Assembly: GCA_004431415.1 (NCBI GenBank)
Contig: QPMI01000059.1
Coordinates: 186,001 to 250,000, forward strand
Source of the DNA: Cyanophora paradoxa CCMP329
Taxonomy: Eukaryota > Plantae > Glaucophyta
Length of the DNA: 64,000 nucleotides
Direction of reading: 5' to 3'
In this document: positions 1-64,000 of the stretch, one piece after another
Layout: every line of letters begins with the position of its first letter
Numbering within the stretch: the first letter of the stretch is position 1
The notes under the pieces: model-generated
The model's database searches: none
Told to the model about the DNA's origin: nothing
The model's input: the letters and a program-made list of their open reading frames with translations, nothing else
Program-made: the position numbers and the translations under genes

Positions 1-1343
1 TGATGGACATTACACAGCTGCCCGAACCGCCACAGACCCCTCTAGATCCATTTTTAGCGTCCTAGCTCCCCTAAGACGACCGCTCGCCCGTGGGCGTCGC
101 ACGACATCGAATTTCCCTCTGGATCAATTCCGGTACTTAACCTCCGACAAATGCAGTCCGAGTCAGAAGGTGGGACCCGGTCCCGCCCGGTCCCGCGACG
201 AAATCGCGCCAGGGACGCCCCAGAACGATACAGAATGACGCGCGAGGGCGAGCGCATCGCCGCAAACTCGGTTTCAAGCGCCGTCGACGCTCCAGTGCGA
301 AGAGTCGGCCGAAAATTTGATCCAGCGCTAGCCGGTCCCGCCCGGTCCCGCGACGCGCGCAATCGATGCGTACTGGCGCGCATGGACATAGCAGGGCCTG
401 CGCACCCCCGAAATCCGCTTTTCGGAGCCGGAAGAGCGCAGGAAGGTACCCGACGGCAAAAATTCGATCCTAGACAGGCCCGGAGATCTTTCCGCGCGCC
501 CACGCCGCGGCGCATGCGCGGAACGATAGCATAAGCATTTGAGATGTAGAAGAAGCATTCCGCACGCTTTGCGTATGCGCCGGGCCGCGAGGACCCAGCC
601 GACCCCGAAAATTCGATCCTGGACGGACCTGAACATCTTTCCGCGCGCCCTCGCATCCTCGCGCATGCGCATCGCTACAATATTCATTTGAGATTTTATC
701 AAAGCCTTCCACAAGCTTCGAAGACGCGAAAGAGCACAAGAACCCAGCCGACCGCAAAAATTCGATCCTGGACAGGCCCGGGTATCTTTCCGCGCGCCCA
801 CGCCGCGGCGCATGCGCGGAACAATAGTATAAGCATTTGAGATGTAGGCAAAGTCTTCCGCACGCTTTGCGTATGCGACGGGCCGCGAGGACCCAGCCGA
901 CCCCGAAAATTCGATCCTGCATGGACCTGCACGTCTTTCCGCGTGCCCTCGCCTCGAGCTCCGCAGCCCCGCACATCGATGCTATATGCATTCAAGATTC
1001 TGTTTAAGCGATTCGCAAGCTCTGTGCATGCGCCTGGCCGCGAGAACCTTGCCCCTCCCGGGCCTCCCTCTCAACAATATTATATATAATTCATCTCCTC
1101 TAATCTCAACCTGCTCCGGCCTCCCTTTATTTCCTCGGTACATTAATATTCCTCTAGTTATATTCCTCTAGCCGGCCAGCGGTAGCTGGACTGGCCGTCA
1201 GCCGGCCAGCTTCCAACCAGCTGCAGAAAGCTGTTCGCGATCGGCCAGGCCGCTGGCCAGTGCCCTATAGGCCTACTGTGACAGCCGCGAGGGCGTCCGC
1301 GAGGCTTCGCCGTACTTAGTGCTCCGCAGGAGCACGGATCTTG
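1..1343 (+). mobile_element. Helitron-like non-autonomous element, copy 1 (5' part outside the window)
   Basis: Aligns with 1487-2972. Ends in hairpin GTGCTCC-GCA-GGAGCAC (1319-1335), then GGAT and CTTG (1340-1343). Contains ~150-bp internal subrepeats (core GACCCAGCCGACCCCGAAAATTCGATCCTG). Confidence 0.55.
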
Positions 1344-2972
1344 TCTCAAACCCGGTCAACAACGAGCCAAATTCCGGTCGGATTCGAACCCGAAACTTTT
1401 CATCTCCCCTGTAAATAATTTCCCTGTCCAGCCTCCTCGTGAAAAATTAATAATTTTCCCTCGACACGTACGTGACGCTTCCCCCATCACACAGCTCCCC
1501 GAACCCCCACAGACCTCTCTAGATCCATTTTTAGCGTCCTGGCTCCCCTAAGACGATCGCTCTCCCGTGGGCATCGCGCGAAAATAGAATTTCCCTCTGG
1601 ATCAATGCCGGTACTTGAGATCCGACAAATGCAGTCCGAGTCAGAAGGTGGGACCCGGTCCCGCCCGGTCCCGCAACGAAATCGCGCCAGGAACGCCCCA
1701 GAACGATACAGAATGACGCGCGAGGACGAGCGCATCGCCGCAAGCTCGATTTCGGGCGCCCTCGACGCCCCAGTGCGAAGAGTCGGCCGAAAATTATTTA
1801 AATTTGATCCAGCCGGTCCCGCCCGGTCCCGCAACGCGCGCAATCGATGCGTACTGGCGCGCATACACATAGCAGCGCCTGCGCACCCCCGAAATCCGCT
1901 TTTCGGAGGCCCAATAGCGCAGGAAGTTACCCGACGGCAAAAATTCGATCCTCCACAGCCCCGGGCAACTTTCCGCGCGCCCACGCCGCGGCGCATGCGC
2001 GGAACAATAGTATAAGACATTGAGATGTAGACAAAGCATTCTGCACGCTCTGCAGATGCGCCAGGCCGCGAGGACCCAGCCGACCCCGAAAATTCGATCC
2101 TCGACGGACCTGCACATCTTTCCGCGCGCCCTCGCATCCTCGCCGAGTCGCGCGTGCGCATCGCTGCAATATTCATTTGAGATTTTATCGAAGCCTTCCA
2201 CAAGCTTCGAAGACGCGAAAGAACACGAGAACCCAGCCGACGGCAAAAATTCGATCCTGCACGGATCCCGGACCCGGACATCTTTCCGCACGCCCATGGC
2301 CACGCCGCGGCGCATGCGCGGAACAATAGCATAAGCATCTGAGATGTAGATCAAGCGTTTCGCACGCTTTACAGATGTGCCGGGCCGCGAGGACCCAGCC
2401 GACCCCGAAAATTCGATCCTCTTCAGACCTGAACAACTTTCCACGCGCCCTTGCATCCTCGCGTATGTGCATCCCTACAATAGTAATTTTAGATCTTTGT
2501 TAAGCATTTCGCGACCCCCGAGGACGCGACAGGGCGCGAGAATCCAGCCGACGCCAAAAATTCGATCCTGCATGGACCTGCACGTCTTTCCTCGCGCCCT
2601 CGCCTCCGCAGCCCTGCACATCGATGCTATATGCGTTCGAGATTCTGTTTAAGCGATTCGCAAGCTCTGTGCATGCGCCTGGCCGCGAGAACCTCGCCCC
2701 TCCCGGGCCTCCTTCCCAACAATGTTATACATAATTAATCTCCTCTCAATCTGCTCCACCCTTTATTTCCTCAGTACATTAATATTCCTCTAGTCGGCCG
2801 GGCCAGCGCTAGCTGGACTGGCCGTCAGCCAGCCAGCTTCCAGCCAGAAAGCTGTTCGCAATCGGCCAGGCCGCTGGCCAGTCACTGAGTGCCCTATAGG
2901 CCTACTGTGACAGCCGCGAGGGCGTCCGCGAGGCTTCGCCGTACTTAGTGCTCCGCAGGAGCACGGATCTTG
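1344..2972 (+). mobile_element. Helitron-like non-autonomous element, copy 2 (head-to-tail with copy 1)
   Basis: Starts with TC immediately after the CTTG of copy 1. Ends with the same hairpin (2948-2964) + CTTG (2969-2972) followed by T. No RepHel ORF seen. Confidence 0.55.
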
Positions 2973-3026
2973 TTAAAACGCGGTAATTTATGCCGCGGTA
3001 ATTTAGTGCCGGCGCCCGACGGTATA

Positions 3027-3285
3027 CCGTAAAACACTTAAGTAATGCGCCGGTAAGTAATGCGTTTTTGGACCCGGACCCCCTTCACGGATAATTATGC
3101 GTCCCCGAATTAATGCGTTTTGAAGCCTTCTAGCAGCGTGAGGGGGGTACATGCCGCAGTTTTCTTAGCGCCGGCTTGGCGCTTCGATATTAATGCGCCC
3201 CCAAATTAATGCGTTTTGTCAGCAGAAAACGCATTATTTCGGGACCGCATTACTTAAGTGCCCGCATTACTTAAGTGTTTTACGG
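3027..3285. mobile_element. Tc1/mariner(pogo)-type MITE
   Basis: TIR CCGTAAAACACTTAAGTAATGCG / CGCATTACTTAAGTGTTTTACGG flanked by TA on both sides. Confidence 0.85.
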
Positions 3286-4214
3286 TACTAGTACTGACTC
3301 TGCAGCTGCGATCGACTCTAGCTGAGGCTCGGAGTCTGAGCCGAGTCTGAGGCTGTTTTCCGGATGCTGAACACAGACGGCGGACTTGGACTTTACCGGG
3401 GCTGTCGCTTCGCCGGTGGTGGCTATTTGTTCGGGTCCTAGGACGCCGGTCAAGTCTTGCCTAGGAGGCTCAACCGGAACAGCCCGTTAACGTTTGCCGC
3501 AGTACTAGTGTTTGCCTGATCATGATATCGATCGATCATGAAGACTGGCCTGGCGCCCGGGGGGGTACCGCGGTGCCACGGTAGCGCTAGCCACCGGCCC
3601 ACCGCTAGCCGCTGGCTCAGTGAGCTATATATATATCATAGTATAGGGCGCCGCCGCGCCGGCCCAGCTGCCGGCATTATTATGCGGCATAGCTAGTATA
3701 CGTGGCTATAGGGCCTAGGGAGTCATATGGCTAGTGCTAGCTATAGTCCTTGGGAAAACCGCGCCAAAGACTTAAGTCTACCGGACTGTCGGTTGGCGAA
3801 AAGTACCACCGGTTCGCGGAAAGTACCGAACTCGGCCCGGCAAGTCCTCCATTTCGCCATTGATATGTAAGACTTGACCTGCAACCGGAAAACAGCCTGA
3901 CTCTGTCTGAGGCTCCGGATCCGGTCCGATCGCGAGCCGGATCCGGATCTCCGGAGTCGCGACTCTCAGAGTCTGACTGAGGTTCAAAGTTCAACTTGCA
4001 AGTTGCAACGGTTCAGGGTTCCGAGTCTTCCGGATCCAGGATCCGAATCATCCGACTCCCAGATCCGATGATTCCGATGATCGTTAAACCGCCTGCCGGA
4101 TCCAAACTTCCGGATCGGACTCTTGATCATTGGAGTTCGGAAAGTGCCAATTATTTTCCTGTACTAAATTAACTAGTTCTACAGTATAGTACTATAATAG
4201 TAGTCTATATATTA

Positions 4215-4433
4215 CTGTAGGAATGCTTTTTTAGCCGATGTTTTAAATTGCCGTATATTGCCGAGAGGCCGAATTCGGCAATTTTGAACCACGGCAATTC
4301 TCAGGGGGTAGGGCCGGGCTAAACGGTCGCTTTTATTTTGGATGGCGCCATTGAAGAAATCCGGATCCAGAGTTTCGGCAATCTATCGTCACGGCAATTC
4401 CGGTTTTGGTCGAATTCGGCAATTTAACTACAG
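4215..4433. mobile_element. MITE family CTGTAGGA, copy 1
   Basis: TA-CTGTAG...CTACAG-TA with internal GCCGAATTCGGCAAT motifs shared with copies 2 and 3. Confidence 0.6.
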
Positions 4434-4698
4434 TAGTATAGTACGTAGACTCCGATCCGGAATCCCGACTCGGCGACCGGCGCCGGCGCCCGCCACCCGC
4501 GGCGGAGTCCGTTCAACGGTTGACGCGTCCGGCTCCGTAACGTAAATCCGTATATATATACCGATAATATACGTCGATATATATACGTATATGTATTCTA
4601 TATATATACGTATATGTGTGCATATATGCACAACGAAGGGAAAGGCACTCACTGATGAAGGCACTCACTGATGAATTACAGTTTAGCTATATATATTA

Positions 4699-5061
4699 CT
4701 GTAGGACGGCTCTTTTAATTTAGCCGTCGTTTTGTTAACGTTTTGCCGTAAATTAATTGCCGAGAGGCCGAATTCGGCAATTTTAAGGGACGGCAATGTC
4801 GCTCGTCACGTTCGCGGCACAGTTTGAACCTCGCCATGAGCGACGACGTGCGGAGGCCGCCGCGGCCGGCGCCTCGCGATCGAGCTCGCATGCGCAGTCA
4901 TAGTCAGCCTTAGCTAGTTTGTACCTCGGGAAGGGGGGGGGGGGGCTAATTTTCTGCCCCATACAAACAAAAGTTTTGGATTCGGCAATTTATTACCACG
5001 GCAATTCCGTTTTGGGCGAATTCGGCAATTTTTCACGACGGCAATTTAAGCCGTCCTACAG
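4699..5061. mobile_element. MITE family CTGTAGGA, copy 2
   Basis: TIR CTGTAGGACGGCT / AGCCGTCCTACAG, TA target duplication. Confidence 0.8.
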
Positions 5062-5436
5062 TAGCTAGTAGTATATATAGCCACTGCCGCTGAGCCCGCC
5101 GCACTGCGGCCGCAGCCCGGTAACTCGTTGCTACGCTGGGCCGTCGCTGGCTAGCCGGCTAGTAGCCCTTGAGCTAGTAGCTCTAGCCTCTAGCTAGAGG
5201 CTAGAGGCTAGACTCGAGAGCTAGCCGCGGGCCACAACTTAACGTTAACGTTGAACACATAAACTTTTGAAATTATCAATTATCAATACATAATCTTAAT
5301 TTATATTGGCATTGTTTTTGAGAAACTATTATGGCCAGACGCTGAGCGCCAGGCGTCCCCGTCGTGGATTCTCATGCGTACTAGTATGCTGGAGGGATGC
5401 ATAATACTATGATATCCATATGCTGCATGTTGCAGC

Positions 5437-5679
5437 ATGCAGGATTGCTTTTTTAGCCGATGTTTTAAATTGCCGTATATTGCCGCAATTCTCGTGGGGT
5501 ATTTATACGTAGGGCTAAACGGCCGCTTTTCTATGGCGCCAATGCCGCGCTATATAGCCCTAGTAGACGAAATCCAGAGTCTCGGCAATTTATGCATATG
5601 GCGGTATTATGGCCACGGCAATTTCGGTTTTGGTCGAATTCGGCAATTTGACTAGGCGGCTATTGAAGCATTCCTACAG
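5437..5679. mobile_element. MITE family CTGTAGGA, copy 3 (degenerate left end)
   Basis: Similar to 4215-4433; right end AAGCATTCCTACAG-TA is the reverse complement of the copy 1 left end. Confidence 0.55.
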
Positions 5680-6461
5680 TATTGATCGATATCATGAAGA
5701 GCCAAAATAATGAAGGGAAAAAAAGGAAGAGAGAGCGTCACACTAGCCTACCGGTAGTAGCCTAGCTCCTTCATGATCAGTCTGCCGCACTGCATGCACA
5801 GACGCAGCACACTGTGCCAGTCTGCACCGCGGCCGTACGTGGTCCGTGCACGTGGCACGTGCGCCGTCAGATCCGATGATCCGGGCCCGGAGTCCCGTCA
5901 CTGTCCCGATCGATATCGCGATTCCGAGTTCCCGAACACAGGGATGCCGCATGCGCAGGCTGCAGCTGCAGACGTCGACACCGGCGGCGTCACACCGCCC
6001 GGTGACCGCCGTCACACCGGAGTCCGGACAGCACTGATCATGAGCATGCGCAGCTGCAGCTGCAGGCTGCAGCTGCAACCTGCAGGCTGCAGGCTGCCAG
6101 CCTGCAGGCTGAAGCATGAATCTGCATGATACACCGGCCCGGGCTGCCGGCGTGACGGCGGCGTCCCCGCGGCCGGGCCCGCATGATGGCCGCATCATGG
6201 CCCAGTGGCAGTGGGCCGCATGCAGTGCAACCTGCCACAGCTGCAGGCTGCCAGGCTGCTCGTGAGTCGTGACTGAATCGCGACTCGCAACTCGCGGAGC
6301 TATAGCTGCCGCAGTTCGACGATTCTAGATATATATAGATCTAGAGCACTGCGGCAGCTGCAGGGACTCACGGGGGAGTTCGATTTCAAGGAGGAGGGCG
6401 ACCATTTGCGTGTGTGATCTCGAAGGCGCGTGGCGGCGCAGTTCGTAAAACGGCAGAGCGA

Positions 6462-9400
6462 ATGGCAACCCAGCCGTTCTCTCGCCTTCTCGCAGCTCTC
6501 TCGTTCGCCCTCGTCGCCGTCCTGCTCGTCGGCTTCAGCGTAGACTTCGCTTCCGCAGCGTCAGCGAAGGTCAACTTCGATGGCACATGGAATTCCGGGA
6601 ACTCTGCGCCCATCGGCGTCTCGTCCGATGAGACTATGGCAGTCGGAGTGGACATGGTGAAGCCGCAGATGGGCGCGAAAATCATTCTCGACAACAATTT
6701 CCGGGACCGGATCCGCCTGTGCGTTCAATCGGTGTATATCTGATCTGCAAATCTAGATCTGGTCCATGCTCAAACTAAACTGGGGGGCCCCATGGCCATT
6801 CCAGACAAATCAGCGGCGAAGAAAGCTATATTGGCTTGAACATGAACTGCGCCGCGGATTCAACCGCCACCAAATGCGACACCTATGGCGGCTCTAACGA
6901 CTACCTGGCCGGCATCACGAACGCGGCTGCCTCGGTATTCACAAAACCTGCGATACGCTGGGCATCCATGGCCAAGACGAAGCTGTACGTTGGCTTCACA
7001 ACAAAAGCAACCAAGCAAGTTTACGCGTGCAAGATGGTACGCATGTTGCAATATTAATGGCCGCCAGCTCTGCAGCCGCAAATTCTAATTGCAGTCAATT
7101 GTTGCGTTTCTGCGCAGAGGTTCCGGATCTCTCGCTGGGGTGGCACTGCAACGAATGCTGCTGACGATCCAACAGCGTTCTTCGCCGTCTACGCGAAGAA
7201 GGACGCCACTGCCCCCACCGACGCGCCTGCCCTCGACGATGCCGCTGCCGCTGCGCCGCATTATTCATCTATTGTCCAAGGCCTCACCGAGCCGGCTGAC
7301 ACAGCTGGTCCGGCGTACGAGATGTGCGCATGAGATTCATTCTTATCTAATTATTATCACCAATCACATTTTCTTTGTGGTTCCTACAGACACGAGAAGA
7401 GCATCAAAGATATTAGCGGGCTTAATCCAGTCGCTGCGAATGAGCACGTTACACTCTGGACGTACTTTGCAAACAAGGCTAGCGGCTTTGAAACTACATT
7501 CACCATCAAGGAAGCTAGCATTGAGGTGCGGTTTTAAGCTCTTTGAACGCGCCCACGCCTTCGATATATATGTTTCGGGTTAGCTCTTTTATTTTACGCA
7601 TCTTGATTTTTGTGATCAGTTTATGGATTGCAGCACCTGCGACTGTCCAACCAAAACAACGACGCCGGTAGCCGAAAAATGCGAGGACGAGACGCTGTGG
7701 AGCACCTACTTCCGAGCGCTCGAGATCCCTTCATTGGATATCGCTCCGACAATCGGCGAAAATGGGTCGCCAGATCAGAAAATTCCTGCGGGCTACGCGT
7801 TCAGAATGTCCATTTCCGATCCATCCAACATGCGCGATTTCGGAGAGTTGCTGGACTTCACTGCCGCAAATAACGCTAATCTGATCCGCTGGATCCCCAC
7901 CGGATATTCGACAACACTTGGCGCGAGCAGCACAGTCTCAGGGCTTGCGGCGATTCCAACCACGTTCACGCGTCCGGCATCCGCCCAGGGATCCACGGCG
8001 GGCTACAACTCTGGCGAGCGTTACTGGTATTTCACACCGTCACAGCACATGTGCGCTGCTTTGAAGCCGTGCTATTGATTGGATTGGATGAACAAGCAAC
8101 TCACCGTCACTCGCAGGACACTCACCGTCAGCACTTGCAAGGGCCGCAGATTCGATGGAAGCAATAAAGACAAGTCTTTCGACACCTATCTCTACGCTTT
8201 CAAGGCCAAGGAGCTTTGCGCTAATCTCGACAAGGCTAACAATCGAATCACCAAAACTGGCATGATTGACTTCAAAGGTGAAGGCATTTATGTGACCGTT
8301 TCCTTAATTTATAACAAGAATTTGCAATCACGCAGACACTGGCGCGAATCCAACGGCCAGCGGAGCCAGTTCAATCTACGAAGTGACTGACGCCACCAAG
8401 ACATGCGGAGGCGGCGAATCGTTCACTTTTAATGCTTGCAAGGGCGTTCAATACGCCTTTGCTGTGGACGTCAAGTGGGCCTATGGAGAACCTGCGACCT
8501 TCACCTTGAAAGGTCAGTTTCTCGAATTCAATGAAAAACTGTATATACGTAATTGCGATGTCCAACGCTTGAACACCAGCTGGGACGTGGGCTGGTGACG
8601 ACACATGTCGTGCGTGAATGCTAGCCGCCTGTCAATTTTCCTCGCGATCGGTGCTAACATTAAGTCCCTGCTCCTGCTTAGCGGTCATTGCTACACCGAG
8701 CCCTACGCCGAGCCCGTCTGCCACGCCGAGCCCATCTCCCTCTCCGAGCCCCACCGAGGCGCCCACCCCAGCGCCGACGACGCCGCCGGCCACCTCCGAC
8801 CCGGGCGCGGGCGCGAACCCCGGCACTCCGGGCACTCCGGGCACGAACCCCGACGCCCCGACGCCGGCGCCCACCCCGGCCTCGGCCGCGGGCTCCGGCT
8901 CCGGCTCCGGAAGCGGAAGCGGAAGCGGAAGCGGAAGCGGAAGCGGAAGCGGCACCCCTGCCACCAGCGGCACGCCGGCCCCGACGCCCACCCCCGAGCT
9001 CCCGAAGGTCTCGGCCGGCAACCCGCCCAGCGGCGGCTCTTGCACCGCCTCTCCCGCGACCGTCAAGGCCGTCGTCGACAAGGTCACGGTGCGCGGATAA
9101 TTACGTGTATATGTTATATGTTGAATAAAGTGCTTCGGCTATCAACGTGATTTTGACATCGCGCTCTAGGTGACTTGCACTGGCTGGGGCGCGAGCGCCT
9201 TCCCACTCACGTGCGTCAACAAATTTCATCTTAGTCAAATACAGCCTCTAGACCTGACACATTAACAGGTACACTGTCACCGGCACGGGCTACGCGAGCG
9301 AGCTCGCCCTCGACTCTCCTGACGCGACTATCAATTTCTTCTTCCCTGCTGTGTGTGAAGTGAATTGTTTGAGTGAATAGAATCGAAAACTTATTTCGTG

Positions 9401-11470
9401 ATCGATTGTAGAGCTCCGGGGGCGCGGTGACTTCGTCGCTCACGGTCAAGGTCAAGGACCCGAACGGCCTCTCGGCGACCTTTGCCATCCCGAACGCCAT
9501 CACCGTCACGCCCGTCGTCGACTCGTCCAAGCCGCCCGCCGCCCAGTTCGACGTGCGAATGCGCCAACCAGTCTAATGCACTATGCCCCGGCTGATGGCG
9601 ACGCCCGGCAGGACATGCTCACCACGTTCAACCAGGAGATGGCTAAGATCATCGCGGTGCGCCGCTCGGGTTTGCGATTCATAACTTCGATCCCGATATT
9701 GACGTTCTCGTCTTGCTTCTCAGGACAACACGCTCAAGTTCTCCGAGAAGATGGCCAAGATCCTCGCTAACATCGAGTCCCTCAAGGAGTACTACTCGAA
9801 GGCCACCGGCACCACCCTCCGCCGGGCCCTCCGCCAGACGAACGCCGACCTGCTCTCCAAGCTCTCCGGCGCCCTCTCCACCGCCATGACGGTCTGTCTG
9901 TATATAAATACAGATGGTTTTTATATTTGTAATCTCATTACGCGGACGCCTTCAGACCGTGACGACGGAGGCGCAAAAGTCCGGCGTCGACCTCAAGGAT
10001 GCCGCCGTGCGCTTCCTTCAAATGAAGTCGCTTATTATAAAGCAACGCGCCCATTCACCCTAAAGCCTCTCGTTTCATTCTTCAGACCGCCGGCGCCCTC
10101 GTGAACTTCTTCTCGTCCGTCGCCCCCGTCGCCTCCAAGACCGGCGCCCTCTCCGTCCGTCCAACATTGTGTTCTTTGCAGCGATAACACGCCGCTTACA
10201 CGCCGTCCAGGAATCCGCGGCGATCCAGGGCACGCAGCTCCTTCTCAAGGTCATCAAGGAGAACCCGGTGGGGCACATTGCTTACTTGTTCATCATCTAT
10301 ATATTATATATTTGCGAGCTAACCCGCACTTGAATATTCAAGAACCTCGCCACCACTCCCGGCGTCAACGCTGCGGTGAGCGTTTGCTGCTTCGACGGGG
10401 GCGGACGCACGCTTACTCGCTTCTGAACTTTTCCTTTCGCGCAGGCGCTGCAGGAGAGCCTCGCCGGCCTGGTGGCGGCCCTCCCGCCGTCGTCCTCCGT
10501 GGCCGCCAGCGTCCGCCAGGAGACCCAGAAGGCCCTCGCCGACGTCTCCGCCAAGGTCCGAAAGCTTATAATTAATAGCCCTTAAGTTATACAAGACCTT
10601 AAGTTATAAATAATACTGATCATGAACGCGCCGCGCAGATCACGCTGAGCAGCAACACGACGAGCTGCGGCAACCAGAACCCGAACCGCGCGGCCACCGA
10701 CTCGACCCCGTACAGCTTCAAGGTCTGCCCGGCCAAGGCCGGCCAGGCGCAGTCCCGCTCGCTCCGCGTCCGCCCCGCCGGCGCGACCCGCGACGTCGTG
10801 GTGCGTTGTGGTTTTTATCGAATACCTCTAAGTGGAATCGTAACAATTCATGTGTCGCAGATTACCTTCCCGGCCAACGCGAACGCTGGCGGTGACTTCC
10901 AGGTCTGCTTTATTACCTGTAACGCTGTATCTGTATCTTACACGTTTCTGATTCTCACCGCGACTCGTCCGCAGGCGATGGTGGCCCTCCCCGCGGCCTC
11001 GGGCTTCACGGCCCCGCCCTCCGGCTTCAAGATGCTCTCCTCCGTCTACGAGGTCACCGCCTCGACGCTCACCGGCCCGCTCAAGGAGTTCCCCGGCGGC
11101 ATCCAGTTTGAGATCCCGGCCTCGGGCTCCATCGCCACGGGCCAGAGCGTGCAGCTCCGCTGGTTCGACGAGGCCGCCAAGGAGTGGAAGACCGAGGGCT
11201 GCTCCGCCCCGACCCAGTCCTCCACCACCGCCGGCACATACACCGCCACCTGCACCCACCTCACCGCGGTCCGCCTTTATTTAAGCTTGACCATTCCTGA
11301 ACCCAAGTCTAACCGTTGAACTCTCGCAGTTCGCGCTGCTGGCGGGCGGCAGCACCCTCGGCGTCCCCGGCCTGAACGCGGCCGGCTCCGCCGCCTTCCA
11401 GGTCGCGGCGTCGGCCCTCGCGGCGACTCTCGCGGCCGTCGCGGCGCTCTTCTTCGCCCGGCGCTACTAG
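6462..11470 (+). CDS. Multi-exon surface protein, paralog 1: signal peptide, variable domain A, PPC-like domain B, PT/GS linker, REJ-like region, GAIN/GPS, C-terminal TM/GPI-like tail
   Basis: Signal peptide MATQPFSRLLAALSFALVAVLLVG. GT-AG exons join in frame: PPSGGSCTASP...VTCTGWGASAFPLTY...VKVKDPNG (REJ-like), QLRWFDEAAKEWKTEGC...ATCTHL|TAFALL (GPS motif), tail AAFQVAASALAATLAAVAALFFARRY*. Confidence 0.85.
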
Positions 11471-12913
11471 AAGTAGCCCCGGCAGAGGAAGGCTAAAGAG
11501 CACATAGTAGCAACGCTTCCGATCCGTTTGATTCCGATCCGGTGGCCGAGCAATAAATAGCGTAGTTTGTAGGCGTTTCGCTTTCGCTTTCGTTTCGTCC
11601 AATAAAGACATTAGGTGTTGCCAAGGCATATAAATTCTCTTGGCGGTAGGGGTTTTGTTTCTCATAGATTTGTTATTCGTAGACGAGATATACCAAACAC
11701 GTGCAGCTGCATCTTTCTGCAGTGTATTGTATTTCAAGATAATGAATGCATTCATAATCATGATCTTTAAGATCGCCGACACAGATTGACTCCACAAGCC
11801 CGGGCTTTATTCACTCCAGACCAGATCTGAATGATTTTCAGCTTGGGCCTGCGCCAGGCCCAGTCTCCGGATCCAAATTCGGACAAAGCGACCCCCGACT
11901 TCTAAATTTCTCGCGTTCGCTACTTCAACTTCAACTTCAACGTTAACGTTAACGTTAATTATAACGGATATCGATGTTTGTCCAGAATGTCGGACAGGAC
12001 CAGCTGCAGGCCAGGCAAACGGTTACACTCCCCCACTCTGCTCCCGGATTACCAATTGCAATCGCCCTGGAGCCCCGATCCATCGCCCTCGGTCAACCCA
12101 TTCGCACCAGGCCTGGGCCCCGCACTGCCTCGTCGTCGGCGGCGGCCCCTCGCCGTCGGCTGCCTCGTCGTTGTTTTTGCAAAAGTGGACGTTGCATTGA
12201 TCATGATACGTATACACTACGGCACAGGTATCAATGCACTTTTATGTCTGCGAGACGTGCCCTTCCGACCACGCAACGTTAACTAGATAAGAAAAGAGGA
12301 CGAAAAAGATCTAGATCCAAAGCCTCGGAGGGAGTGGGCAGAGGCAGCGGCAGAGGGGGTGCAGCGGATACGGGGCAGGATGCCACTGGGAGCCAGAGAA
12401 TTCGTTCACCCCGGGGTGAAACAGTTCATTCACCCCTTTTGAGCTTATTCCACCCCGAGGTGAACGAATTTGGTTCACCTCGGCTCGAAAAACGTCTCCC
12501 GGAGCGCTGTAATCAAGTTCAATGTGCTATCAAATGCGTGGTCAGATGTATGGCAATAAAAACAGGCAGCCAGATGTGCCAGATGCACGCACGCGCGCGC
12601 TGCTTTAATTTGCTCAAACTCGAGCTCATGCTCGAGACTTCGCGGGGCTGCAAGCTGCGAGAAACGAACACTTACAGACAAGCTTAAGCATATGCATATG
12701 CGCGCGCGCGCGGCCGCCGAAGACGTCGTCGGTTGTTCGGAGTTTGGAGCTCGAGCGCAGTCCAAGCGCGGGCGAACTGTCGTTTTGGCTCACCCTTCAA
12801 AGCGGTTCAAGCCGCGGGGGCAAGCTGCCCGTGAGCTCGGCGGTTGCTGCTACCAAAAAAAACGCGGCTTCCCCCCCCCGGTTCCCCCCCCCCCCCGGAG
12901 TGAAATGCTGGTG

Positions 12914-14620
12914 AAGCTTAAGTTGCTGGGGACGGACGGACGCGGCAGTTGGTCCGCTAGCTAGCGATGCCCACGTTCAGCAATCGAGCGAGCTCGAGGC
13001 CGCCGAGCGCCACTCCGACCGCGGACGCGTTATCGATGCATTTGGCGAGCCCGCGGCCGAGCCCAAGCCGAACGAGTCCACGACGCAAGAAGCGCTAGAT
13101 GAGATCAACGGCGGGCCCGCGGGTGCGCCGCACGCACCACAGTGAAGCTGGCCATGGATGCTCACGGCAGGTCCGCGCTGCTCGGGCGATGCGCGGGCGG
13201 TCTCCGTAAGCTGTTTCTGACAGGATTTCACCGAACAGATTGCGAAGAAGCCGTGTCAGCCGGCGGCAAAGCGCGCGCTCTACGATATACGCGGAGGCTT
13301 AGCCTACGGCAGGTCCGCGCTGCTCGGGCGATGCGCGGGCGGTCTCCGTAAGCTGTTTCTGACAGGATTTCACCGAACAGATTGCGAAGAAGCCGTGTCA
13401 GCCGGCGGCAAAGCGCGCGCTCTCCGATATACGCGGAGGCTTAGCCTACGGCAGGTCCGCGCTGCTCGAGCGATGCGCGGGCGGTCTCCGTAAGCTGTTT
13501 CTGACAGGATTTCACCGAACAGATTGCGAAGAAGCCGTGTCAGCCGGCGGCAAAGCGTGCGCTCTGCGATATACGCGGAGGCTTAGCCTACGGCAGGTCC
13601 GCGCTGCTCGGGCGATGCGCGGGCGGTCTCCGTAAGCTGTTTCTGACAAGATTTTATGATCACCGAACAGATTGCGAAGGAGTCGTGGCAGCTGGCGGAG
13701 GCGCGGCGGGCGGCGGCGCGGCTCGCCGGGCGGGGCGGCGGCGCGGCGGGCGGCGGCGCGGCTCGCTGCACGGGCGGGGGCTCGGCGACCGGCGGCGCGG
13801 CTTGCCTGGCCGGGCGGGGCGCGGCGGGCGGCCGCGCGGCTCGTCGGCGGGGCGGACGCACGGCGGGCGGCGGCGCGGCTCGTCGGGCGGGCGGAGGCGC
13901 GGCGGGCGGCGGCGCGGCTCGCCGGGCGGGGCGGAGGCGCCGCGGGCGGCGGCGCGGCTCGTTGGGCGGGCGGAGGCGCGGCGGCGGCGGCGCGGCTCGT
14001 CGGGCGGGCGGAGGCGCGGCGGGCGGCGGCGCGGCTCGCCGGGCGGGGCGGAGGCGCGGCGGGCGGCGGCGCGGCTCGTTGGGCGGGGCGGAGGCGCGGC
14101 GGGCGGCGGCGCGGCTCGTCGGGCGGGGCGGAGGCGCGGCGGGCGGCGGCTCGGCTCGGCGGGCGGGGCGGAGGCGCGGCGGGCGGCGGCGCGGCTCGTT
14201 GGCGGGGCGGAGGCGCGGCGGGAGGCGGCGCTACTCGCCGGGCGGGGCGGGGGCGCGGCCGGCGGCGGCGCGGCTCGGCGGGCGGGGCGGAGGCGCGGCC
14301 GGCGGCGGCGCGGCTCGGCGGGCGGGGCGGGGGCGCGGCGGGCGGCGGCGCGGCTCGTCGGGCGGGCGGCGGCGCGGCTCGTCGGGCGGGGCGGAGGCGC
14401 GGCAGGCGGCGGCGCGGCTCGTCGGGCGGGGCGGAGGCGCGGCAGGCGGCGGCGCGGCTCGGCGGGCGGGGCGGAGGCGCGGCGGGCGGCGGCGCGGCTC
14501 GTCGTGCGGGGCGGCGGCGCGGCTCGCCGGGCGGGGCGGAGGCGCGGCGGGTGGCGGCGCGGCTCGGCGGGCGGGGCGGAGGCGCGGCGGGCGGCGGCGC
14601 GGCTCGTCGGGCGGGGCGCT
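12914..14620 (+). repeat. Left arm of long internal inverted repeat (unique segment + 142-bp tandem x3.7 + ~40-bp GC-rich tandem)
   Basis: 142-bp units start at 13165, 13307, 13449 and 13591. Unit GGCGGCGGCGCGGCTCGTCGGGCGGGGCGGAGGCGCGGCG repeated from ~13690 to 14620. Mirrors 20835-23068. Confidence 0.9.
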
Positions 14621-14645
14621 GGCCGAGCGTGTCGGAGGGCCTGTG

Positions 14646-15219
14646 TGTCGCGGGCGCGATCGATATCGCGAGTTCGCGATCGACGCGGGGGCGTACCCGC
14701 TGCTGGCCCTGAGGGGGGGCCGGCCGCCGGCCCGGCGTACCCGGTCCAGGAGAGGCCCCGGGCCTAGCACTCGAATGGCCAAGGTGGCGGGGCACTCGAA
14801 GGGTGACGTGGCGCTCGGAGGCCACAGGGGGCGCGGCCTCAAGGGCTGAAAGGTTTGGCCTTCAAGGGCTGAAGGGTTTGGCGCTCGAGTGCGTCGAGGT
14901 GGCAGGACGCTCAAGGGCTGAAGGGTTTTGCCCTGAAGGGACGATGTAGTCCAGTACGTGAATTATTAAATAGCCAGAGTCGGCAGACTTCGGCAGACTT
15001 AGCCAGGCTCGAATTATATTCGAGTAGAGTGTGCACGTGGCACAGCTTCGGCTTGCGTAGCAGCTGTAATTAATACTAGCACTGCGGCTTGCAATCTCAT
15101 AGCTACGGGCTGCCTGGGACTCGGGCTGGCCTACGGTCGAGTGCATCGCAGGTCCGTACACTGTTGTACGAGGTGTGGGTCTACGTCTCTCCCCTAGACG
15201 TGCGAGACGTGACGGCACA
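14646..15219 (+). repeat. 5' LTR
   Basis: TGTCGCGGG...GACGGCACA, direct repeat of 18637-19210. Confidence 0.9.
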
Positions 15220-16090
15220 CGTTTGGGGGCTGCTCAAAAGTTCTCTCTAACTTGGACCTTGAGCTCGAGTTCGAGGGATCTTAAGCTTCCCTTGCGCGCG
15301 AACGCGCGCGCGTTCCCTCACAGCGCGCCGTGAACTGATCTTGGGCCTTTCGCGCATTATCGTGATGCTATCTTCTCGGCGACCCCTTGCTCGATCATGG
15401 GTGAGCGATCTCTGGGCATCGCCGCGCACCCTTCTAAAAGATGCGTGCTTGTCCCTTCCGAATTCTGCGGCCGCGGGCGCTGCCAGGCCGATATATAGCG
15501 TCGAATTCGGACTCTCTCAAGGCGCATGCGCGCGCCGAGATGCTGTCCTGACATGGGCTCGTTCGGGGCGCGGGCGCAGCTGTTCCATCGCAGCTTGCGA
15601 GCGTACGCTTGAGCCGGAGCTGCAAAACTTCGCGTGGAGTGGCGCTGGTCGGGCTCGGAGCTGCGGGAGCGGGACCGCGGACGCGTGCGGAGCTACAGCG
15701 CTAGCTGCGGGCTGTAGCTGCCGGCGTGCCGACGTTGCGGGCGGCGTGCAATTAATATTGCAATCGATCGGGGCCGTCGCGCGCGGGCGCACACGTGCAG
15801 GCGAGCTCGAGGGGGCCGTCGGCGGCTGCCGGACGGTCGCGATCGTGGGCGCGCGGGCGGCGTGACTCTCGGACGGCGAGCGGCGCGGGCCGGGCGCGCG
15901 CGCGCAAGGCCGTGGCGGGCTGCGAGCTCGAGTTTGGGCACGGATCGGCGATCGCGAGTGTCTTGCAGCGCTAGCTGCTGGGCCGGACGATCGCGGGGGC
16001 GCGCCGGCGTGCGCGGGGCGGACGGTGTACGCGTGCGAACACGTGCTAGCGATCGGCTGCGGGTCGATTTCGATTTATATCTCGATATCG

Positions 16091-17383
16091 ATGGCGCGGA
16101 CACGGCGATCTGGGGCGCGGGCTGCGGATGCGGCCGCGGCCGCAGCTGCTGCGGAGGAGGGGCTCGAGGCTGATCATGAGCGGGCTGAGCACGAACCCGT
16201 CGAGGGCGAGCTCGAGGAGCAGGATGGCGCCGACGGAGGCGAGCGGCAGGGGCTTGATCGTGAGGCCGGGGCCGAGACGGCGTTGGTCCTGCGGGATGCG
16301 CTGGACGCGCTGAGGGTCGATATGAAGCAGCACGCTCAGCGGCGCGAGTTGAACTCTCTCGCGGAGAATATTCCTGTCTTGTCGCAGGCGGGTCTTCTGT
16401 CGTGGATAATGTCGGTGGAGCGGCTGGGCACTTGGACTGTGCGGCCTCCGAAATATTCTGACCCTGATACTGTCTTGGCGGAGCTCGCGGTGTCAGCTCT
16501 GCAACGCGGCGCAATTGATCCTGTTGGCGGGGCCTTCAACGCTGCTGTGCTGGGGGCGATGTCAACTAAGTCGGATTTAGGCGTCTTGGATATGGCGTCG
16601 TGGACTCAGATTCGTGCACATTTAATTGGCATGGTGCCTGGCAACAAGTTTGAGCTCCTACGCAATGTTGTGAAGTCGGCTGGCAATCATTTCTCAACTT
16701 TGAGCGACCCAACAGAGTTGGACGCTCAGTCTTTTGTGAACAGCGTCGTTGTATTTCGTCGTCTACTGCAGCTTGATTATTCGGATGAGATCCTCATCGC
16801 TGAGATTATGTCGGCTGATGTCATCACGTCGGTGGCGATGATGAAGCTCATCTGCAAAATTCCGGAGGCAGCTCGCCAGGTTATTGTTGAGTGGGGCAAT
16901 GAATTCTTTCGGCGGGTGAGGTCGTTCAACGAGCTTTCAATCAGGCTTCGACAGGCGAACGTGTTGCTGGCTGCAGCCGGGACCAGCGCTAGCTCGGCTC
17001 AGGTGGCAGCCGCAGCAAGCTCGGGGTGTGAACCTGTAAATGCTGTCAACAACGTCGGGTCGAAGCGCAAGGCGTCGACGTCGACGTCGGGCGGCGACGG
17101 TTCCGAGTCGGAGGACGATCGTGAGCAGGATCAGGATTCAAGCGACAATTATGACAGCAGTGACAGCGACGGGGATGATGATGCTGGGAATTTTGTTCAG
17201 CGGCGTGGTGACGGACGCTGGTGTGTGGAGTGCAAGAGCAGCTCGCACAACACCGACATTTGCCGCTGGAAGCTTCAGCGCGAGCTGCAAGAATTGAAGG
17301 CGGAACGTGCGGCTTGGCAGCAGGAGGTTGAGCGGCGTCGCGGCTTTGGGAGCTCCGACGGCGGCCGCGGGCAGTCGTCGTGA
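16091..17383 (+). CDS. Gag-like protein with CCHC zinc knuckle
   Basis: Intronless ORF between the LTRs (ATG 16091, MARTRRSG). C-x2-C-x4-H-x4-C motif CVECKSSSHNTDIC near the C-terminus. Confidence 0.85.
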   Translation: MARTRRSGARAADAAAAAAAAEEGLEADHERAEHEPVEGELEEQDGADGGERQGLDREAGAETALVLRDALDALRVDMKQHAQRRELNSLAENIPVLSQAGLLSWIMSVERLGTWTVRPPKYSDPDTVLAELAVSALQRGAIDPVGGAFNAAVLGAMSTKSDLGVLDMASWTQIRAHLIGMVPGNKFELLRNVVKSAGNHFSTLSDPTELDAQSFVNSVVVFRRLLQLDYSDEILIAEIMSADVITSVAMMKLICKIPEAARQVIVEWGNEFFRRVRSFNELSIRLRQANVLLAAAGTSASSAQVAAAASSGCEPVNAVNNVGSKRKASTSTSGGDGSESEDDREQDQDSSDNYDSSDSDGDDDAGNFVQRRGDGRWCVECKSSSHNTDICRWKLQRELQELKAERAAWQQEVERRRGFGSSDGGRGQSS

Positions 17384-18636
17384 ATTCGAATATTTTAATT
17401 TTTCGGCGGTTCGGTCTCCGCCAGTTCGAAAAGGCCAGCGCGAGATGGCGTGGGGTGTCAGCTGCAGCTTCGCAAGCAAGGGCGCGCGGAGTCAGCTATG
17501 AATATTCGTTGATTTTGCAATTTGCAATCTGCAACTTCGAGGTGGTGCTTGCTTGCTTTCGGGACAGAAAGGAGAAGCACCAGTGCCAACGACGGCCTGC
17601 CTTCGGGACGGAAGGAGGCGTCGTGCCGATTATGTCCGGTGGACCGGCGTCCACAGCCGAGGCGCGGACCTGCCCGGGCCCTGATCAGGACGGGTCGAGG
17701 AGGGCGCCTATGACAGCTGGGTGGGACGGGGGACGTACGGCGGTTGAGGGTCGGGAGGGCCCGAGGTCGTCGTCCATCCGAACGTGACCGGGTCGGACCT
17801 GCATTGGACGGACGTGGGCTCAACGTCTCGTCACCGCAGGTGGCACATTTTGAAATCCGAGTGCGGCGGCGCTCGGTACCCGACGTCGGAGCGGGCTCGA
17901 GCGCACCATCGCTCGGAGCAGGGCGTCCGCGGCGCATCATCGTCGCGGGCTGAGGCCAGTGAGGCTTGGCGTCGGGTCCTTTCAGGCGCACCATCGTCTG
18001 GAAGAGGCATCTGTACGCATCATCGTCGGATGCTGGAGTTTTGGAGGGGACAACGGGAGGTCGAGCACAGCTTCACGCGTCGGGTGGGGCGGGGGACGCT
18101 CCAAACCATCTGATGTCGTTCGAGGCTAGTGCCGTCTTTCGTTTGTGCTCCTGACCCTGCGGCGGTGTGAGCAACCTCGGCGGACATTTTCGGTCTTCGG
18201 ACTCGATGTGCAAGTGCACCTACCGCCGGCGGACCCACAGCAACCGTCAATTTATCTGTGCGTCCGGCCGCTCATTTTATTCTCGGGTCGAAAATGGTGG
18301 AGGATTTCGTAAGGCGGATTTGAGAACAAGAGCGGGAATTTTGGAAGTGCCCGTCGCGGCGGCGTCCGCGTTCTGAAGCACAGGATTCCCTCTTTTCTCG
18401 CCGTCTACAGATCCAGCCACAGGCCGGAGGGGCCAGACTCGCAAGACGTCGAGGGGCAGCGGCGTCTGCAGGGCCGACGTCGACTGCGGGTTACGAAGGG
18501 ACGGAGCCGGTCGATGTCGTTGTTCGGCAGCTCACCCTTCTAAATTGTGGATATGTAAATATTCGGGGACTTTCGATTTGCTGCGGCGAACGTCGCGGGA
18601 TGGACGCCGAGGACGGCTTTCTTGTGCTGCGGCGAA

Positions 18637-19210
18637 TGTCGCGGGCGCGATCGATATCGCGAGTTCGCGATCGACGCGGGGGCGTACCCGCTGCTGGCCC
18701 TGAGGGGGGGCCGGCCGCCGGCCCGGCGTACCCGGTCCAGGAGAGGCCCCGGGCCTAGCACTCGAATGGCCAAGGTGGCGGGGCACTCGAAGGGTGACGT
18801 GGCGCTCGGAGGCCACAGGGGGCGCGGCCTCAAGGGCTGAAAGGTTTGGCCTTCAAGGGCTGAAGGGTTTGGCGCTCGAGTGCGTCGAGGTGGCAGGACG
18901 CTCAAGGGCTGAAGGGTTTTGCCCTGAAGGGACGATGTAGTCCAGTACGTGAATTATTAAATAGCCAGAGTCGGCAGACTTCGGCAGACTTAGCCAGGCT
19001 CGAATTATATTCGAGTAGAGTGTGCACGTGGCACAGCTTCGGCTTGCGTAGCAGCTGTAATTAATACTAGCACTGCGGCTTGCAATCTCATAGCTACGGG
19101 CTGCCTGGGACTCGGGCTGGCCTACGGTCGAGTGCATCGCAGGTCCGTACACTGTTGTACGAGGTGTGGGTCTACGTCTCTCCCCTAGACGTGCGAGACG
19201 TGACGGCACA
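18637..19210 (+). repeat. 3' LTR
   Basis: Direct repeat of 14646-15219. Confidence 0.9.
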
Positions 19211-19554
19211 TGTGCGAGAGCTCCGGGGCGGGCGCAGGCTCAAGAGGCCAGCTCCTCCGGCCCCCCACTCTTCAGAAACGACGCGCCACGGAGTTCTGTC
19301 GGCCTTTTCCGCCCTGCTCAGTGCGCACGCCCCGCCCCTGGGAGCCGTGCCCTGCGCGACCGTCGGACGGGGCCGGGCGCAGCGGGCTTCAAGCATCTCC
19401 GTGCCTATCCGCGGCCAAGCTGGGCAACGCCCGCCCGGCTTGAAGGTGCCACGCGGCTAGAGGAATTCGAACTCGAGCAGCTGGCTGCCAGTTAGCTTAT
19501 GCAGCCTAGTAGTTTAAGCCTATAGCTAGAACTTCGGAAGTCTTGGTAGCCTTC

Positions 19555-20420
19555 TTTGATTAGCCAGCTGTTCGCTCGGAACGGCAGGTCGAGCAGGACA
19601 GAAATCTCAAGACAACAGATCAATCATTATATAATGCAGTTGTACCGTAGTACGTGTCTTGCTATATTCATGAATATAAAATTACTAATCGGCTACCTAC
19701 GGCCGCGGGGCCCCGGGGTTTCATGATCACCCCATGGCCACCGAAATCACCGATCGCGAGTCTCATGATCATGATCATGCAAAATAGCCTAGTAAGCAAC
19801 TCCGGCTTGCAAGCAAGCGAGCTTGAAAATTAAACTTGAAGCTGAACTTCGGAATTCGGACCAGAAAGCTGCTGATCATGACTCAGTGATCATGATCATG
19901 ATATTTATGTATAGATAGATCATGATCACTGAGCGTGACAGTTGTCATAAGCATCGGACTCGCCGAGTCGAGATCCGATGACCATGATCATGATTATGAG
20001 CCGCTGACCATGATCATGATCATGCCATGATGAGCCTTGGCAATCGCAATATGATCATGAGCCTCGCCGAGTCGAAGTGTACGTTCGATTAGCTAGCCGT
20101 TCGCTCGGCGGCGGAACGGCAGCCTGGCATGCGCAGGTGGAGCAGGACAGACTCTGAGAAATTTCGAATTCAAGGCCTAGCTATAGGCAACAGATTAAGT
20201 TGTACATGTCTTTCGAGCAAGCTTAAAAATTAAACTTGAGGCTGAACTTCGGAATTCAATAATTCGGAAAGCTGCTGATATCGATCAAGATCATATGCAT
20301 GGTATACGTATATATCGATATCGGTTACTGAGCTCGAGATCCGGATCCGATGATCATGAGCCGGCGCCGCTTATCATGATCATGCATGAGCTTTGGTAAT
20401 ATTAATATTAATGGCAATCA
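19555..20420. repeat. Diverged tandem duplication rich in TGATCA palindromes
   Basis: ~19555-20060 aligns with ~20088-20420 (GTTCGCTCGG..GAGCAGGACAGA..AAAATTAAACTTGA..GCTGAACTTCGGAATTC). Confidence 0.65.
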
Positions 20421-20834
20421 TTGAATATGAGGACAAAGATCGGGACAAATATTGATGTGCGCATGCATGATCATATGCATAGCTTTTGTTTTGCATATGC
20501 GCAGAGGGGCGCGGGACGCTGGATACCACGGCATGCGCAGAGGGGCGCTGGATATCGGGCGCGGGGCGCTGGACGGCAAATATCGGGCAAGGGGCGCTGG
20601 ACGGCGGCAGAGGTGGGGCGTTGGATGGCGCTGGGTGAGGGGGGGGGCGGGAGGGGGGGGGGGGGGGGGGGTGGGGGGCCTCGGCGGCGGGGTTCCACTC
20701 GCGGGGGGAGGGGGGGGGGCGGGGAGGGGTGAAGGGCTAAGGGGGCGGAGCGCCGGAGGGCGACAAGGTCAGGGCGCTGGGGTCGGCGGCGGGGTCGGGC
20801 CTAGGGTAATGGGAAAGGGTGGCGAGGTCAGGGC

Positions 20835-23068
20835 CCGCCGCCGCCCGCAGCACCTCCGCCCCGCCCGACGAGCCGCGCCGCCGCCCGCCGCGCCTCCGCC
20901 CGCCCAACGAGCCGCGCCGCCGCCCGCCGCACCTCCGCCCCGCCCGACGAGCCGCGCCGCGCCCGCCGTGCGTCCGCCCCGCCCGACGAGCCGCGCGGCC
21001 GCCCGCCGCGCCCCCGCCCGGCCAGGCAAGCCGCGCCGCCGGTCGCCGAGCCCCCGCCCGACGAGCCGCGCCGCCGCCCGCCGCGCCTCCGCCCCGCCCG
21101 CCGAGCCGCGCCGCCGCCGGCCGCGCCTCCGCCCCGCCCGCCGAGCCGCGCCGCCGCCGGCCGCGCCCCGCCCCGCCCGGCGAGAAGCGCCGCCGCCCGC
21201 CGTGCGTCCGCCCCGCCCGACGAGCCGCGCCGCCGCCCGCCGCGCCTCCGCCCCGCCCAACGAGCCGCGCCGCCGCCCGCCGCACCTCCGCCCCGCCCGA
21301 CGAGCCGCGCCGCCGCCCGCCGCGCCTCCGCCCCGCCGACGAGCCGCGCCGCCGCCCGCCGCGCCTCCGCCCCGCCCGACGAGCCGCGCCGCCGCCCGCC
21401 GTGCGTCCGCCCCGCCCGACGAACCGCGCGGCCGCCCGCCGCGCCCCGCCCCGTGCAGCGAGCCGCGCCGCCGCCGCCCGCGCCCCGCCCGGCCAGGCAA
21501 GCCGAGCCGCGCGGCCGCCCGCCGCGCCCCGCCCGGCCAGGCAGGCCGAGCCGCGCGGCCGCCCGCCGCGCCCCCCCGGCCAGGCAAGCCGCGCCGCCGC
21601 CCGCCGAGCCCCCGCCACGTGCAGCGAGCCGCGCCGCCGCCCGCCGCGCCTCCGCCCCGCCCGCCGAGCCGCGCCGCCGCCCGCCGCGCCTCCGCCCCGC
21701 CCGCCGAGCCGCGCCGCCGCCTGCCGCGCCTCCGCCCCGCCCAACGAGCCGCGCCGCCGCCCGCCGCGCCTCCGCCCCGCACGGCGAGCCGCGCCGCCGC
21801 CGCCCGCGCCCCGCCCGGCCAGGCAAGCCGAGCCGCGCGGCCGCCCGCCGCGCCCCGCCCGGCCAGGCAAGCCGCGCCGCCGGTCGCCGAGCCCCGCCCC
21901 ATGCAGCGAGCCGCGCGGCCGCCCGCCGCGCCTCCGCCCGCCCGGCGAGCCGCGCCGCCGCCCGCCGCGCCTCCGCCCCGCTCGACGAGCCGCGCCGCCG
22001 CCCGCCGCGCCCCGCCCCGCCCGCCGAGCCGCGCCGCCGCCGGCCGCGCCTCCGCCCGCCCGCCGAGCCGCGCCGCCGCCGGCCGCGCCCCGCCCCGCCC
22101 GGCGAGAAGCGCCGCCTCCCGCCGCGCCTCCGCCCCGCCCGACGAGCCGCGCCGCCGCCCGCCGCGCCTCCGCCCGCCCGACGAGCCGCGCCGCCGCCCG
22201 CCGCGCCTCCGCCCGCCGCGCCTCCGCCCCGCCCGGCGAGCCGCGCCGCCGCCCGCCGTGCCTCCGATCCGCCCCGCCCGGCGAGCCGCGCCGCCGCCCG
22301 CCGCGCCTCCGCCACCTGCCACGACTCCTTCGCAATCTGTTCGGTGATCATGAAATCTTGTCAGAAACAGCTTACGGAGACCGCCCGCGCATCGCCCGAG
22401 CAGCGCGGACCTGCCGTAGGCTAAGCCTCCGCGTATATCGGAGAGCGCGCTTTGCCGCCGGCTGACACGGCTTCTTCGCAATCTGTTCGGTGAAATCCTG
22501 TCAGAAACAGCTTACGGAGACCGCCCGCGCATCGCCCGAGCAGCGCGGACCTGCCGTAGGCTAAGCCTCCGCGTATATCGGAGAGCGCGCGCTTTGCCGC
22601 CGGCTGACACGGCTTCTTCGCAATCTGTTCGGTGAAATCCTGTCAGAAACAGCTTACGGAGACCGCTCGCGCATCGCCCGAGCAGCGCGGACCTGCCGTA
22701 GGCTAAGCCTCCGCGTATATCGGAGAGCGCGCGCTTTGCCGCCGGCTGACACGGCTTCTTCGCAATCTGTTCGGTGAAATCCTGTCAGAAACAGCTTACG
22801 GAGACCGCCCGCGCATCGCCCGAGCAGCGCGGACCTGCCGTGAGCATCCATGGCCAGCTTCACTGTGGTGCGTGCGGCGCGCCCGCGGGCCCGCCGTTGA
22901 TCTCATCTAGCGCTTCTTGCGTCGTGGACTCGTTCGGCTCGGGCTCGGACTCGCCATCAACACCGCGTGCGCAGTGGGGCTCGGTGGCCTCGACCCGGGC
23001 TCGCTGGACGTGGGCATCGCTAGCTAGCGGACCAACTGCTGCGTCCGTCGCCCCAGCAACTTAAGCTT
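20835..23068 (-). repeat. Right arm of long internal inverted repeat
   Basis: Reverse complement of 12914-14620, with a longer 40-bp array (~1.5 kb) and the same 142-bp units (22330-22840). Confidence 0.9.
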
Positions 23069-23424
23069 AAGCTTCGCGGTCTTGTCAGAAGCGAACCTCA
23101 AAGGGGGTAGGCGAACCTCAAACCCCCCGCGCCGTTGCTCCCAGCTTTCGAATTCCAAGCGAATTGCACCGCCGCGGCAACGAGAGCAAGAGCTGCGTAT
23201 ACAGCGAAGAGTAATGGTGCCGCTGCGGGGCTGTTCGCGCTTCCAGGGCTGTTCGACTGAAATGTTCGGATCGACCGCGGCCGGAGCAGGTTTGGAGTGT
23301 ATACTACACTGTATAGAGCGCTGATAGACAACGTCGCGCAGCCCCACATGAATGGCCACGCATATGGCCACGGCGACCGTCGGACTGCAGGCGCCGGCGA
23401 CTGCACGGCGACGGCGACTGCGTT

Positions 23425-23915
23425 CTCTGCTTCTTCTCTAACTGACCATCGTCTTTGCGCTCAGCGGCTGTCGCGTGCAGAGCCTACGAGATCTTCCCAT
23501 ATGCATGCAAATGAATCGAAGAGGTCCGTGCGCGTACGCGTGCGCCCTTCCTTTTCGATAGCGCGCTTTTTGGCCGGTCCTGCCACTCGGAGGTGAGCGA
23601 GTGGTGGGGTCTGCTGGCGGCCCTGCTGCTCGAAGGTGAGCGAGCAAGCGGGGCTGCCGGTCGCGGCTTAACTTAGTGAGCTTTTAGGTTTTAGATTGCG
23701 TCCTCGAGCTCTGCTTCTTCTCCAGCTGACCATCGTCTTTGCACTCAGCAGCTGTCTCGTGCGGAGCCTACGAGCATCTTCCCATGAAGAGGTCCGTGCG
23801 CCCTTCCTTTTCGATAGCGCGCTTTTTGGCCGGCCCTGCCACTTGGAGGTGAGCGAGTGGTGGGGTCTGCTGGCGGCCCTGCTGCTCGAAGGTGAGCGAG
23901 CAAGCGGGGCTGCCG
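23425..23915. repeat. Tandem duplication, ~220-250-bp units
   Basis: CTCTGCTTCTTCTC...GCAAGCGGGGCTGCCGG occurs at ~23425-23660 and ~23709-23916. Confidence 0.75.
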
Positions 23916-25682
23916 GCAGGGCTCGTAGTCTGTCTTCGCCGCAAGTTTATTAACGTTAACGTTCTAAATCTGTCTTCGCCGACTTCGCACTCACAATCGC
24001 ATGCGCAGGTGCAGCTTTAGCTGACTGCAGCAGCAGTGCAGCTGGACTCACCGTGGCACTGTAGTCTGTACGACTCTATAGCCTAGCTATAGCCTAATAA
24101 GCCTATAGGTAGCCCAGTACCGAGCTAAGGTAGTAGGTACTAGTAGCGCTAGCTGATGAGTGTAATGTTGACGTAATGTGAATGAATCAAAAAATCCAAG
24201 CCTGGTACCTGGTACATTTTTTTCCGGGAACTCGATTCTGATTGGTCAGAAACCACTGCGGGCGAAAGGTTTCGTTCACCTCTCTTCGTCCACCGCCTCA
24301 AAAACACCCCGGGGTAAATGTGACGTGTTGGCTTTACCCCGGGGTGAACGGGTTCGTTCACCCCGGGGTGAACGAATTCTCTGGCTCCCAGTGTGCGCGG
24401 GGAGGAGGGCGCGGGGACGAGAGTATGAGTTCCCGAATTCGAACGGGACGCGGGAAACTACGTATACAGCTTTCGTGCGGGGTCATGCGGGGTCGGGGGG
24501 CGTGGGGGGTCGTGCGGGTCGGGGGGCGGGCGGGGTACCGGTGGACGCGGTCGGCCGAGGGGGGTGGCCGAATCCATCGCGAGGCTAGGGGGCGACCGAG
24601 GACGTCGATCGCGACGAGGGGCGGCCGAAGCCAAAGGGGACGGCCGATCTGGAGGCCGGCGGGGAGGGGGGGCGGGGGGACGGGGCCGGGGAGGGGGGAG
24701 GGGAAGGGGGGGGAGGGTAAGGGGAGGAAGGGGAAGGGGGAGTTGAGTGAAGGGGGCAGCCGAAGCTTACGCTGAGGGAAAGGGGAAGGGCCGGAGGGAG
24801 GGGGGCGAGGAGGGGGGGGGGGGGGAAGGGGGGAAGGGGGGTCGGGGGTTGGAGTTGGGCGGCCGGCTGGTGAGTCGTCGGCGCTCGCGCCTGCAGCGCT
24901 AGCCCCGTCGCGCTCTCCCCGTTCGTCCTCCCCGCCCCCATCAGCAGGCCTGGGCCCCGCAATTTTGCGCAAAAAGGGCCGTCTTCCGCTCGAGCTCCGT
25001 TTCGCGATCGCGGTCGTCGGCGACGGAGGCGGATGCGTCGGAGGCGGAGCTCGAGGCCGATCGCGAGCCGGCCATGCATATGGGCGCCATCGCCGACGCC
25101 GGCGCCGCGCCCTCGCCGCGCGGGATCCAGAGCTTGAGGCGGGCGGTGCGGAGTGGCCGCATGCGCAGCCAGCCAGCCACCGTGCCTGGTGCCCGAGCTC
25201 CTGCCGCGCGCTGGAGCCGGAGCCGAATTCGAAGCCGGCGGCGGCAGCAGATCTAGAGGTGGGGAAGTTAAGGTCCCGCCAGAGACGCCGAGAGCATGCG
25301 CAGCGGCCGAGGCGGCATCGGCGGCGCTGCCGCTAACGCCGCCCGAGACGGTGCGGATGCCGCCGGCCCCGCCGCCGACTCCGGGGCGGGGCGGGACCGG
25401 CTCGCCCCGCCGGCGTCGCCGCCATGTCCGTCGTTGACGTCGCCACGTGCACGTGCACGTGGCTCCGGATCCCGTGCGCACCGCCCCCCCCCTCCCCTAC
25501 CCCCCCCCTTCTCCCCCCTTTCTCCCCCCCCTCCCCCCCCCGAGCTCGAACGTCAGCCCCCGCGCCCGCGACCTTAAGCCTGCAGCTGCCCCGTCCGCGT
25601 CGCCCTAGGCCTCGTCCCGCGCACATAGCTATATATAGCAAGGCCCGAACGCATTCCGCACGCCTTGCAGACGCGCCGGGCC

Positions 25683-25768
25683 CACAGGTGGAAGGGGGGT
25701 CCGTTCCGTCCGAAGCGCGCTTCCGCGAGCCGTTCCGTCCGTCGGAACGGACCCCCCTTCCACCTGTG
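25683..25768. mobile_element. 86-bp mini inverted-repeat element (CAC...GTG)
   Basis: 26-bp perfect IR CACAGGTGGAAGGGGGGTCCGTTCCG / CGGAACGGACCCCCCTTCCACCTGTG, interrupting a fragment of the 1-3 kb repeat family. Confidence 0.6.
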
Positions 25769-25855
25769 CCCGCGCAAACCCAGCTGCCAGGCTGCAGCTG
25801 GAATCAAAAATTCGATCCTGGACGGATCGACCGGACCTGCACATCATGATCATGG

Positions 25856-25935
25856 CATCTTAAGTAGCTTTCCGCGCGCTTCCGCCGCCGCAGCCGGCTG
25901 CGGCGGCGGAAGCGCGCGGAAAGCTACTTAAGATG
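25856..25935. repeat. Perfect 80-bp palindrome, no spacer
   Basis: CATCTTAAGTAGCTTTCCGCGCGCTTCCGCCGCCGCAGCC followed directly by its reverse complement. Confidence 0.95.
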
Positions 25936-27144
25936 GTACTTAAGCGCCGTTCAGATCTATAATATTTGCATTCAAGATATCGATGCTCTGCTGTCTCAGA
26001 GGTCTGCTCTAGATCTGCGCACGTGCACGCGCTTGGTCGCAGGAGTATATCCGTACTACGCTATACGGTAGTGCTGGAGTTCAGATGTGTGCTGTTGTGG
26101 GCAATTCTGTGTCAAGCTGTCACAAACAAAAACAAATCCGAAAAAAATGCCACGCCATGATCATGAAGACTCAGCTTAAAATGAATCGGGAGTTCGTGTA
26201 CATGTTTGTCGTTACGCCAACCACTAGTCGAATGGTCGCAAAATAATAGTCATGATGGAGTTATATTAATGACCAGAGCGCCAATATTGCGAATTTTAAA
26301 ATCACAATTGCAACCGTTGAACTCGGAATTCGATCAAACTCGGTGGAATATTATTTGCGCGGCACGGAGAGATGGCGGCATCGCCCTCCTAGCCTAGTCC
26401 TAGCCTCCTAGGGCTACAAGAACAAGCCAGGAAGCTGTGCCGGGCAGCCCGGGCTAGACTAGCTGCTCCAGAACAAGCCGGGCTAGCTGTGTAACTCAGT
26501 GACTGCTCCAGGCCGCAGGGCGGCTTGATTCCTCCTAGCCGACTACTCTGGGCCTGTCTCTGGCTACGGCGGCTACTGCGGCCCGTCCGGACTTTCGCGG
26601 AACTTTGGAAGTTTACTAAGTTTAGCCAGCCGTGGCGTCGTACTACCGTAGTCCGTATATACCGAAATTGCACAGAGCAAAGACAGCCGCTAGCTATATA
26701 GCGCCGGCCAGACAGATTCGCCGACTCTCTCGACGCCGAGTCACTGATCAGTTGCAGACTTGCAGTCGTCGGACTCTGATCCGGGGATCCCGCATCAATG
26801 CGGCATCATCCCGATTCCGATATCCACTATTATCCAGGCATATCCTCGACTCTGCCAATGTCTGCCAGGCTTATTCTCGCGAGTCGCACTGGTACTACGG
26901 TAGAGTACTCAGTGCTACTCACTGAGTCAGTGACTCAGTGTGAGTCTGTGTGACCGGCACTGACTGCAATTTTAGTCTCACAGACTCTCACTGTCTCAGA
27001 CTCTGTACCACGCTGTTAGCCTGTAGACTCAGCGTAGACTCGCCGTAGAGTCGGGAGTCCGACGGTCGGGACTCGCGATCGGGACGTCGACTCGGCCGCG
27101 GGAGTCGAGACTCAGGGACTCGGGACTCGTAGTTTAGAGAGTCG

Positions 27145-27670
27145 TAGAGCTGTGCAGCCTGTGCAGCTGCCAGTGTGCTCGCTCAGGGTGGCCGGCCTAG
27201 CGACCGCTTTGGCGCCACGAGCGACGCCCGTCGCTCGCTCGTCGCTCAGCTGGGGGTACCGTTAAAACATGACGAAAAAATGCTGAAACCCGCTCAAAAA
27301 CCGATCTGCTCCTTTCAGTTCGTTTCGTACAAGCCCTTCAGCCGCAAATGCAGGTTCAAAGCTGGCTTTCGCGAACCAGGCGTCAATTTTCGCGAGATCA
27401 GCGCCAGCTGCAGGCTGTTTCAGGGCGAAGCGGAGCGTCTGGAGGCTCGAAAAATAGTCGAAATTCAGCCAGATTTATCGGCTACACTGACCCAGGTTGA
27501 GCTTTAGATGAGGAAATAGCTGGGTGGGGCTTTTTTGGGCGGCTGTCGGCCACAAAAAACGCCAAGCGAGGAGGCGCCGCTGGCGGAAAACGCCAAGCGT
27601 AGCGGCCGCTAGAACGGGTAGTAGAACCTCGCGAGCGCTAGCGAAGCGACAACGAGCGACCACAGCCCTA
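27145..27670. mobile_element. Possible degenerate hAT-like MITE
   Basis: TAGAGCTGTG ... CACAGCCCTA imperfect TIR; TSD not clean. Confidence 0.35.
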
Positions 27671-27914
27671 CGAGTCGGAATCGCCGAGTCGGAGTCGGAG
27701 TCGGAGTCGACGTTGGAGTCGGGACTCGGGAGCTCGAGATCCGATCCCGCCGGGCCGGTTCCGGAATTCGGAATTTCGGATCCGTCCCGGGCCCGGCGGA
27801 TTCCAGTCCAATTTCCAGAATCCGGACTCGGGGACTCTGGGTCCAGAGTCTGGGATCATCGGATTAACCGTTGAACTAGTAATTATTGAATATTCCAGTC
27901 TCCGGGGGCCCGGC

Positions 27915-28252
27915 TAGGGGTGAGTATCGAGTCCACTGCAGCTGGTCGTATTGCTCGACTCGACTCGGTACCCGGTCGAATTGCTCGGACTCGGCTCGAG
28001 TCCGGGTAGAGTCGGAGGACTCGAGTCCCGGGTCGAGTCCGGGGGGGGCTAGAAGGGGCGTTTTGGGGTACTTGCACTCCTGGTTTCCTTGGCCCCCCCA
28101 GTGCGCGGATTCGCCCCCCCGAACTCGAGTCCAAGACTCGAGTCCTGGGGAATCGAACCCGACTCGAGTCGGGTGCCCGAATTGCTCGGACTCGCTACCC
28201 GGCGGGTTTGCTCGAGTCGACTCGAGTCGGACTCGGACTCGGTGCACTCCTA
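27915..28252. mobile_element. hAT-type MITE
   Basis: Imperfect TIR TAGGGGTG..CGAGTCC / GGACTCGGTGCACTCCTA; 8-bp TSD GGCCCGGC on both sides. Confidence 0.85.
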
Positions 28253-28279
28253 GGCCCGGCCGCCCGGGCCCATCCGGGC

Positions 28280-28648
28280 TAGGGCACTGGCCGGCGGCCA
28301 AGCCGGCTAGCTAGCCGGCCAGTTTGGGCCGGGGGGCGACGGGCTAGGCAGCCGAAACCCCGGCTTGCCAGCCCAGGGGTTTTGCCGGTTTTCCCCGGCT
28401 TGTCAGCCAAGTCAGCAAGCCCGGGGCTCGCAAACGAGCCGGCGAACGAAGCATAGGTGAAGTTAGCGCGAGCTGCACCAAGCCAGACCAAGCCGCGCTG
28501 GCCACCGGTACCATAGTAACTGGAAAGCCGCTGGCAAGCCAGCCGAAATTTTGGAGCCGCCAAGCCGCTAGGGCCAGCCCCGGTGCAAGCTTTCGGAATT
28601 TTGGGCCAGCCCCGGTGCAATCTTCTAGACCCGCCGGCCAGTGCCCTA
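28280..28648. mobile_element. hAT-type MITE
   Basis: TIR TAGGGCACTGGCCGGCGG / CCGCCGGCCAGTGCCCTA; 8-bp TSD ATCCGGGC. Confidence 0.9.
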
Positions 28649-30100
28649 ATCCGGGCATGATCCGGCCCGCCCGGGAATTCGAATCCGGATCCGGGCCGGA
28701 CCCGGGATAACGGCGGGATTCCGGGAACTCGCGATCGGCGGGAAGTGAAGGAGAATCATTGAATGTCCGGGGAATCGCGTCCGACGGTCGAAGAGACATC
28801 TTTATAGCCTTTTCGCGTCGAAGAGACACCGAACTTCGTATACTGTTTTACTAACAGTAACTTCGAGTGTTCGACCGGTATTCCGGGAGTCCGACCGGAA
28901 ATCCGGGATCGGAGTCCGGGATCCGGGACTCGAGCCTCGGCGACTTGCCATCATTGATCATGAGACGGACTCGGAGTTTTCGAAGAAAACCTCCTTCGGC
29001 TCAGAGGCTCCTGGGAATCCGACTGTTCGTCGAGCCAATGGTGCGGCGTTACTATGGCACCGACATACCGTCGATACCCTATCACATAGGCCTATTACTT
29101 TTCTATATAACTACCGAACCGGTAGGTCCGGTACCCGGTACCGGTACACCGCGAGAACCGTAGTACTGTAGAACTAGTACTAGTTAATTTGCACTTCGCC
29201 GAAACTGCCACTTTACCAGCTGGAATTTTTTTAAGTATACGTAATTATATAAATCAATCTTCGCAGGGCTTTTCAATTGCAACGTTTGTTAATACAAGTT
29301 TTGCATGTATGGCGGAGACGCGGCTACCCCTAACAATTCTCGGCTTTAGCAGGCGCGAAATATTTAGTAGATCGCCCAAAAACTCTCTAAACATTTCTAG
29401 CTTTCCAGCTGCCGTATTTGAATCATACATGCTAGCAGTGCGCGTGCTAGCAAAGTTCACTGTTCGAATTCATGAGGCGACACATCATGATCATCGCGTC
29501 ACATATATATGCATCGATATTATCGACGATATACTCACAAATATGCCGCCCTTACACAAAAGGTGGCGATTCACTGAGTCAGCCTGCATGCGCAGCTGCC
29601 AGCCGCAGCCTGCATGCGCAGGCTGCAGCCTGCAGGCAGCAGCCGCTGAGCTACCGGTACTAGGGGTAGGCAGTGCCAGCTGCGCTGGATGCGTATGCAG
29701 CGGATCGTTGACTCAGTGACCAACGTTTTTAACGTTGACAGTTGATCATGCCATGATGACCCGGGCCGCCGGGGCCGGCCCGGCCGCGCCGGGCGGCGCC
29801 GCAGCCTGGCGCCAGCTCTGAGTTCAGCGGCCGGGCTAGCCTATACTATAATAGGCTATAGCTGCTAGTACCGGTGCATCATGGGAGGAGTGACCGGCAC
29901 TGACCGCGGCCGCCGCGGCGGACTGGCCCGTAGTAGCCTACTAGGCCAGTAGTTTCTATACTGGTATAGCTAGGCTAGCTATCTAGCTCTAGATCTCAGA
30001 GATCGTCGACGACCGTCGGATCTCTGCGTCAGAGAAAGGCGCTGCGCTGGCCAGTTCTGCAAGGCGCAGTTCGCGATCGTTCGTAGAACGGCAGAGAAAA

Positions 30101-33100
30101 ATGGCGATCCAGCCGCGCCCGAACTCTCGCCTTCTCGCAGCTTTCTCGTTCGCCCTCGTCGCCGTCGTGCTCCTTTCCGGGCGCGTCGCATCGGCCGTGG
30201 TGGTCACGGAGGTGAAGTGGGACGGCCTCTACGACAGCACGAACGACGAATGGAAGCCTGTGGCGGGGTTCGTCGCCGACGCCAACGTGGGATCGATCGG
30301 CGTTGGAGCGGTGTGCTCTTTTGATTGCAGCTGATATCATAGTATATATCGCAATTGCAAGCGGCTATGCGAGCGCGTTCTTCGGTCAATGTTTCCCCTT
30401 GACCGTGGCGGGCCGCGTTTTGCACGCGCGCAGCACAAGCTTCCGTCTGGGGGAGAAACGCTGAAGATTCAGTTCTCCGACGGCGGCGGCAGTCACATAG
30501 TCTTGTGCGTATATATACGTATCTGCGATTTGCACCGGTGGATCCGGACAGATCGTGAACCGAAGTGACAATACGCTCAAGCCAATTTCTGATATGAGTC
30601 TGCTGCGCAGGAGCACCACATCGACCGCCGGGTTCGTGGCTGGCACCAGTCCAACGAACAACAACGGCTGGGCCAGGTTCATCTTCACGAACGGACCTGC
30701 AAAGAAGGGCCACGAGCAGGACTTGAACGCGCCTGGCAAGTGCAAGATGGGGCTGTCGTTTTTCGGCGAGGACAGCACCAAATGCAGGCTGACTGACGTT
30801 CCCGATCCCGTGGCCTACATGTGCGGAGTCGTGCGTTCATTCATGACTCGTTTCTTCGAACCGATATTGTAATCGATCATGATCACACGAACCTCCAGGA
30901 AATCGTGGCGGGGCGGGATGACGGCAACAGCAACACGGACCTGAAAGTCGACGTCGTGTTCCAGAACTACCAGAACCTCGCCTACAACCCGTACACGAGC
31001 TCCAGCAATAGCATCCCGAGCCCTGCCTACATTCTCGGCACCATCGACCTGACCTCGGCCACGAAGGCAAACCCGACCACGTCCGTAAATTGTATTGCAA
31101 GCTATATATCCTGCTTATTCCTGAAGAACTTCTAATAAACTTTTACCATGATCAGCTTCACGAAGACCCAGGCGGATTTCCCCGTCATCGACGATTACGT
31201 GACCTCGAATAGCCAAGCTGCTGGCCAGCAACCGTACTCGCAAACGCGCAGCGGCGTGAAGGGCGGCCTCCGCGGCGCCTATTCGGGATCCGCCTTGGGA
31301 ACGTGGGGGCTCTGGCTCTTCCCGTACGGTTCGCTGTCGCACCAATAGATTCAATAATATCTTTCAAGCTTATTACATGTTCAGGGACCGGCGCGGCAAT
31401 GACGCAGAAGATCGTCATCGACCACATCAAGCTCGACATCCGCTCCTGCTCGACCTGCGACTGCGTGGCGACGACGCCGTCCCCCACGCCGTCCCCGTCC
31501 CCCACGCCCTCCGCCACGCCCTCGCCGAGCGCGACGCCCTCGCCGAGCCCCACCGAGGCCCCCACGCCCGCGCCGACGACGCCGCCGACCACCTCCGACC
31601 CGGGCGCGAACCCCGGCACTCCCGGCACTCCGGGCACTCCCGGCACGAACCCCGACGCCCCGACGCCGGCGCCCACCCCGGCCTCGGCCGCGGGCTCGGG
31701 CTCCGGCTCCGGAAGCGGAAGCGGAAGCGGAAGCGGAAGCGGAAGCGGCACCCCTGCCACCAGCGGCACGCCGGCCCCGACGCCCACCCCCGAGCTCCCG
31801 AAGGTCTCGGCGGGCAACCCGCCCAGCGGCGGCTCTTGCACCGCCTCTCCCGCGACCGTCAAGGCCGTCGTCGACAAGGTCACGGTGCGCGGATAATTAC
31901 GTGTATATTTTATATGTTAAATAAAGTGCTTCGGCTATCAACGTAATTTTGACATCGCGCTCTAGGTGACTTGCACTGGTTGGGGCGCGAGCGCCTTCCC
32001 CCTCGCGTGCGTCAACGATTCTTGTTTTTTAATTTGAATACAGCCTCTGACGCATTGACAGGTACACTGTCACCGGCACGGGCTACTCGAGCGAGCTTGC
32101 CCTCGACTCTCCTGACGCGACTATCAACTTCTTCTTCCCTGCTGTGCGCGAAGTGAATTGTTTGAGCATATCGAATCGAGAGTTCATTTCGCAATCTATC
32201 GCAGAGCTCCGGGGGCGCGGTGACTTCGTCGCTCACGGTCAAGGTCAAGGACCCGAACGGCCTCTCGGCGACCTTTGCCATCCCGAACGCCATCACCGTC
32301 ACGCCCGTCGTCGACTCGTCCAAGCCGCCCGCCGCCCAGTTCGACGTGCGAATGCGCCAATCAGTCTAATGCACTATAATCCGCAAACTATATATAATCG
32401 TCGAAGGCTGAGCGTGAAGGCTGATGGCGACGCCCGGCAGGACATGCTCACCACGTTCAACCAGGAGATGGCTAAGATCATCGCGGTGCGCCGCTCGGGT
32501 TTGCGATTCATAACTTCGATCCCGATATTGACGTTCTCGTCTTGCTTCTCAGGACAACACGCTCAAGTTCTCCGAGAAGATGGCCAAGATCCTCGCTAAC
32601 ATCGAGTCCCTCAAGGAGTACTACTCGAAGGCCACCGGCACCACCCTCCGCCGCACCCTCCGCCAGACGAACGCCGACCTGCTCTCCAAGCTCTCCGGCG
32701 CCCTCTCCACCGCCATGACGGTCTGTCCGTCTGAAACTACAATTATATGTAAGTAATTATGATCTCATCACGCGGACGCCTGCAGACCGTGACGACGGAG
32801 GCGGCCAAGTCCGGCGTCGACCTCAAGGACGCTGCCGTGCGCATGCATATGCGCTCGCGGCGAATTAAATCGCCAACAACGTCACGCGCACATGCACTGA
32901 AAGCTTTCGTTCTTCAGACCGCCGGCGCCCTCGTGAACTTCTTCTCGTCCGTCGCCCCCGTCGCCTCCAAGACCGGCGCCCTCTCCGTCCGTCCAACTTT
33001 GTGTTCTTTGCAGCGATAAAACGCCGCTGACACGCGGTCCAGGAATCCGCGGCGATCCAGGGCACGCAGCTCCTCCTCAAGGTCATCAAGGAGAACCCGG

Positions 33101-34309
33101 TGGGACACATTGCTTGCTTGTTTACCTTCGTTTATATGCGAGCTAACGCGCACTCGAATATTCAAGAACCTCGCCACCACTCCCGGCGTCAACGCTGCGG
33201 TGAGTTCATGCCGCTTGGACGGAGGTGGCCATGGGCGCACGTTTGGCCGCTGATTAACTTGGTGCTTTCGAATTCGCGCAGGCCCTGCAGGAGAGCCTCG
33301 CCGGCCTGGTGGCGGCCCTCCCGCCGTCGTCCTCCGTGGCCGCCAGCGTCCGCCAGGAGACCCAGAAGGCCCTCGCCGATGTCTCCGCCAAGGTCCGAAA
33401 GCTATTAAGCTTAAAAGACTTTAAGGTTTAAATGATGGATACATTTAATTATATATGAACGCGCCGCGCAGATCACGCTGAGCAGCAACACGACGAGCTG
33501 CGGCAACCAGAACCCGAACCGCGCGGCCACCGACTCGACCCCGTACAGCTTCAAGGTCTGCCCGGCCAAGGCCGGCCAGGCGCAGTCCCGCTCGCTCCGC
33601 GTCCGCCCTGCTGGCGCGTCCCGCGACGTCGTGGTGCGCTGCGATTTCAATCGGATACGTGTGAGCGTTGTTCTCGTTTAAATTTATGTCGCAGATTACC
33701 TTCCCCGCCAACGCGAACGCCGGCGGCGATTTCCAGGTCTGCTTCTGATTCTGATTACACGATATCTTAAACGTTTCTGATTCTCACCGCGACGCGTCCG
33801 CAGGCGATGGTGGCCCTCCCCGCGGCCTCGGGCTTCACGGCCCCGCCCTCCGGCTTCAAGATGCTCTCCGCCGTCTACGAGGTCACCGCCTCGACGCTCA
33901 CCGGCGAGCTCAAGCAGTTCCCCGGCGGCATCCAGTTCGAGATCCCCGCCTCGGGCTCCATCGCCACGGGCCAGAGCGTCCAGCTCCGCTGGTTCGACGA
34001 AGCCGCGAAGGAGTGGAAGACCGAGGGCTGCTCCGCCCCGACCCAGTCCTCCACCACCGCCGGCACCTACACCGCCACCTGCACCCACCTCACCGCGGTC
34101 CGCGCACCTCCGCCCAAGCTTGACCATTTCCAAGACCATTTGCAAGCTTAACCGTCGATTTCTCGCAGTTCGCGCTGCTGGCGGGCGGCAGCACCCTCGG
34201 CGTCCCCGGCCTGAACGCGGCCGGCTCCGCCGCCTTCCAGGTCGCGGCGTCGGCCTTCGCGGCGACCCTCGCGGCCGTCGCGGCGCTCTTCTTCGCCCGC
34301 CGCTACTAA
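30101..34309 (+). CDS. Multi-exon surface protein, paralog 2: signal peptide, variable domain A', PT/GS linker, REJ-like region, GAIN/GPS, TM/GPI-like tail
   Basis: MAIQPRPNSRLLAAFSFALVAVVLLSG. From ~31545 the exons are near-identical to paralog 1, including EWKTEGC...CTHL|TAFALL and ...LFFARRY*. Confidence 0.85.
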
Positions 34310-34950
34310 AGCTTAAGAATACTTTGTAGCAACGCTTCCGTTAAATTCCGGCGGCCGAGCAATAAACAGCATAGCTAACGTTCGTAGGTCTTTCGCTTTC
34401 GCTTTCGCTTTCGTCCAATAAAGAAACTAGGTGTTGCTGCGGAAAGGATTTTGTTTCTCATAGATTTGTTATTCGTAGATGATACTGAAGACACGTGCAG
34501 CTGCAGCTGTCCGCAGTGTATTGTATACCAAGATAATGAATGCATTCATGATCATGAGTTTCGAATTTGCGGGCGCGCACGATTCCCGAGTCCACTGCCA
34601 CACTGTGACATGTTCGAGCTTAAGCTTATCTCGCCCCAGACCTAGATTTGGATGGCAAAGCGTGGCTAGAATGTCATGATGAGCCTTCGAGCTTAGCTCG
34701 TGTGGACAAAATGAGCTTTTTCCGCGAATGCATGCAAGCGCGGGCAGCCGGCGCCCGCTACTTAAGGATATCCAGCTATAGCGAATCATAACTGGCGATC
34801 GCGAGTGCGAAATTCAGATTTGGATGGCGAAGCGTGGCTAGAATAAGCTTGTTTCACGAATGCATTCAAGCGCCTACAGCTGAAACCCGCTAGAGCAGGA
34901 TATACAGTTAACTGGCGATCGCGAGTGCGAAATTACAGCTGCATCGCCGA

Positions 34951-35389
34951 CTACATGAACAGCTTCAGGCACGTGCAGAGGGGGCACGGGTTCCCGGTGC
35001 TGTTCGGCGGCCAGAGCTTTATGCCTTTTACGAGGCACGAGGCGTGGAATAGGTGCTTGCAATAAGCCTTCTCTGTTTCAGGAAGCATAAATACGTTAGC
35101 CGATGCGTGTAATCCATGATAAACTCTAATGAGACGCCATCAGAAGAAAGGGCGCACGGGCATCGACTTCCCAGAGGAGCGCCCACTCGACCTTCGAGTC
35201 CGGGTTCCGCTCCTGGGCACGCATTTCTCAGCACGGGTGGGGGTACGAAGCGAAAGGGGGGGTACCTTGGTGCAGTAGCAGGCCTCGAAGATGCAGGACT
35301 TCGTGAGGAACTTCACGTTGCGTGACGTCTTCACGCGCAGGTTGGGGCAGCCCTGGGGTGAAGGCGTCATGGACGGGGTACGGGAGGCC

Positions 35390-35424
<35 letters not shown>

Positions 35425-36313
35425 CGTACGGCGATCTCGATGGTGCGCGACGACTCGTCCGGCTCGAACACGTAGTGGACCTGGCGGGTACGGGCTCAGA
35501 GGAGCTGCGCGAGGGGGTACGCGGGAGCCGACGTGCCTTCTCCTCCTCCTCTTCCTCGTCGTCTACTTCGTTCGCAGCGGCGCGCTTCGCCGCGTGCTCC
35601 ACGGCGGGCGCCGGCTCTCCGCTGCCGGCGGCTGCGGATGCGGCTGCGGCTGCTGCTGCGTCGCCGCCGTCCTCTGCGCGAGGCGCGTCCTCCTCAAGCG
35701 CCCGGCGCCGCCGCTGCTCGCTGAGGCGGATCTCGCGCCGGATCTCGCGCTGGTCCTCGTCGTTCTCGAGCTCCTTGCGCATCTCTGCCGCGCGCCGCTT
35801 GCGCTCCTCCAGCTCCTCCTGGTTCTTCGGGCGCCCGACTGCCGGCTGCCGCGGCTGCGCCGTGCTCGCGGCCGCGGCCGCCTTGGCCGGGGCCTCGGCT
35901 GTGGGCGCGGCGGCGCTCGCGGCCGGCGCCGCCTTCGCCGACGCGGCCTCCTCGCTTGCTGCGGCCTTCTCCGGCGACGCGGATGCGGCGCTGGCGACGG
36001 CGTCGTCGGCGGCTGCGCTGCTGGATGGGTCGCGCTTCCATATCGTCCGCGAGCTCAGGATGTAGAGCGGCGGGAGCACGCCGACGCAGATGGCGAACAG
36101 CAGCTGCACGAAGTCGGAGTTCTGCACGGCCAGAGCCCACGCGCTGCTGATGGCCGGCTTCACGCGCGTCTCCAGCAGCCGCCCGGCCCAGTCGGCCGCG
36201 GCCTGCTGGTACTTGCCGACCAAGAAGGCCAGGAGGACGAGCCCGGCCGCCTTCGACTGCCCGCTCCAGGGCGACGTAGGCGGGTTCGCCCGCGCGGGCG
36301 CGCGCTTCCCCAT
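34951..36313 (-). CDS. Membrane-anchored RING-H2 E3 ubiquitin ligase-like protein
   Basis: MGKRAPARANP..., two hydrophobic segments, charged coiled-coil region. Spliced C-terminus KSCIFEACYC...AYCKHLFHASCLVKG...NPCPLCTCLKLFM* (C-x-H-x2-H-x2-C...C-x2-C). Confidence 0.75.
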
Positions 36314-36492
36314 GCCTGCGCCTGCAGCTTCGGCTGGACTACGCTGATGCTTTGGCGGCCACCAAAGAGCTTTCGGCGGGCCGGAGATGACGTGCGCGGC
36401 GGGCTTACTAGCTACCTGTACCCAGGACACGCACTTTCCGACTTTCGCACTTGCTGAAACGCGGAGCCAGCCCAAAAGAGGAGAGCAGCGCG

Positions 36493-39052
36493 ATGCGAGA
36501 GCACAGGGCCGCACGGGCGGCGGCGCTGCTGGCGCTGCTGGCGCTTCTCGTCGGCGCTTTGGCCGACGAGCGGAGCTCGCTGGCGCAGGTCTTCTCGTAC
36601 GTGGAAACGGACCTGCCCGTGACCGTACTGCGCGTGCGCGCCGATCCAGCTTCCTGCTCCGCCGCGGAGCTAAAGCTGCCACGCAGACGAGCCTCGATCC
36701 GTCCTTCCTGATGGCCATCGACCCGAACGACCCCTTCTTCCAAGCACAGGGCCTCCTCAAGACTAAGCTGCGTGCGCTGCGGGCCCCGCGCCGCGCCGCC
36801 GCCCGCGCCTGAAGCCGCGCGCCCGGGCCCAGACGCGCCCAGCGCGACGGCTCTCGTCCGGTCGGTCGCACGCAAGGCCTGCGCCATTGCGGACCCGAAG
36901 AATAAGCCGCTCATCATCGGTGCGCCGCCGCTCGACGCGGCGGCTCGCGCGGGCCGCCGCTGACCCCCGCCCCAGACATTGGCGCCAACATCGGCTACTT
37001 TTCGGCCCTGGGCGCCTCCCTCGGCTGTCAGGTGTACTCCTTCGAGCCTCAGGTGCACTAGAATCGTACCCCGCGCGCGCTCCGCGCCGCGCCCGCCCGA
37101 CGTACGAGGCCCGAGGCTCGAGGGCCTGAGCCGACCAGTTGCTGACTTCGTGCGCAGTTCGACGTGCAACCGTACTTCGAGCTGATGCGCGCCCTGAACG
37201 GGTGGGAATCTCGCATCGAGCACCAGAGGCTCGCGGGTACACGCCCCCCGCGCGCGCGAGCGTGTACCCCCTCCGCCCGGCTCATGATCACGCCCCCTGT
37301 CAGTGTCCAACGCGTCGGGCAAGAAGTTCGCCTTACCCCGGTTGAACGACAAGGTTCGGGCCTCCCCGTACCCCCCTTGATCCCCGTACCCCTCAATCCC
37401 TTCGGTAAATCCGTACCCCCAGGGCCTCGCCTACCTCATGGACATCAGCCAGCTCGACTGGAGAACGTCCATCGAGGTCACGTCGGTCCGCGTTGAACCC
37501 CGTACCCCCTCGGATTCCATCCCGTACCCCCCCCCTTGAACCTAAAGCGTACCCCGCAGACGACGCTGGACGAGGCGTTCGCGAACGACACGCGGGAGAT
37601 CGTTCTCCTCAAGGTCGACGTGGGTACGCGACCCTCGCTCCTCCGGCCCAGCCCTCTCGCGCGACCCTCGTGAACGTCGTCTTCGTCGTATCCCCCCAGA
37701 GGGCCACGAGCTTGAGGCTCTGCAGGGGGCCGAGCGGCTCATCGCCTCGCGCCGCGTCGCGAACCTCCTCATCGAGTTTAAGCGCGACGAGAAGGTACCC
37801 CTCTCGCCCTCTCGCCCCCTCCCCCCCTTCCCCCCCCCACACACACACACGGCCTCCCTGCCCCCCCCCCCCCCCCCCCCCCTCCCCCCTCCCCCTCTCC
37901 CCATCTCCTCCGCCCTTGCGGCTCCAGCCGACCCAAGACGCCAAGGCCAAGACAACGCTTAGAAGCTCCTAAAACGCTCCGCCTGTCCTACACTCCCCGC
38001 CTGTCCTACACTCCGCCCGTTCTTTAGCCCTGGGCCTCTCTCCGCCTGTTTTTCCGGGCCCGGCCGCGCCGTCAAAGCCTACAGCTACCTACATATACAA
38101 GCTTCATAGAAGGGGATCCAATCCGACCCGGCCCGGCCCCCCAGCCGCGGCCCGCCCTCTTAGGAGGGCTAGAAACTGGCGTGGCGTAGGGCCTGGCTTC
38201 CACCTTGAGGCTTAGAAGCTTCTTCTTAGAAGGCGATCCAATCCTTTCTTTAGCCCCGCTTTAGCCCCGGGCCTCTCTCCGTGTATTCCCGGGCCCGGCC
38301 GCGCCGTCGAAGCCTAGGTGCTTCTTAGAAGCGAAGCCGGGCCGACCGATCGCGGCGCCGCCCGCGTCAACCCCCCCTCCCTACCCCCCTCTACGCCCTT
38401 CCCTCTCCAGGCTTTCACCCCCTAAGGCTTCGAGACCGATGCGATCGGAGCCGACGCCCGGCCCCGCGCAGGAGGACGAGAAGCTGGCGTGGCTACAGCG
38501 GATGCGCGACGTCCACCGCTACAACACCTATACCCTCGTGCGCCCCCCGTACCCCCCTCCCCATGCCCCCCCTTTCCCGCCCTCGTCTAGCGCCGGGAGG
38601 GGGCGGGGGGGGGGGGGGGGGGGGCAAGGAGGGGGTAGCAGGATCCGCCGCGCGCCTCGCCCTCGCTGGCCACTGGCCCACGGGCTCACTAGTTATACTT
38701 GGCTGCGCTTAGCTGCGCTATACTTCACTATACTTAGCTGCGCTAGACAGTTACACGGGCTCACTAGCGTTACTTTCGGCGCTTAGCTGCGCTCATTTCG
38801 GAGTCCAGCGTAGGGAGGGCTTAGCAAGGGAGGGCTTAGCAAGGGAGGGCTTAGCAGGGGAAGGGGGGGCCGGCCAGACGGGTCCCCCACCCCGTCGCCT
38901 ATTAACAGGATCACTGACTCACTTTCGGCCCCCGGCGTTCTTTTTCGGCGCAGGCGGAGATGTACATGGGCCCGAAGAGCGACGGGTTCCCCCACTTCCC
39001 CTTCCAGGGCGACTGGCCCCCCTACGAGGATGTCTGGCTCCGCCGCATCTGA
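36493..39052 (+). CDS. FkbM-family SAM-dependent methyltransferase with signal peptide
   Basis: MREHRAARAAALLALLALLVG; spliced motifs IIDIGANIGYFS, VYSFEPQ, TTLDE, LLKVDVEGHELEALQGA, LLIEF; ends EDVWLRRI*. Confidence 0.85.
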
Positions 39053-39689
39053 TCCTATGAGAGTAGCTGGCGCTTAGCTTGAGGTTTGGTTGTTACAAAA
39101 GAATGCAGCTACGTAGCTGGCGAAGAGATTCCGGGATCTGATCCTATGAGAGATTCCTGGCTTAAGGTTTGTCTATTAGGAACTCGGAAAGATCCGTGGA
39201 GAGAGAGGAAGAGGATACATAGCTACGGAAACACCCGGGAGGGGGGGCGGGGGTCCGGCCTACTGGCCGCCCTACGAGGGCGTCTGGCTCCGCCTCATCT
39301 GATCGCGCGAGCCCTAGAGAAGCTTAAGGTGTATCTGTTACAGAAGGATGCGTGGAGAAATTAAAAAGCTTGCTAAAGCTAGCGAGAAGGGTTCAAAACC
39401 CTGCTTTAAGGTGTTCGGGTGGCTGGCCGACTTGTCGATGCGCTTAAATCTTAATCCGCTGCGGGGTCTGCTGCACGGCTCATCTGGCTCCTCCCTTCTC
39501 TCTTACACCCCGCCTCTCCCTCTTCCCCCCTCCCCCTCTCTCCCCCTAATTCCCTTCCTCTCGAGTCTCCCTTTCTTTCCCTCCCCCTCCCCCTCCTCCC
39601 CCCCCCCTCCCTCCCCCGTCACCTCCCCCTACCCCGTCAGCTCGCGTCCTTCAGCCGCAGAAAAAGCTCTCATAACGTTTCAAGCCGCG

Positions 39690-42600
39690 ATGGCGGGGGG
39701 AAGGCGTCTCTCGCTCACGGCGCTCGCTCTCGTGCTCGCGGTGCAAATCGCGTGCTCGTACGGCGCTGTCGTAGGCACGACGCCGCCGCCCGGGCTCGTG
39801 CCCATCCCGCAAGGTACCGACTACGCGGACTCGGACTCGGTGACGAACGTCGCGGGCACGAGGGTCAGCCTCGGATACACGGCGAAGACCGGACACCCGG
39901 TGCGCGCGCGCTCCGAATTCGAAGCTCTCCTTAAGTTTGCGTCGCGAGCGGCAGTTAAAAATACCGGGCTCTCCCCGCATGTGCGCAGATCGTCAACCTC
40001 GATGAGATACCCGTTCTACTGAACGTCCGATGCTTGCCGGACGCTCTGGAGCTGGCCTTCGGCGCTCCCGCCGGAACCGGCGCCGGCGGAACTGACCTGT
40101 TTGCACTCCTCTCTGCCCGCGTACGCGCCTACGCCCCAATCGGCACAGTGTGGGCTCCCGGTGCGCGGCAATTTCCTTTTTTGCCGTGCTCGGGGTGCGC
40201 GATTATATAATCGATATTAATTTTTCTCGCAGGCACTTTGCTTGTGGGCGGCCTCAAGTGGAATTGCAGAGATGAGAAGCGCGCATGCGCATACGCATCA
40301 GCGCTCACATTAAATTCAACGAGTAACCGGCGCTGCTATTCGCGTGCGCGTGCGCAGGGGCATCGGCACTCCGATCTACCGATACGTCGACTCGATCAAA
40401 ATCACGGAACGGGACGCCGCCTTCGGCATCTATGCCTTCCAGGCCGACATCGCCACGCGCCCCGCCTCCATCTTCGTGCGCGCGCGCATGCGCAGTCCCT
40501 CCACCTCAATTTTTCCTTGTAAGATAATTGTATGACCACCGTGCGCGCCGCCCCGCTGCATGCATTTGTGGGAAGGACTCGTTCGAGGACCTGCTTATAT
40601 AATTGCTAAGTAGCCGCTCCATTTTAAGCTTTGGCTTGTATATAATTACTCAGTAACCGATCCATTTTAAGCTTTAGCTTATATATATATAATTACTGAG
40701 TAGCCGCTGTGCTCAGGACGCGTTCGAGGACCTGGAGATGAAGGCGCAGTCCGTGGCCGCCCCGGGGGCCGGCCCCCGCGACGTCGGCCCGGGCTTCACG
40801 AGCCCGTACACGCCCGACTTCTGCGGGCCCACGGGGCCCATCTACCTTCCCGAGCGGCGCGCCCCGAGCGCGGAGATCCCGGCGCGCCGCGGCCGCGCGC
40901 TGCAGGGCGAGGGCGGGGGCGAGTTCGAACGCGGTCAGGAGGACCTGGATCTAGATCTGGGCCTGCCCCGCCGCCGCCTCGCCTCGCAGCCCGAGCCGGG
41001 ATTCCTCGAAAAGGCGAACACAAAATTCGTTATCGTATTCCAGGCTTTTACTCCATTAAATTAATTTCGGGCAGGTTTGGAACTTCCTGAAAGGGGCGTG
41101 GGACACGATCGAGAACGTAGCCGAAGCTATCTTTACGGGCAATTTCCGCGTGCGTATGAAACGTTCAATTCAGATTCGTGATACGCAATATTAATTCACA
41201 AGGACTATTCTGCGCACGCACAAATTTCCAGCTTACGAACACGGTGAACATTTTCGCGGCGAGCTGGAACTTCAACCCCGCCACAAACGCTGCCGCGAAA
41301 TCAGTGCGGCGAATCGTGATCATGCACTAGGTCATGATTATATATCCTTCTCATGCGAAACCTTTTGCGAAGATTCCGATCGTCAACACCGTTGCCACGC
41401 GCGTTGACCCCACCCCCATTGCCACTGGCTCCTATCTAACTTCTTGATTTCGCCCCCGTTCGGGCTCTGATTTATGTTTTTTTGCGCCCCGGGCAGCAAA
41501 ATCTCGTGCAAAAATTGCTACGCGTGCGCATTTACTCAAAGATTTCGGCAACTAGCACTAAAGTGGCTCTCGTTGATATATATATATACTGATGCCATAT
41601 GTAATGCCGCTGGATCAGAAAGGCGGGGGCCGATTTCTTCGTCGAGATCGTTGTCCAGAAATACTCGCCGAAGGCGCGCTGAATGATACCATTTCATTTG
41701 TATATGTACTTTACTCACTCGCGCTGACATGGCACGCCGGAATTCTCTCTTCATTCGAATCGAAGGCCCTGCAAGTCTCTCTGGATGCGCGCGCGGCGGC
41801 GCAGCTCGAGCTGCTCGCGACCGTCCAGGGGGGGACCATGGGCGCCATCGACGGCGAGGTCGGCGCCGACAGGCTGTGGAGGATTAGCATTGCAATTGCT
41901 GATGCCAAGGGGTTGTAGGTCGACGCGACTAAGTTCACGACACCAGTCTCCACCATCGTTTTCTTCATCGGCCCCGTGCGCCGTTTGCAGCCAAATATAA
42001 ACTAGGAGGTCGTGATACCAGCAGCTTCTAGCCTCTAGCTAACTGTTAACGTTGAACAGGTGCCGGTTATAATCACAATCTACTTCGGCGCTGCCCTCTC
42101 CGCGGGAGTGAAGGTGCGCATGCGCTCCCGCTTCCAGCACGACCTCACTTATATTTAGAGAAAAGAATTCATCCATTTTAATTTGGCGATGCGCAGTCTT
42201 CGGCCCGCGGGGCGCTCGACGTCGGCGCCGGCTTCGACATCGGACTCACGTGCGCGCCGCGCAGCGCGCCGGAGAAACGGATTCGAAATCAAAGCTTAAG
42301 CATAATACAAGCAACAATTTAATCATATTAATATTGCGCAGGATTGGATTCCGCTGGGAGAGCGAGGGCGGATTCAAGCCGCTCTGGGAGCCGCGCCTCT
42401 CGAAGTGGCTCATCGGGCCGGCCCTCTCCGCCCGCGCCGGTCTGCCACATATATAGGAAGATCGTGAAAAGATTAGAGGAAGTTGAGGTCTAGAGTCCGC
42501 GACATTATATAATAGACTATCGAATTAGCGCTGGTCCGCGACATTAGAACCTTCAGATCGTTTAGCGTCTTCTCATCTTCAAGGCTTATATATATATAGA

Positions 42601-45130
42601 AATCTTCTTGTAACGCCGCGGCCGACGTCGAACACGGCCTGAAACCTCCCCTTCGACCGTTAGAAGATCATTTTAAGATTGCGGCTCGTTAAGAAGATCG
42701 TCGGACGTCAAGTTTCTAAACGACGTGGAAATCTGATGTATGCATTCCGCGCAGCGTTCGACTATAAGGGGGCGGTCCAGGCCGTGGTCGGCGTCTCCCT
42801 CGCGAGCGTCATCCCCATCGGCGGCCTCAACCTCTTCATCGGTATTAATCCAGGCTTCTAGATCTAGATATACCTCACAAAATATGTCTAGATCTTCCAG
42901 GCTCAGGCTCGCGCTGACCGGGCGGAAACTAAATGATGGGCAGGGCCGGAGCTGCAGGCAAACTTCAACCCCGCGACGGAGCAGCAGTGCCCCGCGGCGG
43001 CCGCGGCCGGCGCCGCGACCGCGCCGGGCTCGACCAGCGTCGACATCCTCCCGTCTCCAGGGCCCATCTCCGTCCGCGCGCGAAGCCTCCTCGCCCCGGC
43101 GCCGGAGGTGCTTGAATTGCGCCGACGTCACAATTGCAACTCATCTATATATTCGCTTTTACGCCTAAAACTTAAGTTTCCGGCGCGCGGTACCCGCGCG
43201 CAGCCGGAGAAGCTGTCGCTGTTCTACAACCTGCGCGCGGTGGTGAAGCCGCAGTGGGAGTTGAATGTAGACATCAGCCTCGAGCTGCCCGGTGCGCGCC
43301 ACGTACACCTTCAATTAAATTTCCGTCTCTAGACCTGTGCCCCGACCCTCACTCATGATAAAACGTAATCACTTCCGGTGCGCGGTGCGCGCGCGCCACG
43401 TACACCTAAAACTAATTCCGGATCCGGCTCTAGACCTGTGCACGTGCACGTGCCCCGACGTCGACCCTCGCTCATGATAAATTGAAACATAATAACTTCA
43501 ACGTATCAGTGGTCGGGCGCGTAACGATCTTCAAGAAGAGCACCGGAATTCTCAACCTGGGCCCCGAGATCGAGCTCTTCGAGACGACGGGCTGCATCTA
43601 CACGGATCTCGGTGCACAGCTTTAGATAGCTTAGCTTAAGATACTCGGAATAAAACGTAAACGAAGAGCGGCTAAGGGCTCGAGCAAATTGTACACGTAA
43701 TTATAAATGGTTGCGTGCAGGGAGGGACAAGGGCGATGCGACGGTAAAGGAGCTGGAGGATCCCTCGAAGCTCTCGCCGCCGAAGAAGGGTCCGACCCCG
43801 AGAACAAGTTAGCCTTCGCAAATATAATTAAGCTTCATTTCCTTGCAGGTCCTGGCGTGACCGAGATCGAGACAGCACAGGGCGACCCCGTGTGGGTACG
43901 TATGCGGCCCGTCGGCCTCATTAGTTGACGTCGACGTCGTCATTAGACGCGGAGTTTATAGTAATAACATCATGATCACAGAACTCAAAATAAAGAGGGC
44001 TAACATTACACATTAATTGAATCGCACAACAGGATTTCGGGGACGGGAGCCCTCAGGTGACGACCCTCGTCCCGCGCGTCTCGCACGCCTACGCCGCCCC
44101 GGGCACCTACGGCGTAACGGTGCGCTTCGATCTCCAAACGCTGCGCTTTAATAACTTCGTTTATTTAGTCGACACTCTGATGATCTGAAACCAAATACTA
44201 ATTAATTTATAAACCCAGGCCACGGACCCGGCGACGGGCACCTCTGTCTTCATCGTCGTCGTGGCGGTCGAAGGCAAGCTTAAGTTTTTGAGCTTAATTA
44301 TAAGGACCCTTTAAATTTTATAGATATGCATATGGCAACGCCGATTCGAATTCCCAAGCCTAGGACGCGCATGAATGTCGACGTTTTTCGTCAATGCTTA
44401 AGCTTTAGATTTCGCTCCGAGGAGCTCCGAGCTCACGCTCGACGCGCTTCTTATATATAATATTTAACTTTATTACAATGGGCGACGCTTGACGTCGACG
44501 CGTGCGCGCGCGCGCGCAGCCTACTGCGAGCCTCCCAGTAACATAACGGCGACGCCCACGTCCACACCCTCGGCGCCGACTCCGACTCCGACTGCGACTC
44601 CGACGATTGGTATCGTATTGCCTACACCGACAGCGACCCTCGCGGCAACTCCGACGGCAACAGCGACCCTCGCGGCAACGCCGACAGTGACGGCAACGAC
44701 GACGCCAACGGCGACGCCGTCACCGACATCGGCCGCGACGCCGACGGCGACGGCGACGCCTTGCTGCGGCCCGACGGAGGCCCCGTCCGCTACGCCCACG
44801 CCCACGCCCTGCTGCGGCGGCGGCGATTCCGGAGGCGACATCGACTACGGGGGCTCCGGACCCGGGGATTTCAGTTCGACCAGGCGCTTAAGCCTGCGAT
44901 GGGCGCGCCCGGGTCACGCTGAGGCGAGATCGTATCCCTTGATCACGACGGCCGAGGTGGGCGCGCTCAGCTGCGCTGGGACGACGGCCGCGGGCGAACC
45001 GCTGTACTGCCCCGCGGCGCCCGTGCCGCTCTTCTGCTGCGAGCCGCGCCTGCCGGGCGGCTTCTGCTGCGCCGTCGGCACCGTCTGCAACCGCGCCCGC
45101 GGCGTCTGCGAGCTCCCCGTGTCCGTCTGA
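39690..45130 (+). CDS. Large secreted multi-exon protein with PKD domain, PT-rich linker and Cys-rich C-terminus
   Basis: Signal peptide MAGGRRLSLTALALVLAVQIACSYG; spliced PVW|DFGDGS...VSHAYAAPGTYGVT (PKD signature); (PTAT)n; final LFCCEP...FCCAVGTVCNRARGVCEL. Confidence 0.75.
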
Positions 45131-45683
45131 AGTTTGAGGCCAGATCTAGAGCTAGATCGTTCAGTTCCAGCTTTTACCGTCTGAACTCTTTTGTCGTCCT
45201 CCGGATCCCAGCTTGTGAACCTTTTGCTTAGCTCAAACCATGGCCAACCTCATTATGCACCTTACGTATACCAATCTATCTTGTAAATAATATATTCAAG
45301 CTGCAGCTCGTAACCCTCTCGTCTCGTTTGGGATTCAATAAAGTGCAACGTTGGCGTCTTCTTTCGAGCTCGAGTGTCGTTTATGCTCCTTTAAATTTCG
45401 CATTTTGCCAGCAAATGGTTTATTGCAGCAAGTCATATTTGTAAATCAAGCTTCTGATACGAAAGACTTGCAATTGGAGCTGCGCGAAGGGTCTAGATCT
45501 TGAGGGAAACTAAAGGTCTTGCAATGGGACTTGCGTCTAGACACATTAATATTGCATCAATACACGCTCATGAAACGAGCAGAAGGTCTAGAGAACCTGC
45601 GACTGAAAAAGCTTGCTTGCAGAGCTGAACTGCGATGGCGCCGACCTGGCGCCGATGGCTCCCGAAGGCTTTTGCGACCGCGC

Positions 45684-47464
45684 TCACGAGTCGCAAGCCT
45701 CGCAGGGCTCGAAGCCCGCCGCCTGCCGACGCGAAAATTAAACCGGCGCTCAGCGAAATTCGACGACGTCCGACGCTCGAAGCTTAAGTTGCCTAAGACG
45801 CTCGACATAAATATTAAGCATTCGAATCTCTCAGCAAAAGCTTAATCTTAAGCTTGAATAAGTACGAATAAAGGATTCGGACCTCGGCGATCTCTGCGCT
45901 GCGGAAGCGGCGGATCCCGCTCGCGAACGGGCGGTGCGCCTGCCCCCAATTCGAATTTCGCACCCAGTCTATAATTAGTTTCGCGCCCGACACGTTTCGA
46001 GTTTCGCAACTAATTAAAGTTTCGCACGCACCCAGCCGCCGACGTGGAGGCGGTGGCAGCTGCTCTTGTGGTGCTCCAACCCCTGCGGCGCGCGTTAACG
46101 TTCTCGGACCAGACACGATACGATACGATTAATGGTTTAAGATTTAGTTTTTGTCATATAAGTTGAGACCGAATCTGCGACTTGTATATAAACGCACCTC
46201 GGGGGCGACGAAGCGGCCGGTGGTGTCGCGCAGGTCGGGGGCGTCCACGGGCGCCGCCCCCGAGCGGTCCGGCTGCAGCTGCGCCCGCGGTCGACCTCCG
46301 TCAGATCAAACAGGTGGCAGAGCTCGGGATCGAGAGAGCGATCTGGGACAGATAGCGCTCTGGATTCCGAGCGGTCCGGCTGCAGCTGCAGCTGCGCCCG
46401 CGGTCGACTTCGAATTCCAGCAGATCCAAAGGGCAGAATGAAAACATTTATAGCTATAGGTAGTGCATCATAGAAGGCGAGAAGCTTAAGTATCAGAAGA
46501 CGGATCTCGTTAACGATTCGACAAAGGGCAGATCTAGAGTTCGAAGGAGCCATAATATATATATAAGGCGTAGGCTTCTGGATTTATCTCGAAGCGCTCG
46601 AGCTCGCCTTGGGGTCGGGGTACGGGATCTGGAGCTCGAGCTCGAGGGCCCCGGCCGCCGCGCGGAGCTTCAGGAGGCCGTCCCCTGCGAACGAGGGCAG
46701 CGTAAGAATCGAATTCCAGGCCACTTAAATGCTGACAAAAGGAAAGACGGGCCGGGGGCCCGGGTCGGGCCAGGGCCGGGCGCACCGACGGGGCTCGGGG
46801 GCGTGGCGGAGCGCGAGGGGGCCTTGGACTGCGCCCCGGGCCCGACGTCTGCGCGATAAGGCCGCGGCCCGGCCCGCGTAAATCACAGAGGCCGCGAAAC
46901 CGGCCGGAATCGTTTAATTATAATCCAATAATCGAAGTCTGCACCGGAGCCGGCGACGGATTCGCGGTCGCCGTCGTCGCTCATCGCCACCGTGAGCGAC
47001 AGGGCGCTCGGCGCCAGCCGGTGCTGCGAAAAGGGCCCGGGGGCGCGTTACTCGTTTCCGTCGCGCCGCGGCGCACTCGCTGCAGCTGGAGGCGCCCTCG
47101 GCCTACGTTATAAAGACCTTATGAAGCCATTTATAAAGACCTTATAAAGCCAGTCTGACCTTATAAGACCTCATAAAGCCATTTCCTTATGATATCGATA
47201 CTAGATATATTGAGTGGACCGGCCCCCGAATAATGATTCGAACCTTGGCGCGGGCGGAGGCGCCTTCGGCCTCGCCCAGGGCCGCCCGCTTCGACTGCAG
47301 GAGCGCCGCGCGCGAGACCTGAGGATTGATTAAGCCGGCGGCTCTCAGCGCGGCCTTCAGAAATCAAAGAACTTCCCGCGCGAGTGCAAGCTTAACCCTG
47401 AAGCTTTAAAATTGGAAATAAAACGCACCTCCTCAGGGATGCAGGGGAGAGCTGCGGAGCTCAT
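45684..47464 (-). CDS. Small multi-exon protein with C-terminal Ada-type metal-binding-like domain
   Basis: MSSAALPCIPEE start. Phase-0 exons join to TGRFVAPE|GLEHHKSSCHRLHVGGW|AHRPFASGIRRFRSAEIAE|AAGFEPCEACDS*. N-terminal exons less certain. Confidence 0.6.
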
Positions 47465-47699
47465 GGGGATAGTTGCTGGATTGAAGCTTCGAATTCGAAT
47501 TCGATTCGAATTCCGAACCCGATCCGAAAGTGGTGAGGCGCGCGTGCGTCTGCGGCGGGCCGGGTGATTAGCTCAGCTCTGCCTTAAACATTTGCAGACA
47601 GGCATTTATATAGCGAATTCGAAAGAGCGAGAAAAGCGGTGCAGATCACTGAGCTAGATGCGCTCGCGCGGCGAAGGGGCACGTGCACGCAGAAGTTCT

Positions 47700-48420
47700 A
47701 ATTAATATAAGCCGCTCAGCAGCAGAACGCGCTAGCGCTGGGGATGCGAGCAAGCGCCAAGAACGCGAATTCAAAGCGCTGAGCACGCGCGCGCCGCGCC
47801 GCGCTGCAAAATGCGAGCGAGCCGCAAAACATAAATGCGAGCGAGCCGCAAAATATAAATGCGAGCGCGAGCCGCAAATTTGAACTCAAAGCGCTGAGCG
47901 CGCCCGCATGCGCTGCAACATGCGAGCGAGCTCGAGCTGCGAAATATGAATGCGAGCGCGAGCCGCGAAGGCAATGGGCGTTGAGCAAGCGCTAGCACGC
48001 GTACGAATGCGAGCGAGCCACGCATGCGCAATGAGCCACGCATGCGCCAGCGAGCCAGCAATCGCAATTGCAATGAGCATGCGCGAAAAAGACCATATAT
48101 ATGCATCGCATGCGCAGGCAATTGAAATTGCAAGCGAGCTCGTATCAACCAGCGCACGCGCATGCGCAGCGAAGGAAACTCGCTATAAGCATATGCATGC
48201 GCAGCAAAGGAAACTCGCTAAGCGCGCGCGCGCATGCGCAGCAAAGGAAACTGGGAAGGGCGCGCGCGCGCGCGCACACATGCATAGAATACGTATACGA
48301 AATCAAAGAGAGAGCGCGCGCGTGCGCATGCGCACGTCCAGAATGCAAGCGCGACGCGGAGAGGACGCTGGCGCGGGCCGCGCGCGCGGGCGGCCGGGGG
48401 GCCGGGGCTGATCGCATGCG
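47700..48420. repeat. Low-complexity region of GCGAGCGAGCCGCAAAA subrepeats and GCGCATGCGC palindromes
   Basis: ~24-bp units at 47811-47880 and many GCATGC/GCGCGC palindromes. Confidence 0.6.
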
Positions 48421-48675
48421 CACGCGCAGAAGCTTAAGGATGCGGGTAGGCGGGCGGCGACGCGCCCGTGAGAGAGAGAGAGAGCGCGCGAGGGTTGAAC
48501 CTGGGCTGAGCGATGGCAGCGGCAGGCGGCGCGAATGCTCGAGCTCCGGCCGCGGGTCGGCGCGGCTTCGGAATACGCCGAATGTGTCTCTGCCGCTGCA
48601 AAGCTCAGCGACTCTGATCATGAGGCGCGCATGCGCAGCTCAGCGCGGCGGCCGCACCGAGAACCGTGCGAATTG

Positions 48676-48676
<1 letters not shown>

Positions 48677-48708
<32 letters not shown>
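48677..48708. repeat. (GCT)10 microsatellite
   Basis: Direct reading. Confidence 0.9.
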
Positions 48709-49211
48709 GACTGATCGAATGCTGCGCCTTTTGCCGAACGACTGCTCGGAGAACTGGTTTACGGTTCGCAAGACGTGTGAAACGGCGCGGACACGTGGCG
48801 GCTCACGAGAACCGGTTTTTCGTTTACGTTTTCGATTGATCGGCATCGAACACATGTCAGGATGCTCGAACTCGAACATTCAAGGTTTTCCGTTCAAGCA
48901 GGCTCCCAGCCGCGGCTAGCGTTGCAGCGCGCGCGCGCGGCGCCACGCGCACAGGCCTGAGGCTCGCGCGCAGCGCTTGCAGCTGCGGTGCCGTGAGCAG
49001 CCGCGGGCGGCGGCCCCGGCAGTTGCGGGCTGTAGCTAGGAGCCGGACGTCGCCGACGTTAGCTGCGCGCGCGCGCGCGCGCCGCGGCGTGCGCAGATTT
49101 AAATTTCGCCGACCGGGTACAGCCTCGCAGCTGCCGGTCCGGGTACGCCTTGAAGTCGGCGCCAGCAGGGGCCCTCGCAGCAGCCGCGGATCGGAGCTCG
49201 AGCGTTAGACG

Positions 49212-51065
49212 ATGATGTTCGCCGCGATTGCAGCGGTCGCCGCCGCCGGCGGCCTCTACGGAGTGTTCCAGAAGGTGCGCATCGCCTTTCCGCGGCGCGG
49301 CGCGCCCGGCGGCCCGGCCGCTGCGGCATTCAGTCATTCAGAGGCGGCGCACGCACGCCGCACCCGTCTCCGGCCGCGCCTCTGCCTGGCCGGTCGTGTC
49401 GGCGCCTCTCTCTTACGCACGCGCGCAGAAGCGGCTCTCGTGGCGGCTGCAGGCGGCGCTCAAGGGCGTCTCGCTGTCCGGCAAGCACGTCATCGTCACG
49501 GGAGGCGAGCCGCGTGCCGCCATCCTTCCGCGGCCGTACGCAAGGCAAGCCCGTCCGCGGCGCAGGGAACGTGGGGCTGGGCTTCGAGGCGGCGAAGGCG
49601 CTCCGCGCAATGGGCGCGAGCGTCGTCATCGCGTGCCGAGACATGAAGAAGGCGAGCGCTGCCGTGGAAGCCATCTCAAAGGAATCCGTCCCGGGAGCCG
49701 GCACCATCGAGGCGATGGAGCTCGACCTCTCCAGCTTCAAGGTGCGCGCTCTCAGCGTCTCTTCGTATCTCTCAGGCGCAGATTACGTATCCTCCGCACC
49801 GCGCGCCGCGCTCCTCATGCCCGATGGATCTCGCGCGCTCGCAGTCCGTGCGGGCGTTCGCGGAGAAGTACCTCGCGACGAAGCGGCCTCTGCACGTTCT
49901 CCTCAACAACGCGGGCTGCGCCTTCGTTCCCGGGAAGACCGCCGACGGCCTCGACTGGGTGCGCTCCTCCGGGATCCTCTCCTCGATCGAACTCGAATTC
50001 GAATTCGAATTTGATCTCAGACGTACGGCGTGAACCACTACGGGCACTACCTCCTCACGCGCCTCCTCATGCCCGCGCTCGCCGCCTCCGCCCCGTCCCG
50101 CGTCGTCAACGTCTCGTCTCTCGCGGCCTTCGCCGGTTCGAATCCGGTTGAGACCCCTTTCGAATCCCTCCCGGTTGAAGCTCCGCAGGCGCTGTGGACC
50201 TGGAAGACATGCGGGGCCTCAAACGGCCCTCCTCGACCTGGGGAATGTGCGTACCCCGCCCGCTTTCAAGATTCGATCCCGGCCCTCCCTTTGTTTCATG
50301 TGCCTCGGCAGGTTCCGGTCCTACGGGGATTCGAAACTGTTCAACGTGCTATTCACGGAGGAGCTCGTGAAGCGCGCCCCGTGCGCCCGTACCCCCCTCA
50401 GCCCCCCCGGACCGCGCTGTACCCCCCTTCGACTTTGTTCGTCCCTGCTAGGCCTGGAGTGGCTGCAGTCGCGCTGCACCCCGGGACCGTGCGCCGCAGT
50501 ACCCCCTTTTTTTCTTCACTCTGTGCTCACGCGCCTTCTCCCGAACCAGATCTTGGGTAGCGAGTTTTCCCGCAACGCCCCCCGGGTACCCCACGCGCGC
50601 TCTCTCTCCCCCCTCCCCTGATATCTCGTACCCCTCCAGTTCTTCGAGCTCCCGAGGCGGGCCGCGGTGGCGGCCGGGGAGAGTACCGTCCTCAAGACCC
50701 CCGCGGAGGGTACGGGTTCCAAGCGGGCGATTAATGTCCCTCGCGGGGTTCGAACCCGAACTTGCGCAGGGGCGATGAATTTGATCCTGGCGGCCGCTGA
50801 CCCTTCCATCACCCGCGAGCAAGGCGGTGCGCGGGGCCTGTACCCCCTTTCCTCTTCTTTAATTTCTGAAAACGCTACCCCACCTCAGCCGTCTGGGTCG
50901 ACATGTGCGTGGCGGGCCCCGTACCCCCGCGGCTGCACGCCCAGGTCCGCCACAGCACCGCGTACCGTAGTACCCCGCGTCTCCCGATCTCACTGTACCC
51001 CTCAGGCGGTCCACGCGGAGAGGCTGTGGACGGAAAGCGCCGCGGCGTCCGGTCTATCCCCCTGA
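49212..51065 (+). CDS. Short-chain dehydrogenase/reductase (retinol dehydrogenase/WWOX-like)
   Basis: Spliced VIVTGGNVGLG, VVIACRD, LDLSSFKSV, LLNNAG, VNHYGHYLLT, RVVNVSS, YGDSKLFN, ALHPG, AERLWTES. Confidence 0.92.
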
Positions 51066-51199
51066 CAGAGGCCCCCAGCCCCTTCGGTGCCGGCTGTAGG
51101 CTAGATCTAGAAGCTAGAGCCCTGTACATGATACATGTAAACTAACTAGTACTGAATTTCGAGTTCGAACGAGAGCAGGCTCATTAGTACTAGTTATGA

Positions 51200-53662
51200 T
51201 TACTCGGCGCCGGCGGGGGTGGGCCCGTCCATGAGGCGCCAGACCCAGGCGAGGCCCGAGCCGATGAGCAGCATGAAGACGGTCGAGACGGCGCTCGCGA
51301 GGGGCGTCCGCGGGTCCGCGAAGTGCAGCTGCGCGCGCGCGCGCCCGCGGGGTCGAATCCGAGCAGGAAGATTATAAAAGGCGAAGGGAGGCCGATAGGC
51401 TAGAAACCAGGGCTCAGGAAAGGATGCTGAGCCCAGCCTGGCAGAAAGGGCTGAGCCTAGGACGACGGCCGCCCCGCTTAGCCCAGCCCGCTTAGGTCGA
51501 ATCCGAGCAGGAGGAAGATTCAGAGGCGAAGGGAGGCTAGATCCCAAGCTAAGGGTATCGAATCCGAGCAGCGAGGCTAGATCTCTGGCTAGACCTAGAG
51601 AGGCTAGAGGAATCCGAGCAGGAGGAAGAGTCAAGAGGCGAGGGGATCCGGAGGCCGATATCGACCCCTAGGCTAGAAGCCAGGACCCAGGAAAGGCTGC
51701 TGAGCCCAGCTGCAGAAAGGGCTGAGCCCAGAAAGGGATGAGCCTAGGACACGGCAAGTTGCAACGTCGGCAACCCCGCTTAGCCCCTCGGGATGGCCGG
51801 CGCTCCCAGGCGCTCCAGCTGAAAGAAAGGGCCCCGCGGGGATTCGAACCTTGGCGAGGACGACGCCGAGGGCGCCGGAGATGGTACCCACGTTGAGCGA
51901 GATCGTCCGCCGCGTGCTCCGGTCGCTTCCCAGCGCCTAATTATAGGTACGAAGAAGGGGTGTACAGTGAGGAAGGGAGGAAGGAGGGGGGGGGGGGGGG
52001 GGGGGGGCGGGGGGGGGGCGGGCCTTGGCGATCTGGTACCCCCCGAGAAAGGCCCCGACGTGGAGAAGGAAGACCGACCCGATGAACTTCAGGCCCGAAG
52101 AGACCAGCGCCTGCGGGGGGTACGGGATAAGGAAAGAAGAGCCGGGGGGAGGGGGGGAGAAGGAGGAGGGGGAGACCTGCTTGTTCTGGGAGAGTGCCGC
52201 CCCGCAGCAGAGGCAGGTTGCCTGCGAGGGGGTACGGTGTCAGAAAGGGCTGGGGGGTACGCGGTCGCCGCGGCGCACGAGGGAGGCCACGAGGGGGGAT
52301 ACGGGCTTGACCGCCGCCACGACCTGGGGGAGGCGTGAAGGGGGTACGGCTTCTGGGGGGTACGGGGTACGGGGACCGGACCTTGGGTACGTACTGGTTC
52401 AATGCTACGCCGGCGAAGACGGGGAGGAGGACGACCTGCGCGGGGTATCGAAAAGGCAGGGAGGGGGGTACGAGAGCTGGGCCAAGGACCTCGAGGGTCG
52501 ATTTCGCGAGCTGGAGGGCGTTGACGGGTACGAGAGTCCCCACGAGCAGCTTCGTCAGCAGCGGAGTCATCGCGGCCTGGGGACGGCGTCAGGGAGGGTA
52601 CAGGAGGGATCGGCGGGGGGGGGGGGTATGCGCTCGCCGCTCCGAGGTACGAGCACGCGGAGATCATGACGGAGAGCTGAGGGCGCGGGTTCGAATCCGA
52701 GTTGGAGTGTTTTGAGAAGGGGGGTACGTGCGTACGGCAACGTTCCCGCGGGCAATGAAGGTCATGAGGTTCGCGGCTACCCCCCCAGGGCAGCAGGCGC
52801 AGAGGATGAGGCCGACCTGGGGGTACCAGGGTTCGCAGGAGGACCGGGGGCGGCTGCCGGGGCGGGGTACGCGCCTTCATGCCGACGTCCATACCTGCTA
52901 GGTTGCCGAGAGCGAGCCCAAGGAGCGGGCAGAGAGTGTAGTGGAGAACGAAGGCGGTGAGGATGGGTACCGGTTGCCGGACAACGCCAGCGAAATCCGT
53001 GATCTTGAGCCCCAGGCCCGTCCTGCTCCCGGATATGAGAGACGTCTCGAACTAGATTCGGAATGGGTGGCGGCCGCACGAGAACATGATCCTGCGAAGC
53101 GCCGAAGCTGAGGGTCAGCCGCGGTGACGCAATTGCAAAGCCCGCGGGGGGCGGGAAGCGCGGGCCGCGCCACGCACGTTGCGAGGGCGCGCGTGAGCTC
53201 CTTAGCTCCGACCCAGGCGTAGAACTCCGGCTTTACGTATGCGATCGCGCACGCGGCAACCAGCATCGGGATGAAGAAGTCCGAACTCCTAGAAAGCGCG
53301 TTCCGCACGGTTTCCAGCAGCGTGGGCTTCGCTCCGGGCGATGGAGAAGACGCCGTGGCCTCTACCAGGAACGGCCGCGGCGCCGGCCCCGCCGCATACG
53401 CCGGGGCCGAGCGGCCCGCCGTAAACGAGCAGGCGCCGCCGAAGAAGCTGCGGCTGGAGAGAGCGGCCGCCGCCTCGGTGGCACGCGAAGCACGGGCCGC
53501 ACCTCGCGCGCGGGCGCCAGCGGCCTCGGGCCAGCAGCTGGGGCATCGCGCGGCGTCGGGTGCGCGACGAGGAGCAGCGCTCCAGAACGTCTCAGCGCGG
53601 CGGCCGGACCCGCGAACAGCCGCGCCGGCCGGGGAGGGCGCCAGGAACGCAGTGCGATCCAT
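51200..53662 (-). CDS. Bile acid:sodium symporter (BASS/SBF) family transporter, probably plastid-targeted
   Basis: Ser/Ala/Arg-rich leader [11 protein letters not shown]; spliced [91 protein letters not shown]. Confidence 0.88.
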
Positions 53663-53740
53663 GAGGGCCGGGTACACGAACTGGCAGCACTTTCGCCCCC
53701 CCTCGACTTGCGCGGGAGCGTCTACTTTCAAGCCGCAGCG

Positions 53741-56700
53741 ATGGGGCTGGTGCGTTCGAGCGCGGCGAGAGTCTAGAGCGGATCATCAGCGTCGAGCGGG
53801 CCGGCCGCCTCGCCAGCCCAGAATTCAAACTTCGCGCGGCCCGTATGCTGACTCGGCCGCGCCGCAGGACCCGTCGCTGCAGTTGGACGACGAAGACGAT
53901 GTGCTAGGACTGGAGGTGCCAGCGTGCGTGCCCGCGAGGACCTCGATCAGCCCCGCGGCCGGCAGCGTCCCTGTTTTCGACCTGTCGTCGCCCGCATCGC
54001 CCCCCAAGCACGCAAAGGCCCGCGCGTCGGAAGGGCGATCGGAGCTCGACACTCCAGCGCTCGTCGAGCTGAAGGTGCGCTGGCCGCCGTGCGGCGGAAG
54101 CCCGTGCGGGCGTCCGACCTGAGTGTGGCTCGCGCGTCTGCAGGAGGACGAGGAGGAGGAGAGAACGCCAGATACGACACACAAGACTATGCAAGAGGAT
54201 CCGGCAGAGGCGCCAGCGCCCACCGCGAAGCCTGCGGGCGGGAGGGCGAGCGTCGGCGGCGGCGGCGGCAACGGCGGCGGGAAGGGCGGCCGGCGGAAGC
54301 CGAAGCCGGAGCTCGCGCCCAGCCTCGACCGCTACTTTGGCAAGCCGAAGGCGGCGGAATCCGAGCCGCAGGCGGCCGCCGCGCCCGCGGAGAGCGAGCA
54401 GCCGGCGGCGGCGGAGGCGGAGGCGCCCGCCGAGCCGAAGCGCGCGCGGAAGCGTCGCTCAACGAAGGCGGAGAAGGATGAAGCGGAGACGCCCGCGCCC
54501 GCCGCGCCCGCCGCTGCTCAGGAGGCGGCGCCCGCAGCCGCGCCGGCGCCGGATGCCCCCTCCGAGCAGAGCTCGCCCCGCCGCCCGCGGCGCCCGCGCC
54601 GCATGGCGCCCCCCGCCCCAGGAGCCCTCGCGGACGAAGCGGAGGATACTTCGCCGGCCGCCGCTCCGGAGGCCGGCGCCGGCCCCGGCAAGGTTGGTGG
54701 GCCCGCGGAGCCCGCGGCGGCCCCGCAGGCGGCCCCGGCGCCGGCAAAGGCGAAGGCGGCCCCGGCGCACCCGTTCTTCGCCCCGCGGGCGGCCAAAGCG
54801 GCGGCGGCGGCGGCCGCAATTGAGGCGAAGGCTCAGGAGGAAGCGGCGGCGGCAGCGGCAGCGGCAGAAGGCGGGGCCAAGCGGCGTAAGGGCAAGGCCA
54901 AGGAGGAGGAGGCGGATGAGGAGGAGGCGATCGACGTCGAGAAGTCCCCACCGGAGGCGAAGCCGAAGCCGAAGCAGAAGCAAAAGCAGCAGAAGCAGAA
55001 GCAGCAGCAGCAGCGGCCAGACGAGGCCGTGATCGACGTGGAGAAGGAGCCAGAGCCCATCGAACTGGACGAAGCCCCCGCTGCTTCCTCCTCCTCTGAT
55101 TCCCGTGAGCGGCCGATTCATCTGACTGCTCGAATCGATGTATGTGCGTGACGCCCGCCGGCAGGGGCCGCAGAGACTGCCGCGGCGGCCCCCGCGGCCG
55201 GTCCTTCCAAGGCCCCTGTGAACGAGGACGGTGCTGCCCCTCCCTCCGCGCCCCGCCCCGCCCCGCCCCGTCCCGCCCCGCCCCGCCTGCCGCTCACGCC
55301 GCCCCGCCCGCCTCAGATATCCCGGAGTTCTTCCTCACGAAGGAACAGAGGGCCCGCCGCCTTGAGAAGAAGCGCGCGGCCGAGCGCGCCGCCGCCGCCG
55401 CCCGGTGCGCGCCCCGGGCCCGAACCCTCACCCGTACCCCCCGGGATCTGAATATCCTGTACCCAGGAGCCAGGAGGAGCTGAAGACCAACCAGAAGAAG
55501 GTCGCCGCGGAGGTCGCCGCCATCATCGGTGCCGTACCCCCTCCCTCCCCCTCTCCCCCCCCCTAACCTCTTCCACGGCGCAGGGGACAAGCCGACTCAC
55601 TGGTTCCTGCTGCCCTCGGCGCACGCGGCGCGGAAGCAGGAGGCGCAGGAGCGCGCGGCGGAGGAGCTGCCCCCGCCCGCCCCGCCCCAGTGCATGCTCC
55701 AGGTGAGAGCGCAGATCCCTCCCTCTCTCGCCCTAGGAATGTTGGGATCTAGTAGAGGCTCCCTCTAAGCAAGGGGCCCTTGCGCACTGCCCTTGAATCC
55801 GAACACGCCTCTGTCTAATCTAAACTAAGAGATCCAATCTAGGGGTCCTAATCTAGAGCGAGCTGCTGCAGTGCCTCTCTCTGCCTTGTAGCCCCGGCTA
55901 GGGCTCCATCTAAGGCGCCCGCCCTGTGCCCCGCCCGCCCGAACTGTCCGACCCCCAACACTGACACGCGCCCCTCGCCCGCTCAGACCGCGGCCCCCTT
56001 CCCCGCCCCCGAGTTCGCGCACGTCCGCGCCCTCGCCGACGCTGAGGCCGCCGCGCTCGGCCGGGCCGCCTCCCTCCCGCCCCTCCAAGCGGCGACGGCG
56101 GCGACGAAGGCGGCGGCGTACCCCCGTCCCTCCTCCTCCTCCTCCCGGCCCTTCGCGTGGCCGGCGGCGCCCCGGCGGGCATCCCCGGCCGCCCCGCCCC
56201 GGTCGGCGTCGCCTCTTTCCTCCCCCGGGGACGAGGAGGCCGCGGCGCGGGCCGCCGTGGGCGCCCTTCTCCCGGTCGCTGCTGAGGCCGGCCTGGACGC
56301 GGCGGCCCTGGCCTCGCTCCTCCGGTTCTACTCCGGGCGGTGCGAGTTAAGCGACGCGTCGGAGGCGGCCGCGGCCGCCCTGGGCCAGATGGTGGAGTCC
56401 CCCCCCCTCCCGGGGCTACCCGCGTGGACCGGCCCCGGCGCCGGTGCCCTCTGGTGCGACGAGCTCCACCCGGAGTCGATCGGGCAGATCTGCGGCAACG
56501 CCGCGCCGGCCGTCACGCTCGCCAAGTGGATGCAGGCACGCCTTCTCTTCCTCTTCTTCTCTTGTCCTTTCCTTTCTTCCTTCTTATTCCGCCCGCAGGA
56601 CTGGAAGCAGCGCATCCTGCAGTTCGGGACGGGTGCCCTCGCGCAGCGCAAGTCGCGCGCCCGCCGCCGGCGGAGCCAGTACATGTCCGCTCCCTCCTCC

Positions 56701-59700
56701 CTCCCGTCCCTTTTCATTTCCTTTCTTCTAACCCTTCTTCTTTTCCTTCTTTAAGGTATTCCGACGACGAGATCGAGTCGAGTGGAGATGAGGCCGACGT
56801 CGCGTCCATCCCGAACACGGTTCGAACTCGAATTTGCGCGCTCCTCTCTCAGCCGTTCGCGCGGCCGACGTCCGAGCGCGCAGCTTCTGATCGTGGGGCC
56901 GCCTGGGGTCGGCAAGTCGACTCTGATCTACGCGTGCGCTGCTGCGGCCGGAATGAATGTGCGTGGCTCCCTTCTGTGTGGTCCGCCGGGAGCTAGCTGC
57001 TAGCTCTAGATTCGATCCGGCGCGGGAGTCGCGCTGGCTAGCGCCAGCCCACGCCGGAGCTAGTGCGCGCCGCCGGGGCTAGCTGGGGCGGATCGTTCAG
57101 CGCGGCGCTAGTCTTCTTGGGCTAGGGCGCCGGCACCAGCCCGGGCGATCGCCATTGTCTGGCGTTCTGCCGTTGTGGCTCAGTGGTAGAGCATCAGTCT
57201 TGTAAACTGAGGGTCCCGAGTTCGATCCTCGGCAGCGGCTTTGGCTTTCGATCCAAACCCGATGGGCCCCCTTTTGACTTTTTTTCCTCTCCGTTTTTTC
57301 TCCAGGTCATCGAGCTCGACCGGACGGAGAAGCGCTCGCGGAAGAACGTGCTCGAGGGCGTCGGCGAGGCGACGCAGAGCCACACGCTCACCAAGTTCCG
57401 CGACTTCCTCTCCCGCCCGGGCGCCAAGCCGGCCGGATCGAATTCCGCGGCGGACGGCGGCGCGGGCGCTTCGAGCAAGGCAGCGGCGGAGGATGCGAGC
57501 AAGGCAGCGGCGGAGGATGCGATCGAGATCGAAGCCCCGGAGCCGAAGAAGGGCGCGCGCGGCAAGCGCGCGTCGAAGGCATCGAAGGCGAAGTCGACGC
57601 GCCGTCGGCAGTCCAGCGGGCGGCGCGGGCGGCGGCGCGGCAGCAGCTCCGACGAGTCGGAGGAGAGCGCCGGCGCCAGCAGCGATCAGGTAGACGAGCC
57701 GGCGGACGATTCGCACGCCGAAGAAGCGCCGTCGCCGCCCAAGCGCCGGCGCACGTCCCGCGGCGGCCCCTTGCAGCCGGCGGCCGCGCAGCCCGCCGCC
57801 GCGTCGAAGCGCGGGAAGGACGTCGCTGCGGCATCGAAGGAGGAGCACCAGCAGCAGCAGCCCGCAGCGCCGGCGAAGCCCGCGGCGAACGCCGGCATCA
57901 TGCGCTTCCTGAAGGTCGGCCCCGCCAAGGAGAAGCAGCCGCAGCAGCCGCAGCCGGCCGCTGAGCCGGAGCAACCGAAGCAAGCCCCGAAGCGCACGCC
58001 GGAGAAGGAGGACGCGCCCGCTGCGGAAGCGGAGACGGGGGCGCAGGAGGCCAGCGGCCGGCGGCGCCGCGGCCGGCCGCCCAAGGCGCAGGCGCAGGCG
58101 AAGCCCGAGCCCGAAGCGGAGCAGGCGGAGAAGGAGGAAGATGCGGAGGCGTTCCCTCGGCGCCGCAGGGGCCGCGTGTCTGCCGAATCTTCGGCGCCGA
58201 GCGAGGAGGCGAGCCCTCCGGCGCCCCCGCAGCGGCGCACGCGCGCCTCAGCAGCGTCGGCGGCGGCTGCGTCGGCGTCGGCGGCGGCTTCGGCCTCGGC
58301 AGCAGACGCGGAGGCCGAGCGCGCGTCTCCGCCCAAGAAGCGAGGGCGCGCGTCGGCCACAGAGGCGGCGGAGCCGGAGCCGGAGCCGGAGCCGCAGCCC
58401 GAGGCGAAGGATCCGCCGAAGCGAGCGTCGCGCCTGCGGCGGGTCGCGCCCGCCGTCGTCACCGTCAGCGATGACGACGACGAGGGCGGCGCGAGCGGGC
58501 CGCAGAAGAATAAGGTGCGGCCAGATGTCGCCCTCGCCCGCCGCGCCGCGCCTGCCGCTGACCCACGCCGCGCGCGCAGACGCAGGCTGACGGCGACGTT
58601 GAAGTTATGGAGCTCGACTCGCCAATGGCCCCGGCGGCGGCGGCGGCGGCGGCGCCCTCGCAGCAGCAGCCCGCGGCGCAGCCGTCGTCCTCGCAAGTTC
58701 CGACTCCCCCATCCTCCCAGCTCCAGACCCAGGCACGCCGCTTTCCCGTACCCCGTACCCCCGCAGCTCTCCTGATCTCCCCGTACCCCAGCCGGACGCG
58801 CAGGACGCATCCCAGAGCGCCCCGCCCGGCAGGTGCCCTAACCCTCCTTCCCTCCCACTCACACTTGTACCCCGGGGCCGAAAAGTTCACGTACCCTGCT
58901 ACCGGCAGCTCCCTGATCCTGTTCGAGGAGTGCGATGTTCTGGGCGACGACGAGCGCGGGTTCCCCTCCGTCCTGGAGAGCCTCATGCAGACCACCAAGT
59001 GCCCGATCCTCCTCACCGCCACCCGTGCGCCGCCGTTCCCCCCCCCTGCCCACCCGTCCGCCCGCTGACCGTACCCCCCCCCCCCCCCCCCCCCAGGCGT
59101 CCGGCCCGAGTACGAGGGCCTGCGGCTCCAGACGGGGCGGCTCCGCCCCCCGCCCCTCCCGGAGGTCGTCGTGCACCTCTCATTGGCCGCCGCCGCCCAC
59201 GGCGCGGCCCTGTACCCATCCGAGCTGGCCGACATCGCGTGCCTCTACCGGAGAGACATCCGCCGCAGCCTCGCCGCCCTGCAGCTCTACGCCCCGCGGC
59301 GCCCCGCCGCCCGCCGCCCTCTCCTCCGCGCCGCCGCCCTCTCGGCCCTCGCCGCCGCCGCTGCCGCGTGCCGCCCTGAGCTCCCGCTCCCGGAGGCGGA
59401 CCCGGCCCTGGTCGAGGTGAAAGAGGAGGAGAAGGACGAAGAAGCGAAGCAGGCGCCGCCGGCGCCTCAGCCGGTCGACGAGTTCCACGAGCCGAAGCAG
59501 GAGGAGCAGCAGCAGGAGCCGCCTGCAGACGAATCGCAGCCGGCGGCCGAGTCGCAGGAGTCGGAGGGCGCGGCAGGCGCCGGCGCAGCCGCGGCCGAAG
59601 CCGAGTACCTTCCGGATGCGGAGGCGAAGGCGGCAGCGGAGGCGGACGCCGCTTCGGAGGCGCCTCTGCATCCCAGCGGCCGCCCCGCGCGCTCCTCCCG

Positions 59701-62700
59701 CTCCGCCCGGGCGCGCCTGCGTGGGCTCCAGGACTCGGCCGGCTGGGCCGCCGCCTCCGCCGCCTCCGCCGCCGCCGCCGCCGCCGCTGCCGCGCAGGCG
59801 GCCGCCGAGGCCGAGGTGCTCGCCATTTGCCGCCCTGCCGCCCCGGTCCTCTCCTCCTTCCCGCTCGTCCCCGCCGCCGCCCCCGAAGACTCCCGTACCC
59901 CCCGCACCACCTACTCCGCCGCGATCGGGCTCGGCCACGTCGCCTCGCGGTACCCCCGCGGGGGCCTCTGGGCCCCCCTCCTGGGAGCCGGCTCGCTGCG
60001 GGACGCGGAGATCGTCGCTGCCGTCGCTTCGGACGAGTTCGGGTACCCCTTTCCCCGCCCCGCATCCCACCGCGTACCCCTCGCCTTCTCTGATCGCTTT
60101 CTATACCCCCCAGGTTCGACGTGGCGTTCCACTCGTACCTCGCGGCCGCCGGCGCGTACCCGCCGCTCCCTGCGCCGCCCGCCGGCTCGGGCGCGGCGCT
60201 CCCGTCCTTCCCGGCCCCAGCCACGCCGCTGCGCCGCTCGAAGAAGAACAAGAAGAAGGAGGAGGAGAGCGCGGCCGTCCAAGCCGCCTCCTCGGACCCG
60301 GCCGAGCTCGCCTCGCTGTGCCGCTGGGGCGGGCCGGGCCTGCCGGTCGAGGAGGACCCGGTGGAGGAAGCCTCGCCCCAGGCGCCCCGCAAGGGCCGCG
60401 GGTCCCTCGGGAAGCGCGGCCGCGGGCGGCCCAGCACGGGCGGAGGCGGGCGGAAGGGCCCGCGGCTTCGGCAGTGGGCAGCGGCGGCGGCGGCGGACGG
60501 GACGCCCGGCTCGGAGGAGGCGGAGGGCGTGGAGGACCCGGATGCCCCCGCGTCGGCGGCGGAGGCTGCGGAAGAGGAGGCGGGCGAGGCGGGCGAGGCT
60601 GAGGCTGAAGCTGAAGCTGAAGTTGTGGAGGAGGCCGGGGAGGAGGAGGAGGGAGGGGCGCCCCGACGCCGCCGCCGGCTCGTGCGCGCCGCCGAGAGCG
60701 ACGAGGAGGAGGAGGAGCAGGAGCGGGGGCACGAGGAACAAGCGGAAGACGAGGAGGACACGGCGCCGATGATGGACGAGGAGGAGGAAAGAGGGAAGCT
60801 GCAGTCGCCGGCCCCAGCCTCGCCCAGCGACGAGGAGGCCGGAGCCGGCGCCGGCGCCGCCGCCGCCGCCGCTGAAGCAGAGAAGGCTGCGGGCGACGAT
60901 CAGCCAGAGGCCGCGTCCCGGGAGGAGGCGGCGGCGGCCACTTCTACGGTTACGGCCCCGGCCGAGGAGGAGGAGGAAGAGCAGAAGGAAATCGTGTACC
61001 CCTCCGCCGAGGAGCTCGCGCAGCACCGCGCGGCGGCCGCCGCGCTCGCGGCCATCGCCGGTTCGGATCCCGCCGGATCTCTTTTCCCCTTCTCTTTTTC
61101 GCGCCTGAAACGTCTCACCAGACCTTGCGGACGTCGTCTCGTGCCTGGACCGCCCCGGTCTCTTCTGCCCGGACGACGAAATCCTGGTACCCGTCTTGCC
61201 CTCTTCCCCCACCTCTCGAAACCGTCCGAACCCCGAGCGCAGCCGGCGCCGTTCTGTGCGGCCGTACCCCTCTGCAAGCCCTCGTCGGCGGGCCCCGTGC
61301 GGGCCGCCCAGGCCGCAATCGACGCAGCCGCCCGCGCAGCCGCCCTCCGCTGCTGCGCACGCTCCCTCGCCGGCTCACTCCTGCCGGCCGGGGAGGGGTA
61401 CGCCGCCTTCGCCGAGGCGATGGAGGGGGCCGTACCCGCGGTCCGCCCCCCCGAGGAGGATTCGCTGCAGCCGTTCACCGGCCCCTACGGCTACGGCCTC
61501 TCCCGCCTCCTGTACGCCCCCTCCGATTCCCCCCCCCCGGCTTCTAAAAATAGCGACGCAGGCCGGACGAGCGGTACCCCCTGGCCGGATTCCTCCCCGG
61601 GGCCCTCCGCGCGCGGCACCGGACGGTCGCAACGGAGGCCGTACCCGCCGTCCTTCAGGTGAGAGCGATCGCGTGAAAGAAGAAATTCATAAATAGCAGA
61701 ACCAAATAAGCCGATTTCGAATTATCCAGTCTCCCGTGCTGTTTGTGCTTCCTGCGTTCACCTCTTCGACCTCGGCTCTTCTCTCCTCAGATCTGCGCGG
61801 ACGAGGCGCTGCGCCGCGCGGGCCTCGAGGAGCCGCGGCGCCCCGCCAAGCGCCGGTGCGGCCTACTCCCGCCCTGGGCCCTGGCCCGGGCCGCCCCGCC
61901 CCTTCGTCTAGACGCCTCTAAGACCTGAAACGGCCGCCCTAGGCGCCAGGCCCTGACCTAGGACGCCCCACGCCTAGACGCAGGCCTTAGCCTTGGCCTA
62001 GCGCTGCACCCTCGCCCTAGGCCCTGGCCTAGGCCTAATAGACTTAGACCCAAGTCTTGGCCGCGCTCGCCCTCGCCTCGCGCCCCCACCTAGAATCACC
62101 GCCTAGGCCCCGTGAGACCCAGACCGGCCTAGGAAGAAGTCCTTCCCGTCCCAGACCGGCCTAGATAGACCGGCCTGGGACAAAGCTCCCCCGCCCCGGC
62201 CTAGGACGAAGATCTGAGGAGCCGCAGCGCCGTGCCAATCGCCGGCGCCGGCCGCCCGCAAGCGCCTCCCCGCCCTAGGCCCTTGCCTAAGCCTAGACGT
62301 AGGCCTAGATAGGTCGGCCTAGGAAGAAGCCCCCACGGTCCCGATTGCTCCTTCCGCCCCGCGCCGCGCCGCCCCGCCCCGCCCCGCCTGACGCGCGCGG
62401 GGGTACAGCTTCTGCCACCACTTCGACCCGAAGAGGACCGTCGAGGCAGCCATCTCCCAGGTGCGGGGGGGAAAAGAAGGGGAGGGGTACGGGAGAGAGA
62501 GAGAGAGAGGCGAGAAGGCGGTGTGTGTGTGTGTTGGGGGGGGGGGGGGGGGGGGGGGGAGGGAGGGAGGGAGGGAGGGAGGATCCAATCACTAGAGATC
62601 GGGGCCCAGGCGCCCGCCCCAGCCGTCGCTCACGGTCCCCTTTCCGCCCCGCCCTCGCATCGCAGCTCACGCGGTCGCGCTTCTCTACGCCGATCGTCCC

Positions 62701-62746
62701 CTGCCCGCCCTCCCTCGTCCCGGCCCCCGCCCTCCCCGCCCTCTGA
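53741..62746 (+). CDS. ATAD5: ATAD5/Elg1-like RFC large subunit (PCNA unloader), AAA+ ATPase
   Basis: LWCDELHP...ICGN...LAKWMQDWK; Walker A GPPGVGKS; VIELD...EATQSH; Walker B ILFEECD...GF...TTKCPILLT; DIRRSLAALQL. Start and last exons approximate. Confidence 0.85.
57169..57240 (+). tRNA. tRNA-Thr (anticodon UGU), intronic in ATAD5-like gene
   Basis: Acceptor GCCGTTG/CAGCGGC, D arm GCTCAGTGGTAGAGC, anticodon arm TCAGT-CTTGTAA-ACTGA, T arm CCGAG-TTCGATC-CTCGG; downstream T runs. Confidence 0.95.
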
Positions 62747-63524
62747 GCGGTGCATCTGCGAGCTCGAATCCGAATTCGAACACCATGCGAATGAGAATTA
62801 AACGAGGGTCGGGGAGCCGCGGGGGCCGGCGAACTTCCGGAACTTTGAGTTTCGTGTTTTCGTGTGCAAGCAAGGCTTGCCCGACAGGGCGTGGCCCAGC
62901 GGCGGAGTCTCAGCTAGCGCTCTGCCACGTGCACGTGCACGTGCACGTGCACGTGCATGCTCACCGTGGACTTAGTGACTCAGTGACTCTGCGAGCGCTG
63001 AATTTAGAGATCTCAGATCTAGATCTAGATTTCATGATCGAAAATTCGGTTTCAGTCACATTGCAATATATTAAAACTAGAATTCATGATCAAGATGCCT
63101 AGATACACAATAAACGTGCGAAAGGAATACGTATACGTAGTACCGTAGCTGGCAGCAAAGACAGCAAAACTTCGCGGCCGAGAAATGCATATGCTGGACT
63201 CGATTCGGTAAAATTGCAACTGCATGCAAGAGACTGGAAATGCGAAAATCGAGTACAGAGTACATAAGGAGACGATCGACACATAAATACAATACACGAA
63301 AACTGCTGCACGAACTGCAGCGGAAATTAAAGACAGTTGGGAAAAAGGCTGGTCCCTGCTAGGATATCTAATCCGATAATATTAATCCGAGGTCCTGCTA
63401 GGCTGGTCTACTGGCCTGATTTGCCTGGCTTCCTCCCGCGTCGCTTTGCCGGGAGGAAGTTTAAGCCGCAGGGAATTAAAAAGACTAGCCGAGCGGACGC
63501 CGTGACGATACTACAGCTGCAGGA

Positions 63525-63940
63525 TTATATAATTAGATCCGGGAGTTCTCGAAAGCAGAAGGTCCCGGGGAGCAGGGGTGGTGGGGGAGGGCGCGCAGGC
63601 GCGGCGCCGGTGCCGGCGCCGCGGCCGGCGGCGGCGGATGTATATGCCTCCAGGCCGTGCGGCTGCGGCTGCGGCTCGGGAGAGGCGGGTCCTCCATCGC
63701 TGGGGTCCACTCCGCGCCCGTGCAGAGCGTCGGGCTGCGGCTCGGGCGAGGCGGGTACCCCATTATTATTATTATTGTGGCCGTCCTCCACTCCGCTCCC
63801 GTGCAGAGCGTCGCCGCCGCTCTCGCGCCGCTCGCCCTCCGCTGCCGCCGCCTCCTGCGCCGCCTGCGCCGCCGCCTGCCCCGAGACGATGTACCCCGTC
63901 TCCAGCACGAGGACGTCCCCTCCCTTGTTGTCGTGGACCT
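63525..63940 (-). CDS. Probable 3' exon(s) of a gene starting beyond the window
   Basis: TAG acceptor then VHDNKGGDVLVLETGYIVSGQAAAQAAQEAAAAE... with coding-like GC3 bias; product unknown. Confidence 0.3.
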
Positions 63941-64000
63941 AATTGAGGCGACGATGAGCTCTTCTCAGGGATAATAAACTTTAGATAGAAGGAGAGATAT

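Follow-up and report, generated by a model that had tools for sequence, protein, structure and literature searches.

Divergent heads on near-identical GAIN-bearing stalks in a Cyanophora paradoxa gene family

Two genes in a 64,000-nucleotide stretch of the genome of Cyanophora paradoxa CCMP329 (contig QPMI01000059.1; hereafter the window) encode proteins whose C-terminal portions are nearly the same and whose N-terminal heads can barely be aligned. How such a pair came about, and what proteins built in this way might do, are the questions that this locus raises.

Two paralogs and the family to which they belong

Gene A extends from its ATG at 6462 to 11470 (23 exons, 1157 aa) and gene B from 30101 to a stop at 34309 (20 exons, 930 aa), both on the plus strand. 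Both models were derived from the DNA, with exons set by coordinate; the spliced models were searched exon by exon and the joined ones used for local comparisons. Each frame is open, with 0 internal stops in A and 0 in B, and all introns are GT..AG (56–94 nt in A; 55–123 nt over both genes), sizes that agree with the mean intron of 86 nt in C. paradoxa (PMC6704402). No further copy of the family was found in the window.

Comparison of the window with itself revealed the blocks that A and B have in common on the plus strand. The 5′ block (6441–6527 in A, 30079–30172 in B; 83% identical) takes in just ~20 nt upstream of the ATG together with the signal peptide. The 3′ block (8721–11763 against 31520–34557; 86% identical overall) starts within the repetitive linker of A, near 8721, includes 14 downstream exons that are 90–100% identical, and closes with a common 3′ flank (11471–11763 in A, with AATAAA near 11552 and 11601; 26 differences in 238 nt), past which the two loci do not align. 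Over their last 509 residues the proteins differ at 9 positions (pS 0.062, pN 0.011); pN/pS in the stalk is ~0.17, and by this comparison of sequences the stalk is shown to be under purifying selection. The preliminary description, which had seen two paralogs sharing 5′ sequence, signal peptide, linker, downstream exons and 3′ flank, is thus borne out at 83% and 86% identity. In B a single exon (31385–31884; exon 5 ends at 31328) holds the end of the head, the linker and the start of the stalk, so that the connection of these three parts does not depend on splicing.

The heads (6564–7646, aa 35–286, in A; 30200–31464, aa 34–312, in B; both on the plus strand) are ~24% identical. Their global alignment reaches z 5.7 against 500 shuffles; a local alignment reaches z 3.6, a signal that is gone once the terminal CSTCDC is removed, and taken by part the N-terminal half gives z 3.2 and the other parts z −0.4 and 2.2. 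The DNA of the heads and the introns of the heads align no better between A and B than shuffles do. Both heads have a phase-0 intron after YACKM/YMCGV and a phase-2 intron at A232/B228, the position of one earlier phase-2 intron being ambiguous as to whether it is shared, and both end in CSTCDC, in which the Ser codons differ (AGC versus TCG). A common origin of the two heads is likely, if weakly shown, the two shared introns and CSTCDC adding to the z scores. The earlier picture of barely alignable heads with surviving anchors therefore holds, and the anchors that it named are present. GC3 is 0.50–0.76 in the head of A and 0.70–0.88 in that of B, and higher, at 0.75–1.0, in the stalk.

Between head and linker, A has an extra domain (7647–8686, plus strand; aa 287–545, 259 aa) that is missing from B and from the preliminary description. 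It does not appear to be a duplicate of the head: we detected no similarity (z 0.6), and it is unrelated to either head. It has no match in Pfam, NCBIfam, PDB or Atlas. Its TLTVSTC..FDTYLY stretch may resemble sandwiches of the pre-peptidase C-terminal (PPC) type.

Several lines of evidence indicate that A and B are genuine and belong to a larger family. In sequencing run X1, taken as DNA from its behaviour, one contig spans 6566–8802 with 0 differences, and the head of A is present at single-copy depth (~40). Depth summed over the stalk is ~100–280, or ~2.5–7 times single copy, which suggests that the genome holds ~3–7 close stalk copies, and 30 of the 40 listed stalk variants in X1 carry the letters of B. 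An assembly artefact and alleles were rejected as explanations on the strength of the X1 contig, the B letters among the variants and a genome that is probably haploid (PMC6704402); probable haploidy also means that the family models described below are to be read as paralogs. X1 further contains a third copy that fits A at 6566–6664, then differs from it over ~950 nt, and matches once more, piecemeal, across the extra domain and the beginning of the linker. This pattern points to a second A-type gene in which the core of the head has changed further than the parts beside it, and the third copy may be the missing front of one annotated model.

The stop-free stretch 10639–11268, compared with 1.84 billion proteins, gave 12 convincing matches. 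The nine that were looked up, together with P0016 and P0018–20, are all EukProt models of C. paradoxa, in keeping with the earlier supposition that the host is an alga; P0010–12 are counted in by their alignment with the family. Models P0013–15 and P0017, whose matches are weak or bacterial, were excluded. The family, which the preliminary description had expected to exceed two, thus comprises 16 models besides A and B, that is, at least 18 members; head types cannot be counted from the annotation because many models have no head. Three of the models lie on tig00000246 and two on tig00000767, and near-identical stalks occur on different contigs in P0006/P0016 and in P0007/P0018/P0019/P0020. 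No database protein equal to A or B was found (best match 62%), and the two may be absent from the public annotation, be mis-modelled there or be concealed within a cluster. No relatives came to light in contigs from metagenomes, prokaryotes or viruses.

Searches aimed at the heads returned no match in Pfam, NCBIfam, PHROGs, PDB sequences or Atlas, no lectin match and no homolog, and hhalign of the A head against the heads of B and P0003 gave nothing. A fold predicted for the P0003 head, which is incomplete, could not be used (pLDDT 45, best Z 4.6). The end of the B head may resemble MAM or carbohydrate-binding sandwiches. The head of P0016 is wholly different and looks kelch-like by eye, without confirmation from Pfam.

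Expression was sought in 17 runs with the same species label, taken as RNA-like by a guess at their type, in which about none of gene A's words occur. In three of these runs, read without a control gene, not one spliced contig reaches ≥80% identity to a family member; at 80% likeness they gave short fits of ~40 nt and one 102-nt piece at depth 2 with 18 differences.

The surroundings are rich in mobile elements, as had been described, with an LTR element and a foldback-like element between A and B. The LTR element (14646–19210) is young, with two identical 574-nt LTRs (TGT..ACA) and a 4-bp target duplication (TGTG); it carries a gag-like ORF (16091–17383) with a CX2CX4HX4C knuckle, no pol was seen, and judging from its sequence it is probably non-autonomous. 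It is flanked by foldback-like inverted arms (12914–14618 and 21329–23068) made of 142-nt and 40-nt tandem units. Outside these large arms lies a 53-nt inverted pair (12384–12436 and 24341–24393; 89%), which may mark the termini of an older nested element. Hairpin-like palindromes occur at 25683–25768 and 25856–25935, the second perfect over 80 nt, and positions 8–2984 contain a duplicated block of ~950 nt with tandem units of 149–157 nt. Similar GCTGCAG-rich tandem tracts at 6050–6115 and 29580–29646, 350–450 nt upstream of A and B, could be what is left of a shared promoter or simply a common motif of intergenic DNA. Farther along, the GC-rich region 52000–62000, which has long open frames, Ala/Pro/Gln repeats and two long ORFs without a Pfam match, probably holds a gene.

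The stalk as a partial-REJ and GAIN/GPS module

Both proteins continue from the head region into a linker rich in Pro, Thr and Ser (8687–8995 in A, plus strand, 103 aa of which 64% are P, S or T; 31465–31791 in B, plus strand). In A this is followed on the plus strand by the last Ig-like REJ unit (8996–9552, aa 649–767), assigned through a Pfam REJ match on P0002, which is 81% identical here, and an Atlas REJ match; by a helical region (9612–10555, aa 768–945) that corresponds to the REJ end or GAIN subdomain A; and by GAIN subdomain B with the GPS (10639–11283), a range whose end falls just within the intron that separates exons 22 and 23, exon 23 encoding the rest of the last strand. The last exon (11330–11470, plus strand) encodes the end of the cleaved strand, a short spacer, one hydrophobic segment, a basic end and the stop. 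The constant stalk of B (31792–34309, plus strand) has the same parts, namely the REJ end, GAIN/GPS (Thr codon 34092) and the anchor.

Pfam REJ matches P0002 with E 5e-10 over profile positions 311–421, and 7 of the 20 rows examined for the family match it (best E 3e-10; positions 311–443 of 452), so that only the last ~110–120 of the 452 profile positions are represented. Pfam GPS passes its cut-off on P0001 (E 4.8e-5) and fails it on the A exon alone (E 0.031). The fold was modelled on the stalk of the paralog P0007 (pLDDT 84), which is 45–56% identical to A; in the model an Ig-like unit is followed by seven helices and then by a beta sandwich. Foldseek returned adhesion-GPCR GAIN structures as the top six matches (E 1e-7 to 2e-5). 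When the sandwich is superimposed on BAI3 subdomain B, 149 residues align (Z 11.8, rmsd 3.6), and the first 276 residues of the model find a match in a REJ cluster of the Atlas. For the beta sandwich taken by itself ZU5 domains score close (Z 10.8), and TM-scores for the whole model are low (0.2–0.27). RecA matches of the stalk profile came from tandem fusion constructs and were discarded. The REJ-GAIN/GPS module proposed in the preliminary description therefore stands as regards GAIN/GPS, including the expected structural match, and the end of REJ; a full REJ is not present.

The residues H, L and T, the catalytic triplet for cleavage in CL1 (PMC3321182), occupy positions 1108–1110 of A and are kept in all 14 of the fetched models that reach the site. 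The stalk thus carries the GPS motif, which is defined by H-L/T (or S) and a conserved Trp. The GAIN domain probably cleaves itself at HL/T, judging from the fold model and these residues, with the predicted cut in A between L1109 and T1110 (Thr codon 11263). The GPS region of A has two cysteines only, that is, one pair, whereas CL1 has two pairs (PMC3321182). Of the 48 residues after the predicted cut, the first form the last strand; after it come a spacer, a single hydrophobic run that peaks at 1136–1154, ~26 residues beyond the cut, and ARRY. All complete short tails in the family end in a hydrophobic run and a basic residue; small-residue sites precede the run, as they would for a GPI anchor, the basic residue that follows also fits a transmembrane helix, and the anchor may be of either kind. 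We found no 7TM, PLAT, 11TM/TRP channel or cytoplasmic domain in A, which has a single hydrophobic segment.

Taken together, sequence and model identify the stalk as a GAIN/partial-REJ module, and proteins with this predicted makeup are neither adhesion GPCRs nor channel polycystins. The sequences show each member to be laid out as a head, then a mucin-like spacer of Pro, Thr and Ser, the final REJ unit, GAIN and a single membrane anchor. The best explanation of A and B appears to be that both are functional genes, belonging to a family of surface proteins with signal peptides in C. paradoxa.

Separate histories of heads and stalks

The stalks of A and B are 98% identical to each other and 74% identical to that of P0003, and a stalk tree places A with B (95/96) against P0001–3. 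The heads give a different picture: that of B is 51–57% identical to the head of P0003 where P0003 has sequence, that of A is at background against P0003, and the start of P0002 resembles the end of the B head (48% over 33 aa). Since the head of B is nearest to P0003, whose stalk is farther away than that of A, heads and stalks differ in history, in a comparison of three heads that is unrooted and includes one head from an incomplete model. Poisson distances between B and P0003 are ~0.56 for the head and ~0.30 for the stalk, a head about twice as fast, whereas between A and B the head is tens of times more distant than the stalk, and the introns are unalignable and partly moved.

Hypermutation of the heads after a recent duplication was rejected: 76% protein divergence and moved introns stand against 6% synonymous change in the stalk, and the B head has its nearer relative on a stalk that is farther removed. 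To judge from these sequences, the variety of heads apparently stems from recombination or gene conversion instead. Either the stalk has been homogenised between old duplicates, or one head has been replaced between the shared 5′ and 3′ blocks. Within the stalk, introns of A and B differ by 0–33%, unevenly (chi2 60, 13 df, p 5e-8), and one run of 235 nt is identical over two exons and an intron; the uneven introns and identical runs point to patchy gene conversion. Fourfold sites differ by 5.7% and introns by 19%, which may reflect conversion, codon selection or both. The same arrangement recurs in a second subfamily, in which the stalks of P0007, P0018, P0019 and P0020 are 93–95% identical on three contigs, and P0016 carries its unrelated head. 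The divergence is thus not clock-like, the stalk being homogenised and the heads far apart, as had been anticipated; of the hypervariable heads on a homogenised stalk envisaged earlier, the homogenised stalk is upheld, and the heads look like old lineages that have been shuffled (B/P0003 head ~2 times stalk).

These observations might also arise without any variation system. A and B would then be birth-and-death duplicates in a repeat-rich region, conversion keeping the GC-rich part alike while the heads drift or specialise, with some copies nearly silent. The lack of visible expression in the RNA-like runs, a head GC3 below that of the stalk and the nested mobile elements between A and B all fit this account, and patchy conversion does not require selection. 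We nevertheless consider it unlikely, given that the head exons are all open with canonical splice sites, that CSTCDC is kept despite different Ser codons and that the pattern is repeated in a second subfamily.

Possible roles and comparison with known systems

We favour the view that A and B are conditional, releasable binding proteins, in which a GAIN self-cut provides a break-away anchor and heads and stalks are mixed by recombination, and we give this combined reading about an even chance of being right. GAIN would cut itself at HL/T, and the 48-residue membrane stub would hold the outer part non-covalently. The head, carried on a putatively glycosylated spacer, may bind partners outside the cell (attackers, other cells or surfaces) as a releasable adhesin or decoy. 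The cut would serve as a release point, a pulled or bound head being shed, and not as a signalling switch; we suggest release rather than signalling because the proteins lack a 7TM, a channel and a cytoplasmic domain. Shedding is a guess, since the cleaved strand of CL1 remains tightly bound (PMC3321182). Gene conversion or unequal crossing-over, breaking within the repetitive linker, would have put old head lineages onto near-identical stalks, and the genes would be on only in some conditions. A broader version, in which this free-living alga keeps a library of heads that are recombined onto a self-cleaving GAIN anchor and shed on contact, as a diversifying recognition or decoy system, is offered tentatively.

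The known proteins closest in layout suggest another role. Sea-urchin SpREJ1, 8 and 9 have REJ (partial in 8 and 9), a GPS just before a single transmembrane segment and N-terminal modules that vary; one region of SpREJ9 is rich in Ser, and the lectin heads of SpREJ1–3 are fast-evolving and under positive selection (PMC1934368). By analogy with SpREJ1, a sperm receptor with the same core layout, A and B might be mate- or kin-recognition receptors whose heads read partner surfaces in a rare sexual stage and signal via a partner channel or receptor. A REJ-GPS gene is known in male gametes of Ectocarpus (PMC4700764), and silence in the RNA-like runs would suit a rare stage. This analogy strikes us as doubtful, however: the literature searched gave no account of sex in C. 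paradoxa, the heads have no lectin match, and many paralogs in one haploid genome are unlike a mating-type locus. Antigenic variation in an abundant coat, which the preliminary description had raised, finds little encouragement in the RNA-like runs, which weigh against an abundant standing coat and are not proof of silence. A switching coat like that of trypanosome VSG or ciliate immobilisation antigens, with one member on at a time and heads as cassettes, is very improbable by this analogy, even with an unalignable middle between conserved 5′ and 3′ blocks, a short anchor and at least 18 members, because the abundant transcript that it predicts is not seen in the RNA-like runs, ~18 members are few for such a system and silent head-only cassettes were not found in the window.

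In VSG and ciliate i-antigens, a variable N-terminal part is joined to a conserved C-terminal anchor, with gene conversion among copies. The family to which A and B belong is likewise multigene, with a variable head and a conserved anchor; unlike those systems, it has tens rather than hundreds of genes, has kept its introns, uses a GAIN stalk and gives no sign of abundant or exclusive expression. In the literature searched, the coverage of which is incomplete, we found no description of a family of minimal, near-identical GAIN anchors whose heads are exchanged, of any REJ or GAIN protein from Cyanophora or other glaucophytes, or (in a targeted search) of such families in free-living protists or of REJ/GAIN in protists or algae. 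GAIN is present also in Dictyostelium and Tetrahymena. If heads are exchanged under selection, the family would constitute a recombination-based recognition repertoire in a glaucophyte.

With SpREJ1, 8 and 9, A and B share REJ and a GPS before one transmembrane segment, without PLAT or an 11-TM/TRP channel part. The SpREJ genes differ in that each is single-copy and has a layout of its own, and their description mentions no stalks that are nearly identical and carry swapped heads (PMC1934368); A and B differ in having one REJ unit, heads without a C-type lectin match and a glaucophyte host. The two genes form a natural domain-swap pair, with a constant stalk and different heads.

MUC1 has a self-cleaving SEA domain next to the membrane and a signalling tail. 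As a cell-surface mucin that acts as a releasable decoy (PMC2752161, PMC6491460), it offers a working analogy for the releasable-binding reading: it resembles A and B in its Pro/Thr/Ser-rich spacer and in an outer part that can be shed, as is proposed for A and B. These differ in that they have GAIN in place of SEA, a spacer that is short and a head that would be folded and exchangeable.

GAIN has been studied mainly in adhesion GPCRs and polycystins. Like those proteins, A and B have a helical subdomain with a beta sandwich, an HL/T site and varied N-terminal modules (PMC3321182, PMC12716839), and their TxFAxL strand resembles the tethered-agonist consensus of adhesion GPCRs. Unlike adhesion GPCRs and polycystin-1, they have no 7TM, 11TM, PLAT or cytoplasmic domain, and one GPS cysteine pair instead of two. 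The link between GAIN and 7TM is thought to date from stem holozoans only (PMC12716839). Since the stalks of A and B have an intact cut site with an anchor alone behind it, cleavage and force-driven release could be examined cleanly in them, and if the break-away reading is true, GAIN would have a role in release without the GPCR or channel to which it is attached in those better-known proteins.
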